A DNA stretch of 64,000 bases from Candidatus Latescibacterota bacterium (GCA_965203175.1 OZ241867.1:3712001-3776000); one strand, 5' to 3'; shown: positions 1 to 64,000, numbered from the stretch's first letter. Notes: generated by a model not told the origin, from the letters alone. Numbers and translations are program-made.

Positions 1-785
1 GAATCGAAGTGGAAGGCCGCCATGCCGGTTTGGGCGATGTACTCCATGCGGTCAACCGTGCGGCCGCAGATGTGGAGGATGATGGGCACCGAAAGCCGCT
101 CGGCAAACTCGATGTGCAGGTCGCGCAGGTAGCGCTCGTAGTACTCGCCGCTGACGAGGTCGCCAGTGGCGTGGTCGGGCAGGGTCAAGGCATCGGCACC
201 GGCCTCGATCTGCGCTTGCCCGAACTCAATGGTGATCTCCTTCATGCGGTCGAGGCAGAGCTTGGTCTTGCCGGGATCGTCGAGCGACAGCAGCAGAAAA
301 GGCTCGACCCCAAAGCAGTGGTAGCCCAGCGACCAAGGCCCCATGGTCTTGCCGACGATGGCAACTTCGTCGCCGTATTCCCTGCGCAGAATCTTGATCG
401 CCTCAGTGACGCAGGCCGTGTCGGGATGGGTGCAGAGGTCGGCGGGGATTTTGATGTCGTCTGGCTCGTGCCAGATTGGCTCGCTCATGCGGACGGTCGG
501 CCAGTTGTCCTTTTGCTCCCACTGGATTTTGCACCCGAGGGCCGAGGACTCTTGGATGATGGTGAAGACCGGCATGATGGTGTCAAAGCCCAACTCGGTG
601 TAGCCAGTGGCGGCTAGCCGCGCCATGAGCTCGGGCTCGCGATTGGCCGCGGGGAAGGGGGCATCGACGAGGTCCATCAATTCGACGGTGGCCACCGAGG
701 TCGGGTTGCAGAGCGGGGTGCGGTCCACGGGCTGGCGGGCGAGGGCGGCGAGGACGCGCTCGCGGCTGGTCATCGAAGAGGTCAT
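1..785 (-). CDS. MtaA/CmuA-family (uroporphyrinogen decarboxylase-like) methyltransferase, 3' end beyond window start
   Basis: Not in the ORF track; hand-translated from ATG at 785 (SD AAGGAG upstream): MTSSMTSRERVLAALARQPVDRTPLCNPTSVATVELM...GKTMGPWS...AQIEAGAD...IILHICG (Zn-binding HxC motif); open to the window edge. Confidence 0.8.
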   Translation of the reverse strand, partial: MTSSMTSRERVLAALARQPVDRTPLCNPTSVATVELMDLVDAPFPAANREPELMARLAATGYTELGFDTIMPVFTIIQESSALGCKIQWEQKDNWPTVRMSEPIWHEPDDIKIPADLCTHPDTACVTEAIKILRREYGDEVAIVGKTMGPWSLGYHCFGVEPFLLLSLDDPGKTKLCLDRMKEITIEFGQAQIEAGADALTLPDHATGDLVSGEYYERYLRDLHIEFAERLSVPIILHICGRTVDRMEYIAQTGMAAFHFD

Positions 786-796
786 GGTAGACTCCT

Positions 797-1438
797 TTAT
801 TCCTGGGAGCTAGGGGCTGAGAGCACGCCGCGGCTGGCCATGGATTCGGCCTCGCGCATGGCGGCGCGCACGTTGGGGGCGCGGACGAGCAACAGGCCGA
901 TTAGAGCATCGTGGGAGTGGCCGCAGCCGAAGCGAGCTTGGTTGGGTTGGTCGGCGACTTCTTCCATCTCACCGAGGCGGATCAGGCCGCGGGCGATGGT
1001 GGCGACGCGGCGTTCCACGCCTCGGACCTGTTCGGTGGCGCGGGCTTCGTACAGGCCTTGTCCGAGGCTAGCGACGGCGATAGTGGCGTTGGCCTTTTTG
1101 TCGAAGATGTGCAGTGGCCGCGGCTCTATGGGTTGCCCCGGCGGCAGCTTGCAAGCCTCTAGGAAGAGCCGCTTGACTGCGAGCAGATGGGCGTGGCCGC
1201 AGGAAAAGCTGAGCAGGCCATCGCTGGTTTGTTCCATGCCTCCGAGTACCTGCATGGCGCGGGCGACTCCGGCGATGCGCTCGGCCGCCCCGGGGAGACG
1301 GCTGTAGGTGTGGACTTGGTAGCAGGGAGAGTCAGAGTCGTCCGGGGAGTAGAGCGCAATGGAAATGTCGTCGAAGTGGGGATCCATGGAGACCAATTCG
1401 ACGCGCGAGCCAAGGTCTAAAGTTTGTGCCATCTGCAT
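797..1438 (-). CDS. hypothetical protein with two internal repeats each ending in FxCGHxH
   Basis: 213-aa ORF with GAGG SD; co-oriented 11 bp upstream of the methyltransferase; start may be ATG 1432. Confidence 0.75.
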   Translation of the reverse strand: MQMAQTLDLGSRVELVSMDPHFDDISIALYSPDDSDSPCYQVHTYSRLPGAAERIAGVARAMQVLGGMEQTSDGLLSFSCGHAHLLAVKRLFLEACKLPPGQPIEPRPLHIFDKKANATIAVASLGQGLYEARATEQVRGVERRVATIARGLIRLGEMEEVADQPNQARFGCGHSHDALIGLLLVRAPNVRAAMREAESMASRGVLSAPSSQE

Positions 1439-1444
1439 TTCCTC

Positions 1445-1500
1445 TTGACAGCAAAGCGCTAAGTTGATTTGTTAGACAAAATAGCTAATGGTCAGACCAT
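1445..1500. promoter_or_regulatory. divergent promoter region with FadR-subfamily operator(s)
   Basis: Palindrome ATGGTC-A-GACCAT (1488-1500) fits the FadR/PdhR/LldR-type TGGT-N3-ACCA consensus; second weaker TTTGT-TAG-ACAAA at 1468-1480; TTGACA at 1445-1450. Confidence 0.7.
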
Positions 1501-1527
1501 CGGCAAATCTTTTTTCGCTATCCGCTA

Positions 1528-2286
1528 TTGAATACCTTGGCTCACTCTACTAAGAAAGCCGCAGCCGCGGCCATGCGCCCGGTGCAGCGCACATCTGTAA
1601 GCGACGAGATTATCGCGCAGATAACCGATTTAATCGAGCGCAACGTCCTCAAGCCCGGCGACAGGCTGCCGCCGGAGCGGGAGTTGTGCAAGCGCTTTCA
1701 GGTTGGGCGCTCCTCGCTGCGCGAAGCTCTGCGCTCGTTGTCCATGATGGGCTTGCTCGACGGTCGCGTGGGCGAGGGCACCTTTGTCTGCGACAAGGGC
1801 CAATACGTGGAGCGGGCGTTGCAATGGGGGTTTTTGCTCGACGGCAAGAAGCTCCAAGACCTGAGCGAGACGCGGATGATGCTCGAGTCGCAAAACGCCT
1901 ATTTGGCGGCTGAGCGGGCCACCGCCGAGGATTTGGCGGCCATTGCCGATGCGCTGGCCGGCATGGCCAGGGGGCTGGCCGACGCGGGGCGCTTTCTCGC
2001 CAGCGATTTGCAGTTCCACCTACTTATCGCCCGGGCCACGCACAATTCCATTCTCTACAGCTTGCTTGAAACGACTCGTAACTATCTGCAAGAATGGATC
2101 AAAGAAAGCTTGGCGGAGCCGTCGCTGGCTGGCCCTCGGGCCGAACTCTCGCTAGCGGAACACCGCCAGATCTTGGAGGCACTGCAGCGGCGGGATGCAG
2201 AGGCCGCGCGGCAAGCGATGGCGGCGCACATCCGCTCCAGCAGCGGGGATTTGCAGCGGATTAGCCGTCGATCAGGGTCCGGTTGA
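1528..2286 (+). CDS. GntR/FadR-family transcriptional regulator (wHTH + FCD)
   Basis: LKPGDRLPPERELCKRFQVGRSSLREAL wHTH; FCD with D-x-x-FH, EH and AHI motifs. Confidence 0.93.
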   Translation: MNTLAHSTKKAAAAAMRPVQRTSVSDEIIAQITDLIERNVLKPGDRLPPERELCKRFQVGRSSLREALRSLSMMGLLDGRVGEGTFVCDKGQYVERALQWGFLLDGKKLQDLSETRMMLESQNAYLAAERATAEDLAAIADALAGMARGLADAGRFLASDLQFHLLIARATHNSILYSLLETTRNYLQEWIKESLAEPSLAGPRAELSLAEHRQILEALQRRDAEAARQAMAAHIRSSSGDLQRISRRSGSG

Positions 2287-3265
2287 CGAATTCAGTGACT
2301 TCCTCGATTCGCCCCAATCCCGTTAAAATCAGGCTCTGGGCAATGCGCCGCGAGAGCCCGACGATGCGTTCGTCGTCGAGTGCGGCGGGCTGGCGGCCGT
2401 CGGTCGCGCTCAACAGCAGGCAGCCGAGGTCGCGCACGGCTTGGTGTTTGACTTCCTCGGCTTTCTTGTAGCTCGCGCTCTGAAAATAGCTATTCCAGAA
2501 TACATTGACGGCTTCTAAATAAGCGGCTTTTTGGGCGGTATTTTGCATGGCCTTGATGCACATATCGGCCGTGTAGAAGGCGAGGTCAAAAGTGGGGTAG
2601 CCGTAGTGGGCGGTGGCAAAATCGACCCAGTAGGGGTGGCCGTCGACGACCCATACATTGCGGGGCCGCAGGTCGCCCAAGACGAGGCAAATCCCCTCGT
2701 TGAGCAGGAGATTGGTGTGGACGGCAATGGCCTTTTTGAGGTCGGGATAGGCGTTGGCGATGTAGTTGTAGTGCGGGTCAATGCGCAGTTGCTCAAAAGC
2801 CTTAGTGGATGCAAACTCATCGGCGACCTCAGACGAGCCGGCGGTCTCGTTGTGGACAGTGGCCAGCAACTCGCCGCACTGGACGGCGATTTGCAGATCG
2901 ATGCGGCCGTTGACCAAGTCGCCCTCCCACGATAGGGCGTTGTGCGGTGGTGGGGTCGTCACGAGAATGAAGTCCGTGCGGTCTTCGAGCAAGACTTCCG
3001 GCAAGATCTCGGGAGCGAGGAGATGCCCCAAGCGTTCGATACAGCTTTTCTCGGCGAAGATGCGCCGCCGATCGATCCACCAGCGCTCCTTGATTTGGAC
3101 GCGCGAGTGCGCCTGCTTGACGATCCAAGTCTGGTTGGACGACGCCACGTAGTACACCCGATTTTTCATCCCGTCGCTCAAGGTCTGGACGCGGATCGGA
3201 CCTCCGTTGGCGAGCAGTTTCTTGCGTTTCAGATATTTGGGTATGGCCTTTTTATCTAGGTTCAT
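2261..3265 (-). CDS. APH/methylthioribose kinase-like phosphotransferase
   Basis: IVKQA lysine, LATVH, LGDLRPRN catalytic loop, VDF motif, G-x-P-x-FDL. Confidence 0.7.
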   Translation of the reverse strand: MNLDKKAIPKYLKRKKLLANGGPIRVQTLSDGMKNRVYYVASSNQTWIVKQAHSRVQIKERWWIDRRRIFAEKSCIERLGHLLAPEILPEVLLEDRTDFILVTTPPPHNALSWEGDLVNGRIDLQIAVQCGELLATVHNETAGSSEVADEFASTKAFEQLRIDPHYNYIANAYPDLKKAIAVHTNLLLNEGICLVLGDLRPRNVWVVDGHPYWVDFATAHYGYPTFDLAFYTADMCIKAMQNTAQKAAYLEAVNVFWNSYFQSASYKKAEEVKHQAVRDLGCLLLSATDGRQPAALDDERIVGLSRRIAQSLILTGLGRIEEVTEFVNRTLIDG

Positions 3266-3274
3266 CGGCTTCTC

Positions 3275-4162
3275 TCAAGAGGTAGTGGCGGTGGTGGCCC
3301 GCACCTGTTCGACTTGGCTGGCGGCGTGGTACGAGCTGCGCACTAGCGGGCCGGACTCGACGTGGCGAAAGCCCAAGCCGAGGGCGAAGCTCTGCCACTG
3401 TGCAAACTCGTCCGGGTGGACGAACCGCTCTACGGGCACGTGATGGGCGGATGGGCTTAGGTATTGGCCCAAGGTCAGAATGGCGCAGCCGACATCCGCT
3501 AGGTCGTGGATGCTCTGGGCTATTTCTCTTTTGGTCTCGCCCGCCCCCAGCATCATGCCGGACTTGGTGGGTGCCGGACTCATCTTGCGGGCCCGGTCGA
3601 GGAGTTCCAGCGAGCGGCCGTACTGGGCTTGTGGGCGCATGGTGGGGTAGAGGCGAGGCGGAGTCTCAATGTTGTGGTTGAGGATGTCCGGGCCGGCTTC
3701 GAGGACGGTCGTTAGGGCCTGCCAGTCGCCCTTGAAGTCCGGAATCAGGACTTCGACACTCGTCTCGGGGCAAAGGCGATGTACTGCCGAGATCGTCCGG
3801 GCGAAGATGCGCGCCCCGCCGTCTGGCAGTTCGTCGCGATTGACTGAGGTAATCACCGCGTGGTCCAGCCCGAGGTGAGCAATGGCGGCGGCGACGCGTT
3901 CAGGCTCGCCCTCGTCGAGCCTTTGGGGGCGTCCCGTCTTGATCGCGCAAAACCCGCAGCTGCGGGTGCAGACATCGCCCAGAATCATAAAGGTCGCCGT
4001 GCGCTGGCTCCAGCACTCGCCGATGTTGGGGCACTGGGCACTCTCGCACACCGTGTTAAGCTGTAAGTCAGCGAGCAGGTTTTTTAGGGCGATGTAATTG
4101 GGGTGGCCCGGGGCTTTAGCCTTGAGCCAGGGTGGGAGTCGGCGCTTGGAGTCAGATGCCAT
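3275..4162 (-). CDS. lipA: lipoyl synthase
   Basis: CESAQCPNIGEC and CTRSCGFC cluster motifs; C-terminal RSSYHA. Confidence 0.97.
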   Translation of the reverse strand: MASDSKRRLPPWLKAKAPGHPNYIALKNLLADLQLNTVCESAQCPNIGECWSQRTATFMILGDVCTRSCGFCAIKTGRPQRLDEGEPERVAAAIAHLGLDHAVITSVNRDELPDGGARIFARTISAVHRLCPETSVEVLIPDFKGDWQALTTVLEAGPDILNHNIETPPRLYPTMRPQAQYGRSLELLDRARKMSPAPTKSGMMLGAGETKREIAQSIHDLADVGCAILTLGQYLSPSAHHVPVERFVHPDEFAQWQSFALGLGFRHVESGPLVRSSYHAASQVEQVRATTATTS

Positions 4163-4222
4163 AAGACAGACGGGGAAAAACTAAAAGAGAATAGAATATA
4201 ATACGGCTCCGGCATGCTAATA

Positions 4223-5440
4223 TCAAGACTTGGTGGATGCGGCGGCTAAGCACGTGCGCCACAGCCCGTACCACAGGCAGCCGAGGGGAATGAGTTTGGT
4301 ACTGCGATAGGCGATGGAAACGGCCGGTTCCCATGTGCGCTCAGGGTCAATCGGCCCATAGACCCCAGGCTCGATATCGAAGAGAACGAAGGGAGTCGGC
4401 AGGGCGATAAAAGCAAATATCCACAATAACTTAGGAGATCCTGAGTGCGCGTACAAACCCACGAGTACGGGCTGGAGAAAGACGTAGTGGTGTTCCCAAA
4501 CGTCTTTATAAACGAGAAAAAAGGTACATATCCACAGGGCGAGTAGAGGCAGGGCATCGCGGCCACGCCAGGTGGCCATTAGTGCCGCGATGAGAATAGC
4601 GGCCTGCGAGCCGTAAATGACCGCGCGGCCTGCAAAAGGGAGGTCGGCGAGGGTCGTCAGCTCGCCTAGAGGCCGCCCGGCTAGTTGGGCCACGACGCTG
4701 ACCAGCCCGCCTTGCAGCCCGAGATTGCCCGCGTGGGTGAGGGCACCTTGGACGGGACTGCCATGGATATTGGCGGCGAAAAAAGTTGCCAAGCTATTTG
4801 GATGCAGGAGGAAGTAAGGCAGCGAAGTGAGCAAGCCGGCCAGCAGCCCCAAGACGAGGACGCGCCAGGCGCGGAGCCTCAGGAGCGCAGGAGAGAGGAT
4901 TAAGGCGTTGGGTTTGACCAAGAGGGCACCCGCCCAACAGAAGCCGGTCGCCCATCTCCGGTCGCTGTGGAGGCCGACGATGAGCCAAAAGATCAGCGAG
5001 GCCGCCCAGAAACTAACCTGCCCCATGTAGAGTTCGAGAAAATAAGGCGAATACGCCAGCCACATAAACAGGGCCAAGCCCCGGCCTGGCCCTTCGACCC
5101 ATCGCCAAGTTAGATAGAGGTTGGCCGCGAGAAAAAGTTCGGTGCAACAGAGGTGCAGGAGGTATGCGGTAAGAGGCTGAAAGTGGGCAAAAAAGCTGGC
5201 GACCAAGGCAAAGGCCGGCAGATAGCGGAAGCCGAAAGCACCCGACACCGAGTAGATGTCGCGGCCTTCGGCTAGGGCTTGGCCCGCCAAATAGAAGACC
5301 CCGAAGTCAAAGCCACGGCGGGTGTGGGAGGCGTCGTTGAAGAAGGGCCGGAGGAGGTCGGTACCGAGCGCGGCGAGGAAAAAGGCGTGAATTAAAAGGC
5401 CCGCTGCGAGGTAGGGAACAGGCCCTCTAAAGCGATTCAT
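4223..5440 (-). CDS. GT87-family (DUF2029) membrane glycosyltransferase
   Basis: Polytopic membrane protein; DFGVFY, FRYLP, GQV, LLVKP, VWEHHY motifs. Confidence 0.75.
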   Translation of the reverse strand: MNRFRGPVPYLAAGLLIHAFFLAALGTDLLRPFFNDASHTRRGFDFGVFYLAGQALAEGRDIYSVSGAFGFRYLPAFALVASFFAHFQPLTAYLLHLCCTELFLAANLYLTWRWVEGPGRGLALFMWLAYSPYFLELYMGQVSFWAASLIFWLIVGLHSDRRWATGFCWAGALLVKPNALILSPALLRLRAWRVLVLGLLAGLLTSLPYFLLHPNSLATFFAANIHGSPVQGALTHAGNLGLQGGLVSVVAQLAGRPLGELTTLADLPFAGRAVIYGSQAAILIAALMATWRGRDALPLLALWICTFFLVYKDVWEHHYVFLQPVLVGLYAHSGSPKLLWIFAFIALPTPFVLFDIEPGVYGPIDPERTWEPAVSIAYRSTKLIPLGCLWYGLWRTCLAAASTKS

Positions 5441-5461
5441 GCCGCTGAAAAATACAAACTC

Positions 5462-7336
5462 CTATTGGAGGTCTCCGCTGCCGTCTTCTTGGGCAATGGA
5501 TTCCTCTTCTAGCACGCCTATTTCTCCCTTGTCGAACCACATCTGGTACTCGCTTGGGTCGGCGATGATGCGGCGCGCCTCCAGTACTTGGGGATCCACA
5601 GTTACATTGTACGCTTCGGCCACTTGCTGCCCGAATGCCTTTTCGAGGATGTCGAAGGTGAGCCGCCAAGCGATGAGGTCTTCGTTCTCCTGCCAGTGTT
5701 TTTCCTCGATTTTGTCGATTTCGTCAATCAGGTGACTGAGCGGCTTGGCGAGTTGGTTGTACTCCTCGCCTTCGGCGACCTTGTCCAATTCTTCGACTCG
5801 GGCTTCGAGTTCGCTGATGTAGTTGAATCCGCGGTTTTCGGCAAAAGCGCGAAAGGCCGCTAAGTCCTCTGGACCAGCGACGAAGTCTGGAGTCAATTCT
5901 GGGTATTTGAGCCGGTGCTCGCGGGCGTAGTAGAAGAATTGATTGTTGAGGCTGTAGACGCCGCTGAGCTGGGCGTAGAGGCGGTTGCCGCTACGCCCAG
6001 GCACCACGATGTCTGGGGTAATGCCGCCGCCGCCGCGGACGATGCGTTCAAGCCGGAGGGTCTTGAACGCCTTGTCGTACCCGCGGACGAGGGTGGAGTC
6101 TTTGCGCATGCGTTTGTCGATGGAGCGGCCCGAAGGCGTGTGCCAAGCGGCCATGGTCAGCTTGAGCTCGGCGCGGTCGTCGATGTGGACGATCTGCTGA
6201 ACGGATCCCTTGCCCACGGTCGTATCCCCCAGCACCAGCCCGCGGTCCCAGTCTTGGATGGCGCCGGCGACTATCTCGGACGCCGAAGCGGACAGGTAGT
6301 TGACCAAGACGATGAGGGGTGTGTCGCGCAGCAGAGCGTCCTCGCTGGTTTCGTATCTAACCGTGTCCTCAAAGGCGCGGCCCGCGGTAAAGACCACGAG
6401 GCGATCGCGGGGCAGGAAGCGGTCGGCGACTTGCACGGCTTCTTCGAGATACCCGCCGCCATTGCCTCGCAGGTCGAAGATCAGCCGCTGCATGCCTTGT
6501 TCCTCTAACTCGACAATGGCGTTGAACATCTCCCGGCTCGACCCCTTTTGGAAGCTGTAGAGCTTGATATAGCCAGTGTCGTCGGGGAAGAGAGTGGCAA
6601 GAGTAACGCTGTTCATCTGCACTTCTTGCCGTTCGATCGTCAGGTCAAAAGGGGTGGGGAGGTCGGCGCGCTTTAGGGTCAGGGTTACGGAGGTGCCAGG
6701 CTCGCCACGCATGCTGTCGGCAGCCACGCCAGCCGACATGCTCTTGGTGGAGGTGTTGTTGATTGTAGTGATGAGGTCGCCCGACTTGACACCCGCTAGG
6801 GCCGCCGGCGTCTGGTCGTGTAGGAGGTTCCATACGGCAATCGCGCTATCGGGATAGACAACTTGGATGCGAAAGCCTAGTCCTCCGTATTTGCCTTGGG
6901 TTTGGATGTTGAAATTGTCGAGGTTACGCTTTTCCAAAAACACTGAGTAGGGATCGAGAATTTCCATCATCCCGGCAATTCCAAAGCGGATTAGCGTGTC
7001 CGCAGCAACAGGATAAAAAGCATTCTCGTCGATGGCTTGGGCCATCTGCATGAGGGTGTAGAAGCGGTGATCTAGCTGCCTAGCGTCGTCCGCGTCGTCG
7101 AGCTGGGTTCGGGCGTTGAAGGTGTACTCCGAGGCTGGATCCAAGGCATGAAATATTCCGCGCGCAGCCGCCTGCATGAGGGAATCGGGATGCACTTCTT
7201 CAAAGTAGTAGTGGTGAATGCGGTGGGCTGTCTTCCACAACAGGGCTTTGTATTCATCTTCAATGGAACGCTCGGCCTGCAGGTCGGAGATAAACGCGAC
7301 GAGGGCGAGCAGTAGCGAAATTCGCAAAGTGGACAA
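5462..7336 (-). CDS. ctpA: S41 carboxyl-terminal processing protease (PDZ + peptidase S41)
   Basis: YGGLG PDZ, DLRGNGGG, SASASEIVAGAIQD, TVGKGSVQ, GITPD; start revised to TTG 7336 behind a GAGGAG SD. Confidence 0.9.
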   Translation of the reverse strand: MSTLRISLLLALVAFISDLQAERSIEDEYKALLWKTAHRIHHYYFEEVHPDSLMQAAARGIFHALDPASEYTFNARTQLDDADDARQLDHRFYTLMQMAQAIDENAFYPVAADTLIRFGIAGMMEILDPYSVFLEKRNLDNFNIQTQGKYGGLGFRIQVVYPDSAIAVWNLLHDQTPAALAGVKSGDLITTINNTSTKSMSAGVAADSMRGEPGTSVTLTLKRADLPTPFDLTIERQEVQMNSVTLATLFPDDTGYIKLYSFQKGSSREMFNAIVELEEQGMQRLIFDLRGNGGGYLEEAVQVADRFLPRDRLVVFTAGRAFEDTVRYETSEDALLRDTPLIVLVNYLSASASEIVAGAIQDWDRGLVLGDTTVGKGSVQQIVHIDDRAELKLTMAAWHTPSGRSIDKRMRKDSTLVRGYDKAFKTLRLERIVRGGGGITPDIVVPGRSGNRLYAQLSGVYSLNNQFFYYAREHRLKYPELTPDFVAGPEDLAAFRAFAENRGFNYISELEARVEELDKVAEGEEYNQLAKPLSHLIDEIDKIEEKHWQENEDLIAWRLTFDILEKAFGQQVAEAYNVTVDPQVLEARRIIADPSEYQMWFDKGEIGVLEEESIAQEDGSGDLQ

Positions 7337-7407
7337 GTGATACTCCTCGATCAGTTGGGCGTACAGAGTTGCTGTTAAAGACATACTATGGACGGGCCGG
7401 TATCGAG

Positions 7408-8196
7408 TCAAGCAGTACGCCGCCTGTACGCGAAGGCCAAACCGCGGAGTACGAGGTCTGGATCGCAAGTGTGGACCGCGCGGATATGCGGCTGGAGCAG
7501 GGGGCTATCGCCGCCGGTGAGAAAGACCGCGACAGGACTATCTAAGGCCGCAGCCATGTGCGCGCAGAGACCCTCGACGAGCGCGGCCGATCCGTGCAGC
7601 GCACCCGACCGCAGACCGTCCGTAGTGTTCTTGCCCAGCAGGGGTGTTGTGGATGCTAACTCGACTTGAGGCAAAAGGTTGGTGCCCGCGCTGAGGGCCT
7701 CTAACCCGAGGCGCAGCCCCGGGGCAATCGCGCCGCCGCGGAAGGTGCCCGTGCTGTCGATGGCATCGACCGTTAGCGCGGTACCGGCATCGACGACTAC
7801 GGCTGCCCGGCCGGTTGGGGTTGCGCGATGAGCGGCCGCAGCCCCGGCGAGGCGATCAACGCCAATCTGAGCGGGGTCATCGTAGTCGATGCACAGGCCC
7901 CAATCCCACGCGCTACTCGCTTGGAGAACGGGGCCGGAAGAAAAGTCGCGGCAAACCTCTGAGTACGCAGCCCCCAATTCCGCGACGACTGACCCTATGA
8001 CTGCGCCAACCGGGGGCGCGTCAAGCGATGCGAGCAGGCGTTGTAGGCCGGCATCGGCCGGAGGGGCTGTGGGGTATTTGTGGTGGAAGACGGGGTCTTC
8101 ACCGGCCAAAAGGCCAATATCGATGCAGGTGTTGCCAATGTCGATGGCCAATAGCATGGAGGAATTTGGCGATTGACTTTCCGCCGTGGCGTCCAT
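7408..8196 (-). CDS. coaX: type III pantothenate kinase
   Basis: AIDIGNT, IGVDR, VVDAGTALTVD, GGAIAPG, LTGGD, DLVLRGL. Confidence 0.93.
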   Translation of the reverse strand: MDATAESQSPNSSMLLAIDIGNTCIDIGLLAGEDPVFHHKYPTAPPADAGLQRLLASLDAPPVGAVIGSVVAELGAAYSEVCRDFSSGPVLQASSAWDWGLCIDYDDPAQIGVDRLAGAAAAHRATPTGRAAVVVDAGTALTVDAIDSTGTFRGGAIAPGLRLGLEALSAGTNLLPQVELASTTPLLGKNTTDGLRSGALHGSAALVEGLCAHMAAALDSPVAVFLTGGDSPLLQPHIRAVHTCDPDLVLRGLAFAYRRRTA

Positions 8197-8292
8197 AATT
8201 TACCTAGGCTTAACTCAAACAATATCCAATAGATAGAATCTAACGAATGCCTCAAAATTTGCTATCAAGCTAGCAGACAGAGGAATATAGTT

Positions 8293-9327
8293 ATGAATCT
8301 ATTAGGCAAGCGCTGTACTTTTATTGTCATTTCCCCGCGCGACGGTCAGGTGCGCGAGTACGGTTTTTTCCCTCGCATCCTATGGCTGCTTCTGCTGGGG
8401 GGCTTTGGTTTTGTGGGGTCGCTTGGTTACTACATCTACGCCCAGGATTTTTATCAGCCGGGCGGTCAGAAGGCTCTGCTGGCCTTGCAGGACGAGAACA
8501 AAACTCTCCTACACAGCTTAGAGCAAACCCGCGAGGAAGTGCAGCAGCTCGGGGTGGCTATGGATCAGCTCAAGGCCACTGAAGACAGATTGCGCGCCCA
8601 CCACGAGATGGAGCCACTCAAGATGGAGCCGCTCGCTGCGGATCAAGAGCCGGGCGGCGTCGGGGGAGTGGAGGATTTGTCCCAGAAGTTCACGTCCTTG
8701 CCGCTGCAAAAGCAGTTGATGATGCGAGAGATGAGCGTGCGCATCGACTATCTGAAGCGGATGGCCAACCTCCAAGAAAAGAGCTTTGAGGAAATCGAGC
8801 GCAGATTCCAAGAGACTAGTGTCCAATACTTGCCCACGATTTCACCGGTTCCCGAGCAGATGACTTGGCGGTCGTCGTCCTTTGGCTGGCGCATCGATCC
8901 CTTCACCGGGCGTCGGGCCTTCCACAGCGGCGTCGATTTTGCCGGTCGCACAGGCACGCCTATCTACGCGACGGCTGATGGCTTTGTAAGCTACGCCGCG
9001 AGGGATAAATATCTCGGCAAGACGGTTGTTCTTGATCATCGGAAAAAGGAACTCGACGAGCAGGGTCAGCCCTATGCGCGCCAAGGCGGCTATCAGACCG
9101 AATATGGCCACTTGGACAAAATCTTGGTCGAGCAGGGGCAGGAGGTAAAGCGCGGAGAGAAGATCGGGACGATGGGCAACACGGGCCGCTCAACCGGTCC
9201 GCATTTGCACTATGCGGTGCGCTTGCGGGACCGCGAGTTGAGCAAGCACCGGGGATACAAGAATCCAGAAGATTTCATCTTCGATTTCGACAGGAGCGAG
9301 GACGATAGGTGGGCCGCAGGCGAGTGA
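8293..9327 (+). CDS. M23 family metallopeptidase (TM + coiled coil)
   Basis: SSFGWRIDPFTG, HSGVDF, YGHL, GNTGRSTGPHLHY. Confidence 0.93.
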   Translation: MNLLGKRCTFIVISPRDGQVREYGFFPRILWLLLLGGFGFVGSLGYYIYAQDFYQPGGQKALLALQDENKTLLHSLEQTREEVQQLGVAMDQLKATEDRLRAHHEMEPLKMEPLAADQEPGGVGGVEDLSQKFTSLPLQKQLMMREMSVRIDYLKRMANLQEKSFEEIERRFQETSVQYLPTISPVPEQMTWRSSSFGWRIDPFTGRRAFHSGVDFAGRTGTPIYATADGFVSYAARDKYLGKTVVLDHRKKELDEQGQPYARQGGYQTEYGHLDKILVEQGQEVKRGEKIGTMGNTGRSTGPHLHYAVRLRDRELSKHRGYKNPEDFIFDFDRSEDDRWAAGE

Positions 9328-9349
9328 GTAGAATCCCACCAAGTATATC

Positions 9350-9388
9350 GAGACCGGTCCAGCAAGCGCGGGCCGGTTTCTTTGTTTT
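9350..9388 (+). terminator. rho-independent terminator
   Basis: GAGACCGGTCC-loop-GGGCCGGTTTC followed by TTTGTTTT, downstream of the M23 stop. Confidence 0.65.
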
Positions 9389-9402
9389 AGGAGCACAACT
9401 GC

Positions 9403-9960
9403 ATGAGTACACCTATTGAAGGCAAGGTCGCCGCCATTATCGACGATACAACCTTGGTGCTCAACGTCGGTAGCGCGCAGGGCGTCCAGGAGGGCATGGC
9501 CTTTGCCATTTTCGCCTCGCACGGGGAGATTGAGGACCCGGACAGTGGGCAGTCGCTGGGCCGCTGGGAAGCGGTCAAGGCGCGGGTGGTCGTCACGCAT
9601 GTGCAGGAGCGCCTGTGTACAGTGCGCGCTCCGGTGGTAGGCGAGGCACCGGTGGTAGGCGACACCCGGCCGTTAAGTGCGATGATGGTCGAGCACTCGG
9701 TGGCCCGCGCCCCGGGCCAAGAGCAGTGGCAGCGGCTGGAGGTGCGGGGGACCGATGTCCGGGGACGACCCCAGAACCAGCCTATTGCCGTGGGTGACGG
9801 AGCGCGGTCGCTGACGGCGACTGAGGACGATGCGGGCAAGTCGGCGGCTGAGGACGATGAGAGTAAGCCTACGGCTGAGGACGATGAGAGTAAGCCTACG
9901 GCCGCGGACGATGCGAGCAAGCCTGCAACAGAGGACGATGCGGGCAAGTCAAACGATTAG
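9403..9960 (+). CDS. hypothetical protein, FlgT C-terminal-like beta domain with acidic repeat tail
   Basis: AGGAG SD; KVAAII...LNVGSAQGVQEGMAFAIF motif; C-terminal AEDDESKPT repeats. Confidence 0.7.
   Translation: MSTPIEGKVAAIIDDTTLVLNVGSAQGVQEGMAFAIFASHGEIEDPDSGQSLGRWEAVKARVVVTHVQERLCTVRAPVVGEAPVVGDTRPLSAMMVEHSVARAPGQEQWQRLEVRGTDVRGRPQNQPIAVGDGARSLTATEDDAGKSAAEDDESKPTAEDDESKPTAADDASKPATEDDAGKSND
9821..9950 (+). repeat. 27-bp tandem repeat, about 4.8 copies
   Basis: Unit ctgaggacgatg(a/c)g(a/g)g(t/c)aag(c/t)c...; copies start at 9821, 9848, 9875, 9902, 9929; copies 2 and 3 identical. Confidence 0.9.
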
Positions 9961-10438
9961 AGCCGCGCTAGCCGCGCTCTGTATCGGAGGATGCGCTTAC
10001 TACTCGACCTCCGGCGGCCTGCTGGGCGGCATCCGCAGCATTGGCATACCCGTGGCCGACAACCAGACCGCGGAATTTGCCGTGGCCGAGCGCCTAACTG
10101 AACTCGCTATTGATGCCTACGCCGAGGATGGCCAGTTGCGGGTCGTTGACGAAGAAAGCGCCGATGCCCTCTTGCAGCTCAACGTGATCTCGGTTGAGGA
10201 CCGCCCCCATATCTATACGACGGCCGAGCAGACCGAACAGTACCGGTTTGTGGTCTTGGTGGCAGCCGAGTTGATAAGGGTGGAGGATGGGGAGGTGTTG
10301 TTGTCGTTAGCCGAGCTAGAAGGATGGGGGACCTATGACGCAGCGTCGTCCGAGGAAGAGGGGCGAGATCCAGCGGTAGAGGGGGCGCTGGACATGGTGC
10401 TAGAGGAATTGGTGGATCGGACGACGGCGGGGTGGTAG
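9938..10438 (+). CDS. lptE: LptE-like LPS assembly lipoprotein
   Basis: Signal peptide with lipobox IGGC, then YST...IRSIGIPVADNQT...ADALL pattern typical of FCB-type LptE; start taken at the last repeat ATG. Confidence 0.65.
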   Translation: MRASQTIRAALAALCIGGCAYYSTSGGLLGGIRSIGIPVADNQTAEFAVAERLTELAIDAYAEDGQLRVVDEESADALLQLNVISVEDRPHIYTTAEQTEQYRFVVLVAAELIRVEDGEVLLSLAELEGWGTYDAASSEEEGRDPAVEGALDMVLEELVDRTTAGW

Positions 10439-10454
10439 CCAGTCCACGGCGAAA

Positions 10455-12149
10455 TCAATCAGCATCCGTTTTCCTTCCCACGACAAAGATCACTACGACA
10501 ACGAGGCATAGCCCCACGGCTAGGCCGGTGGTCGGCGACCACAGCAGGGTGCTGCCCAAGTAGCCGCATAGCCCGGCGATCGTCATCGTCGTCAGGGCGT
10601 AGGGTATCTGGGTGCGAACGTGGGCTAGGTGGTCGCAGGCGGCGGCAATGCTAGAGAGGACGGTGGTGTCGCTGATGGGGGAGCAATGGTCGCCGAAGAT
10701 CGCGCCGTCCAATACCGCGGCGGCGACGAGGACCGTCAGCGCCAGACCGCCTAGGTCGTAGGCTACTGGCACCATGGTCGGCAAGAGCACGGCCATGGTC
10801 GTCCACGAGGTGCCGATGGAGAAGGCGACCACCGCGGCGAGTAGGAAGACGAGGAGGGGAAGGAAGTGCGGATCGAGGAAGCCGGAGAGCGCACCGACGA
10901 TATAGGCCGAAGTCTCAACGGCCTCGCAGGTTTCCTTAATCGCCCAGGCCAAGATCAAGATCACCAGCGCATAGGAAAAGCCCGTAATGCCGCTCGCCCA
11001 AGTCTTGCAGACTTCCACTAGGCCGAGCGGGCGTCTAGGGCTTGCCTCCTCGCGGCGGGTTAGGGCCAAGACCGCTGCCAGTACCGAGCCAGCTAAAGCG
11101 GATAGGAACATCACTTTGGCTCCGTCGGCGTGGGAGAAAACCTGAGTCCAGTAGAGCCGGGCGAAAAAGCCGTGTTCGGCGCGGGCGGCCACCACGGCCG
11201 GTGCTTGGCTGGCGTCTAGGTGCATTCCGCCGAGAACGCCAGCGACGACGAGGAGGACGGGGCCTGCGGCCACGGCCCAATGAGCGCGGAGGCTGGGGTG
11301 CTCGGGGAGTTGGGAGGCGTCTCCGGTCATCGGGCGGTGGCCCGGTGCGAGGACTTGGCCCGTTCGCCGGGCGCGGCGCTCGGCTTTGAGCATGGGGCCA
11401 AAATCGCGGCCAGCTATGGTAGAGAACAGCACGAAAGTCAGCGTTAGCAGGCAATAGAAGCGGGCCGGCAGGGCGCGGAAGAACAGTTCGTAACCGGAGA
11501 TACCCGCGCCGACTTGCTCCATGGCGCTGTCGAACAGGCCCACCTCAAAGCCGATCCAGGTGCTGACGACGGCGATGCCAGCTACGGGGGCAGCGGTGGA
11601 ATCGACGAGAAAGGCCAGCTTTTCGCGCGAGATGCGGAAGCGATCGGCGATGGGGCGCATGGTGGTACCGACGACGAGTGTGTTGGCGTAATCGTCGAAG
11701 AAGACCGCCAGCCCCAGTAGCGCGGTGGCCAGCCGAGCCGAGCGCACACCAGCGGCTCGGGCGACTAACAGGTCGGCAATGCCTCGGGTGCCGCCGGCCA
11801 GCGAGATGACGCGCACCATGCCAATGAGCGAGGCGGTGAAGCCGAGGATGAAGAGTTGAAAGGAGTCGCGCAGCGGGACCCAAACAAAATCTAGGAGGGC
11901 ACGCTCTAAACCGCGGAACGGGATCGCGTAGAGTGGAACATCTGACGGCAGGGAGATGAACGCACCGCCGACGATTGCCAACCCTAGTCCCAAGATCAGG
12001 CGGCCGGTGGCGACGGCGATGAGGATGGCTGCGGCGGGCGGAAAAAGGCTCAGTCCGCTCGTTGAGCCTTGATCGGGCAAGAGCAGCGCACCGAGCAGAG
12101 CCGCGCCTAGCGCTAGCACTAGGCGGAGAAAGGGAAAGGCGGAGCGCAC
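10455..12149 (-). CDS. NhaC-family Na+/H+ antiporter-like transporter
   Basis: FFDDYAN, VDSTAAP, FSIGTSW, GDHCSPISDTTVLSS, HVRTQIPY. Confidence 0.9.
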   Translation of the reverse strand: MRSAFPFLRLVLALGAALLGALLLPDQGSTSGLSLFPPAAAILIAVATGRLILGLGLAIVGGAFISLPSDVPLYAIPFRGLERALLDFVWVPLRDSFQLFILGFTASLIGMVRVISLAGGTRGIADLLVARAAGVRSARLATALLGLAVFFDDYANTLVVGTTMRPIADRFRISREKLAFLVDSTAAPVAGIAVVSTWIGFEVGLFDSAMEQVGAGISGYELFFRALPARFYCLLTLTFVLFSTIAGRDFGPMLKAERRARRTGQVLAPGHRPMTGDASQLPEHPSLRAHWAVAAGPVLLVVAGVLGGMHLDASQAPAVVAARAEHGFFARLYWTQVFSHADGAKVMFLSALAGSVLAAVLALTRREEASPRRPLGLVEVCKTWASGITGFSYALVILILAWAIKETCEAVETSAYIVGALSGFLDPHFLPLLVFLLAAVVAFSIGTSWTTMAVLLPTMVPVAYDLGGLALTVLVAAAVLDGAIFGDHCSPISDTTVLSSIAAACDHLAHVRTQIPYALTTMTIAGLCGYLGSTLLWSPTTGLAVGLCLVVVVIFVVGRKTDAD

Positions 12150-12150
12150 C

Positions 12151-14025
12151 TCAGGCGTCTTGCGGCGGGGATTCGACCTCGCTGGTAGGGACGGTGGACA
12201 TTTCCAGCTTAAAGGCCAGCAGATACATCATAAAACAGCCGATGATCCACCAGGCGATCTGCCATATCCACAGCGAGGGAATCCCCAAGGGCCATTGGGT
12301 GGGGTCGGTCTGATTGCCAAGGACGGCAAAGGGGCCGATAGCACAGAGGAACCAGACTATCGTCAAAATCCAGACCGGCGTTTTCCATTTCTTTTTGGCC
12401 TCGGGCAGAGCCGTATGCTCTTTGAGAAAGTGGTGGTAGCGATCGCGGTGGGCCAGATGGTTGGCTTCCTTGGGCTGAGTGAAAAAACTGACGACGATGA
12501 CAGTGCCCATGTTAAAGAGGATACCCCAACCAGCGCTATGGAGTGTGAGCGGATAGCGGCCAATGCCGATGAGTCCGCCTAGCTCGGTTATGTAGGTGAA
12601 GGTAACGGCGATGAGTCCGGCGATGAGTCCGGCGACGATGGCCTTGGGAGTGAAGAAGCGGATGTAGCAGATGCCCAAAAGCGCTGGCCACATTTGGAAT
12701 CCATACGAAACGGCCAGCCCTCCGAGTAAGACGAGCAGGTCGCCGGAGGCTAAGCCGACTAGCAGGGCTAGGCTGACGACGACCGCCACAGTCAAGCGGC
12801 CGACAAAGACTTGGGCCGAATGCGATGCCTCTTTGTTGAAGAAATGGCGGTAGAGGTCGCGGGTGATAATGCCGCTGGCCGTGGACATATAGGCGGCCCC
12901 GGTCGATTGCATTGCGGCTAGCGCGCAAACGGCCAAAAGCCCCAAGAGAAAGGGAAAGCTGCCGGCTAAGGTGTCGATTAGGTAGGGAACCAAGTGGTCG
13001 GATGCGGGCAGGCCGAGGGGTTTAGTCCCTGGGATCAGTTCCATATCGAGCAGCCGGACGCCCAGCCCTTGGAAGGCGGTAAAAAAGAACAAGATGCCGC
13101 CGATGACCAGCGAAGAGGCGAAAACCTGTTGCCAGGGAAAAGGCCGAGGGTCGCGGTTGGCAAAAGCCCACATTGAAAAGGCCGGAGCCGACTGGATGCC
13201 CATCAAGGCGAACATATAGGTCAGGATCATCAGGCCGGTCCAAGGACCGCCTTGGGCGTCGAAAAACAGGGTGCCGACTCGTTCAAAAAAGGAGTCTGAC
13301 TCCGGCCGGGTCGGAATGGCGACCATATCGGGTTTTTGCTGGGCGAGGGCGGCCAATCCCCCCTTGAAGGCCGTCCAGCCGCCGACCAAGTCGAGGGCAA
13401 TAAAGCCGAGGACGACGATGCCGAAAGCCAAAAGGATGCACTGGGCGCAGTCCACGTAGGCGACCGAGCGCAACCCGCCGGATGCTACGTAGATAAAGAC
13501 GATGACCGAGAGCACAATGGCCCCTCCTTCGACAGAGCCGATGAAGCTGCCCTCCAGCGGCGTGCCGGTCGTCAGACGGTTGAACAGCAAGCCCGATGCT
13601 TTGAGTTGGATTCCGAGATAGGGTACGCTGAAGACGAGCGCGACGATGACGGTGAGGAAGCGCATCGCATCCGTGCGGTAGTAGTCGCTGAACATCTCGC
13701 CCGGCGTGATATAGCCAAAGCGCTGGCCCAAAAGCCACTGGCGCTTGAGGAACAACACCCCGGTAAAAGGGATGGTGATGGCGTAGAAGGAGGCAAAGGC
13801 GTAGGGCAGGCCGACGTTGTAGATGGTGCCGGGGTGGCCGACAAAGGTCCAGCCGCTAAAGGAGGTAGCGGTGGCGGCCAGCACAAAAACCCACAGGCCG
13901 ATGCCGCGACCGGCGATAAAGTAATCCGATGCCGTCTTAGCCCGGCGAGCTCCTTTAACGCCCCAGAAGATGCAGTACGACCAATAGCCGACGGTAAAGA
14001 GCAGTAGCCAGACCAGTTTTTCCAT
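12151..14025 (-). CDS. sodium:solute symporter (SSS family)
   Basis: DYFIAGR, ATSFSGWTFVGHPG, GGLRSVAYVD, AAMQST...RDLY. Confidence 0.92.
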   Translation of the reverse strand: MEKLVWLLLFTVGYWSYCIFWGVKGARRAKTASDYFIAGRGIGLWVFVLAATATSFSGWTFVGHPGTIYNVGLPYAFASFYAITIPFTGVLFLKRQWLLGQRFGYITPGEMFSDYYRTDAMRFLTVIVALVFSVPYLGIQLKASGLLFNRLTTGTPLEGSFIGSVEGGAIVLSVIVFIYVASGGLRSVAYVDCAQCILLAFGIVVLGFIALDLVGGWTAFKGGLAALAQQKPDMVAIPTRPESDSFFERVGTLFFDAQGGPWTGLMILTYMFALMGIQSAPAFSMWAFANRDPRPFPWQQVFASSLVIGGILFFFTAFQGLGVRLLDMELIPGTKPLGLPASDHLVPYLIDTLAGSFPFLLGLLAVCALAAMQSTGAAYMSTASGIITRDLYRHFFNKEASHSAQVFVGRLTVAVVVSLALLVGLASGDLLVLLGGLAVSYGFQMWPALLGICYIRFFTPKAIVAGLIAGLIAVTFTYITELGGLIGIGRYPLTLHSAGWGILFNMGTVIVVSFFTQPKEANHLAHRDRYHHFLKEHTALPEAKKKWKTPVWILTIVWFLCAIGPFAVLGNQTDPTQWPLGIPSLWIWQIAWWIIGCFMMYLLAFKLEMSTVPTSEVESPPQDA

Positions 14026-14028
14026 GAG

Positions 14029-14943
14029 TTAGTCGGAAAGTTCCAACCCCAAATCGAAGACCATGTTGGTGATCTTCCACGAGCCGGAGCGGCGGCTCAG
14101 CGTCCAGAACACGTAGCGCTCCTTGTCGTGTTTGGCTGGCCCTTTGACGTGCTCGACGGCCACTTTTTCGCGCGTGACGGCCAAGGCTTCGTCGCCGGTA
14201 GGGCCTATGGCTGTGTGGAGCACTTTGCGGTCGAGGTCGTACTGCACGTAGGGCAGTCGCTTGTCGAGCCACTTTTCTAGTTCCTCGCTGCCGCTGAAGG
14301 CGATTTTGTAGGAGGCTGGTTTGAAAGTGCCCAAGGCGTCATAGCCAGTGAAGTTGGCATCGAAGAAGCCGAGGATGCCGCTTCCGGCTTCCCACGCTTG
14401 ACTTTCGCGCTGCAACAGCTCGGTGATCTCGCCGTTGGCGGTCGCGCCGGCCGCGGGCAAGAGCGTATCGCCCAAATCTGCGACCATACCCGTGGCCAGC
14501 CAGTCGTCCTCTTCCTTGAGGAAGGTCCAGAAGCGGTGGACGACAAGTGGCTTGGCCTCGCTAGTCTGGCGATCGACGACGCGCCCGGAGTCCACGCTGG
14601 TGGCAATGGCGTGGGTTGTGCGCACCGCGATAAAGGGAACCGTGCGCGTGACCTCGTAGCGCTGAGCGCTGAGATCCGCCGCTAGCTGGCTGGCGAACGC
14701 ATCGCGGTTTTCGTGCAGGACCGTCCAAGCGCGAGGGTCGCCATTGTCATGGCCCTCATAGGCGACGAAGTGCGGGTGATACGCCTTGAGGGCCAACTCG
14801 GCATCGGCCCGGCGATGCCCGGCGATGTCGTTGGCGAGGGCTTGGCGGATGAGGAGGGTCTCGGGCGTTTCGCCAGCGCGGCTGGGTGCGGCAAATGGCG
14901 GCAGGGCCAAGAGAACGAACAACAGGCAGATTGCATTTTGCAT
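14029..14943 (-). CDS. secreted protein with two tandem NTF2/SnoaL-like domains
   Basis: Signal peptide; two halves ending WTFLKEEDDWLA and WTLSRRSGSWKI. Confidence 0.6.
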   Translation of the reverse strand: MQNAICLLFVLLALPPFAAPSRAGETPETLLIRQALANDIAGHRRADAELALKAYHPHFVAYEGHDNGDPRAWTVLHENRDAFASQLAADLSAQRYEVTRTVPFIAVRTTHAIATSVDSGRVVDRQTSEAKPLVVHRFWTFLKEEDDWLATGMVADLGDTLLPAAGATANGEITELLQRESQAWEAGSGILGFFDANFTGYDALGTFKPASYKIAFSGSEELEKWLDKRLPYVQYDLDRKVLHTAIGPTGDEALAVTREKVAVEHVKGPAKHDKERYVFWTLSRRSGSWKITNMVFDLGLELSD

Positions 14944-14966
14944 GGCGCGAAAAGGGGGGGTTAGGG

Positions 14967-16181
14967 TCAACTCGATCCGAGCTGACCTAAGGCCCACTCG
15001 GCGTAGTAGGAAACGGTAGTGTCGCTGTCATGGCGCAATTTTTCGAGCTGAGCGCGGCTTTGATCGCCGCCGATGTGGCCGAGGGCAATGGCCACATTGG
15101 CTCGCACATCAGCGACCTCGTCCATGGTGGCTGCCAGCAGGGCGCTGAGGGCGGATTGTACCCGCGCTTGGCCCAAGACTTGAGCGGCGCCCGCGCGGGC
15201 GAGCGGATCCTCATCGCTGAGGGCAGCTATGAGTTGCGATTCGACTGCGCCTGATTGTTGCTGGACATTGGTGAGAAACTTGACGGCATTGGCGCGGAGG
15301 ATGGAGTCGGTGTTGCGCAGGGCCTCAAAGAGGAATTCAATGCCCCGGCTGCTCTCCATGGTGGCTAGGGCAGCGGCCGTGCTGAAGCGCACCTGATTGC
15401 TGGGATCTTCCAGCAGATCAGCTAGGGCGGACGCCGTGCTCTCGTCGCCGATGTAGCCGAGAGCTTGCGCGGCGCGCTGGCGGTGGACCGGCTCTTCGGC
15501 CTCTAACTGGGTGATGAGCTGGTCTTTGACCTTGGCTATCACCGAGCGCAGCGCAGCTTGGTGAGGACCGGTGTGGTCGCTCAACTCCACGAGCAGCGGG
15601 ACGCCGAAGTAGCCGGATTCCTCTAGCCCTTGCAGGGCGGTTTGGGCTAACTCTGGGTCGCCGTTGGCTAGGGCTGCTTCGATTTCACTGGTGCCGAGCT
15701 CGTCGTCCATCTTGAGTAGGGCAATAGCCGCATGGATGCGGATGATGGGGTCTTCGTCTTCGAGCTGGACTTTGGCTGCATCCACGCCCGCTTGGACGTA
15801 GCCGACTTGGCCCATGGCCCACAGGCAGGCGATGCGCTCGCGATCCGTGTAAGCGGTGGTGATCCGGTCCTTGAGCGCGGCCGTGGCTCCGCGCGGCTTG
15901 ATGTGGCCTAGGGCTCGGGCGCAGCCGATGCGGAGCTTTTCCTGTTCGTCGCGGAACTCGCGGTAGTTCTCGCCGAGGTACAGGTCGGGGTTAAGGCGGG
16001 CAATGAGCTGGCGGGCCGCTGGCCGGCCAATGGCGGCCAATTCGTCGATGGATTGCTGATAGGCGGGCGAATCCACTGGGTTGGCGGCCATCTGTTCTAG
16101 GAGCTCGACGACCTGCTCTTCAGTGGTGCTACAGGCGCTGAGGCCCAGTAGAAGCAGACAGGTTAGGCGCTTGGCGATCAT
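14967..16181 (-). CDS. HEAT-repeat lipoprotein
   Basis: Lipobox LSAC; repeated LxDxxxxVRxxAAxALG units. Confidence 0.85.
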   Translation of the reverse strand: MIAKRLTCLLLLGLSACSTTEEQVVELLEQMAANPVDSPAYQQSIDELAAIGRPAARQLIARLNPDLYLGENYREFRDEQEKLRIGCARALGHIKPRGATAALKDRITTAYTDRERIACLWAMGQVGYVQAGVDAAKVQLEDEDPIIRIHAAIALLKMDDELGTSEIEAALANGDPELAQTALQGLEESGYFGVPLLVELSDHTGPHQAALRSVIAKVKDQLITQLEAEEPVHRQRAAQALGYIGDESTASALADLLEDPSNQVRFSTAAALATMESSRGIEFLFEALRNTDSILRANAVKFLTNVQQQSGAVESQLIAALSDEDPLARAGAAQVLGQARVQSALSALLAATMDEVADVRANVAIALGHIGGDQSRAQLEKLRHDSDTTVSYYAEWALGQLGSS

Positions 16182-16241
16182 GGTTTATGGCGGGTTAGAG
16201 GTGGCAGAATGCGGATAAGGTAAGCCGTGAGACACCATAAA

Positions 16242-18479
16242 TCAATTCTTGGATGCTGCGCCCGGCTGCCCTTCCGCCACGACAAATACCTGAGGCGTCG
16301 TCCAAGTCACCGTGTGATTGGCCAAACTTTGCTCAAAGAACTTGCGCACCTGCCGCAGTTCACCTTCGTCGAGATGCTGGATCAGATGGTGGGCGTACGT
16401 GTGCCGCTTTTCGCCGCCGGGATTGAACCAGTGCGCAAGATGGCGTGGTTCGATGTGCCGCTGCGATTGGACCGCTTCCACCCGCACCTGCACCGCAGCA
16501 AAGCCCGCGGTCGCGAACATTTGTTCGAGATCTGCGGCATCCCAGTTGACTCGCGGGTTGTCGGGCGCGGCGTAGATGGCCTCTTCGGCGGCGACGAGGC
16601 GCTCGCCTAAGTCGCCTAGTTGCTGTAAGTCGAGTAGCTGGTACAAACGCTGTGACCGACGTGCGAGGGTCTCGACCAAGCTGATGCGGCCTTGTGGGGT
16701 GAGGTGGCGATAGAGGGCCGCGATGACTTCGGCCTTGTGCGCTAGCGCGCCGAGGGCATTGCGCCCGACGATGGCGTCAAAGAGGATGTCGGGGTTGTGG
16801 TCGGCGATCTGGTCGGCGAGGGTGGTAAGCGGGCCTTGCAGCACTTGGGGTCGCTCGATTTCGGCTAGGTGGGCGGAAGTTTCGTGCAGAGCCACGGCCG
16901 CGATCTTGTCGCTGGTGTGCGCCCAGACGCCGCCTTCGGGCACGTGCCGCAGGGCTTCCCAAGTGAGCAGACCCGTGCTGGCCTCCAAGTCGAGGACGAG
17001 GTGGTGGCGCGCGAGCACAAGCGGAGCGAAGAGGCGTTGGCGCGTGCGTTCTAGTTGGGCGCTAACGTCGCCGCTGGCGCGTTTGAGCCACTGGTCGCGC
17101 GCTTGGTCGGGCGGGGATAGGGACAGCACCTCGGTCGGGATGGATTCTGCTTCGCGCATGGCCGCGAGCTGTAGCTCGCGGCGTTGGCGGACGCGGTCGC
17201 CGATGTCTTTTTCTTGGCCTTGGTCCGAGGGCTGGTAGAAGATGCGGCCCTGCAGACCAGCAGGCAGGTACTGCTGGGCAACCCAGTGCTCGCGGTAGGC
17301 GTGGGGATAGAGATAGCCGGCGCCGTGGCCAAAGCCCTCGCTGTCGCGGCTGGCGTCTTTGAGGTGATTGGGCACCTCGCCTTCGCGCTCTTTTTCCACG
17401 ACTGCCAGCGCGTCGAAGAAAGCCATAGTCGAGTTGCTCTTGGGCGCGGTGGCCAAGTACAAGGCGGCGTGGGCCAGTGGAAAGCGCCCCTCGGGCAGGC
17501 CGATGCGGTCGAAGGATTCAGCCGCGGCGATGACGACCTGAAGGGCGCGATCGTCGGCGAGGCCAACGTCCTCGCTGGCGAAGATGAGCATGCGGCGGAA
17601 GAGGAAGCGCGGGTCTTCGCCGGCGTACACCATCCGCGCCAGCCAATAGAGGGTGGCGTCTGGGTCCGAGCCGCGCATAGACTTGATGAAGGCGCTGATG
17701 GCGTCGAAGTGGTAGTCGCCTTCCTTGTCGTAGAGCAGGGCACGACGCTGGATGGACTCCTCGGCTACTGCTAGGTCGACGACGATCCGTCCTTGGGTGT
17801 CTGGATCGGTGGTTTCGACTGCCAGTTCCAGGGCGTTGAGCAGGGCGCGGGCGTCTCCGTTAGCTACGTCGATCAGGTGGGCGAGGGCGTCGGGGTGCAG
17901 ACCGACGCGGAGATGGTCGTAGCCGCGCGAGTCGGTAAGTGCCTGCTGGGCGATGTGCGCAAGGGCTTCGGAACTAAGGCCCTGTAGCTGAAAAACCCGG
18001 CTGCGCGAGAGCAGGGGGCGATTGACCGAGAAGTAGGGATTCTCCGTGGTTGCGCCGATGAGGATGATGGTGCCGTTTTCGACCCAAGGCAGGAGTGCGT
18101 CTTGCTGGGCTTTGTTGAAGCGGTGGACCTCGTCGATAAAGAGAATGGTTTTGCGGCTGTGCAGCTTGCGCAACTGGCCGGCTTCATCGACGGCTTGGCG
18201 GATGTCGGCGACCCCGGCCAAGACAGCGTTGATGGAGATAAAATGGGCGCTGGTGGTGTGGGCAATGACCGCGGCGAGCGTGGTTTTGCCCGTGCCGGGC
18301 GGGCCGTAGAAAATCAGCGAGGAGAGCTGGTCGGCCTCAATGGCGCGCCGCAGCAGGCGACCCGGCCCGAGAATGTGGTCTTGGCCGACGTATTCGTCTA
18401 AGGTGCGCGGTCGCAGGCGAGCGGCTAGGGGTTGATCCGCCGCTTGGCGATCCCGCAGTCCGGCGTCGAAGAGATCCAT
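16242..18479 (-). CDS. rarA: replication-associated recombination protein RarA/MgsA with C-terminal methyltransferase-like domain
   Basis: [51 protein letters not shown]; extra ~300-aa C-terminus with VLDLEASTG. Confidence 0.9.
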
Positions 18480-18618
18480 GCTTTCACCTCCGGGGAAAGA
18501 AGGCGCGGACTAAGAACATAACCACTCAGTTGAACCGCGCGAACCCTTATGCGCGTAGCGGCTAGGCCGACTCTTCTTTATGTTTTCTGAGAAAGCATTT
18601 TTACGCTGGAGAGACCGT

Positions 18619-19740
18619 GTGAAAATTACTCATTTGGAACTACATTCGGTGGCGGCGTCGCACCGCAGCAATTGGATCTTCGTGCAAGTTCACACCGACG
18701 CCGGGCTGAGCGGGCTGGGCGAAGCGAGCCAGAGCGGCAACGACGGCTTGGTCGCGGCCGCGCTGGAGCAACTGGGACCGCGGTTGGTAGGTGTGGACCC
18801 GACCCAAGTAGAGGTGTTGTGGGAGCAGATGGCGCGGGGATCGGCGATTTTCTCGGGAGACACCGGCCGCGTCGGGGCCACGGCGCGGAGCGCGATCGAC
18901 CAAGCGCTGTGGGACTTGGCTGGCAAGGCGCTCGGAGTACCGGCTTGGCGCCTGTTGGGCGGCAAGCGGCGCGACTCCGTGCGATTGTACGCCAATCTCA
19001 ATCGCGGCACCCGCGACCGCAGCACACAGGGGTTTGCCGATGCAGCGCGCCGAGCGGTTGATGCTGGTTTTAGCGCCGTCAAAAGTACGCCCTTTGACGA
19101 GGTGCATTGGCGGCGGATGGATCGCGGCGGGGTCGAGCGCGACGCGGATAAAGGGATCGCGCGGCTGGTGGCGACGCGGGAGGCCATTGGCGACGAAATC
19201 GAACTGCTGGTGGATTGCCATCAGCGCTTTGACTTGGCCTTGGCTTTTAAGGTGGCCGAAAAAGTGCGTCCGCTCGATCTTTACTGGTTTGAGGAGCCGG
19301 TGCCGCGCGACCAAGTCGATGCGCTGCGCCAGTTGCGGCTGCACTCGGGCCATACCATTGCCGGTGGAGAGTCGCTCGTCGGTCGCGAGGGGTTTTGGCC
19401 CTACATCGCCCAAGGAGCAGTGGATGTGCTAATGCCGGATGTCAAACACGCCGGCGGCATTACTGAATGCCGGCGCATTGCCGCGCTGGCCGAGATAGCG
19501 CAGATGCCGATTGCGCCCCACAGCCCGGCTGGTCCGGTATCGACGATGGCCGGGGTACACTTGGCGGCGACGGTTGCCAACTTCACGGTGCTCGAATACG
19601 CGTTTGGCGAGGTGGATTGGCGCGGCGAGTTGGTGCGTCCGGCAGAAACCATAATAGATGGCCACATTCGAGTGCCGGACGCGCCCGGCTTGGGGATTGA
19701 ACTCGACGAAGCGGTGCTTATGGCGCACCAGGTGCAATAA
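18619..19740 (+). CDS. mandelate racemase/galactonate dehydratase-like enolase superfamily enzyme
   Basis: SAIDQALWDLAGK, VDCH, WFEEP, GGES, MPDVKHAGGI, APHSP, PGLGIE; GTG start after GGAG. Confidence 0.88.
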   Translation: MKITHLELHSVAASHRSNWIFVQVHTDAGLSGLGEASQSGNDGLVAAALEQLGPRLVGVDPTQVEVLWEQMARGSAIFSGDTGRVGATARSAIDQALWDLAGKALGVPAWRLLGGKRRDSVRLYANLNRGTRDRSTQGFADAARRAVDAGFSAVKSTPFDEVHWRRMDRGGVERDADKGIARLVATREAIGDEIELLVDCHQRFDLALAFKVAEKVRPLDLYWFEEPVPRDQVDALRQLRLHSGHTIAGGESLVGREGFWPYIAQGAVDVLMPDVKHAGGITECRRIAALAEIAQMPIAPHSPAGPVSTMAGVHLAATVANFTVLEYAFGEVDWRGELVRPAETIIDGHIRVPDAPGLGIELDEAVLMAHQVQ

Positions 19741-20346
19741 ATGTTCTGTCAGCTCGACGAAGCGATCGCGGATTTTCGCGCGGGGAAGTTTTTGGTCTTA
19801 GTCGATGCGCAGGAACGCGAAGACGAGGGCGACCTAATCTTAGCGGCTGAGCGCGTTTCTACCGCCAAGATAAATCGGATGCTGCAAGAGGCGCGCGGTC
19901 TGCTGCACTTGGCCACGACCGAGGTTCATCTAGCACGGCTCGGCGTGGGGTTGATTGAGCCGCACAATGCCGATTGGACGACCCCGCGCTTCGGCCTGCC
20001 CTTTGACGCGCGCGAGGGGATTGAAACCGGTGTCTCGGCTGCCGATCGCGCCACGTCCATTCAGTGCGCCCTCGACCCAGACACCGGCCCGGCGGACATT
20101 GTCATTCCCGGGCACGTATTTCCATTGGCAGCTCGCCCAGAGGGTTTGCTCAGCCGCCAGGGGCACACCGAAGGCGCAGTAGAGCTAGCTCGCCAAGCCG
20201 GTCTTTTTCCGGCGGCTGTCATGTCCGAGGTGATGACCGCGGATGGCACCATGGCCAAGGGCCAGCAACTCGTGGATTTTGCCGCTAGCTTCGGCTGTCG
20301 CTTGATCGACGTGGAGCAACTCCACCAAGCCGTGCTGGGCGGGTGA
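19741..20346 (+). CDS. ribB: 3,4-dihydroxy-2-butanone 4-phosphate synthase-like protein (divergent)
   Basis: REDEGD, TGVSAADR, PGHVFPL, RQGHTEG. Confidence 0.75.
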   Translation: MFCQLDEAIADFRAGKFLVLVDAQEREDEGDLILAAERVSTAKINRMLQEARGLLHLATTEVHLARLGVGLIEPHNADWTTPRFGLPFDAREGIETGVSAADRATSIQCALDPDTGPADIVIPGHVFPLAARPEGLLSRQGHTEGAVELARQAGLFPAAVMSEVMTADGTMAKGQQLVDFAASFGCRLIDVEQLHQAVLGG

Positions 20347-20435
20347 TGTAGGGGCACCGGTGCTAGGGGCTAGGCGTTGTACCTGTAACGAATCCATTCA
20401 CCTCAACGTTCCCTTATCTCTCCCTTGAGGCTCCT

Positions 20436-22562
20436 ATGTACAATCTCATCTTTCTTCTCACCGTAGTCCTCTGCGGGCGGCTCTATGCCGACGATCACCC
20501 GGTGAAGGCCAATTTTTTTGCCGATGTAGATGCCGTAGCGCCCGGCCAGTCTTTCCGGTTGGGGATCGAGCTGACGATGGAGGAGAAATGGCACACCTAC
20601 TGGCTTTTTAGCGGCGATGCCGGCCTGCCCATCGAAGTCGAGTGGCAGCTACCTGCCGACGTTGCAACAGGACCGTTGCAATGGCCCTTGCCCAACAAAT
20701 TCGAGGAACAGGGGGAACTGGTGGTCTATGGGTATGCCGACGAAGTGCTACTCATGGCCGAGGCTACTGCGCCGCAGGCGTTAGCAGCAGGGGATACACT
20801 GCACTTTGGGGCTGAGGTCTCTTGGTTGGTATGCCGCGAACTGTGCATCCCCGGAGGGGCATCGTTGACGTTGGCACTGCCAGTGGCCGCCGTCGGCAAG
20901 CCGAGCGTCCAGCAGGCACAATTTGACCGCTATGCAGCACAGGTGCCGGGCGCGTTGGACGAGCGCGTTGCGGTAGAACTCGCCGTGCGGGGCGAGGGGG
21001 CTGTGGAGGTTGACGTGCGCCTTTCCCACGAGGACAAGGCTTTGGAGCAGGGTGAGCAGACCCCCGACTTTTATCCGCTGGAGGCCGACGGTTTTGCGTT
21101 GTCCACCCGGCGTCTAGCTGCCGACCATCTCGTGCTGTCCGTCGAACCCTACGGCGACGCCGAAGTCGATGCGTTGCGCGGAGTGCTCGTCTATAGGCTA
21201 GATGGCGAGGTGCAGGCCGGGATGCTGGCGCTGGATTTGCGCGCTGCGCCGCGCCAGGGAGGAGGAATCTTGGAGCGGGATTACCGTGCGGCTAGCGGGG
21301 AGGTCGCGCGGTCGCTGTGGGTCTATATCGCCTTTGCGGTGTTGGGTGGGTTGATCCTCAACTTGATGCCCTGCGTGTTACCAGTCATCTCGCTCAAGGT
21401 GCTCGGCTTTGTCAATCAAGCCGGCGAGGAGACCAGGCGAGTACAGCAACTAGGGTGGGCGTTTTGCGCTGGTATTGTGGCTACTTTTTTGGTGCTGGCG
21501 CTAGCGGTGCTCTTGGTCAAAAGCAGTGGGGAGCAGATCGGTTGGGGTTTTCAGTTCCAGTACCCGGGTTTTGTGGTGGCGATGAGTGCCTTGGTTTTTG
21601 CGTTGGCTCTGAGTCTGTTCGGCGTCTATGAAATCCTGCTTCCGGGAACTAGTAACTTGGGGGGTATAGGGGGACGCGAGGGATTGACGGGCTCCTTTCT
21701 CAACGGCGTGCTGGCGACGATTCTGGCCACGCCTTGCACTGCGCCCTTTTTGGGGACCGCGCTTGGGTTTGCCTTTGCCCAGCCGGGCCTCGTCGTCGTC
21801 GCGGTCTTTTTGGCGATTGGCGTGGGGATGGCGCTGCCGTATGTGGTACTGGCGCTCAAGCCGGTGTGGATCGAGCATTTGCCGAAGCCCGGTTCTTGGA
21901 TGGTGCGGTTCAAGCAGCTAATGGGCTTTTTGTTGATGGCTACCGTGCTGTGGTTGCTATGGGTTTTAGGCAATCAGGTCGGGGTCGAAGGCGTGGTGTG
22001 GACGGGGGCCTTTTTGCTGGGTCTGGGGCTAGCCTGCTGGGTTTGGGGTCAGTGGGGCAGTTTCCAGCATTCCACCCGTTCAAAGAGGGTGGCCCGAGTG
22101 GTGGTACTGGTGCTGGTTGTGGGCAGCTATGCGATCTTTGTCCATCCGTTGTTGGCTGCCGAGCAGACCCTAGCCGCGCAGACTACTGAGTCTGGGCTAG
22201 ACTGGCAGCCGTTTAGTGCCGCGCACGTCGAGGAGTTGGTCGCGGGTGGGCAGATGGTCTTTATAGATTTTACGGCCGAGTGGTGCTGGACGTGCAAAGT
22301 CAACGAGCAGGCGGTGTTGGCGCAGCAAGTGGTACGCGAGCGGTTTGCCGCCCTAGATGTGGCTCTAGTCAAAGCCGATTGGACCAACCGCAATCCCGAA
22401 ATCACTCAGCTCTTGCGCGCCTTTGGGCGCTCAGGAGTGCCTCTGTACGTGATCTTTCCCGCCGGTCTTATCGACCAGCCGCTGGTGTTGCCCGAGGTTA
22501 TTACTGCAGAAATGGTCATCGAAAAACTAGACGCAGCCGCCGTGCTCGCCAACGGTGGCTGA
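20436..22562 (+). CDS. dsbD: DsbD-family protein-disulfide reductase
   Basis: WHTYW...LVCRELC, LNLMPCVLP, LATPCTAP, FTAEWCWTC thioredoxin motif. Confidence 0.92.
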   Translation: MYNLIFLLTVVLCGRLYADDHPVKANFFADVDAVAPGQSFRLGIELTMEEKWHTYWLFSGDAGLPIEVEWQLPADVATGPLQWPLPNKFEEQGELVVYGYADEVLLMAEATAPQALAAGDTLHFGAEVSWLVCRELCIPGGASLTLALPVAAVGKPSVQQAQFDRYAAQVPGALDERVAVELAVRGEGAVEVDVRLSHEDKALEQGEQTPDFYPLEADGFALSTRRLAADHLVLSVEPYGDAEVDALRGVLVYRLDGEVQAGMLALDLRAAPRQGGGILERDYRAASGEVARSLWVYIAFAVLGGLILNLMPCVLPVISLKVLGFVNQAGEETRRVQQLGWAFCAGIVATFLVLALAVLLVKSSGEQIGWGFQFQYPGFVVAMSALVFALALSLFGVYEILLPGTSNLGGIGGREGLTGSFLNGVLATILATPCTAPFLGTALGFAFAQPGLVVVAVFLAIGVGMALPYVVLALKPVWIEHLPKPGSWMVRFKQLMGFLLMATVLWLLWVLGNQVGVEGVVWTGAFLLGLGLACWVWGQWGSFQHSTRSKRVARVVVLVLVVGSYAIFVHPLLAAEQTLAAQTTESGLDWQPFSAAHVEELVAGGQMVFIDFTAEWCWTCKVNEQAVLAQQVVRERFAALDVALVKADWTNRNPEITQLLRAFGRSGVPLYVIFPAGLIDQPLVLPEVITAEMVIEKLDAAAVLANGG

Positions 22563-23391
22563 GACTCCCGTGTTCTCGGTTGTCATTCCCGTGTACAATC
22601 GCCGCGCATTAGTCGGCCGGGCGATCCGTTCGGTACTGGCGCAGCAGGGGGCGGACTTTGAGGTGATCGTAGTTGACGACGCCTCCGACGACGGTACGCC
22701 CGAGCGGGTACGCGAGGAATTTGGCGACGCGGTCAAAATAGTAATTATGGAAGAAAACAGCGGGGTATCCGCCGCGCGCAATCGCGGGATCGCCGCGGCT
22801 GAGAGAGAGTGGATCGCCCTGCTCGATTCGGATGACGAGTGGTTGCCCAACAAACTCACACAACAATCAGCGGCCCTGCGCGAGAGCGGGTTGTTAATCT
22901 GTCACACCGACGAGATCTGGATCCGCAATGGCGTGCGGGTCAACCCTCACAAACACCACCAGAAATACGGCGGCGACATTTTCTTTCGGGCTTTGCCGTT
23001 GTGTGTTATGTCGCCTTCGTCGATTGCAATTCACCGCCAGGTTTTTGTGGATGTTGGGATGTTTGACGAATGTCTGCCTGCCTGCGAGGACTACGAACTT
23101 TGGTTGCGAATTGCCTGCCGCTACGAGGTAGTCTATTTGGCGGAGAAACTCATCCGCAAATACGGTGGCCACGCCGATCAATTATCGCAGGCTCACTACG
23201 CGATGGATCGCTTCCGAGTGTACGCGCTCGACAAGCTGCTGCGCGAGGCACCGCAACTCGCACCGGATCGCGCCGCGGCCGCGCGCGCCATGCTATTGCG
23301 CAAGGCGCGCATTGTCGAGCGCGGAGCCGCCAAGCGCGACAACGCGGAATTGCAGCGGCAGATGGGCGATTATATAGCGCGCTGGCAGTGA
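22555..23391 (+). CDS. GT2-family glycosyltransferase
   Basis: SVVIPVYN, VVDDASDD, SAARNRG, LDSDD, CEDYELWLR. Confidence 0.92.
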   Translation: MAETPVFSVVIPVYNRRALVGRAIRSVLAQQGADFEVIVVDDASDDGTPERVREEFGDAVKIVIMEENSGVSAARNRGIAAAEREWIALLDSDDEWLPNKLTQQSAALRESGLLICHTDEIWIRNGVRVNPHKHHQKYGGDIFFRALPLCVMSPSSIAIHRQVFVDVGMFDECLPACEDYELWLRIACRYEVVYLAEKLIRKYGGHADQLSQAHYAMDRFRVYALDKLLREAPQLAPDRAAAARAMLLRKARIVERGAAKRDNAELQRQMGDYIARWQ

Positions 23392-23400
23392 TAGGTCGAA

Positions 23401-23439
23401 ATAAAATCCCCCTAGTCCGCAAGACTAGGGGGATTTTAT
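23401..23439. terminator. bidirectional rho-independent terminator
   Basis: Perfect ATAAAATCCCCCTAGTC-cgcaa-GACTAGGGGGATTTTAT between convergent genes. Confidence 0.9.
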
Positions 23440-23458
23440 GATCGTTCTGTAAAGCCTG

Positions 23459-23896
23459 TTATTCGCCGAGTTGTTTCTTGAGTTCTCGCTTGCTTATGGT
23501 GCGGAGTTGGTCAAGCCTTGGGAGGTGCTTGCGGCGCGGTTTGGATGTGCCCGCTTCCCAGCGCAGAACAGTGTTGGTGCTAACGTTGAGTATTTCGCCG
23601 AGTTCGGCTTGAGAGAGCTTGAGGCGCTTGCGATGCTTCTTGATTGTATTCGGGGCGATCCGAAGTTGTTTTCTCCTATCGGTATCGCCTGCGGGTTTGC
23701 GGACTTTGGCGGCTGGTTTGGCAGCAGCCGATTTGGTAGTGGCCTTTGCCTTCGCTGAGCCGAGTTGTTTTTCCAAGCGAGCGATCGCATCGCGTTGTTC
23801 GCGCACTGTTTGCTTGAGCTCGCGCACTTGGTCTTGCACCTCTTTGCGGGCGATCTTACTGATCTCTTCTCTCAAAAGAGTTGCTATGCTAGGCAT
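23459..23896 (-). CDS. XRE/Cro HTH protein with N-terminal coiled coil
   Basis: MPSIATLLREEISKIARKE coiled coil; RKRLKLSQAELGEILNVSTNTVLRWEAGTSKP HTH; ATG 23896 behind AAGGA. Confidence 0.85.
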   Translation of the reverse strand: MPSIATLLREEISKIARKEVQDQVRELKQTVREQRDAIARLEKQLGSAKAKATTKSAAAKPAAKVRKPAGDTDRRKQLRIAPNTIKKHRKRLKLSQAELGEILNVSTNTVLRWEAGTSKPRRKHLPRLDQLRTISKRELKKQLGE

Positions 23897-23918
23897 GAAA
23901 TATCCTTTCACTCTTGAA

Positions 23919-24180
23919 TAGGTTTATGTATAACGTTTCTAAATTAAGAAAAAAACCTAGTATTTAGCAAATGCACCGCAAAGTGATATTGCACGTGCTA
24001 ACGGAAAAGTAGCAAAAGACGGTGCAGTAAATATTCTCATCTTCTACCGGAATATTAGAGACAAAACCCTCTTGTCGGTCCAAACAAAGGACAACAACAG
24101 GGATTGTTCTTATAACTGAATTGCTAGCGACGGTATGCGACAAATTGCGCACGTCATTACAACTTTTGTCGAACGTTTTT
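23919..24180 (+). ncRNA. candidate structured RNA / multi-hairpin intergenic element (family unknown)
   Basis: Five consecutive pairable stems found by eye (see findings), ending in a hairpin plus TTTTT; strand tentative. Confidence 0.3.
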
Positions 24181-24183
24181 ACG

Positions 24184-25638
24184 CTAGGCGTTGTAAGCCG
24201 TCGATGCCGTAGTTCCTCCACGCCCGGTCCAGTTGGTGTGAAAAAACATGCCGCGCGGTTTGTCAGTGCGCTCATACGTGTGGGCACCAAAGTAATCGCG
24301 TTGGGCTTGGAGCAGGTTGGCGGGTAGGCGGGCGGAGCGATAGCCGTCGTAGTACGCAAGGGCACTGGCAAAGGTCGGTACGGGTATGCCGAGGGTCGTA
24401 GCTGTAGCCACGACTCTGCGCCAAGACGCTTGGGCTTGCGCGATTGCTGCGCTGAAGTACGGTGCGAGCAGCAGATTGGCCAGCGTTGGATCCGCGTCAA
24501 AGGCTTCCTTGATGCGGCCCAAAAACTGAGCGCGAATGATGCAGCCGCCGCGCCACAGCAGGGCGATGCCGCCATAGTTGAGTTCCCATCCATATTCGCG
24601 GGCAGCGAGGGCGAGCAATTGATAGCCTTGGGCGTAGGAACAAATTTTAGCCGCGTACAAGGCTTGGCGGATGTCTGCGACAAAAGCGTCTTTGTCGCCA
24701 GTGAATGAAGCGTCTGGGCCTTGGAGGACATCGGCCGCAGCTACGCGCTCGTCTTTGAGAAAGGATAGGGCGCGGCTGAAGACCGCCTCGGTAATGGCGG
24801 TTACTGGAGCGCCCAATTGCAGGGCGTCGATGCCGGTCCACTTGCCGGTGCCCTTTTGGCCGGCCGCGTCGAGTATGACATCGACCATTGGCTGGCCGGT
24901 TTCTTCGTCGATCTTGGCGAGGATATCGCCAGTGATTTCGATGAGGTAGCTGTCGAGTTCGCCCTCGTTCCACTGCTTGAAAATTTCGCTCTGTGCCTGC
25001 GGCTCGATGCCGAGGCCTTCGCGCATCAGGGCGTATGCCTCGGCGATCATCTGCATGTCGCCGTATTCGATGCCGTTGTGGACCATTTTTACATAGTGGC
25101 CGGCACCGTCGCGGCCCACCCAATCGCAACACGGGTTGCCGTCGGCGACTTTGGCGGCAATGGCTTGAAAGAGAGCTTTGATGTGGGGCCAGGCCGCGGG
25201 ATTGCCCCCAGGCATGATACTCGGGCCTTTGAGCGCGCCCTCCTCGCCACCGGAGACGCCCGTGCCCACGTAGAGCAAACCTTTGGCTGCGAGCTCTTGG
25301 GTGCGACGGGCCGTGTCTTGGTAGTTGGAGTTGCCGCCGTCGATGAGGATGTCGCCTTGGTCGAGCAGGGGCACGAGTTCGGCTATAACGCGGTCCACGG
25401 CTTGGCCGGCTTGAACCATCAGCATCACGCGGCGCGGCTTTTTGAGCTGGGCGAGCAGTTCGGCTGGCGAGTGGGTACCTATGATGGATTTACCGCGGGC
25501 GCGACCGGCCATAAAGGCATCGACCTTAGCGGTTGTGCGGTTGTAAACGGCAACAGTGAAACCGTGACTAGCCATGTTGAGGACGAGGTTTTCGCCCATC
25601 ACGGCTAGGCCGATTAGGCCGATGTCTGCTCGGCTCAT
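24184..25638 (-). CDS. gnd: NADP-dependent 6-phosphogluconate dehydrogenase
   Basis: [50 protein letters not shown]. Confidence 0.97.
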
Positions 25639-27329
25639 TGGACTTCTCCTGTAAGGTCGTTGTTCGAGTCTAAGGCGCGGCGCAATTGGGCAATACCCGC
25701 GTCGATGTCCGCGCCTAGATGGATGCAGAGTACGGCTCTTCCTTGATCGACGAGGGCTTGGCGGTCGCCGAGGGCTTGGGCTTGGGCGAGGACGCCGAAC
25801 GTGATGCTAGAGGCCGAGGTTCCGGCTTCGTCGGGAATCGGCGCATCCTCTGCTGAGTCGGCCGTTAGCTGAATGAAAAGTCCGCGTCCGGCGTCGCCCT
25901 TGTGCAATTGGCCGGTCGAGTGCAGGAAGCGCGGCCCAAAGCCGAGGGTCGTAGCTAGACCGGTGCGCGCTAGTAGCTGGCGGCGCAGATCCTGTAGGGC
26001 GTTGGTGGTCGCCGGGGTCGGCGGGAGGTGCGCTTGCAGGGCAATGTACGCGCGTCCTGGTTCGCCGATTGCCAGAAAGTGCGCCAAGGCCTGTGGTAAG
26101 GTGGTGCCCTGTACTGGTCCGTATAGCGCGAGACCATCGACGAGATCGGGTGTGGAGGCGGGCAGCGCGCCGCGTTGCTGGTAGGTGGCCACCATCTGGC
26201 GGGCCAGTTCCTTGGCTGCCTCGACATCGGGCTGGTCGAAGGGATGGATGTCGAGAAAGAATCCGGCGATGGCCGTGGCAATTTCCCAGTGAAAGAAGGC
26301 CGCGCCGAGATCGTAGGCGTCTGCTAACTGGAGGCGCAGGATCGGGTGTCCGGCTGCGGCAATGGCTTGGGCGTGGGTATCGGCCGCGTCGTCCAAACGG
26401 AGATGGATGAAGAGCCGATCAGGTCCGTAGGTGTGGGCTGCGCACTCAGGTTCTAGATCGACTGGCAGCAGGCCCTTGCCGTCTTTGCCCGTACTCTCGG
26501 CGATGAGTTGCTCGATCCAAGCGCCCGCCGCGCTGGTGGCTGGCGAAGTGATGAGCGTTAGCTTGTCGCGGCCAGCGAGCGCACCAGCGCCGAGAAAGGC
26601 ACCGAGTTGGATGCCCGGTTGCGGGTCGGTAGTGGCTCGCTCGGCCCGATCGAGCAGGCGGTCGAGATCCGCACCAATGGCACCGACCGCGACCAAGCCA
26701 TAGTACGACAGGGCCGAGTAGCGCCCGCCGATGTTGGGGTCGTTGCGGAAGATATGGCGAAAGCCGAGGTGTTGCGCGAGGGATTCGAGGCCGCTGCTTG
26801 GATCGGTGATAGCGGCGAAGTGCTGTCCGGCTTCCTCTAGCCCGACAGCGTTTGCCGTGCGGTTGTAGAAGTACTTGAGCAAGGACAGCGTCTCTACGGT
26901 GCCGCCGGATTTGGTGGCCGGGAGAAATAGGGTGCGGGTTAGGTCGAGGGTGCGCTCTTTGGCTAAGACGGCGTCGGGCTGGGTGCTGTCGAGTACCGAG
27001 AGGTCGAGAAAACCGTCGGCGACGCCAAAAATCGCGCGGAAGACTTCCGGCGCGAGGCTAGAGCCGCCCATGCCCAACAGCAGGGCGTGGGTGTAGCCAT
27101 CGGCGCAGACGGCGTCGATGAATTGGCGGATGGGGCCGATGGCATCCCGCATGACGTGCGGGCTGTCGAGCCACCCGAGCCGGTTGGCTATCTCGGTTGG
27201 GTCGGGCCGCCAGACAGTGTGATCGCGCGCGAGGATGCGCCCATAGACGCGCTCGGCGGCTAGGCGCTCGGCGGCCTGCTGCACCTGTGCGCCGAAATCG
27301 GCCGAGGCCCGAAGGGCAGAAATCTGCAT
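25635..27329 (-). CDS. pgi: glucose-6-phosphate isomerase (Tal-Pgi type, standalone)
   Basis: [61 protein letters not shown]. Confidence 0.88.
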
Positions 27330-27429
27330 TGGATGTCCTACGCGATTTGTCTTCTACGTTGGGAATGCTTAAAGAAAGTACGCGGTCGGACGGGGAGCGC
27401 AAACGACGCGATTCAGCGAGAGGAACTCT

Positions 27430-27663
27430 ATGCAAGCGACACTTTATACAGACGATGGGGCGTATTTCATCCGCTTGGGCAATGGTTTGGTACTCCGGTG
27501 GTGCCAAGCGGAAGAGGGGTGGAACAAGAACCGAGTCGAGTTGCCCGGCGGGGCTAGGCAGATCGACTTCGCGGACCTGCCGGAGGTCCTGCGCGAAGAG
27601 GTGCTAGCGGTTTTGGCGCGCGCCGCGGCGATGCAAGGGGCGATGGGAGGGGCGAATAACTGA
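27430..27663 (+). CDS. small hypothetical protein
   Basis: GAGGA SD, 77 aa, fills the gap between flanking minus-strand genes. Confidence 0.6.
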   Translation: MQATLYTDDGAYFIRLGNGLVLRWCQAEEGWNKNRVELPGGARQIDFADLPEVLREEVLAVLARAAAMQGAMGGANN

Positions 27664-27707
27664 ATTGTCGCCTGACGCAAATGGCTCATGCTGACTTAGC
27701 AGGCTCG

Positions 27708-29939
27708 TCAATTGCGAGCAGGGCTGTGGTGGCCTTGGGCCGCGCCATCCCGCTCGGGTGCCAAAGACACGGCCTTCCGCACTAGTGGAATTAAGGCCGC
27801 TTGGCCTTGCCGCACCCGATAAGCCTGGTCCAGCGGAACATCCGCAAAGCGCTGAACCTCGTCCTCGCCCGGCCAGATTATCGCAATTTCCCGGATGGCC
27901 GTGGCCTGTCCCAGACCGATTTCCTGTTGCAGGCTCGAAGCTCCGAAGCTGGCACCGCTGCTCACCGTCCTGTGGATTGATCGGGTGTCCCCTGAAGTTT
28001 CTACTTGGACCTCGACGCGGGCTCCAATGGCACTGCGATTGGCTTGGGTGCCCTCCAAGAGCAAGGTGATCCAGTGGTGGCCGTGTCCGGGATTTTCGAA
28101 AAGGACATTCTGGAAGATATCCCCCGTATAGGCCCCGCCTATGACCGCGTAGATATCCTGGTCGCCATCGTTGTCTAAATCGCCGACAGCCACCCCGTGT
28201 CCTTTCTGCAAATGGCCGAAGCCGCCCGAGGCGGTGACGTCCTGAAAGACCCGTCCTCCGGCGTTGCGAAACATGCGGTTGGGCATCACCGAGCGCAGGG
28301 AAGGCGCGCCTGTGCCAGCATAGAAATCGAGCCAGCCGTCGTTGTCTAGATCGACGTAATTGCACCCCATCGTATAGAGCACTTTGTGGAGGTGGTGGCC
28401 CTGGCTGACATCGGCAAAGGTGCCGTTGCCTCGGTTGCGAAAAAGTCGGGCGCGTTCGGCGTCGGTGGGCAGGCCCAGATAATCGGCTGCTACATCCCCG
28501 GCGTTGATTTCGGGATTGTAGTGATAACCCGAAGCGAATAAGTCGAGCCAGCCGTCGTTGTCAAAGTCCCAAAACCAAGTGGGGAAACTGTTGTGCGGCT
28601 GTTTGACTCCTGCTAGGCTGGCTACATCGACGAAGCGCGGCCCTTCGGTCGATTCGGTCCCTCGGTTGCGGAAGAGGAAATTGTCGCCCATCAGGCGCGA
28701 GACGTATAAATCGACCTGCCCATCGTTGTCAAAGTCTCCCCAAGTCGCGCCCTTGACAAAGCCTTGGGTGGCTAATCCGAGAGAGGCGGCCTTTTCGGCG
28801 AAGGTGCCGTCGCCTTGGTTGTGGAAGAGTTCGCTGGGGTGGATATCACCGTCGTCGAGAAAGGTCTCGTTGCCGATGAATAGATCGAGCCAGCCATCGT
28901 TGTCGAAGTCGGCCCAAGCCGCGGTCTGGGTGGGATGGAAACTGAGTAAGCCTGCCGCTTCTGTCACGTCGGCAAAGGTGCCGCCTTGGTTGCGCACCAG
29001 CGAATTGGGGTGCTGGCCGTCGACTCCCATCCAAGCTCCTCGCAGGACCAGAAAATCGAGCCAGCTATCGTTGTCGAAATCGGCGTGGACCAGTTGCAGA
29101 CCACCGGTGAGGCCAGTGAGGCCGACTGCTTGGGTGCGCTCGCTGAAAGTGCCATCGCCTTGGTTGCGGAAATAGCGGAGTTGGTCGTCTAAGGCCCAAG
29201 ACGAGACCACTAGATCGAGTAGGCCGTCGTTGTCAAAATCGTCCATGATGCTGCCGCCGGATAAGGATACCAAGTCGAGCCTCAGGAAGGGAGCGATGTC
29301 GGGGAAGTGGCCGATGTCGTACTCAGAGGCAAAAAGCGACGGCGCGAGAAGCCACTGGGACGGGACTTGATCGGGGTACTCCCCTAGGGTCATATAGGCG
29401 ATATTGAGAAGCCAGCGAGCGGTCAAATCGTCGGGATTTTGCTCCAGCACGGTGGTGAAGTAGGCCAAGGCCGTCCGCGATCCCTGTGGGTCGGCGTGAA
29501 CGCCGTCGGGACCGATGGGGAATAGACACGCGGCTGTCGTATGACCTTCCAGACAATTGACCTGTTCGCCCAAGCGCATATAGGCGAGACCCAAGATCAT
29601 GTCTAGGCTCGGCTGCGTGCGGATCCGATGATGTTCGATCTCAGGCTGCAATGCGTATAATTCGTCAATGGAAGCCTGAGTCTGGCCAGCTCGCAGACGC
29701 TCGCGGGCCAATACAATCCGGGTGCGCAGGCGGGCTAGGGGATATGAGTGTTCTTGTAGGCGGCTGAAGTGCTCCACCCGCAAGTCGTTCAGATAGATGT
29801 TGGAAATCGGATTGCGGTTGAGGGCAATTTGTCGCAGACGCTCGGCCATTCGCTGGGTATCCGCAGCGGACGGCGGAGCTTCGGGAGCTGTACAGGCGGC
29901 TAGGGATACGACGGCTAGGGAGAGGGTAGAGTACAGCAT
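27708..29939 (-). CDS. CRTAC1-family lipoprotein (FG-GAP repeats + ASPIC/UnbV)
   Basis: Lipobox LAAC; repeated DFDNDGWLDL; C-terminal NRSAIGARV...IGLG...IIWP. Confidence 0.9.
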   Translation of the reverse strand: MLYSTLSLAVVSLAACTAPEAPPSAADTQRMAERLRQIALNRNPISNIYLNDLRVEHFSRLQEHSYPLARLRTRIVLARERLRAGQTQASIDELYALQPEIEHHRIRTQPSLDMILGLAYMRLGEQVNCLEGHTTAACLFPIGPDGVHADPQGSRTALAYFTTVLEQNPDDLTARWLLNIAYMTLGEYPDQVPSQWLLAPSLFASEYDIGHFPDIAPFLRLDLVSLSGGSIMDDFDNDGLLDLVVSSWALDDQLRYFRNQGDGTFSERTQAVGLTGLTGGLQLVHADFDNDSWLDFLVLRGAWMGVDGQHPNSLVRNQGGTFADVTEAAGLLSFHPTQTAAWADFDNDGWLDLFIGNETFLDDGDIHPSELFHNQGDGTFAEKAASLGLATQGFVKGATWGDFDNDGQVDLYVSRLMGDNFLFRNRGTESTEGPRFVDVASLAGVKQPHNSFPTWFWDFDNDGWLDLFASGYHYNPEINAGDVAADYLGLPTDAERARLFRNRGNGTFADVSQGHHLHKVLYTMGCNYVDLDNDGWLDFYAGTGAPSLRSVMPNRMFRNAGGRVFQDVTASGGFGHLQKGHGVAVGDLDNDGDQDIYAVIGGAYTGDIFQNVLFENPGHGHHWITLLLEGTQANRSAIGARVEVQVETSGDTRSIHRTVSSGASFGASSLQQEIGLGQATAIREIAIIWPGEDEVQRFADVPLDQAYRVRQGQAALIPLVRKAVSLAPERDGAAQGHHSPARN

Positions 29940-29969
29940 TATAGCATTCCTGCGAGCATTGTTTGGGTG

Positions 29970-32900
29970 CTAGGCTTTAGCTGCAATAAGCTGGGCGATG
30001 AGGTCGTCGAGGCGGTTGCGGGCTGCCGCTAGACCGGCTGGTGTGAAACGCACAAGACGCTCTTCGTCTAAGTCGGTAAAGTACAGCGTAGCGCGGTATT
30101 CGTCTTGGCCCGGATGGAGGCTCTGTAAGCAGAGGGCGTAAATTTCCAACTGCAGTCGGTAGTATTGTACTGCCTCTTCTGTGTTCGCGCGGTGGCCGGT
30201 CTTGTAATCGACTAGCTCCCACAGTCCGTCGGCTCCGCGCCCTATGTAATCGACTACTCCGTGTACTAAACCGCGCTCCAGCGAGAGCGTAAAGCGCACT
30301 TCGGTACGAGCTTCCGCATGGGCGAGCCAGCGTTCGGCTAAGGGCGATTGACGACAGCGGCGCAACAGGGCTGCCAACTCGCGCTCGAACGGGTCGCGAT
30401 AGGAGGCTACGGGTAGGCTGGCGGCGGTGACGAGGTCGGCGGCGAGGGCTGCGGGATCGGCGTCTGGGCTATTACTCAGGGCTTCTATACCGGCATGGGC
30501 AAGCTGGCCGAAGAGCATGCCACGGCGGCGGCGCGCATCTACTTGGCCGAGAGGCCACGGCGGCAGGCCCAGCGCGTACTGGCGATGGTGCGCGGCTGGA
30601 TCTGCGGCGAAGAGAACCAACTCGCTGGCCGCAAATTCGGGCCGGTCCTGGAGATCGTCGAGCGGCGAGAGTAGGTCCAACATCGGTTCTGCCACTTGGG
30701 TGGGCGCGGCGTCGAGGGCTCGAAAGGCTGGCTCGGCCCGGTGATCGGTACTCGTGGGGGCTGGAAACGCACTGGGGTCGGTGTGGATGGGCAAGGGGGA
30801 TGGCACGCCTGCAACTGCCTTGGTACCTCGGGCGAGGTCGGACTCTGTCAATTCTAAGCTCCCACAAATCCAGCCAAGACAGTCCGCAGCCGCGTCGAGG
30901 TCGGCGGCAAAGTGCTTGTCGGTAAGCGCGCCGCCGAGCAGCAAATGGTCGCGGGCGCGGGTGCAAGCCACGTATAGCAGGCGCTTCTCTTCGGCGCGCT
31001 GGCGACGGCTCGCGTTGCGATTGATGAGGGTGCGGACAAAGGAGGAGATCCTTTTGTAATCCTGCTCGGGATCAAGCGCGCGCAAGCCGATGCCCTTTTC
31101 CGCGTCAATGAGCGCAGGGTCGCTGTTTTGAAAATTGAATCGCGCGGCTAAGTCGGGCACTACGACGATGGGAAATTCCAAGCCCTTGGCCGCATGTACG
31201 GTCAGGATGTGCAAGGCGTCCGCGTCGAGGACGGCTTCGCCCTCTTGTTCTTCTGTAGTCAGCAAGTCGAGGCGAGCTGCGAAATCGGCGAGGGGGCCGC
31301 GGAATTCGCGGGCGAGATCGAGGAGCTTGTACACGTTGGCCACGGCCTGCTCCCCGCGCTCGCCATAGCAGAGAAAGCCCCAAGCCCCAGTGTCTTCTAG
31401 GATGGTGTGGAGGAGCTCGACAAGAGGGACGCGGTCGCGCAGCTCGCCCCAATACTGGAGTCGGGCGACGGCGTCCTCGGCGGCCTCTTGGTCCGCAGGG
31501 ACCAGACGCTGCCGCTGATCCGCGTCCGCGAGATTCTTTGCGAGCCGCCCGCCTTGGGGTGCAGTCAGCGCGTACAGCGCGTTGTCCGAAAGGCCGAAGT
31601 ACGGCGAGCGCAACGCGCCCATCAGGGCGATGCCGTCGCCGGAATTGCACAGGACGCGGAGGATATTGGCTAGGTCGTAGATTTCTTGGCGCTGGTAAAA
31701 GCCTCGGCCCCCGGCTACTTGGAAGGGGATGCCGCAGGCCCGCAGCGCGTCTTCGTACGCGGAGAGATTGCGGCGGCGGCGCAGGAGCAAGGCGATGTCT
31801 TTGGGTTCGGGTGGACGCAAACCGTCTTGGTCGGCGACTTGCAGGTCGTTGCCTTCCAAAAGGTGACTCAGACGGCGGGCGACCAATTCGGCTTCGCGTA
31901 GCGCAATTTCCGTCGCGTTGCAGTTGACGTCCGGTGGCAAGAGTAAAAGCTCGACCGAACCCTCGCTTACATTGGTGGGGCGGCACCCAACGAGCGGGTC
32001 GTAGCCGACTTGAAAAGGCTCGTCTGGAACCTCCTGCATGAACTTGGGAAAGAGCGCGTTGACAAAGGCAACGGGCTGGACAAGGGTGCGGAAATTTTCG
32101 CCCATGACGAGGGAGCCGAGTCGCTGGGTGGACGAGGCGTCGAGGACCTCGCCGTCGTCGCAAAAGGGCCGGGACTCGCGCTCGTGCGCGGCATTGGCTT
32201 CCGCAATGGCGTCGCGCACGCGGGCGAAGACGGTGACGTCGGCTGCGCGGAACGAGTAGATCGACTGCTTGGGATCGCCGACGATGAATAGTTTGTCGCC
32301 GGCCATTTGCCCGTCCGGTGACGCCAGCGAGCGGATGATTTTCCACTGCAAGGGGTCGGTGTCTTGGAATTCGTCGATCAGTGCGAAGCGATAGTGTTGG
32401 GCCAAGCGGTGGCGGATGTCCGCGTCGCCGTCGATGAGCTGGTGGGTTTTCTCTAGCAGGTCGTCCATGTCCAGCATACTGCCGTTGCCTTTGCTGTTCT
32501 CATAGCGCGCATCGACCCTGAAGAAGACGTGCGACAGGGCGGGCAGCACTGCGGCGGCGTGCTCGTCGGCCGCAGTGAGTTCAAGGCTGAGGAGGTCGGC
32601 GTGCGGGGCCAAGCAGCGTCCCAAGGCGGGCACGAGTTCGCGGACGCGGGAGAGTGTGGTTTCCTCCCAATTGGATTTTTTACCTAGCCGGCTGCCGCTT
32701 AGGGGTTTGCCATTGGTCAAAAGTCCCTCGGCTAGGCGCGGGAGATTTTCTATCGCCTCGTCGAGCGAAGGCGCTTGGCTCAGCCGGCGCATGAAATCGC
32801 GGAGCGGGTTTAGTCGCTCGACGGCCGAGTCGCTCTCGTCGGTTAGGGGCGAGAGCGCGGCAAGCTCTGCGAGCATGTCGATGAAGTGGGTGTCATCGAG

Positions 32901-33569
32901 CAGGGCGCGGCACGCGGGAGCGCTGGCCGTTTGCTGCATCTCGCGCCAGTCGCTGAGGATTTGGTCGGGCGACTGCTCGGCGTAGCGGCGGCACCACGTG
33001 CGGGCGAGATGCTTTTTTTCGAGCAGGTATTCCAAGACCTGTTCGAGATAGCGGCGCGGCCATTCGGCCAAGGTGCGCCGCAGAGCTTCTTTGTCCGGGT
33101 CGGTGTCGCGCACGCGGGCCAGGGACTCTAGAGTTTGGCGCACGGCTTGGTGCCGAAGCTGCGCGGCATCCATTCCCTCTAAGACCGCGAAGGCCGGGTC
33201 CACATCCGCTTCCATGGGATACTCGCGCAACAGAGATGCGCAGAAGGCGTGGATGGTGGAAATGCGCGCGGCGGGCAGGTCTTCGCGAATTTGCCGCAGG
33301 CGCTGCCGCTCTGGCTCGGGTAGCTCCTGGTCGAGGGCGTCTGCCAGCCGCCGGGCGATACGCTCGCGCATTTCAGCCGCGGCCTTTTGGGTAAACGTGA
33401 TGGCCAGCACTTGGCGCACGCCGATCGCGGGATGCTGGCGCAACAGCTCGATGTAGCGCTCGACTAGCGTTGCGGTCTTGCCGGCACCGGCGCTAGCCGT
33501 GACCGCGATATTGCGCTGGCTGTCGAGGGCCATGCGCTGGACGGGTGTCAGGGGGACGGCGCGCTTCAC
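29970..33569 (-). CDS. addA: AddA-like UvrD helicase-nuclease
   Basis: ASAGAGKT, ITFTQKAAAEM, STIHAFC, IDEFQDT, VGDPKQSIYSFR, TVHAAKGLEF, LYVACTRAR, C-terminal VDYKTG; GTG start overlaps addB stop. Confidence 0.9.
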   Translation of the reverse strand: MKRAVPLTPVQRMALDSQRNIAVTASAGAGKTATLVERYIELLRQHPAIGVRQVLAITFTQKAAAEMRERIARRLADALDQELPEPERQRLRQIREDLPAARISTIHAFCASLLREYPMEADVDPAFAVLEGMDAAQLRHQAVRQTLESLARVRDTDPDKEALRRTLAEWPRRYLEQVLEYLLEKKHLARTWCRRYAEQSPDQILSDWREMQQTASAPACRALLDDTHFIDMLAELAALSPLTDESDSAVERLNPLRDFMRRLSQAPSLDEAIENLPRLAEGLLTNGKPLSGSRLGKKSNWEETTLSRVRELVPALGRCLAPHADLLSLELTAADEHAAAVLPALSHVFFRVDARYENSKGNGSMLDMDDLLEKTHQLIDGDADIRHRLAQHYRFALIDEFQDTDPLQWKIIRSLASPDGQMAGDKLFIVGDPKQSIYSFRAADVTVFARVRDAIAEANAAHERESRPFCDDGEVLDASSTQRLGSLVMGENFRTLVQPVAFVNALFPKFMQEVPDEPFQVGYDPLVGCRPTNVSEGSVELLLLPPDVNCNATEIALREAELVARRLSHLLEGNDLQVADQDGLRPPEPKDIALLLRRRRNLSAYEDALRACGIPFQVAGGRGFYQRQEIYDLANILRVLCNSGDGIALMGALRSPYFGLSDNALYALTAPQGGRLAKNLADADQRQRLVPADQEAAEDAVARLQYWGELRDRVPLVELLHTILEDTGAWGFLCYGERGEQAVANVYKLLDLAREFRGPLADFAARLDLLTTEEQEGEAVLDADALHILTVHAAKGLEFPIVVVPDLAARFNFQNSDPALIDAEKGIGLRALDPEQDYKRISSFVRTLINRNASRRQRAEEKRLLYVACTRARDHLLLGGALTDKHFAADLDAAADCLGWICGSLELTESDLARGTKAVAGVPSPLPIHTDPSAFPAPTSTDHRAEPAFRALDAAPTQVAEPMLDLLSPLDDLQDRPEFAASELVLFAADPAAHHRQYALGLPPWPLGQVDARRRRGMLFGQLAHAGIEALSNSPDADPAALAADLVTAASLPVASYRDPFERELAALLRRCRQSPLAERWLAHAEARTEVRFTLSLERGLVHGVVDYIGRGADGLWELVDYKTGHRANTEEAVQYYRLQLEIYALCLQSLHPGQDEYRATLYFTDLDEERLVRFTPAGLAAARNRLDDLIAQLIAAKA

Positions 33570-36500
33570 GACAAGGCTCGCATGCGCTGGGGATCGAGAC
33601 GGCAGCTTTGTTGATAAGGACAATGCGGGCAGATTTTGGCTGGGTCGTGGGTAGTGACGCGGAATATCCCACGGCGCATGGCTCGCGTGTACGAGAGGAC
33701 GAAACCGCGCACGGCATCGAGGCGCTGGCGATATGCCTCGTGGTCGTACATGCCATAGCGGCCGCTGGCGACATAGGCTGTATTGCGATGTGCGGCATCG
33801 GCGAATAGCCCGCTGCGGCCGCAGTCCTCTAGGTCGCGGAGCATCAGGTACGCCGCCCCAGCTCCTTCGCGCAGCCCGATTCTCTCGAACAGGGATTCGG
33901 CCGCTAGCAAGTAAAGTGGGAGTTGGAGGTTGAGGCCGGTGTCAATATCGGCTACCGAGGGCATGCGGCCGGTCTTGTAGTCGAAGACGACGAAGTGGCC
34001 GTCGGCTGTGCGGTCGATGCGGTCGATTTTGCCGGAGAGTCGCACCTCATCTCCAGTCTCTGGGTCGTCGATAGCATAGGGGGTGGTAGTCGATTGCCGG
34101 TCGCGCTCCCCCATGCCGGGATAGCTGCCAAAGCTCAGTTCGAAATGGGTCGGCACGGCCGGGTTGGCCGCGGCTGCTTGCAGGCGAAGGAAGCGAGGCA
34201 ATATGCCCTCGCGTTCCTCGTCGTCAGAGCCGAGTAGGTGCTCCAATTCCCGATCCCAGAAAAAGCCCGTAAGCCCCATTTCGTCGGCGACTTTGTGGCC
34301 GAGGTGCCGCAGATCCGCGATGTTTGTCGCCAAGTTTTCCGCGCGTTCGGCCGCTTCTCCGTGGGCCGTATAGAAACAATAGAGGATGCGGTGAACTAGG
34401 TTGCCGCGCTTGCGCGCTGAGTCATCGTCTTCCGGGTCGCGGAGGGGCTGGAGATTGAGCAGTTCTTGGGAAAAAAACCGGAAGGGACAGCGGCCATAGA
34501 GTTCCAGTTGGGTTGCGGAGAAAGAATGGCCCGCGCCGAGGCGGTTGCGCAGCTTGTCGAGTAGCGGTTCCTCGTCGAGTACGCCTTCGTGGCTGCCGAG
34601 ACTCTTGGAGATCGTGCGCAACTCGGCGATGTGCAAGCCGCGCACGAGGTGGTGCAACGCAGTGGCGTGGCCGTCGAGCTGTGCGGCCTGGTTGTAGAGT
34701 GCGAGGGCGTCGCGTGCAGGGTCGGAGTCGCGCGGCGTGCATAGGCCTCGGCCCAATTTGAGGTACAATTCGGCAAGAGTGTGTACATCATCAGTCTCGC
34801 GTACCTCAGGCTGCGGGGCGAGTACGCTGTCTAACTCGTCGACAAAGGGCGAGGGAGCGAGCGTCTCGCTGCCCGATTGTTTGGGGTAGAAGACGCCGAG
34901 GCCGCGGCGCGGTGCGCATATGGCGCGGTAGAACAACAAGCGCTCGGCCTCGGTGGTGGCGTCCTCGTCCAAGTTCAGGGCGCGGCGCTGGGTTTCTTCG
35001 AGGAAAATATCGGCTGGCGGCAGGCGAGGGAACTCGCCTTGCACTAGTCCACCGAGGAAGAGGTACTCGCAGGGCGCGCTGCCCGCTGCGGCGAGGTCGG
35101 TCACTTGAATGCCAGCGCGCGTTGCAGCGGGGACGTGCGCTTGAGAGATGGCGTCGCGCAGCAGGTCGGCGAACTGGCTCAGAGTGCGGGACTGGAGGGC
35201 TGCGGCCGGTGCGCACAATTCGTCAAGTAGCTCCAAAAAGCGCGATAGTGCTCGGCCGTCTTCTGCCGCTCCATCCACGAGCGCATCCTCTACGCCCAAC
35301 GCGCTGAGGGCGTGGAGCAGATGGTGGCGGAAGGAGGGCAGGTCCTGGCGGCTTTCCAAGGGCTGGAGTAGGTCAAAGAGCGCGGTTAGGCTGGCTCGTA
35401 GAGGTTGGAGGGCCTCCAATTCGGCGCGTAGGTCCTCGCGCCGAGTAGGAAAATCGTCGATGTCTTCGGAGAACGGTTCTCCTTCTCGACTTAGTTCGCT
35501 CTCTAAATAGTCGAAGTTGCTTTCGATGGCTGCGAGCCATGTGTCGCGTCCGGTCGATGACGGAACGTTGCGGGTCCACGCGGCGAAGTCCTCGGCAGCA
35601 AGCGTGCTGGTCTGGTCTGAGAATGAATAGCGCAGCCGCACCAAGGGCGAGCTGAGTAGACGGAAGAGCGCAGCGCGGCTGTAGCGCTCTAGCACCGCGT
35701 CGATGAGCGCGAAGACGGTGTTCATTGCGGGCGCAGAGGAAAGGGGCCGCCCGCGCGCGAGGTAAAAAGGCAGGCCGTGTCGCGGCAGCACTTCCGCCAC
35801 GAGCTCGGCATAGGTGTCGAGGTTGCGGAAGCTAATGCGAATCTGCGCTAGCTGGACCCCTTGCTCCTGATGCAACTGACGGATGCGGCAGGCTATCGCC
35901 GCGACTTCACCGAGTCGGTCCGGGCAGGCGACCCGCTCTACGGGCGCGTCGAGGCTATCGCGACTGTGAGTAAAGAGGCGGCCGGCAAACGCAGCGGCTG
36001 GGTATTGACCGGCGGCGCTGCGTTCGACGTGGACGGCGCGGGCGCGGAGAAATTCGTACAGGGGCCGCGTGCGGGCAAAAAAACCGGGACCCTCGGGATC
36101 GTAGTCGAGCAACGCGATGGATTCTGGAACGAGGGCTAGCAGCTTGTCCAACACAGGCAAAAAAGGCGCGGGTGCGTCCACAAAGCCGCAGAACACGAGC
36201 AAGCTGAGATCGGGGAAGCGCTGTGCGATCACCGAGTGATCAAGGTGGGCATCCACGGTGGTAAAACGCTCGCGGTTTCCGCTCCAGCTAGCTGCAAGAC
36301 GCTCTAGGTAGGCCGCATAAAGGGTCTGTAATTCTGCGCTGCGCTGGGTTGTTCCACCCAGATCGCTCGGCTGGGTGCCTGTCTCCTCTAACCGGCGAAA
36401 CAACTGAGTCAGCTCTCTGCTCAGCCGCTCGGGGCGCTGGCTGTAGTAGGGTGCGCTGGGCGCGCTGGCTGCGAGGGCGTCTTCGACTAGGAGCCGCTGC

Positions 36501-36772
36501 GCACTGAGGGGTAGGGCTGGTTGCTGGCCGGGACAGAGGCTGTAGAGGATGTTGGTGAAACTGTTTAGGTCGAGGGCCAAGTGTCCGGTGAGTAGGTGGG
36601 TACGGCTGGCGTGGATGAGTTGCCGCCGCATGAGCTGGGCTTGGAAGTGCGTTGGAAAGAGCCAGAGGAAGGACTCGCCAGCGCCCGCGTCGAGGTGCGC
36701 CAAGCAGCGCTCGTACGCGGGCGACGCCTTGTCGGGATGGGCCGGGCCGTAGATGAGGGTCAGTTCGCCCAT
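33566..36772 (-). CDS. addB: AddB-like PD-(D/E)xK nuclease with Fe-S cysteines
   Basis: FSATQLE..GRCP, GKIDRID, FDYKTG, QLPLY, CPHCPYQQSC; upstream of addA. Confidence 0.88.
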   Translation of the reverse strand: MGELTLIYGPAHPDKASPAYERCLAHLDAGAGESFLWLFPTHFQAQLMRRQLIHASRTHLLTGHLALDLNSFTNILYSLCPGQQPALPLSAQRLLVEDALAASAPSAPYYSQRPERLSRELTQLFRRLEETGTQPSDLGGTTQRSAELQTLYAAYLERLAASWSGNRERFTTVDAHLDHSVIAQRFPDLSLLVFCGFVDAPAPFLPVLDKLLALVPESIALLDYDPEGPGFFARTRPLYEFLRARAVHVERSAAGQYPAAAFAGRLFTHSRDSLDAPVERVACPDRLGEVAAIACRIRQLHQEQGVQLAQIRISFRNLDTYAELVAEVLPRHGLPFYLARGRPLSSAPAMNTVFALIDAVLERYSRAALFRLLSSPLVRLRYSFSDQTSTLAAEDFAAWTRNVPSSTGRDTWLAAIESNFDYLESELSREGEPFSEDIDDFPTRREDLRAELEALQPLRASLTALFDLLQPLESRQDLPSFRHHLLHALSALGVEDALVDGAAEDGRALSRFLELLDELCAPAAALQSRTLSQFADLLRDAISQAHVPAATRAGIQVTDLAAAGSAPCEYLFLGGLVQGEFPRLPPADIFLEETQRRALNLDEDATTEAERLLFYRAICAPRRGLGVFYPKQSGSETLAPSPFVDELDSVLAPQPEVRETDDVHTLAELYLKLGRGLCTPRDSDPARDALALYNQAAQLDGHATALHHLVRGLHIAELRTISKSLGSHEGVLDEEPLLDKLRNRLGAGHSFSATQLELYGRCPFRFFSQELLNLQPLRDPEDDDSARKRGNLVHRILYCFYTAHGEAAERAENLATNIADLRHLGHKVADEMGLTGFFWDRELEHLLGSDDEEREGILPRFLRLQAAAANPAVPTHFELSFGSYPGMGERDRQSTTTPYAIDDPETGDEVRLSGKIDRIDRTADGHFVVFDYKTGRMPSVADIDTGLNLQLPLYLLAAESLFERIGLREGAGAAYLMLRDLEDCGRSGLFADAAHRNTAYVASGRYGMYDHEAYRQRLDAVRGFVLSYTRAMRRGIFRVTTHDPAKICPHCPYQQSCRLDPQRMRALS

Positions 36773-36834
36773 TAGTAGCAGGTTGAAAGTGGCGTGAAGG
36801 GGTGCGTTGGCAACGTATCGCCGAGGGAAAACAC

Positions 36835-36866
36835 TGTCAAGATGCGCGCTGCGCTGCGCGTTGACA
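36835..36866. promoter_or_regulatory. back-to-back -35 hexamers of a divergent promoter
   Basis: TGTCAA (36835-40) ... TTGACA (36861-66) between divergent addB and the 36933 gene. Confidence 0.45.
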
Positions 36867-36932
36867 TAGAACGGGGCAGGTCGCTTTTTATGCCACGCGG
36901 CACGACCGCGCTTTTTATCGGTGGAATTCGCT

Positions 36933-37943
36933 ATGAAAAAATGGACCGTTGCATTCCTTTTGTGGTGTAGTTGCGCGCCCCTGACCTCTCCTGCGGGAGG
37001 TCCGGAGGACTGGCAGAAATCCGAGCCTCCCCCTCCACCGCCGAGTGCGCTAGAGCAGTACTTGGAGGCGCGTCAGCGCTATGGCTCTGGCCCTCGGCCC
37101 GACTTTGTGGCCGTGGTGCCGTTTGTCGATAAATCGGGGTTTCGCGAGGGCGTGTGGAACGTCGAATACGAGCTGGCCAATATGGTCAGCGCGGAGCTAG
37201 TGGTCATTCGCAATTGGAAGGTCGTTCCTTTTGACGCAGTTGCCGAGTTGGCGCTGGAGTGGGGATTTGCCGACCACGAGAAGGCCCTCGCGATCGGCCG
37301 CGAGTTGGGGGCTGATTTTGTAATCGTGGGCCTGTTGCAGGATTACGACATGCGCCGCCTGTCGGTGGGGGATCCCTTGGTAGGAGGCTACAAATCCTAT
37401 TCGGCCGTGGCGCAGATGAGCGTCGAGATTGCGCGGGTTGACGACGGCAGCGCGATTGGTAAGGCAGAGGTTAAGCGCGATCTCACCGACCGCGACGTGG
37501 GACTCGACTTGTTGGGCAAGCCGCGCGAGCAGGATCTGCAATTTGCCAGCTTGAAGGAGCTAGAGTTTGGCTCGGAGGAGTTCCGCGAGACCCTGTTGGG
37601 CAAGGCGACGATAGAGGCCGTGGGTGAATTGGTGCACAAGGTAGCTGCTGCGTTCGAGCCGGAGGGCTTGGTTTTCGAGGGCGATGCGCCCGAGGTCATC
37701 GCCGTGTACAGCGAGGACATTTACGCCAACATCGGCAGCGAGCACGGCGTGCGGCCTCGGTTGCGCTTTTTCGTCTATCCTGGCAACGAGCGGATAAAGG
37801 CCGAGGGGCTGGCTCCCGATGAGTCGGTTGCCCTCGTCGAAGTTGCCGAGATCATTAGCACCCGGCTCGCCAGCTTGCGAGTGCTCCGCACAACCGGGGA
37901 GATCAAGGCGGGCGACCGGCTCGAGTTAGCAGAAGGAGAATAG
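36933..37943 (+). CDS. CsgG/FlgT-like secreted protein
   Basis: Signal peptide, VAVVPF...IGRELGADFVIVG alpha/beta domain, C-terminal ANIGSEHGV FlgT_C-like domain. Confidence 0.65.
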   Translation: MKKWTVAFLLWCSCAPLTSPAGGPEDWQKSEPPPPPPSALEQYLEARQRYGSGPRPDFVAVVPFVDKSGFREGVWNVEYELANMVSAELVVIRNWKVVPFDAVAELALEWGFADHEKALAIGRELGADFVIVGLLQDYDMRRLSVGDPLVGGYKSYSAVAQMSVEIARVDDGSAIGKAEVKRDLTDRDVGLDLLGKPREQDLQFASLKELEFGSEEFRETLLGKATIEAVGELVHKVAAAFEPEGLVFEGDAPEVIAVYSEDIYANIGSEHGVRPRLRFFVYPGNERIKAEGLAPDESVALVEVAEIISTRLASLRVLRTTGEIKAGDRLELAEGE

Positions 37944-37945
37944 CG

Positions 37946-38980
37946 ATGCAGGGAGTGGTCAAATACCAGCGGGGCGATGGATTTGTCGAGTTGCGCGACT
38001 TAGCGGATGCGCCGCCCGGCCCCAATCAGGTGAAGGTCGAAGTGCAGGCCACTGGGATTTGCGGATCGGATCTACACGTGTACCGCGATACTATCAACTA
38101 CAATATCCAGACTCCGGTCGTCATGGGACACGAGTTCAGCGGCGTGGTAGTGGAAAAGGGCGCGGAGGTTGGCGACTACGTGCAGGTGGGCGACCGCGTG
38201 ACGGGCGAGCCGAGTGTGTACATCTGCGGCGACTGCGACTACTGCTTGAGCGAGCACTACAACCTCTGCCCCGAGCGCAAGGTCATGGGCTACTGGCACC
38301 ACGGCTGCTTTGCGCCCTATTGCAATGCGACGTTCGTCCACAAGCTGCCCGAGGGTGTGGGGTTTGAAGCCGGTGCCCTGACCGAGCTGTTGGCCTGCTG
38401 CGTGCATTCGGTCATTGAGCAGGCTGGAGTGACCGCTGGGGACTTTGTTGCCATTACTGGGCCTGGACCGGTGGGGTTATTCTCGGCGCTGGTGGCGCTG
38501 GCCGAGGGGGGGACGGTGATTCTCTGCGGCACGGAGCGGGATACTGAGCGGCTGAAGTTGGCCGAGGACCTGGGCGTGCAACACACAATCGATATTACGG
38601 CCTGCGATCCGGTGGCGCGGGTGCGCGAGTTGACCGGCGGCTATGGTGCCGACGTGGTGGTCGAGTGCGCGGGGGTGGCACCGGCTATGCGGTTGGCCTT
38701 GGAACTTGTGCGCAAGCGGGGCCGCTTTTCTCAGATGGGGCTGCCGGGTGAGCCGGTGGAGATCGACTTTGAGAAGATCGCCTATAATGAGCTCCAGGTC
38801 TCCGGCGGCATTGGTCAGCGGCGACCGGCTTGGAAGCGGGCGCTGCGGCTGATCGAGCGGGGTTTTATTCCCAGCGAGAAGCTGATTACCCACTACTTTG
38901 CCCTGAGCGAATGGCAGCGGGCTTTTGATATGGCCGAGGGGCAGGAGGGGATTAAGCTGATGTTTACGCCGCAGGGGTGA
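37946..38980 (+). CDS. zinc-dependent alcohol/sugar dehydrogenase (MDR)
   Basis: GICGSDLH, GHEFSG, CGDCDYC..C, GPGPVG. Confidence 0.93.
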   Translation: MQGVVKYQRGDGFVELRDLADAPPGPNQVKVEVQATGICGSDLHVYRDTINYNIQTPVVMGHEFSGVVVEKGAEVGDYVQVGDRVTGEPSVYICGDCDYCLSEHYNLCPERKVMGYWHHGCFAPYCNATFVHKLPEGVGFEAGALTELLACCVHSVIEQAGVTAGDFVAITGPGPVGLFSALVALAEGGTVILCGTERDTERLKLAEDLGVQHTIDITACDPVARVRELTGGYGADVVVECAGVAPAMRLALELVRKRGRFSQMGLPGEPVEIDFEKIAYNELQVSGGIGQRRPAWKRALRLIERGFIPSEKLITHYFALSEWQRAFDMAEGQEGIKLMFTPQG

Positions 38981-39109
38981 GTGGGAAGGGACGCTGGAAT
39001 GCGATATGGAAGTTGAGTTGCCGACATTGGATTGGGTGAGGTTTGGAATATAGCAAATGGCAATACGCCTATAGCTTGGTGCGCTGGAAATTGCTAAAGG
39101 GAAGCAATA

Positions 39110-40867
39110 ATGCCCTGGAATAGCGATAGCTTGTTGCAGCAACTCGAACTTGGTGAGGATAGCCGCGTCGAGTTCAAGGAAGCCGTATTTAGCGGCAACC
39201 GCGTCCGTGCGCCTCATCGGGACGCTATCGCCGACGAGTTGGCTGCTTTTGGCAATACCATCGGCGGCACATTGATCTTCAGTGTGTCCGACGCTGGTGA
39301 GGTGCGGTCGATGAACCGCGAACAGATGGATGCGCTGGAAACCTTCGTCGGCGAGGTTTGTTCGGACAGCATTCGTCCCCCGTTGGCATTTGTCACCCAA
39401 CGGTTGGCTCTGCCGGACGGTTCGTTTGTGCTAGTAGTCGAAGTCGAACAGAGCGCACTGGTCCACAGGAGTCCCGGAGGATACCTTTCCCGGCAAGGCA
39501 GTGCCAAGCGAGAGATGTCGTCGGAAGCATTAAACCGTCTGTTTCAGCAGCGGGGACGTTCTGGCCTACTTGGTCCTGACGAAGTAATCGTTGCCGGAAC
39601 TGGATCCAACACGCTCGACGAGACTCTAGCGGATCGTTTTCTGAGTTCGCGCGCCACCGAGCCCACAACAGTCCAACTTACAAAGCTGGGGTTGGTGCGG
39701 GAGGATGACAGCGGCGTGATCCGCGCAACGGTCGCCGGAGTGCTACTTTGCTCCGCACGCCCGGATGAGTACATACGCGGCGCGGTGATAGAAGCTGTTC
39801 GCTATCGCGGCACGGTACTCGGCAGTGCGAGCCAGCACGATGCGGCGTCCATCACCGGCCCGTTGGATCAGCAGATCCGCGATGCCGTCAACTTCGCTAG
39901 ACTCAATACGCGGGTAGCGGCGCGCAAGGCCCCTGGGCGAGTGGAGACCCCGCAGTTTAGTCCGCGAGCAGTATTCGAGGCTATCGTCAACGCTGTGGTA
40001 CACCGCGACTACTCGATAGAGAACGCGAAGATACGGCTCTTCATTTTTGACGACCGCCTTGAGTTGTACTCGCCGGGTGCTCTGCCCAACACACTGCCCA
40101 TTGAGGCCATGCGCAACCGACAAGCCACCCGCAACGAAACGCTCGCGTCCATCCTCCGTATGCTCGCGGTCGGGGATATCGCTGGTGCGGGTGATCGGCA
40201 GTATTTCTTGGAGCAACGCGGCGAAGGGGTTCCGATCATCTACGAGCAGACCCAAGAGTTGACAGGACGCGATCCAGAATACGAACTGCTCGGCGGCGTG
40301 GAACTGCGGCTGACGATACCTTCCGCCCGTCCGCCGGTAACGGGTATCGAAGGAGAAGTGTTGGTATCCGCCGCTGGTCAGCCGCTTGTCGGTGCACAGG
40401 TAGTTGCGCTGTATCCCAATAAGACTTGGATGGAGGGGGAAACCGATACGTTTGGCCGGGTCGCCTTTGGGTTTCACTCGGAACTTCCCATCACCATTTT
40501 CTGCGCGGCACCGGGACACGCCGCCCACGTGGAACGGGATTGGCACCCGCCGGAACAGCTCTCTGTACAGCTTGAACCGCTGCCGCTAGGTGGCTCGGCG
40601 GTGTTCACAGAACGGACCGGTCATTTGCCCAATTTGACCGGGCGGCTAAACCCAATCCTCGACAATCGCGACCGCATGTACCTTTACGCGACGAACGTCG
40701 CCATTGATGACGGCAAGCAGCAACCCGTTCACTTCAGACTGAATCAGCCCTTGCGGCTCACGGATGTCAACGGGTTTGAATGGATTGTGCGGTTCATTGA
40801 GATGATCGGGAAGTCGGCGCTGTTGGAATACGAACCCCCGTCCCACAGACAGGGGAACGATGAATAG
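39110..40867 (+). CDS. Schlafen/AlbA_2 + HATPase_c_4 protein with extra C-terminal beta domains
   Basis: GEDSRVEFKE, AFGNTIGGTL; EAIVNAVVHRDY, DRLELYSPG, RN, EQRGEG. Confidence 0.85.
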   Translation: MPWNSDSLLQQLELGEDSRVEFKEAVFSGNRVRAPHRDAIADELAAFGNTIGGTLIFSVSDAGEVRSMNREQMDALETFVGEVCSDSIRPPLAFVTQRLALPDGSFVLVVEVEQSALVHRSPGGYLSRQGSAKREMSSEALNRLFQQRGRSGLLGPDEVIVAGTGSNTLDETLADRFLSSRATEPTTVQLTKLGLVREDDSGVIRATVAGVLLCSARPDEYIRGAVIEAVRYRGTVLGSASQHDAASITGPLDQQIRDAVNFARLNTRVAARKAPGRVETPQFSPRAVFEAIVNAVVHRDYSIENAKIRLFIFDDRLELYSPGALPNTLPIEAMRNRQATRNETLASILRMLAVGDIAGAGDRQYFLEQRGEGVPIIYEQTQELTGRDPEYELLGGVELRLTIPSARPPVTGIEGEVLVSAAGQPLVGAQVVALYPNKTWMEGETDTFGRVAFGFHSELPITIFCAAPGHAAHVERDWHPPEQLSVQLEPLPLGGSAVFTERTGHLPNLTGRLNPILDNRDRMYLYATNVAIDDGKQQPVHFRLNQPLRLTDVNGFEWIVRFIEMIGKSALLEYEPPSHRQGNDE

Positions 40868-40946
40868 GGATGAAGTTCTAAACGTGCTCCGAACGCACAA
40901 GGCGACCCTTGTGCAACGCTTTGGTGTCACTGAATCGGGAATGTAG
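40860..40946 (+). pseudogene. truncated 5' remnant of an MNT (nucleotidyltransferase) antitoxin
   Basis: MNRDEVLNVLRTHKATLVQRFGVTE then SGM-stop, exactly where LxLFGS would follow in MntA-family proteins; overlaps upstream stop. Confidence 0.65.
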
Positions 40947-40959
40947 AAGGTGCATCGTT

Positions 40960-43900
40960 TTGACTGATCTATTCTTTGAACAGCCTGTCCTCAACTCGCC
41001 TTACGAGCGCCCGAGTCGGCATTGGGAACTGGACGAGACCGGACAGCCGACGCAGCAGATCGTTGAAAGCCGCCGACCGGCCGAGTTCGTCACGCCGATT
41101 CCGCAGCCGAAGAGGCGCAAGGGAGCCGCGCAACAGGTTAGTCTGGTGTTTGACGAGGCGGCGCAGAAGCTCGAAGCCGCCGGTCAGCAATACGACCTGA
41201 CGGCCATCATCAACGGGGTTCGCCAACAGGTTGACCGCTGGCGCGACCTGCCGAACCCGAGCCAATGGCAGGTGACCCCAGAGACGGCTCGTCTGCTCCA
41301 GCACTGGCGGCACCACCGCTTTAGTGGCATTCGGCCCTTCTTCTGCCAAGTCGAAGCAGTGGAGACCGCTATTTGGCTCAGCGAAGTTGCGCCTAACACG
41401 CGATCCGGCAGGGACTTCCTCGACCATCTGGAGGCCGCCAACAACAACGCCAATCCAGAACTGCCACTGCCACGATTGGCGCTCAAGTTGGCGACTGGCA
41501 CTGGCAAGACTACGGTCATGGCGATGTTGATCGCTTGGCAGACCGTCAATGCGGTGCGTCGGCCCCAGAGCCGCCGCTTCACGCGCGGTTTCTTGGTGGT
41601 CACGCCCGGCATCACCATCAAAGACCGTCTGCGCGTACTACAGCCGAACGACCCGGACAGTTACTATCAGAGCCGCGAGCTGGTTCCGAACGACATGCTG
41701 CCCGACTTGGAAAAGGCCAAGATTGTCATCACCAACTACCATGCCTTCAAGCTGCGCGAACGCATGGAGCTTTCCAAAGGTGGGCGTTCGTTGCTTCAGG
41801 GACGGGGCGAGACGCTGACGACTCTGGAGACCGAGGGGCAAATGCTGCAGCGGGTGATGCCCGAACTCATGGGTATGAAGAACGTCTTGATCCTCAACGA
41901 CGAGGCGCACCACTGCTATCGAGAAAAGCTGGGTGAGGGAGAGGAAGACGAACTCAAAGGAGATGACAGAAGGGAAGCGGAAAAGAACACGGAGGCGGCG
42001 CGGCTGTGGATTTCGGGGTTGGAAATTGTCGGCGACAAATTGGGCATCAACCGGGTGATGGACTTGTCGGCGACGCCTTTCTTTTTGCGCGGGTCGGGCT
42101 ATGCCGAAGGCACGTTGTTTCCTTGGACGATGTGCGATTTCTCGCTCATGGATGCGATAGAATGCGGTATCGTCAAACTGCCCCGCGTGCCGGTGGCCGA
42201 CAACATCCCCGGCGGCGAAATGCCGAGGTTTCGCAATCTCTGGGAACACATCCGTAGCGACATGCCTAAGAAGGGGCGGGGAAAGGCCAAGACCCTCGAT
42301 CCCCTCAGTTTGCCCTTGGATTTGCTGACCGCCCTAGACGCCCTGTACGGACATTATCAGAAAACTTTTGAGTTGATGGAGAAGAGGAAGGAAGACTATG
42401 AGGTCCCGCCGTGCTTCATCGTGGTCTGCAACAATACCTCGACCTCCAAGCTGGTGTACGACTACATCTCCGGCTTCCAGCGCGAGAACGACGATGGCTC
42501 GACGACGTTGGTAAACGGTCGCTTGGAACTGTTTCGCAATTTTGACGAGCAGGGCAATCAGTATCCACGGCCTCGCACGCTGTTGATCGACAGCGAACAA
42601 TTGGAGTCCGGCGACGCGCTCGATAGCAACTTTCGCAAAATGGCCTCCGACGAGATTGATCGCTTTCGGCGGGAGATTATCGAGCGCACTGGCGACCGGC
42701 GTCAGGCTGAGAACATCAGCGACCAAGAGTTGCTCCGCGAGGTTATGAACACTGTCGGTAAGCAGGGGCGGCTAGGGGATTCGATTCGCTGTGTGGTGTC
42801 GGTGTCGATGCTTACGGAGGGGTGGGATGCGAATACTGTCAGTCACGTGCTGGGCGTGCGCGCCTTTGGGACGCAGTTGCTCTGCGAGCAGGTCATTGGC
42901 CGGGCGCTGCGGCGGCAATCCTACGATCTCAACGAAGACGGCTTGTTCGATGTCGAGTACGCGGATGTCTTGGGCATTCCGTTTGACTTTACGGCCAAGC
43001 CCGTTGTGGCTTCGCCGAAGCAGCCGCGAGAGACTGTCCAGGTGCGAGCTGTGCGGCCCGAACGCGATGCACTGGAGATTCGTTTTCCCCGGGTGGCTGG
43101 ATATCGAGTGGAATTGCCGGAAGAGCAGCTCAAGGCCGAATTCAACAAGGACTCGGTGCTGGAACTGACGCCCGATCTTATTGGTCCGTCGATTACGAGG
43201 AATCAGGGGATTATCGGCGAGGGTGTTAATCTCAATCTGGTGCACACCAACGACCTTCGGACCTCGACCCTTCTGTTTCACCTGACTCAGCGGCTACTCT
43301 ACACCAAGTTCCGCGATCCGGGTGAAGAGCCTAAGCTCTATCTTTTCGGACAGCTCAAGCGCATCGCCAGACAGTGGCTCGATGGTTATCTCGACTGCAA
43401 GGGTGACACTTATCCCGCCCAACTTATGTATCAGGAACTGGCTGACACGGCCTGCGAGCGCATCTTTGCCGCTATCACGCGCGAAGGAATCGACCGTCGT
43501 CCGGTCAAAGCGGTACTCGATCCGTACAATCCCGTTGGCTCGACAGCCTACGTGAATTTCAACACGACCAAGGCTAGCCGCTGGCAGGCTGACCCTCGCC
43601 GTTGCCATATCAATTGGATCGTTCTCGACAGCGGCTGGGAAGAGGAGTTTTGCCGCGTTGCTGAAGCTCATCCGCACGTCAAAGCCTACGTCAAGAACCA
43701 CAATCTCGGCTTGGAAGTACCCTATCGTCTTGGGTCGGAAATGCGGACGTACCTTCCGGACTTTATCGTTCTCGTTGATGATGGCCGTGGTGACGATGAT
43801 CTTCTGAATTTGATCGTTGAGATCAAAGGAGAGCGAAGGGAAGACGCCAAGGCCAAGAAGACGACCATGGATACCTATTGGGTACCTGGTGTGAACAATC

Positions 43901-44001
43901 ACGGAGATTACGGGCGCTGGGCTTTTGCCGAATTCACCGATGTGTTCGGAATGGACGCCGAGTTCGCGCAGTTGGTTGAGGGGTTTCGGGCAGAGGGATA
44001 A
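40960..44001 (+). CDS. res: Type III restriction endonuclease Res subunit
   Basis: PFFCQVEA, KLATGTGKT, NDEAHH, LSATP, MLTEGWD, QVIGRALRR, PDF...VEIKG nuclease. Confidence 0.92.
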   Translation: MTDLFFEQPVLNSPYERPSRHWELDETGQPTQQIVESRRPAEFVTPIPQPKRRKGAAQQVSLVFDEAAQKLEAAGQQYDLTAIINGVRQQVDRWRDLPNPSQWQVTPETARLLQHWRHHRFSGIRPFFCQVEAVETAIWLSEVAPNTRSGRDFLDHLEAANNNANPELPLPRLALKLATGTGKTTVMAMLIAWQTVNAVRRPQSRRFTRGFLVVTPGITIKDRLRVLQPNDPDSYYQSRELVPNDMLPDLEKAKIVITNYHAFKLRERMELSKGGRSLLQGRGETLTTLETEGQMLQRVMPELMGMKNVLILNDEAHHCYREKLGEGEEDELKGDDRREAEKNTEAARLWISGLEIVGDKLGINRVMDLSATPFFLRGSGYAEGTLFPWTMCDFSLMDAIECGIVKLPRVPVADNIPGGEMPRFRNLWEHIRSDMPKKGRGKAKTLDPLSLPLDLLTALDALYGHYQKTFELMEKRKEDYEVPPCFIVVCNNTSTSKLVYDYISGFQRENDDGSTTLVNGRLELFRNFDEQGNQYPRPRTLLIDSEQLESGDALDSNFRKMASDEIDRFRREIIERTGDRRQAENISDQELLREVMNTVGKQGRLGDSIRCVVSVSMLTEGWDANTVSHVLGVRAFGTQLLCEQVIGRALRRQSYDLNEDGLFDVEYADVLGIPFDFTAKPVVASPKQPRETVQVRAVRPERDALEIRFPRVAGYRVELPEEQLKAEFNKDSVLELTPDLIGPSITRNQGIIGEGVNLNLVHTNDLRTSTLLFHLTQRLLYTKFRDPGEEPKLYLFGQLKRIARQWLDGYLDCKGDTYPAQLMYQELADTACERIFAAITREGIDRRPVKAVLDPYNPVGSTAYVNFNTTKASRWQADPRRCHINWIVLDSGWEEEFCRVAEAHPHVKAYVKNHNLGLEVPYRLGSEMRTYLPDFIVLVDDGRGDDDLLNLIVEIKGERREDAKAKKTTMDTYWVPGVNNHGDYGRWAFAEFTDVFGMDAEFAQLVEGFRAEG

Positions 44002-44081
44002 GGATCGAACATTGTATTGATAATGTATATACGCCATCGTAAGTTCGACGAACCTATATTAAGCCAGAGGTTACGTGAACC

Positions 44082-45245
44082 ATGACTAGCCGACGCTTGC
44101 AGATAACATTGCAACCTGAGGTCCTGCGGTGGGCGCGAGAGCGAGCAGGCTTTGAGCGTCCGGAACTGGCGCGCAAGCTGCAAGTGAGTCCAGAGCGCGT
44201 GCTGGAGTGGGAACGCAATGGCAAGATCAGTGTTGCACAGGCAGATAGACTCGCCCAACGCACTCATACCGCTCTGGGATTTCTGTACTTGACAGAGCCG
44301 CCCGAAGAACGCTTGCCAATACCCGACTTTCGCACCCGAGATGATGCTCCGCCTCCGAGTTCCGATCTACTTGAGACCATTTACCTTTTGCAGCGACGTC
44401 AGGCATGGATGCGCGATGAGCTTATCGAAGGCGGTGCTGAACCGCTGGATTTCATCGGAGCCTACAGCACGGATGCCCATCCTCGGCAAGTTGGGGCAGC
44501 CATGCGTGATGCGCTGCAGCTTACCGAAGATTGGGCGGAAGAGTTAGGTGCTTGGAGCGATGCGCTACGGCATCTGCGACACTCGGTTGACGTCGCCGGA
44601 GTTCTGGTGTCGTTCAATGGAGTGGTGGGTAATAACGCATATCGAAAGCTAAATCCTGATGAATTTCAGGGCTTCGCCCTCGTGGATGAGTATGCCTCGC
44701 TCGTCTTTGTGAATAGCGCCGATTTCATGGCGGCGCAGATGTTTACTCTGGCTCACGAACTGGCACACCTCTTCATAGCCCAGAGCGGTATCTCCAATTT
44801 AGAAGACTTACAACCGCCGTCGGATGAAATCGAGCAGTTCTGCAACAAGGCCGCTGCCGAATTTCTGATACCGGAAGAAGAGTTACGGGCTTTCTGGCCT
44901 AGTGCCCGACGAACGAATGATCCTTATCAGACTATCGCCTATAGGTTCAAGGTGAGTTCTATCGTGGCCGCGCGCCGGGCACTTGATCTCGATTTGATCG
45001 ACAGGGATGAGTTTCTCCGCTTCTACAACCAAAGGGTCGATGGATGGCGCAGCGATCAGCAGCGTCAGGGAAGTGGGGGCCACTTTTGGAATACTCAGAA
45101 GTGGCGTATCGGCCCTCGTTTTGCCTCTGCCATAGTTCGTGCGGTTGGAGAGGGTCGTTTGCCCTATCGCGAGGCGTACAATCTCACCGGTCTTAAGGGA
45201 GAAGCCTTTGAGAACATGCCGAAAAAGATGGAAATACCGCAGTGA
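44082..45245 (+). CDS. XRE-HTH + ImmA/IrrE metallopeptidase (M78)
   Basis: PEVLRWARE HTH, PDFRT, FQGFAL, FTLAHELAH, EQFCNKAAAEFL. Confidence 0.9.
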   Translation: MTSRRLQITLQPEVLRWARERAGFERPELARKLQVSPERVLEWERNGKISVAQADRLAQRTHTALGFLYLTEPPEERLPIPDFRTRDDAPPPSSDLLETIYLLQRRQAWMRDELIEGGAEPLDFIGAYSTDAHPRQVGAAMRDALQLTEDWAEELGAWSDALRHLRHSVDVAGVLVSFNGVVGNNAYRKLNPDEFQGFALVDEYASLVFVNSADFMAAQMFTLAHELAHLFIAQSGISNLEDLQPPSDEIEQFCNKAAAEFLIPEEELRAFWPSARRTNDPYQTIAYRFKVSSIVAARRALDLDLIDRDEFLRFYNQRVDGWRSDQQRQGSGGHFWNTQKWRIGPRFASAIVRAVGEGRLPYREAYNLTGLKGEAFENMPKKMEIPQ

Positions 45246-45286
45246 CGAACCCGCGCTTGGACAGAATCAAGAGGAGGAATAAGCTC

Positions 45287-45448
45287 ATGCAGCCAGACCC
45301 AATCGTCGAAGAGGTTCGTAAATCACGCGATGCGTATGCTAAGAGATTCAATTATGACCTAGATGCGATTTGCCGAGATTTACAAGAGAAGCAGAGGCTA
45401 GGCAAAAGAAGAGTGATTTCTTTGCCGCCCAAACGCCCAAAAAAGTGA
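45287..45448 (+). CDS. small DPIVEEVR-type protein (putative antitoxin usually paired with a PIN toxin)
   Basis: GAGGAGG SD; MQPDPIVEEVRKSRDAYAKRFNYDLDAI; paralogue at 52644. Confidence 0.65.
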   Translation: MQPDPIVEEVRKSRDAYAKRFNYDLDAICRDLQEKQRLGKRRVISLPPKRPKK

Positions 45449-45455
45449 GGAAGCC

Positions 45456-45659
45456 ATGAAACTGAAAATTGCGATCTATCAAGCGGAAGAAGGCGGATAT
45501 TGGGCAGAAGTACCTTCTATCCCCGGATGTGCGACGCAAGGGGAATCCTTTGAAGAGTTGCTGACCAATCTCTACGAGGCCGTCGAAGGTTGTCTGTCCG
45601 TTGAGGTTTGTGACATTACTGACTCGGGAAAAGCTAGGGTGATCGAAATCGCAGTATGA
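45456..45659 (+). CDS. hicB: HicB antitoxin
   Basis: EEGGYWAEVPSIPGCATQGESFEE. Confidence 0.9.
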   Translation: MKLKIAIYQAEEGGYWAEVPSIPGCATQGESFEELLTNLYEAVEGCLSVEVCDITDSGKARVIEIAV

Positions 45660-45862
45660 GAGTAGTCAGTGGCAAGCAGTTCTGTAAGCTGCTCGAATCG
45701 CGGGGATGGCAGTTGAAGCGCGTCAACGGAAGCCACTTCATCTACGCCAAGGCGGGAGTTCCTGTTCGTATCTCCGTTCCAGTTCATGGAAATACACTCC
45801 TGAAGCGCGGTCTTCAGAGACACTTGATGAAATTAGCGAGTATTGATGAATCCGAACTGTAA
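45656..45862 (+). CDS. hicA: HicA toxin
   Basis: GWQLKRVNGSH...ISVPVH...LKRG; ATGA overlap with hicB. Confidence 0.9.
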   Translation: MRVVSGKQFCKLLESRGWQLKRVNGSHFIYAKAGVPVRISVPVHGNTLLKRGLQRHLMKLASIDESEL

Positions 45863-45898
45863 CTGAACCAATTTGTGACGGTAGAGGAATTGCAATCA

Positions 45899-48691
45899 AT
45901 GGCAAAACGAAAATCGACTAAGACTGTTGAAACCCTGCGGCACCAGGATGCATCGCGGAAGAATATTCCCACGGCTGAGTATCAGGCGGTGATGGCGGAG
46001 GACGACCGGAATCCGATTAGGGTCGCGTATGAGCGGCGCAATCGGGATCTCGATCCGCAGCTTGTTTGGCGGGGGAAGGATGAGCAGAACTGGTCGGATT
46101 TGGTGGTGCAAGCGCCGCCGCTGTTCATTCAGGAGAAGGTGCAGCCGAAGGTGTTGATTGACGATTTGCGGCAGCGGAGCAAGGAGACGGGGGACGGCGA
46201 AGCTAACTTGCAGACGGATTTGTTCGCGGATTTCAATGGGCTGCCGAGTGCGGACGCGCAGACGGAGTTTTACCAGCACGACGCCAACTGGTCGAATCGG
46301 ATGATCTTAGGCGATAGCTTGCAGGTGATGGCGTCGCTGGCCGAGCGGGAGGGGCTGCGCGGCAAGGTGCAGTGCATCTACATCGACCCGCCCTACGGCA
46401 TCAAGTTCAACTCCAACTTCCAGTGGTCAACAGAAAGTAACGTCGTAAGAGATGGGAATACGGATCACATTACCCGCGAGCCGGAACAGGTCAAGGCGTT
46501 TCGGGATACGTGGCGGGATGGGATCCATTCGTATTTGACGTATTTGCGGGATCGGCTGACGGTGGCGCGGGACTTGTTGACGGAGAGCGGGTCGGTCTTT
46601 GTGCAGATTGGGGAGGAGAATGTGCATCGGGTGCGGGCGTTGATGGATGAGGTGTTTGGGGAACAAAACTTCGTTACTGAGATTAAATTCAAAACGACAA
46701 GCAATCGAACATCTGAATTTGTACCTACGGTCTTTGATTCTATAATGTTATACGCTAAAGACCGAGACAATCTGAAGTTCCGTCGACAATTTCGATCTAA
46801 GGACTATGATGAAGTAACTGAAGACTCATACGGTTGCGTAGAGGAGTCGCCCAATTCTTGGAGAAGACTGACCAGATACGAAAAGGACAATCCAAGTCAA
46901 TCCGAGAAAATCGGACCGCTGTTCGGCTTGAGTGATCTAACTTCGTCTCACGAATATACAAGGGAACCATTCCACTGGTTTCACAAGTCATTCACTACAA
47001 GGCGACGTTACTGGTCGACTTCACATGATGGATTGACTCGTCTAGGTAGAGCTAATCGTCTCTGCGACGCTAACGGAACACTTCGATATAAGCGTTTCTT
47101 CAAAGACACATACGTTTTCGCACTGGACAATATCTGGCATGATCTAGGTAGCGGTTCTCAGACGGAAGAACGAACCTATGTTGTCCAGACGCTCTCGAAA
47201 GCCATCCAACGCTGCATCCTCATGACCACCGATCCCGGCGACCTCGTCCTCGACCCCACCTGCGGCTCCGGCACCACCGCGTACGTCGCCGAGCAGTGGG
47301 GCCGTCGCTGGATCACCATCGACACCTCCCGCGTCGCCCTCGCGCTCGCCCGCTCCCGCGTCATGGGAGCACGCTATCCCTACTACCTGCTCGCCGACAG
47401 TCGCGACGGCCAAATCAAAGAAGCCGAACTCGCCCGCAAAGCCCCCTCGGAGCAGTCCACGTACAACGACATCCGCCAAGGCTTCGTGTACGAGCGCGTC
47501 CCCCACATCACCCTCAAGTCCATCGCCAACAACGCCGAAATCGACGTAATCTATGAGAAATTCCAAGAAACGCTGGAGCCGCTGCGTCAGGAGTTGAACG
47601 ACGCACTAGGCACATCCTACGAGGAATGGGAAATCCCCCGCGACGCCGCCGACGCTTGGCCCGAGGAAGTCAAAAGAATTCACGCGGACTGGTGGGAACA
47701 GCGCATCGCCCGGCAGAAGGAAATCGACGCTTCCATCGCCGCCAAGGCCGACTACGAATACCTCTACGACAAGCCCTACGAAGACAACAAAAAAGTCCGC
47801 GTCGCCGGCCCGTTCACCGTAGAAAGCCTGTCGCCGCACCGCCTGTTAGGCGTCGATGAAAACGACGAACTCATCGACAACGTCGCCGAAGCCAAGTTAG
47901 GGTACGGCGAAAAGCAGGACTTCGCCGAGATGATCCTCGACAATCTCAAAACCTCCGGCGTCCAACAGGCGCACAAAGACGACCGCATCTCGTTTTCCGG
48001 GATCAGACCCTGGCCCGGCTACCACGTCTGCGCCGAAGGAACCTACGTCGAAGGCACCAGCGACTCGGGCGCTGAAAAACGCGCTGGCATCTTCGTCGGC
48101 CCGGAATTCGGCACCGTCTCCCGCCCCGATCTCGTCTCAGCGGTGCGCGAGGCCGCGGACGCCGACTTCGACGTGCTGGTCGCCTGCGCCTTCAACTACG
48201 ACGCCCACGCCTCGGAGTTCAACAAACTCGGCCGCGTCCCCGTCCTCAAGGCCCGCATGAACGCCGACCTCCACATGGCCGACGATCTCAAAAACACCGG
48301 CAAAGGCAACCTCTTCGTCATCTTCGGCGAACCAGACATCGACATCCTCGACGCGGAAGACAGCCAAATCCAAGTCAAGGTCAACGGCGTCGACGTATTC
48401 CACCCCAACACCGGCGAAATCCGCAGCGACAGCGCCGACGGCATCGCCTGCTGGTTCGTCGATACCGACTACAACGAGGAAAGCTTCTTCGTCCGCCACG
48501 CCTACTTCCTCGGTGCTAACGACCCGTACAAATCGCTGCGAACGACGCTCAAAACCGAGGTCAACCAAGAAGCCTGGGAAACCCTCCACAGAGACACCTC
48601 CCGACCTTTCGCCAAGCCGACGTCAGGCCGGATTGCGGTGAAGGTGATCAATCATTTGGGGGACGAGGTGATGAAGGTGTTTCGGGTGTGA
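45899..48691 (+). CDS. mod: Type III R-M methyltransferase Mod subunit (N6A)
   Basis: GDSL, YIDPPY catalytic motif, VLDPTCGSGTT SAM motif, long C-terminal region; ATG 45899. Confidence 0.93.
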   Translation: MAKRKSTKTVETLRHQDASRKNIPTAEYQAVMAEDDRNPIRVAYERRNRDLDPQLVWRGKDEQNWSDLVVQAPPLFIQEKVQPKVLIDDLRQRSKETGDGEANLQTDLFADFNGLPSADAQTEFYQHDANWSNRMILGDSLQVMASLAEREGLRGKVQCIYIDPPYGIKFNSNFQWSTESNVVRDGNTDHITREPEQVKAFRDTWRDGIHSYLTYLRDRLTVARDLLTESGSVFVQIGEENVHRVRALMDEVFGEQNFVTEIKFKTTSNRTSEFVPTVFDSIMLYAKDRDNLKFRRQFRSKDYDEVTEDSYGCVEESPNSWRRLTRYEKDNPSQSEKIGPLFGLSDLTSSHEYTREPFHWFHKSFTTRRRYWSTSHDGLTRLGRANRLCDANGTLRYKRFFKDTYVFALDNIWHDLGSGSQTEERTYVVQTLSKAIQRCILMTTDPGDLVLDPTCGSGTTAYVAEQWGRRWITIDTSRVALALARSRVMGARYPYYLLADSRDGQIKEAELARKAPSEQSTYNDIRQGFVYERVPHITLKSIANNAEIDVIYEKFQETLEPLRQELNDALGTSYEEWEIPRDAADAWPEEVKRIHADWWEQRIARQKEIDASIAAKADYEYLYDKPYEDNKKVRVAGPFTVESLSPHRLLGVDENDELIDNVAEAKLGYGEKQDFAEMILDNLKTSGVQQAHKDDRISFSGIRPWPGYHVCAEGTYVEGTSDSGAEKRAGIFVGPEFGTVSRPDLVSAVREAADADFDVLVACAFNYDAHASEFNKLGRVPVLKARMNADLHMADDLKNTGKGNLFVIFGEPDIDILDAEDSQIQVKVNGVDVFHPNTGEIRSDSADGIACWFVDTDYNEESFFVRHAYFLGANDPYKSLRTTLKTEVNQEAWETLHRDTSRPFAKPTSGRIAVKVINHLGDEVMKVFRV

Positions 48692-48721
48692 CTCCACCCT
48701 TACAAACTTGGGAGATACCTT

Positions 48722-49711
48722 ATGGCCAGCGCTGATCAACTCAAGGCACTGCTAAAGTCACACTTGGAAGGCGACGACGACCGCTTCTTCTCTGTCGCCA
48801 TACAGGTTGCTGCCCACGAAGCGAAACTGGGTCACGGCAAGCTTGCCGAAGAACTGCGGACCATGATTGACGAAGCCAAGGGCCGGCGTGGCACGGGTTC
48901 GCTGGTGCCGATTGGCCGCCCGCACGGCGAATTGGCGAACCTTCTGGAAGCCTCCTACCCTAAGGCTCGGCTGGGCTCGATGATTATGGGCGATACTCTG
49001 GCCTATCAGATAGAGCGCATCATTCGTGAGCAACGCCATGCCGGGCGGATTGTGGAGCATGGCCTCTCGCCCAGACGCAAGCTGCTGCTGACAGGTCCTC
49101 CCGGCACGGGCAAGACCCTGACGGCTACCGTCCTAGCCGGAGAACTCGGCCTTCCCCTTTTTCAAGTCCGACTCGACGGCCTCATCACTAAGTACATGGG
49201 AGAAACCGCAGCCAAGCTACGACAGATATTCGATGCCACAAGCCGGACACGTGGCATCTACTTCTTCGACGAGTTCGACGCTATCGGTTCGCAGCGCGGA
49301 CTCACCAACGATGTGGGCGAGATTCGCCGAGTGCTGAACAGCTTCTTGCAGATGATCGAGCAAGACCGCTCTCACAGCCTCGTCGTCGCGGCAACGAATC
49401 ACCCCGGAATACTTGATCCGGCGCTCTTCCGCCGCTTCGACGACATTCTGCATTACGACCTGCCCGACAAGTCGCAGATCGTGAAGCTCTTGAAGACACG
49501 TCTCGCTGGAATGGCTGTTAAGGGGGTCCGATGGGGGAACTTGGCCGATTTAGCGATGGGGTTGAGTTACGCGGAAGTCACTCGCACTACGAACGAGATC
49601 CTGAAAGATGTGCTGATCCATGAACGTGCTCGGGTCTATACAGAGGATATCCGAACGATGCTCACCGAGCGCAAAAGTGTCGCCGAGAGACTACGCAAGA
49701 AAAGCGAGTAA
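48722..49711 (+). CDS. ietA: AAA+ ATPase of ietAS system
   Basis: [25 protein letters not shown]; directly upstream of S8 peptidase. Confidence 0.85.
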   Translation: MASADQLKALLKSHLEGDDDRFFSVAIQVAAHEAKLGHGKLAEELRTMIDEAKGRRGTGSLVPIGRPHGELANLLEASYPKARLGSMIMGDTLAYQIERIIREQRHAGRIVEHGLSPRRKLLLTGPPGTGKTLTATVLAGELGLPLFQVRLDGLITKYMGETAAKLRQIFDATSRTRGIYFFDEFDAIGSQRGLTNDVGEIRRVLNSFLQMIEQDRSHSLVVAATNHPGILDPALFRRFDDILHYDLPDKSQIVKLLKTRLAGMAVKGVRWGNLADLAMGLSYAEVTRTTNEILKDVLIHERARVYTEDIRTMLTERKSVAERLRKKSE

Positions 49712-49731
49712 CGGAAGGATTACGGCATCAA

Positions 49732-52305
49732 ATGACGGAAGGAACCGAAAGGCGATATCGACACTTCATCCTCGAAAGAGTCACCGAGACGGAGGCATAC
49801 CGTTCTCCACGGCAACGCATGGAGCGTACAAATGTACCGGAGCGGGATCGCACACAGCACGGCGAAGAGTTAAGGCGTCAGATTAACGAGCTTCGAGCGG
49901 AAGCAGTCTCCATCCGAGCGGTCCAACAGGACGCGGGAATCGAAGATGGTCTGGGCCTTCAGGTGGAATTCGAGAGCTTCCCCGATGTCGAATTAGCTTT
50001 CGAGAGTTTGGCGCGAGAGCGTTCCGGGATTGAGTTACTGAACGTCCGGCACGAGGAAAATCGAACCTTGGCTACAGTCTTCGTACCCGACGGCAAGCTC
50101 AATCACTTCGAGCGTCTCATTCGTGACTACTTGGCGGAGAAGAAAGACAGCATTGGTCGTGCCCGTGATAACAGGCGACTGATTGACGCGATTCAGCAGA
50201 TCCGGGCGGCGAGTCTTCGGGCACTTTGGACCGACACCGAGGCATTTCCTTCCGAAGAAGAGGGACCGCTCTGGTGGGAAGTTTGGCTGCCCGTTCGCCG
50301 GGACCAGAAAGCAACGACCACGGATTTTCGTACGCGAGTCGGGGTACAAAATATACGGATGCTGTCCATCCATCGGGATCAGAAAGCAACGACCTCAACG
50401 TTTCTCGAGCGAGCTAAGGCACAGGGGATACGGATAGCACCGGGAGAGGTGAGCTTCCCTGAGCGCACGGTCCTGTTGACGTACGCATCGGTCGATCAGA
50501 TGCAGCGTTCCATGATTACCCTCAACAGCATCGCTGAATTGCGGCGTGCAAAGGAAACGGCGGAATTCTTCGATTCTTTGCAACCCGATGATCAGGCTGA
50601 GTGGCTTAAGGATCTGCTAGATCGGACCCGTTTTGCAGCCGAGACCGACCAGACGCCATACGTCTGCTTGCTCGATACAGGCGTCAATCGCGGCCACCCG
50701 CTGCTTACTCCCGCCCTCGCTACCAGCGATCTCCACACCGTCGAACCCGCTTGGGGTACCGACGATGACGATGGCCACGGGACGGAGATGGCAGGAGTGG
50801 CCCTAGCTGGGAACTTGACGGAACTTCTGGATAGCAACGATCCCGTGAAAATCGATCATCGCCTCGAATCGGTGAAGTTACTGCCTCATGATGGTGCGAC
50901 CGGAAAAGACCCCCAGCACTACGGATATTTGACGGTGGAAGCGGTAGCGCGTCCCGAGATTACCGCACCTGCCCGGCTCCGAGTCTTCGGTATGGCTATT
51001 ACGGCCCGTGATAATCGAGATCGGGGACGACCGTCTGCTTGGTCGGCAGCGATCGATTCGCTAGCGGCAGATGTTGACGGTACGAATCCGCGTTTGATGA
51101 TCGTTTCCGCCGGTAACATCAAAGAGCCCAATGCTTGGTCTCACTACCCTGATTCTAATGATACGGACGGAGTACACGATCCCGCCCAGGCATGGAACGC
51201 CCTTACCATCGGTGCCTATACCGATCTCGTGCAAATAACCGAGCCAGATACGAGCGATTATGCGCCCGTCGCCCCAAAGGGAGGTCTGAGTCCCTTCAGT
51301 ACGACATCGCTGACGTGGCAGGCGCATTGGCCGCTGAAGCCGGACATCGTCCTTGAGGGTGGCAACGCCGCAAAAGACTCGCTAAGCGCCGTATGGTCAT
51401 CCAGTCTCAGCCTGCTGACGACCCATCATCGTCCGGCGGAGCGACTTTTCACGACGACCAATGCCACCAGTGCGGCCATGGCACTCGCATCCCGTTTGGC
51501 GGCGCAGGTGATGGCTGTCTATCCCGACCTGTGGCCCGAGACCGTCCGCGCCCTAATCGTCCACTCGGCGGAATGGACCGAAGCCATGAAGCGAATGTCC
51601 TTTCCTCAAGACAAAGACCCGATGAAGCAGGACTATTCGAATTTGCTTCGTCGGTGTGGCTTCGGCGTGCCGGACATTGACCGCGTGCTATGGAGCGTCA
51701 GGAACTCCTTGACGATGATGGTCGAGGAGAGTCTGTATCCCTTCAAGCGCGAGACAGGAAAGCAACCAACCCTTCGCGACATGCATCTCCACAATCTGCC
51801 TTGGCCGTGTGATGTCTTAGAGAGCTTGGGAGAAACGTCTGTCGAGATGCGGGTCACGCTGTCCTACTTCATCGAGCCGAATCCATCACGACGGGGTACC
51901 TTTTCGCGTTACCGGTACGAATCGCACGGGCTCCGTTTCGACGTAAAGCGGGCGCTCGAATCGACAGACGATTTTCGGAAGCGGATCAACTTGGCGGCAA
52001 GAGACGAGGAGGAAGGGCCTCGCCGTAGCGGCAGCGATCCACAGTGGCTGATCGGAGCGCAAGGTCGCCACAGAGGTTCGTTGCACAGCGATATCTGGCG
52101 AGGAACCGCAGCGGATCTCGCCAGCCGAGGCACTATCGCAGTCTATCCCACGGCGGGTTGGTGGAAGACTCGTCCCACGTTCGAAAGGTACGATCAAATG
52201 GCACGGTATGCCCTTGTCGTCAGCATCAAAGCTCCAGAGGCCGATGTGGACCTCTACACTGAAGTTGCGAATCTGATCGCGTCAGCAGTTCACGTCGAGA
52301 CCTGA
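49732..52305 (+). CDS. ietS: S8 subtilase of ietAS system
   Basis: Triad LLDTG, GHGTEMAG, ATSAA; SAGN, KPDIVLEGGN, GFGVP, VTLSYFIEPNP. Confidence 0.87.
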   Translation: MTEGTERRYRHFILERVTETEAYRSPRQRMERTNVPERDRTQHGEELRRQINELRAEAVSIRAVQQDAGIEDGLGLQVEFESFPDVELAFESLARERSGIELLNVRHEENRTLATVFVPDGKLNHFERLIRDYLAEKKDSIGRARDNRRLIDAIQQIRAASLRALWTDTEAFPSEEEGPLWWEVWLPVRRDQKATTTDFRTRVGVQNIRMLSIHRDQKATTSTFLERAKAQGIRIAPGEVSFPERTVLLTYASVDQMQRSMITLNSIAELRRAKETAEFFDSLQPDDQAEWLKDLLDRTRFAAETDQTPYVCLLDTGVNRGHPLLTPALATSDLHTVEPAWGTDDDDGHGTEMAGVALAGNLTELLDSNDPVKIDHRLESVKLLPHDGATGKDPQHYGYLTVEAVARPEITAPARLRVFGMAITARDNRDRGRPSAWSAAIDSLAADVDGTNPRLMIVSAGNIKEPNAWSHYPDSNDTDGVHDPAQAWNALTIGAYTDLVQITEPDTSDYAPVAPKGGLSPFSTTSLTWQAHWPLKPDIVLEGGNAAKDSLSAVWSSSLSLLTTHHRPAERLFTTTNATSAAMALASRLAAQVMAVYPDLWPETVRALIVHSAEWTEAMKRMSFPQDKDPMKQDYSNLLRRCGFGVPDIDRVLWSVRNSLTMMVEESLYPFKRETGKQPTLRDMHLHNLPWPCDVLESLGETSVEMRVTLSYFIEPNPSRRGTFSRYRYESHGLRFDVKRALESTDDFRKRINLAARDEEEGPRRSGSDPQWLIGAQGRHRGSLHSDIWRGTAADLASRGTIAVYPTAGWWKTRPTFERYDQMARYALVVSIKAPEADVDLYTEVANLIASAVHVET

Positions 52306-52333
52306 GATAGAGTTCCGTATCGAAGGGGTTCCC

Positions 52334-52552
52334 ATGAAAAAACAAACCATCCAATACGCTTCGCCCATCGACGCGCTGATTGCAGTGACCAAGCGGTTGA
52401 GTACCTACGAAAATCAACAACAGATGGATTCGGAAGAGTTCTTTGACCAGTACAGCCGGGGGCAACTATCCGACGACGCAGTATTCGTCGATTGGGCCAA
52501 TGACTACCGCCACTATTTGCAACTCCGTCAAAATGAAAGGGTATGCCCCTGA
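52334..52552 (+). CDS. TumA-like antitoxin (orphan)
   Basis: RLSTYENQQQMDSEEFFDQYSRGQLSDDAVFVDWA matches the YE..Y.M.S..F...G..GD..D..EW pattern of DUF6516/TumE partners. Confidence 0.6.
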   Translation: MKKQTIQYASPIDALIAVTKRLSTYENQQQMDSEEFFDQYSRGQLSDDAVFVDWANDYRHYLQLRQNERVCP

Positions 52553-52554
52553 GT

Positions 52555-52617
52555 AGCCTCCACAGCGATACCTCCCGGCCTTTCGCCAAGGCGACCTTTG
52601 GCCGGATTGTCATGAAA
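52555..52617 (+). repeat. diverged copy of mod 3' region (48581-48643)
   Basis: 51/63 nt identical by hand alignment; SLHSDTSRPFAKATFGRIVMK vs TLHRDTSRPFAKPTSGRIAVK. Confidence 0.9.
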
Positions 52618-52643
52618 AAGGTCGGTGATAAAGGACATCGACG

Positions 52644-52847
52644 ATGAAAAATGATCCTATCGTAGCTGAAGTTCTCGCAATACGAGACGAACTTGCCGCT
52701 CAGTGCGGCTACGACATCAAAGAGATCTTCCGGAAACTCCGGGAACAACAGGCCAAGTCGGGTCTGAAGTACGTACGCTACCCGGCCCGTCGAGTGGCTC
52801 TAGCCGAAGACGTACGAGTGCCCAACGCAGATAGAAAGACCGGATGA
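52644..52847 (+). CDS. small DPIVxEV-type putative antitoxin (orphan)
   Basis: AAGGA SD; MKNDPIVAEVLAIRDELAAQCGYDIKEI, similar to the 45287 ORF. Confidence 0.65.
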   Translation: MKNDPIVAEVLAIRDELAAQCGYDIKEIFRKLREQQAKSGLKYVRYPARRVALAEDVRVPNADRKTG

Positions 52848-52869
52848 AGCATCAGAGAAAGCTGGAAAA

Positions 52870-53178
52870 ATGAAAAACATAACTCTGAGTGCCGACGAGC
52901 ATCTGATCGAAGCGGCGAACCAACGCGCCGCGGCAGAGCACACTACGCTGAACGAGCAGTTTCAACTGTGGCTCAAGCACTATGTTCAGCACGAGCAGCA
53001 GACGGGGTCCCACGAGATCCCGTCAGAGGCGCAAGGAACACTGGCGGACTTTTTCCAAGGGCATATTGGCATCCTGCACAGCAGTGAATACATGCCCGGC
53101 GGTGCTCGTATGTCGGTAGATAGCGACAAAAAGTTTGCGGCGGGACTGCTCAAAAAACGACAACAGGAGGAACGATGA
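52870..53178 (+). CDS. RHH/DUF6364-like antitoxin, probably chimeric (orphan)
   Basis: MKNITLSADEHLIEAA...TTLN RHH start; C-half TLADFFQGHIG...KKFAAGLLKKR resembles a VapB-type tail. Confidence 0.55.
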   Translation: MKNITLSADEHLIEAANQRAAAEHTTLNEQFQLWLKHYVQHEQQTGSHEIPSEAQGTLADFFQGHIGILHSSEYMPGGARMSVDSDKKFAAGLLKKRQQEER

Positions 53179-53202
53179 TCCCCGATGTTGCTGGTGCGTG
53201 CT

Positions 53203-53238
53203 CTAGGAGACGAAGTGATGAAGGTGTTCCGGGTGTGA
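53203..53238 (+). repeat. diverged copy of last 12 codons of mod (48656-48691)
   Basis: 31/36 identical; all 5 differences synonymous (LGDEVMKVFRV*). Confidence 0.92.
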
Positions 53239-53289
53239 GGATTGGATAACGGTGATCGCTATCACTCACTTCCTACCGGGAATTCGAGT

Positions 53290-54984
53290 ATGAATTTCAA
53301 CACTGCCAACAGCACGTTTCGCCAGTTGATGGGCAATGGGCTGAGTTATCGCGTCCCGATGTTTCAGCGCGACTATTCTTGGGGCCCCGACGAATGGGAC
53401 GATCTGTGGCAGGATATCGTCGCCCTGTTCGATGAGGATCCGGAACCGGCTCACTACATGGGCTACCTAGTACTGCAATCAGCCGACAACAGGGCGTTTG
53501 AAATCATCGATGGACCGCAGCGCATGACCACGCTGAGCCTGTTGATGCTGGCGGCGGTGGCGCATCTGACGCACTTGGCCCGGCCGGATGATCCAGATGA
53601 CCCGCAACGTCGGCGCGCCGAGCAGCTACGCAGCAACTACATCGGCTATTTGGACTCGGTGAGCCTAGTATCTCGCTCCAAGCTGATGCTGAATCGGCAC
53701 AACGATAGCTTTTACCAGAACTACTTGGTGCCCCTAGAACGTCTGCCGCAAAGAGGATTGAACGCATCGGAACATCTGCTGCGCCGGGCCTTTCTCTGGT
53801 TCAGGGATCGCATTGAAGAACTAGCGGGCGATGACGGTCAGGCGGTAGCGCGCTTCGTCGATGGCGCAGTCGATAGGCTGTTTTTTACGATCATCACCGT
53901 GACCGACGAATTGAACGCCTTCAAGGTGTTCGAGACCCTGAACGCTCGCGGCGTGCGCTTGTCGGCCACTGATCTGCTGAAGAATTACTTGTTCTCAGTT
54001 GTCTCCCGCGGCAATCCGCACGAGTCGGAGATCAATGCCCTAGAAGACCGCTGGGAGGGTATCGTCGGGCTGCTGGGCAGTGAGATTTTTCCCGAGTTCC
54101 TGCGAGTCTTCTGGAACAGCCGCAACAGGCTGGTGCGCAAGGCGGACTTGTTCAAAGTCATTCGCGACGCCATTCGCGACCGATCCGCAGCATTCGAGCT
54201 GATCCGCGACATGGACAGGAGCGCCCGCGTGTACGCGGCCTTGCGCAGCCCGGAGGAGGGTGCTTGGACGGCGGCGGAACGCGACAGCCTAGCCCAATTG
54301 CAGATGTTCAACGTGCGCCAGCCCCTAGCGGTGTTACTGGCGGCATTTGAGCGATTCGAGGAAAACGACCGCGGCGGCTTTGGACGCTTTCTGAAGGCAA
54401 TCGCGGTAGTGTCGTTTCGCTATAACGTGATCTGTAGCCGTCAGAGCAACGAGCAGGAGGTCGTGTACAACCAAGTTGCCCGCGGGATTTCGTCAGGCCG
54501 GATTGGCGGCGCGGCTGCGGCGATTGCGGAACTGCGGCCAGTCTATCCCGAGGACGCGGAATTCAGGGCGGCGTTTACAGACAAGGCGCTGCGAACGACC
54601 AGCCACCGCAATAGTAAGGTCGTGCGCTTTATACTGTTTCGTCTGGAAGCGCAGCTATCGGGGCAGCGCTTTGAGTTCGAGAGCGCAAAATATGGGATTG
54701 AGCACGTGTTGCCGGAAAATCCGGGCGATGCGTGGCAACAGTTTGACGACCAGCAGCGGGAGGCTTCTACCTACCGCTTGGGGAACATGACCTTGCTGAC
54801 GGCCGAGGCAAACCGCGATCTGGGAAATTCGGGATATGCCCAGAAACGGCCGGTTTACCAAGAGAGCAGCTTTGCAATAACGCGCAAGCTATCAGAAGAC
54901 TTCGATACTTGGACCGTGGAGAAGATTCGCACCCACCAAGCCTGGATGGCAAAACAAGCTACCGGCATCTGGCGAATCGGCTAG
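53290..54984 (+). CDS. GmrSD-like DUF262-DUF1524 (HNH) protein
   Basis: VPMFQRDYSW, IIDGPQR, FETLNARG, IEHVLP...LGNMTLL..N; ATG 53290. Confidence 0.9.
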   Translation: MNFNTANSTFRQLMGNGLSYRVPMFQRDYSWGPDEWDDLWQDIVALFDEDPEPAHYMGYLVLQSADNRAFEIIDGPQRMTTLSLLMLAAVAHLTHLARPDDPDDPQRRRAEQLRSNYIGYLDSVSLVSRSKLMLNRHNDSFYQNYLVPLERLPQRGLNASEHLLRRAFLWFRDRIEELAGDDGQAVARFVDGAVDRLFFTIITVTDELNAFKVFETLNARGVRLSATDLLKNYLFSVVSRGNPHESEINALEDRWEGIVGLLGSEIFPEFLRVFWNSRNRLVRKADLFKVIRDAIRDRSAAFELIRDMDRSARVYAALRSPEEGAWTAAERDSLAQLQMFNVRQPLAVLLAAFERFEENDRGGFGRFLKAIAVVSFRYNVICSRQSNEQEVVYNQVARGISSGRIGGAAAAIAELRPVYPEDAEFRAAFTDKALRTTSHRNSKVVRFILFRLEAQLSGQRFEFESAKYGIEHVLPENPGDAWQQFDDQQREASTYRLGNMTLLTAEANRDLGNSGYAQKRPVYQESSFAITRKLSEDFDTWTVEKIRTHQAWMAKQATGIWRIG

Positions 54985-55007
54985 CTCGTCGCCGTGTAGG
55001 CCTTCCT

Positions 55008-56306
55008 TTATTGGTCCGGGTCGGTCGGGGTGTTGGGGTTGTTCAAGCGCTCTTGGTCGGCGTAGGGGTAGAAATCGCGATTGCGTTCAAACATATCGGT
55101 CGAAGGGCCAGGTTGCCCCAAGCGCCGACTGTCTTCCCAGCCGGTGCCGTGCAGAAAAAGCTCGGCTCGCCGCTGGCGAAAAATTTCGTTCAACACCGCT
55201 TCAAGTGACTGCGGGCCGCTGTACGGCGGCAGCGCAGCCCCCACGCCAAAAGGATCCTCGGCCGGCGTTTTGGTGCGCACGGCGTCGATTTCAGCGATGG
55301 CCGCGTCGATGTTGCCCAACATGACGTGGGCCTCGGCGCGCGTCAGGGCCATTTCTCCGGGCAGGTAGGCCGGAATAGGCGACGTGGCCGAGTGCCAAAA
55401 GCCGGTCAAATCCTCAATGGGAAAGTCGTTGGGGTTGCTGGTCCGCTCACTCGGCGTGGTGTAAAAGGCCAGCCGCGCATCGCCGCTTTCGGTGCTGCTC
55501 AGGCCAAAGTGGTCGCGCGGGGCGTAATCGTCCGCCACGACGACCTGCGCGTACAGGGGATTCTCGTTTTCCGCGTCGTACGTATAGACTGAGGTCGCTG
55601 TCGGATCGACGGCATCGGCGTCGTCGAGCGCTGCTTGGTAGTTGCCGGTAAATAAGTGGTAGCGCGCTCGATAGGCGCGTATGGTGTTGAGCAGATCAAA
55701 ACCCTCGCCCAATATGTCTGCGTTGAACTCGTCGGATGGTGGCGTGGAAGTGGCGGTTTCGAGGGCGCGGTCCAACGAGCGAATTGCTGCGGCGAAAAGC
55801 TCTTCACGCGGCCTAAATGGCGCTTGCCCATCGGCCTGCACGTCTAGGGGCGCGTGGGCAAAAGCCTGCGCGACGAATCCCAAGCACTTGGCTTTGTACA
55901 AATGCGCCAGTGCTACAATGTCGCTGCGCGTTCCCTCAGCCAGCGGTACCTCGGGCGCGTTGGCGATCAAGTCGTTGGCCATGCCCATGATGCGGTAGGA
56001 GTTAGACCAGATACTATGCACGCCGCTGTTAGCTCCCGTCAGGGAGCCAAGGCCGTCTTCTAGTTCGATAAGATTGGAAAACGTCGTATTGGCTGCTAGC
56101 TCGCGGCTGGTGATGGCCGGATGGCGCACGTACGCATCGACGTTGTTACTGGCGTAGCTGCGCTGTATGCCAATGGCCAGCGCTTTGATGCCGTCGCTGG
56201 TGGTCAACACCTGCTCTTCGAACGCTTGGTTGGGATTGGCTACGTTCAAATCGCAACCCCAAAGCAGCCCACCGACTATAAGTAGCCCACAAAAAGTCGC
56301 TTTCAT
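55008..56306 (-). CDS. susD: RagB/SusD-family outer membrane lipoprotein
   Basis: Lipobox LWGC, WSNSY, EMALTRAEA, RRAELFLHG, ERLNNPN. Confidence 0.87.
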   Translation of the reverse strand: MKATFCGLLIVGGLLWGCDLNVANPNQAFEEQVLTTSDGIKALAIGIQRSYASNNVDAYVRHPAITSRELAANTTFSNLIELEDGLGSLTGANSGVHSIWSNSYRIMGMANDLIANAPEVPLAEGTRSDIVALAHLYKAKCLGFVAQAFAHAPLDVQADGQAPFRPREELFAAAIRSLDRALETATSTPPSDEFNADILGEGFDLLNTIRAYRARYHLFTGNYQAALDDADAVDPTATSVYTYDAENENPLYAQVVVADDYAPRDHFGLSSTESGDARLAFYTTPSERTSNPNDFPIEDLTGFWHSATSPIPAYLPGEMALTRAEAHVMLGNIDAAIAEIDAVRTKTPAEDPFGVGAALPPYSGPQSLEAVLNEIFRQRRAELFLHGTGWEDSRRLGQPGPSTDMFERNRDFYPYADQERLNNPNTPTDPDQ

Positions 56307-56328
56307 CGTCTTGCTTGTCCTCGGTTGC

Positions 56329-59232
56329 TCAGTAGTGCAGGCTGAGGCGCATGGAGAAACTGCGCGGAATGGGCACTTCGACAAAGTCAAAGCCGCGCAC
56401 GGCCGTGCGCTGGCCCGCGATATTGGTTTCTGGGTCGTAGCCGCTATACTTGTCGAGGGAAAACAAATTGCGCCCCACCAAGCTCAACTGAACGCTGCTG
56501 GTACCCAAAAACGCAGGCTGCCAGCGATACGACGCAGATAACTCGCGCAACTTTACAAAGGAGCCGTCTTCGATCCAGTGTTCAAAGATGCGGAAGACGC
56601 GCGCATTGTAGCCGGCTGGCAGTTCGCCGTTTAATTCGCGTTCGTAGTCTGTCAACACGCCAAATGAACTTAGGGCGGCCAAGCGCCGCGTAAAGTTAAA
56701 CACATCGCCCCCTACGACCGCGTCCAATTGGGCGCGCACCGACCAGCGCCGCCCCACGGCAAAGTGATTGATCCAAGAAGCAGTAAAATCCGGGTTGGGG
56801 TCGCCGATGATTTTGCGCTCAGCCGCTCGCATGGGCAGGCCGTCTTCGTCGAGGGCGATGTGGCCGTTGGCATCGCGGGCGAAGGCCGTGCTAAAGAACA
56901 CGCCGAGGGGGCTGCCGTTGATGGCCGAGACTTGCGAAAACGAATTGGGCAGGATCAAACGCCCGCCTTCGATACCATCGACGCGGTTTTTGTTGGTCGC
57001 ATACGTCAGGGTCGATTCCCAGCGGAGATGGGAATGCACCAGCGGAATGGCGCGCACGAGCAGCTCCCACCCCTTGTTGCTCATGGTGCCGACGTTTTGC
57101 AAAATCCGCGCATGGCCGGTGGATGGGGACAACGTGCGCATCAACAATAAATCGTCGATATGTTGATCGTAATACGTGAGTTCCACGCCGAGGCGATTGG
57201 ACCAAAAACCAACATCTGCGCCGACTTCGATTTCTCGCTGTCGCTCGGGCTTGATCGTCCCGCCGAGTTGGGTGCTGGGAACTAGGCCGGGCCGGCCGTT
57301 GTACGAGGAGGCATTGTAATTGGTAAAGCGGTCAAAAGGACCAATGGCGGTTTGACCGCCGGACGTGCCAATGGAAGCGCGCAGCTTGAAGTCTGCAAAT
57401 GCGTCGTCTAAGGCGCTGTTTTGCCAGAAGCCGGCCCTTGAAATGAGATAGGCCGCGCCGGCCTTGGGATAAAATTGCCAGCGCTGATCTTGGCCATAGA
57501 CCGAAGAGGCATCGACGCGGGCCGCGCTGGTGAGAAACAGTTGATCGAAAAACGCCACAGTTTGCTGCACAAAGCCGCCGTACAGGGCCTTCTCGCTCCT
57601 GAATTCGCTGGCCACAACGGTTGCCCCGCTCGACACGGTTTGGGCGACTGGACTCAGGTCCTTGCCCTCCGCGCTAAAGGTTGCCCCCTTTTCGTATTGC
57701 AGGGTTCCGCCGACGAGAATGGTCGATTGCACGTGCGGCGCTACGTCCTGCTGGTAGCGGACGTGGAGGTCGTTGTTGAGTTGGAGAAAGTCGAAGGTGG
57801 CGCGGCGCGCAAAGCCGTTTGCCAAGCCCGGTGCAGAGGTCCCGGCCGGGATAAATGCAAGGGCCGTTTGATCGTAGGTGTCAAGCCCCAATGTATAGTC
57901 GATGTCCAAGCGGGATAGCGGGGCGAGATCGAGTCGGGCATAGCCTATATAGCGAGAGACTTCTTGCGTAAAATCATAGCGGTCAATGACCTCTAATGGG
58001 TTGGCGAGAACGCCTTGGTTGGGGTACGCGCCGGTTGTGGGATCGGGCGTGGGGTCGTAGGTGTTGGGGCCGAAAATAAAACCCGTCAGTGCCCCGTAGT
58101 TTGAGTTTAAGCCGCCGTTGGGAACGTCGTTGCTGTTGCTAAAGGAGAAATGGCCACCCACGGACAACGTGGCCCAGGGCGACAATTCTTGATCGACGCG
58201 CGTGCGCCCTCCCATGCGCCGAAACGAACTATTGGCAACCACGCCCTGATCTGCCAAGTAGGATCCCGAGGCAAAGTAGCGGGTGCTGCCGGCCCCACCC
58301 AATACCGAGACGTAGTGCTCAGTGCCGGCGGCACGGCGAAAAATGAAATCTTGGTGATCGAAGCGCGGCACGTCCGAGCCGTCGGGATTTTTGTCGCCAT
58401 TGTTGTCAACAAGTGCCTTGTTGACCGTAAGCGTTTTGCGCACTTGGGCAGTTGAAAAACGAGAAGTGTAGGTGATCTGCGGCTTGCCCAAGGCGCCGCG
58501 CTTGGTAAAGATCTGCACGACGCCATTGTTGGCGCGCGAGCCGTACAGGGCAGCGGCCGCTGCGCCTTTGACGACCTCGACGCGCTCTACGTCGTTGGGG
58601 TTGAGATCGACGAGGCGGTTTTGCGCCCCGCCGCCGAGGCGGATGAGTTCGGGCGAGCTGTTGTTGACAACGACGCCGTCCACTACGTAGAGCGGATCGG
58701 CGTCGCCCAACACGGTACTAGTGCCGCGCAAGCGGACCGTCGCGCCGCCGGCCGGATTGCCCGAATTTTGCTGCACGAGCGCACCGGCCAATTTGCCGGT
58801 CAGGGCTTTGTCGAGGGCCGAGGTGCCGGCCGTTTCCAACTGCCGTGCGCTGAGGGTGGAAATGGCATTGCCTAGTTGCTTTTTGCTCGCGGCAGCGGAA
58901 AGGCCGGTGACGACAATTTCATCCAGTTGCAAGGCATCCACGGCAAGCTGAAAAACAACGGTTGTCAGGCCGTCGTTTTGGCGGATGGCCTGTCGGGCGG
59001 ATTGGTAGCCCACAAACCGCGCTTCGAGCAGAGTTTCCGTCGTCAGCAGCGGCAGGACGAGTGCGAACTGGCCGTCGGCATCAGCGGTGGTGCCGATGGT
59101 GGTACCAACGACACCAACGCTGGCACCGGGCAGGGGCTCGCCGCGTTCATCGGTGACCGCCCCTGCAATGGTGAGTTGGGCAAAAGCCGCCGTGGGAATG
59201 CCGAACCAAAGAAGAAATGCGAATAAGCGCAC
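56329..59232 (-). CDS. susC: SusC/RagA-family TonB-dependent receptor
   Basis: GEPLPGASV, LDEIVVTG, PLYVVDG, VVKGAAAAALYGSRANNGVV, GSFVKLRE. Confidence 0.93.
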   Translation of the reverse strand: MRLFAFLLWFGIPTAAFAQLTIAGAVTDERGEPLPGASVGVVGTTIGTTADADGQFALVLPLLTTETLLEARFVGYQSARQAIRQNDGLTTVVFQLAVDALQLDEIVVTGLSAAASKKQLGNAISTLSARQLETAGTSALDKALTGKLAGALVQQNSGNPAGGATVRLRGTSTVLGDADPLYVVDGVVVNNSSPELIRLGGGAQNRLVDLNPNDVERVEVVKGAAAAALYGSRANNGVVQIFTKRGALGKPQITYTSRFSTAQVRKTLTVNKALVDNNGDKNPDGSDVPRFDHQDFIFRRAAGTEHYVSVLGGAGSTRYFASGSYLADQGVVANSSFRRMGGRTRVDQELSPWATLSVGGHFSFSNSNDVPNGGLNSNYGALTGFIFGPNTYDPTPDPTTGAYPNQGVLANPLEVIDRYDFTQEVSRYIGYARLDLAPLSRLDIDYTLGLDTYDQTALAFIPAGTSAPGLANGFARRATFDFLQLNNDLHVRYQQDVAPHVQSTILVGGTLQYEKGATFSAEGKDLSPVAQTVSSGATVVASEFRSEKALYGGFVQQTVAFFDQLFLTSAARVDASSVYGQDQRWQFYPKAGAAYLISRAGFWQNSALDDAFADFKLRASIGTSGGQTAIGPFDRFTNYNASSYNGRPGLVPSTQLGGTIKPERQREIEVGADVGFWSNRLGVELTYYDQHIDDLLLMRTLSPSTGHARILQNVGTMSNKGWELLVRAIPLVHSHLRWESTLTYATNKNRVDGIEGGRLILPNSFSQVSAINGSPLGVFFSTAFARDANGHIALDEDGLPMRAAERKIIGDPNPDFTASWINHFAVGRRWSVRAQLDAVVGGDVFNFTRRLAALSSFGVLTDYERELNGELPAGYNARVFRIFEHWIEDGSFVKLRELSASYRWQPAFLGTSSVQLSLVGRNLFSLDKYSGYDPETNIAGQRTAVRGFDFVEVPIPRSFSMRLSLHY

Positions 59233-59237
59233 GGTCC

Positions 59238-61158
<1,921 letters not shown>

Positions 61159-61166
<8 letters not shown>

Positions 61167-61254
61167 TGTTTTTTTCTCCTTTAGGGAATTGGCGATCCGA
61201 TTCTTCTCCGTTGGGATCGGTGGTTAGAATGAGGGTGAATTCGTGTAGTTTCAT
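61159..61254 (-). pseudogene. truncated copy of the 5' end of the 62151-62411 gene
   Basis: [21 protein letters not shown] vs [21 protein letters not shown]; 61193-61257 vs 62350-62414 55/65 identical. Confidence 0.85.
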
Positions 61255-61272
61255 GGTGCGTTCACTGCTCGT

Positions 61273-62037
61273 TCAGGCTGCTAGTTCCTTCCGTACCGCC
61301 TCGCGCTGGCTCCACATGATCGGCTTTACATCATAGCTTCGCAACGCTTCTAGCGTGTCCAGAGGCACTGTCTGTGCCGAGTCATTTAGCAGCGCATAGG
61401 CACGCGATTCGGGAGTGCGGATTTCCTTCGTGTCAACCCATGCGAGAACCACGGTCTGAGCGGTGGCGCGATTGGGTCGATTGATTGTCTGAATGATGCG
61501 CTCCGGTTGTTGCCGCGACTTCGGAATTACGAGATCGAACAGGTGGTCGTAGCCGGTCGTTCCGGTAAATTTCACTTTGGGCGTGTGCCTAATGTCGTTC
61601 GCATCGAACCAAGCAACCACATCCTCGTAAAACAGGCTCGTCACCACAGGCACAGCCAGATAGAACATATCATTAACGGCGAGCATTGCCTGCACGAGGT
61701 TGTGTTTGCGCGAAGCAAAGTTCCCCTCCGAGGCATGGATTTGCAACGCCTTGTCATCTTGCTTCACGCCAAAACCATTAAGCGTCATCTTGAGAAGTGC
61801 TTGTCGCTTGCGGCTGTCGAGCTTGCAGCCGCTTTGCTGCAAGTCATCTATAGTGTACCCATCGTCCGTTAGTAAGAATCCTCCGTTGGTCTTCTTGACG
61901 TATATCTGCACATAGTCGTTGTGGCGATCGAGGTAGGGCGTTGTGATTTCGACCCATTGGTCCAATTGGTGTAGTTCTGTCTTGTCCTTGAGCCAATCGT
62001 AATAGGTAGTGAGCAGATTCTGAATGTCTTGAATCAT
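61273..62037 (-). CDS. DUF1828/DUF1829 domain protein
   Basis: [46 protein letters not shown]; native ATG 62037. Confidence 0.8.
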
Positions 62038-62151
62038 GCGAGCCCCCGGTTGATATAGGGGGGTGAAGTCGGTCTGCTCATCTGTTGCGCGGTGTTTTTC
62101 CATTGCGATTAAGGCGTCTGCCTCTGCTTGAGTCAGGTTGATGTCTGCCAC
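62034..62151 (-). pseudogene. internally deleted DUF6978-like gene
   Basis: N-terminus [23 protein letters not shown] joined out of frame to C-terminus PPYINRGLA* whose TGA overlaps the downstream ATG. Confidence 0.65.
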
Positions 62152-62411
62152 TATGTGATCGCGCTCGGTTTTGCGGTGAAAACTTGTAGCGGTTCAATTT
62201 TCACACGGACCACATCAAAGCCTGCTTTTCTGACCTGCGCCAGCGCAGAACTGATGGCTTCCTCCAACGACGGGGCTTCTCGGTGAAAGTGAACCTGCGG
62301 CACGCCAGCCATCGAGACAAGCGTACCATCATTGAAGATGCTGTAGAGACGATCCGATTCTTCTTCGTTGGGATCGGCTGTTAAAATAAGTGTGAATTCA
62401 TGCACTCTCAT
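62151..62411 (-). CDS. small antitoxin-like protein (HicB-like fold, orphan)
   Basis: HEFTLIL...[23 protein letters not shown]; GAGGA SD. Confidence 0.55.
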
Positions 62412-62436
62412 GGTAAGTTCCTCTGGCGAAGTACTC

Positions 62437-62649
62437 TTATGCTGCGACTTCGATATAAGCGGACTTCGCAGATGGCTGCGGTATGGGGAATCCCTCCTCC
62501 TTCAGGCCCTCGACATGAAACGCGATCGCTTCCTTCATATTCGCTTCGGTTTCTTCTTCCGTAGCACCTGTCGCTACACAACCTAAGAGATCCGGCGAGT
62601 ACGCTGAGAAGCCTGTCTCGGTCTTTTCCACGACGATTAGGTATTTCAT
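62437..62649 (-). CDS. hicB: HicB antitoxin
   Basis: GFSAYSPDLLGCVATGATEEE...EAIAFHVEGL. Confidence 0.92.
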   Translation of the reverse strand: MKYLIVVEKTETGFSAYSPDLLGCVATGATEEETEANMKEAIAFHVEGLKEEGFPIPQPSAKSAYIEVAA

Positions 62650-62834
62650 TCTTTTAACCCTGCTTTCTTCAATATGCTGTTAAGAGTACCAATAGCCAGA
62701 TCGTCACCCAAACGTCCGGGCACCGTTATCAGCTCTCGCTTGGCGGGGTGCTTGAATTGCCGATGACTTCCACGCATCCTGACTTGGTACCAGCCGTCCC
62801 TTTCGAGCATTCGCACCACCTCTCGGACCTTCAT
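62646..62834 (-). CDS. hicA: HicA toxin
   Basis: LERDGWYQVRMRGSHRQFKHP...TVPG..GTLNSILKKAGL. Confidence 0.92.
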   Translation of the reverse strand: MKVREVVRMLERDGWYQVRMRGSHRQFKHPAKRELITVPGRLGDDLAIGTLNSILKKAGLKE

Positions 62835-62934
62835 AAATAATAAAGATTTCTCTCAATAGGCTCTATTTTGATACTTATATATCTGAGTGCCCAAAAACCA
62901 TTCAACTCATTGAGGACGTTATAGTTATGTCTAT

Positions 62935-63034
62935 AAAGATAGGGAATTATATACTTGACCAAGCATAGATTGCCTAACCGTTTGTATTTTAGGAAGTTTA
63001 TATAAAATAGTTAAGCATATAATTTCCTATCTTT
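62935..63034. repeat. 25-bp imperfect inverted repeat in AT-rich spacer
   Basis: AAAGATAGGGAATTATATACTTGAC (62935-59) vs reverse complement of 63010-34, 22/25 identical. Confidence 0.8.
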
Positions 63035-63980
63035 GGCGTGGCCTGACCTGACCCTTCTGAAGTCCGGATACAACTCGAAGGTCCTCCATCTCTTGATCCG
63101 ATACCTTAGAGCCACAGATGATCTCGTCCAAGCTCAGAGTGTAGAACTGATTCTTGAACGGTACGGCAATGAATTCTCGGATTACCTGACCTTGATCGCC
63201 CTTTGTCTCTTTGATGGGAAACACATTCATAAGGCCTTGATAGAGCCTGTAGTCAAAAGTGATGCGGGTCTCGGTCTCCCAATCGTACATTTTTCGCTTG
63301 TAGAACCGGGCGAATTTGTCTACGCCGTCAATGATGAGCTCCCTATCGAACTCTTGACGAAACGCATCTCTGATGCTCTTGATGAAGGAGAAGCGCTGGC
63401 CATCGTCGTAGACGACATCTCTCAAGTCCCAGCATTCCGCGGTATTCACATCAACCTTCGACAGCCGCAAACACAAGCAAACCCCTTTGTCACAAGCTGC
63501 ATACTCAGTCCAGAACCTTTCAATCTCAGACTTACTGGTTAAACACAACACAAACAGTTTTCGCTTGTAATCATCAATCTTGTCACCATCAATTCTGTCC
63601 TCCGAGTAACCGCAAAGGCGAATGAACTCCGAGTACTCAGCATGGTCGTTGGCCTCGAAGTACTTCATGGCTGTGAACTGCAGGGCCTTCTTCTCAACAG
63701 ACTTGAGGGCATAGTCGTACTTGAGGAAGTGATAGAAGAGGACCTGATCCTCCTGCCTTCTGTCTCGAGCGGTTGACGAGAATGCATTCAAGAGCGTGTC
63801 TCGCCCATCCGAAACAGTTGACATCAGCCAGACAAACTTGCCACGGTCATCCTCACAGAAGTCGTCTGGCCGCAAAGTGCCGACAACCGAAGCGAACTCA
63901 CTTCCTCTGAGACTGCTGTTCACGATCTCTGCCATGCGTTGGCGTTGAGCATCGGTGAATCTATTGGCCGGTTCCTCCAT
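63027..63980 (-). CDS. DUF2971-like protein (possibly 5'-truncated by window)
   Basis: FYHF, ND..E, LCLT, FWTEYA...GVCL, VVY, YKRKMYDWETETR, EIICG; frame stays open to 64000. Confidence 0.65.
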   Translation of the reverse strand: MEEPANRFTDAQRQRMAEIVNSSLRGSEFASVVGTLRPDDFCEDDRGKFVWLMSTVSDGRDTLLNAFSSTARDRRQEDQVLFYHFLKYDYALKSVEKKALQFTAMKYFEANDHAEYSEFIRLCGYSEDRIDGDKIDDYKRKLFVLCLTSKSEIERFWTEYAACDKGVCLCLRLSKVDVNTAECWDLRDVVYDDGQRFSFIKSIRDAFRQEFDRELIIDGVDKFARFYKRKMYDWETETRITFDYRLYQGLMNVFPIKETKGDQGQVIREFIAVPFKNQFYTLSLDEIICGSKVSDQEMEDLRVVSGLQKGQVRPRQR

Positions 63981-64000
63981 GAGCTTGATGATTTCACGGT

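Follow-up and report, generated by a model that had tools for sequence, protein, structure and literature searches.

How a bacterial defence island can grow and turn over without an integrase is the question raised by a locus of a Candidatus Latescibacterota bacterium (GCA_965203175.1). The window analysed here is a stretch of 64,000 nucleotides (OZ241867.1:3712001-3776000; positions below are counted from its first letter), and the region under study, 39110..64000, holds two clusters of variable genes. The initial annotation had described both clusters as free of integrases, transposases and tRNA genes, and domain and tRNA searches bear this out: there are no tRNA or tmRNA genes in the 64-kb window and no integrase or transposase domains among the ORFs of 36.9-64 kb (Pfam). 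The genome encodes four PF00589 tyrosine recombinases, the nearest ~199 kb from the window, and no serine recombinase, while the islands of 14 close relatives hold no recombinase domain except two DDE transposases in one of them, G023 (G000 is the genome of the window, and the close set is 15 genomes including G000). Our assessment of attC-like sites, an inverted-repeat search, returned 14 pairs in 36-64 kb, all chance-like (26-29 nt, 70-81% complementary) and none at a cassette junction. No recombinase with att sites that would explain the boundaries was found at the locus, which is unlike tRNA-targeted genomic islands and integrative elements in having neither a border tRNA/tmRNA nor an integrase. 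Two sequencing runs hold 90-95% of sampled words of this genome and are probably its source; some of the runs with 30-56% of the words are labelled sponge or marine metagenome, labels that are not informative on habitat.

Comparison with relatives, for which gene calls were crude greedy ORF calls, revealed two hotspots flanking dnaK, one between adh and dnaK and the other between dnaK and uvrB. The left core anchor (36921..38980, plus strand) comprises a hypothetical gene and a Zn-dependent alcohol dehydrogenase gene, adh (Pfam ADH_N, ADH_zinc_N), which has 87-93% nucleotide identity in the 14 close relatives; in distant members of the genus, where dnaK is its immediate neighbour, the figure is 73-76%. 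The core gene dnaK (59238..61166, minus strand; Pfam HSP70, 916 bits), found in 29 of 31 genus genomes, separates the hotspots, and the second cluster ends at uvrB, ~390 nt past the window end. The gap from adh to dnaK is 65-147 bp in G015, G016, G017 and G024 and 8-21 kb in 13 close relatives; that from dnaK to uvrB is nearly empty in G003, G005 and G009 as well as in G015, G016 and G024, the three distant genomes fetched. Both hotspots are thus empty in distant genus members. Across the 15 genomes we counted 7 distinct contents between adh and res, 15 between res and mod, 14 between mod and dnaK and 10 between dnaK and uvrB, so cassettes differ in nearly every genome, as had been expected. 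The anchors proposed earlier fared differently: adh, res, mod and dnaK are kept, but susD is present in only 6/15, and on this comparison the true core anchors are adh, dnaK and uvrB.

The first gene behind adh encodes a Schlafen/AlbA_2 protein with a HATPase_c_4 domain (39110..40867, plus strand; Pfam) rather than Res, which had been placed there but lies at 40909-44001. This gene is a movable module, standing before res in G000 and after it in G019, G005 and G004. It is followed by a 5' stub of ~24 codons (40860..40934, plus strand; tblastn) of an MNT nucleotidyltransferase antitoxin gene, 82-85% identical to the MNT of relatives over 26-28 aa (tblastn); in relatives the full gene (Pfam NTP_transf_2) lies just upstream of mod. 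Res (40909..44001, plus strand) is a BPTD_3080-family restriction endonuclease with a helicase and a C-terminal nuclease (NCBIfam NF046055, 1363.7 bits against a cut-off of 800; Pfam ResIII, RE_endonuc), and its true start is probably near 40960 because homology with relatives begins at 40937-40956. The slot between res and mod is occupied by a cassette with an HTH and an M78 peptidase (RmrA/ImmA-like; 44082..45245, plus strand; Pfam; PADLOC RmrA/capP), seen in 7/15 genomes, and by a 68-aa ORF (45242..45448, plus strand) that matched no Pfam family and clusters as a paralogue with the ORF67 family met below. Models of AddA and AddB match two ORFs at 29970-36772 with scores below the cut-offs, and a link between the island and addAB, noted earlier as lying ~2 kb away, has no support beyond position.

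Mod (45875..48691, plus strand) is a Type III-like N6/N4 DNA methyltransferase (PADLOC MTase_III PDLC03632, 1380.7 bits; Pfam N6_N4_Mtase). Its gene is single-copy in the genome and varies between species in the central recognition part, ~46672-47175, where homology to relatives breaks. Both res and mod are retained in 15/15 genomes and are predicted from family models to form a Type III-like R-M system (BPTD_3080-family REase plus N6/N4 MTase). The mod family is also carried by 18 plasmid records at ~70% nucleotide identity; in the two inspected, the same res-mod pair is annotated in the order res-(small gene)-mod-helicase, with one mod match each. Against its 9 nearest species, G000 has a fourfold-site divergence of 0.03-0.12 in mod, compared with 0.13-0.22 in adh, 0.15-0.26 in res and 0.12-0.16 in dnaK. 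This lower synonymous divergence is absent against five more distant species, and it could reflect constraint instead of exchange. We rejected the idea that the final 54 nt of mod, which hold only 6 fourfold sites, are specially conserved: nothing marks them as a special site, since they are no outlier in sliding-window diversity along the gene. An apparent breakpoint recurring 54 nt ahead of the mod stop was likewise set aside as an artefact of uneven conservation, the stubs described next reaching further upstream at lower identity.

Partial copies of resident genes, the mod 3' end twice and an antitoxin-like 5' end once, had been noted at 81-86% identity; self-BLAST confirmed them and corrected the range to 83-91%. 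Over the whole window it gave five non-self matches, three of them inside the region under study, and these three copies are the sole significant repeats of 39110..64000. The first pairs 52557-52609 with 48583-48635 (86.8% over 53 nt, E 1.7e-10; 83% over 60 nt in a longer alignment) and the second 53206-53238 with 48659-48691 (90.9% over 33 nt, E 4.5e-5), both being pieces from the final 109 nt of mod, which ends at 48691. The third pairs 62350-62420 with 61193-61263 (83.1% over 71 nt, E 9e-14) and comprises the first 21 codons of ORF86, an 86-aa ORF, plus 9 nt upstream. A genome-wide search found only three places in the entire 6.58-Mb genome that match the mod 3' end.

The two mod stubs lie among cassettes that run from mod to susD. 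Adjoining mod is the pair IetA (AAA ATPase; 48722-49711, plus strand; PADLOC IetA, 243 bits) and IetS (S8 protease; 49732-52305, plus strand; PADLOC IetS, 142 bits), a cassette (48722..52305) common within the genus to G000 and G023 only and found behind mod in 7/20 loci outside it. Next comes an orphan TumA antitoxin gene (52334..52552, plus strand; NCBIfam NF045776, 129.8 bits against a cut-off of 100), which in G002, G022, G132 and G138 is followed by Dsr2; here it diverges from relatives past ~52533, and comparison with G138 indicates that the 3' end is lost. Stub 1 (52557..52616, plus strand; self-BLAST), covering mod positions -109 to ~-50 with a decayed tail, is still joined to ORF67 and matches the intact mod-ORF67 junction of G012 and G022. 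ORF67 (52644-52847) and ORF102 (52870-53178), small antitoxin-like plus-strand ORFs recognised by ORF comparison with relatives, matched no Pfam or NCBIfam family and stand directly behind mod in G011, G012 and G022. Stub 2 (53206..53238, plus strand; self-BLAST), the last 33 nt of mod including the stop, runs straight into the leader of GmrSD, as in the intact mod-GmrSD junction of G004. GmrSD/HEC-06, a type IV restriction enzyme (53242..54984, plus strand; Pfam GmrSD_N, GmrSD_C; PADLOC HEC-06, 742.6 bits) also present in G011 and G004, is the most mod-distant cassette on this side of susCD. All cassette genes from mod to susD share the orientation of mod (6/6). The copies had been taken to mark junctions, and they do so as old junctions, the stubs keeping allele-specific joins; the further expectation that each cassette starts at a mod 3' copy holds for the older cassettes but not for every one.

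On the far side of these cassettes, SusD (55008-56390) and SusC (56329-59232; both minus strand, Pfam) are themselves a cassette, inserted at the dnaK 3' end in 6 of the 15 close genomes with the region fetched, G000 counted. Stubs of the dnaK 3' end adjoin susD in G021, G022 and G023. In the second hotspot, the 5' stub of an older ORF86 copy (61193..61263, minus strand; 21 codons plus 9 nt upstream; self-BLAST, tblastn) is fused straight to the dnaK leader, and the same stub occurs in G002, G012, G021 and G022. The adjacent fusion ORF (61273-62151, minus strand; Pfam, PADLOC, tblastn) joins DUF6978, cut to residues 1-29 of 148, to DUF1828/DUF1829 (PDC-M24B). Together with ORF86 (62151-62411, minus strand), the parent gene of the third repeat, it makes up a defective three-gene module (61273..62411) that is intact in G002, G012, G021 and G022; ORF86 has been eroded by several different routes in relatives. 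Further on lie the HicB (62437-62649) and HicA (62646-62834) genes (both minus strand, Pfam), a toxin-antitoxin pair also found in G011, G001 and G007, and a DUF2971-like gene with a weak PDC-S31 match (63027..63980, minus strand; Pfam, PADLOC), seen only in G000 among the compared genomes. The DUF6978 fusion, the MNT stub and the TumA 3' loss substantiate the truncation and deletion scars of the initial annotation. The strand skew it saw at the cluster flanks is weak, GC skew being positive over most of the 64-kb window, with negative values confined to 47-49 kb, within mod and IetA, and 62-64 kb.

To survey such stubs more widely, we compared whole mod with its own flanks on both strands at 35 loci of the phylum, 15 in the genus and 20 outside it (E <= 1e-3). 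Downstream pieces were present at 5/15 genus loci and 10/20 outside loci, the other 10 in each group having none at this threshold. They are co-oriented with mod without exception (24/24), their left edges range from -23 to -1009 nt, and at least three stubs are stacked in G132; the downstream piece of G009 is a 5' part of mod. Upstream pieces (n=7) are co-oriented in 6/7. The same polarity recurs at four other genes, dnaK, res, ORF86 and MNT. One could explain the stubs by plain decay, as debris of tandem duplications or of whole-locus replacement followed by deletion. Gene-end homology would then be irrelevant to the arrival of cassettes, which would have come in through unrelated illegitimate events or through double crossovers in adh, dnaK and uvrB, the core flanks. 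For integrase-free hotspots, replacement via conserved flanks is generally assumed (PMC12707154, PMC10250203), and deletion scars are common here, as the DUF6978 fusion, the MNT stub and the truncated TumA attest; ORF86 erosion takes several forms in relatives, and 20 of the 35 loci have no downstream mod piece. However, random deletion predicts internal, 5' and 3' pieces alike, whereas 19/24 downstream pieces end within 7 nt of the mod end and 5/7 upstream pieces start within the first 30 nt of mod.

The junctions themselves are also hard to reconcile with decay, as stubs keep allele-specific joins to the next cassette. In G116 and G031 IetA is immediately preceded by a stub, and the leader is the one found at the intact mod-IetA junction of G035a and G115. 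In G011 a 217-nt ORF67 cassette lies between 38-nt direct repeats with 3 mismatches; the uninterrupted form is seen in G000, as stub 2 followed by the GmrSD leader, and in G004, where it has a small deletion. The ORF67 cassette ends in G011 and G012 with GATGAAG, a 7-mer common to the mod end and to the ORF67-ORF102 spacer of G000/G022-type arrangements; this 7-nt microhomology was traced at one junction only, the one with a known donor form. The left junction of Dsr2 with its stub is identical in G002, G022, G132 and G138, which represent three genera, while the stub tails and the DNA that follows are lineage-specific, with variants shared with the resident mod. A recent transfer of Dsr2 between genera was considered and is unsupported. 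Because Dsr2 is as diverged between genera as Res (82-88% and 82-86% nucleotide identity, respectively), the junction could date far back and have been passed on vertically, the DNA downstream of it having changed later. One left junction with differing stub tails in three genera is not what decay predicts, and we consider it an unlikely explanation of the stubs as a whole.

The reading that we favour, with a probability of about 0.68, is that this is a defence island whose stubs are scars of one-sided, homology-anchored insertion, older cassettes having been displaced in sequence. The earlier proposal that cassettes are gained and lost by homology-anchored recombination is thus favoured, on the polarity, the microhomology, the shared junction and the divergence of mod. 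Nothing indicates a dedicated system, and the pattern is consistent with ordinary RecA recombination plus rare illegitimate joins. Of the integron-like array without attC/IntI that had been suggested, the topology stands (newest cassette by mod, 6/6 co-oriented) and the dedicated system does not.

In the pathway that we infer, new cassettes would enter beside conserved gene ends, chiefly the mod 3' end. One end of the incoming DNA would recombine by homology within the conserved gene, and the far end would join illegitimately at microhomology within the copy of that gene in the recipient, whose own gene end would stay behind as a co-oriented stub. Older cassettes would shift outward. At this locus a mod-GmrSD arrangement (relic: stub 2 and GmrSD) may have been overlaid by mod-ORF67-ORF102 (relic: stub 1 and ORF67/ORF102) and last by mod-IetA-IetS-TumA. 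A stub on the far side of a cassette would provide a second homology arm, through which a double crossover could copy the cassette into any genome with this mod. The same logic may apply to the 3' stubs of dnaK by susCD in relatives, to the 5' stubs of res and of mod that precede these genes and to the one from ORF86. The last, at 61193-61263, is a 5' piece downstream of its own cassette; it fits insertion less neatly and would require a further deletion. Since many loci have no stub, most turnover may be plain double-crossover replacement or deletion.

Insertion at a specific site seems very improbable to us. It would have an unrecognised recombinase, or the R-M enzymes, target the mod 3' end, and the stubs would be att-like duplications on incoming elements. 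Elements that integrate into gene 3' ends usually bring a replacement end, and here insertions concentrate at the extreme end of mod, several genomes keep a short conserved stretch behind the stop codon, and cassettes share the orientation of mod. Yet the left edges of the stubs are spread over roughly a kilobase (-23 to -1009 nt), the junctions have no inverted repeats, and the same polarity appears at dnaK, res, ORF86 and MNT; the recombinase census given above, with its nearest tyrosine recombinase ~199 kb off and only the G023 DDE transposases in relatives' islands, also stands against it. That the repeated gene ends come from chimeric or collapsed assembly of strain variants is hardly credible: the genome has an apparent community-sample origin with co-occurring related strains (several runs hold 30-56% of its sampled words), but it is a single 6.58-Mb contig, the copies are too diverged for collapsed repeats (83-91% identical), and the mod-IetA junction and stub 1 recur in G023, the stub 2-GmrSD junction in G011 and G004 and the ORF86 stub in four species. 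Support for the junctions lies in the closed assembly and in joins common to the assemblies of other species.

Under homology-anchored insertion, the locus resembles an integron in having co-oriented cassettes behind a fixed platform, the newest one proximal, with possible read-through expression from the platform, but IntI, attC-like inverted repeats and a fixed recombination point are all absent. Arrays built by displacement are a parallel as well, one reportedly also treated by Jackson 2009, which Kirchberger 2017 cites. Rhs, CdiA and T6SS effector-immunity arrays undergo sequential (C-terminal) displacement, explained by homology-facilitated illegitimate recombination, and a comparison with integrons has already been drawn (Kirchberger 2017, PMC5361080). 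Like the present locus, they have a conserved upstream anchor gene, the newest module adjoining it and older ones downstream, leftover 3' pieces of the anchor and no integrase. Here a conserved mod (15/15 genomes) is followed by variable modules (14 contents between mod and dnaK), and co-oriented terminal anchor fragments with variable inner edges lie between modules. Unlike those arrays, in which the anchor is a toxin gene with an exchanged tip and the displaced modules are immunity genes, the anchor here is an intact R-M methyltransferase gene, whole anti-phage systems and antitoxin-like genes are displaced, and the same polarity is also found 5' of mod and res and at dnaK.

Another parallel is insertion with long target duplication at R-M loci, reportedly also described by Nobusato 2000. 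In such cases an insert free of mobility genes is flanked by direct repeats >30 bp that are single-copy at the empty site and often overlap a gene 3' end (Furuta 2010, PMC2853133). The ORF67 cassette of G011, with its 38-nt repeat and no mobility genes, is of this kind. But there an R-M system is inserted, whereas here the R-M gene is the target, the repeats reach 1 kb and stack into arrays, and what is inserted is not a pair of R and M genes but IetAS, Dsr2, GmrSD, TA-like ORFs and others. Defence content also varies between conserved core genes in the E. coli immigration control region, an integrase-free hotspot (PMC12707154), and in P. aeruginosa cDHS1/2, where 29% and 47% of sites have no mobile-element gene (PMC10250203); exchange by homologous recombination has been proposed for such core-bounded hotspots (PMC12707154, PMC10250203). 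Those descriptions name no internal anchor gene or junction scars, whereas here the hotspot is divided into slots by a resident R-M operon, and the stubs keep a record of the succession of events.

Our literature search, which covered few subscription journals, found no paper containing 'BPTD_3080' and, for defence islands, illegitimate recombination and R-M hotspots, no description of mod-stub arrays. The process of displacement is already known from Rhs, CDI, T6SS and long target duplication, and mod-anchored defence islands would appear to be an undescribed setting for it. More tentatively, and with the odds somewhat against it, the BPTD_3080-type mod 3' end may be a portable homology tag, such that cassettes with a far-side stub are copied by RecA behind any such mod, giving an integron-like platform phylum-wide and possibly also on those plasmids of other phyla on which this operon occurs. 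Retention of the R-M platform might be enforced by the addictive nature of R-M. A narrow, exact-match search of viral contigs gave no matches to a 20-nt mod-end motif, and so no hint that viruses carry stub-tagged cassettes.

How mobile-element-free hotspots are built up has been named an important area for future work (PMC10250203). This locus and its relatives offer a readable record of island growth without an integrase, in which stubs delimit cassettes, give their order of arrival and suggest that entry is through homology at a conserved R-M gene. If the pattern is general, cassette boundaries would be predictable from stubs, which would aid in finding new defence genes, and the model would be directly testable by transformation with stub-tagged DNA. 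R-M operons would then be landing pads for other defence systems besides being defence systems themselves.

The first variable cluster opens behind a hypothetical gene and the Zn-ADH gene adh, a core anchor (36921-38980). All on the plus strand, these are followed by a Schlafen/AlbA_2-HATPase_c_4 gene (39110-40867), the 5′ stub of an MNT antitoxin gene (40860-40934), a stub being a leftover partial copy of a gene end, and a Type III-like R-M operon. The operon comprises res, a BPTD_3080-family endonuclease gene (40909-44001; NF046055, 1363.7 bits against a cut-off of 800), and the methyltransferase gene mod (45875-48691; PADLOC MTase_III, 1380.7 bits), with an HTH-M78 gene (44082-45245) and an ORF67 paralogue (45242-45448) between them; the gene taken for res in the initial annotation is in fact the Schlafen-like one. 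Behind mod, on the same strand, lie IetA and IetS (48722-52305), a TumA antitoxin gene (52334-52552), mod stub 1 (52557-52616), ORF67 with ORF102 (52644-53178), mod stub 2 (53206-53238) and GmrSD/HEC-06 (53242-54984). ORF67, its paralogue and ORF102, for which we found no Pfam or NCBIfam family, are small, turn up directly beside mod, on one side or the other, in many relatives and look like orphan antitoxins or regulators.

Comparison of the whole window with itself returned five non-self matches, three of them within the two variable clusters: 48583-48635 with 52557-52609 (86.8% over 53 nt), 48659-48691 with 53206-53238 (90.9% over 33 nt) and 61193-61263 with 62350-62420 (83.1% over 71 nt). 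The first two pairs are pieces of the final 109 nt of mod, which ends at 48691, and the third is the start of an 86-aa ORF (62151-62411, minus strand). Across the 6.58-Mb single-contig genome (G000), matches to the mod 3′ end are confined to these places and mod of this family occurs once. The window has no tRNA, none of its scanned ORFs has a recombinase or transposase domain, and genome-wide there are four tyrosine recombinases, the nearest ~199 kb away, and no serine recombinase. Both the partial gene copies at the junctions and the lack of integrase, transposase and tRNA in the clusters, as first described from the sequence, are thus confirmed. The two remaining matches are short direct repeats at 28536-29084 (30-33 nt, 88-93% identical) inside a 743-aa ORF (27708-29939, minus strand), which probably encodes a repeat-containing protein.

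A gap of 65-147 bp separates adh from dnaK in G015, G016, G017 and G024, which are distant members of the genus, and dnaK and uvrB are separated by a few hundred bp in the three of these for which that region was fetched (G015, G016 and G024). The 14 close relatives have kept res and mod (84-99% nucleotide identity), and in the 13 that carry adh and dnaK on one stretch the gap is 8-21 kb; in the other, G013, these genes lie ~1.1 Mb apart, so the locus was split by rearrangement. We distinguish four slots and counted their contents in 15 genomes, G000 included, using crude, greedy ORF calls: there were 7 distinct contents in adh|res, 15 in res|mod, 14 in mod|dnaK and 10 in dnaK|uvrB. SusD and SusC (55008-59232, minus strand) are at this locus in 6 of the 15 genomes, and susD was wrongly proposed as an anchor; a dnaK 3′ stub borders the far side of susCD in G021, G022 and G023. 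Two DDE-type transposases in G023 are the only mobility genes seen in any island of the relatives compared, among which we found neither identical cassette content nor a recombinase with att sites. Within mod, a central part (~46672-47175) varies among species between flanks that are 91-99% identical, as expected of a recognition domain, and this pattern points to swapping of that domain by allelic exchange. G000 and G011 carry the same mod allele (96.7% across the entire gene).

The junctions that the stubs keep suggest an order of arrival for the cassettes (variable gene modules). Stub 2 runs into the GmrSD leader exactly as does the intact mod end of G004, where GmrSD stands directly behind mod. 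Stub 1 is still joined to ORF67 via the spacer found behind the intact mod of G012 and G022, which makes it the decayed end of a former mod at that spot. The G000 mod|IetA junction is also present in G023, and outside the genus a stub directly precedes IetA in G116 and G031, where the IetA leader is that of the intact mod|IetA junction in G035a and G115. A mod-GmrSD arrangement would therefore have come first, mod-ORF67-ORF102 would have been overlaid on it, and mod-IetAS-TumA would have arrived last, with deletions on top in G000, which has lost the TumA partner and lacks Dsr2. In four genomes from three genera (G002, G022, L027 from G132 and L044 from G138) TumA directly precedes Dsr2, for which it may serve as a regulatory or antitoxin-like partner outside the usual description of that system; in G000 it is orphaned and its 3′ end is altered. 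In G011 and G012 the intact mod end is separated from a 23-nt stub by a 217-nt ORF67 cassette, which in G011 has copies of a 38-nt direct repeat (3 mismatches) on its two sides. The right-hand junction of this cassette falls within GATGAAG, a 7-mer that the mod end has in common with the ORF67-ORF102 spacer in arrangements of the G000/G022 type, as is characteristic of a microhomology join.

The Dsr2 stop|stub junction is identical in G002, G022, G132 and G138, while the final stub bases and all DNA beyond differ among them, and these stub-tail variants recur in each genome's resident mod. This fits the reuse of stubs as homology arms, by a double crossover that would have its left arm in mod or an upstream cassette and its right arm in the stub. 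Since Dsr2 is as diverged between genera (82-88% identical) as Res (82-86%), it is equally possible that the junction is old and that the stub was later changed by recombination or conversion. At fourfold sites mod differs between G000 and its nine nearest species by 0.03-0.12, about half of the values for adh and res (0.13-0.26 for the two, with dnaK at 0.12-0.16), which is consistent with more recent exchange of mod; five more distant species do not show lower divergence in mod, and constraint on mod sites is a possible cause.

The mod family is present in 62 of 168 genomes of the phylum (E ≤ 1e-50). We compared whole mod genes with their own flanks, on both strands, at 20 loci outside the genus and 15 within it, and found a downstream piece at 10 and 5 of these, respectively. 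All 24 downstream pieces are co-oriented with mod and 19 end ≤7 nt from the mod end, with inner (left) edges from -23 to -1009 nt; the five exceptions are G000 stub 1, one piece in G138, a 5′ piece in G009, which is rearranged, and two internal ones in G132, of which one belongs to a longer gapped stub. Upstream, six of seven pieces are co-oriented (the seventh is a 23-nt match, E 1.8e-4) and five begin in the first 30 nt of mod. Stubs of res have the same polarity, 5′ upstream in G007 and 3′ downstream in G093. Inner edges that vary over 1 kb are not what a site-specific process produces, nor would random decay of duplicated genes yield terminal pieces with matching polarity on each side. In G132 at least three stubs are stacked, separating PDC-S15/ORF67/TumA/Dsr2, a PD-T4-4-like ATPase, a GmrSD fragment and HEC-01A. 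Behind mod outside the genus we found, among others, IetAS (7 of 20 loci), GmrSD (5 of 20), Dsr2, SIR2-HerA, DRT UG5-nitrilase, PDC-M66AB, a Ppl-like ATPase with a Schlafen-like gene, and GajB-like helicases with Cas4-like nucleases. The last of these combinations occurs in L028, L034, L039 and L043. The res-mod family is also annotated on Proteobacteria plasmids at ~70% nucleotide identity; on plasmids of Pseudomonas and Rhizobium (L046 and L047) the same BPTD_3080 endonuclease gene is separated from the methylase gene by one or two small genes, and behind mod comes a UvrD-like helicase or exonuclease. The helicase behind mod may belong to an extended version of the R-M system.

The second cluster, on the minus strand, runs from dnaK (59238-61166) through an ORF86 stub (61193-61263), a DUF6978(aa 1-29)::DUF1828/9 fusion (61273-62151), intact ORF86 (62151-62411), HicB with HicA (62437-62834) and a DUF2971-like gene (63027-63980) towards uvrB, which starts ~390 nt past the window end. 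ORF86 stands directly before dnaK in G019 and G023; the order is ORF86-DUF6978-DUF1828/9-stub-dnaK in G002, G012 and G021, the same with intact ORF86 lost in G022, and as in G021 with DUF6978 cut to 29 codons in G000. Because the first 21 codons of ORF86, which make up the stub, are joined straight to the dnaK leader, an older copy would have been displaced and its 3′ part then lost; G004, G007 and G010 have other erosion forms. The ORF86 case supports displacement and decay, but mod is the cleaner example. Over 62-64 kb the GC content is down to 0.48-0.49 (core, 0.60-0.64), and the 190-nt spacer between HicA and the DUF2971-like gene (62835-63026) is AT-rich with promoter-like composition.

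Integrase-free hotspots are known from the E. coli immigration control region (PMC12707154) and the P. aeruginosa cDHS (PMC10250203), and these two papers state that how they are built is open. In the literature covered, which mostly excludes subscription journals, we came across no account of defence cassettes that are stacked behind an R-M methylase gene with stubs of that gene as boundaries. The process at mod corresponds to the one modelled for orphan arrays in Rhs, CDI and T6SS loci, homology-facilitated illegitimate recombination (PMC5361080), and in part to the 'insertion with long target duplication' of R-M systems (PMC2853133). The turnover is real and integrase-free, and recombination anchored on conserved gene ends explains it best; these parts of the initial annotation stand, with a process in place of the dedicated system it had proposed. 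The stacking of cassettes behind mod is a variant of a process known elsewhere.
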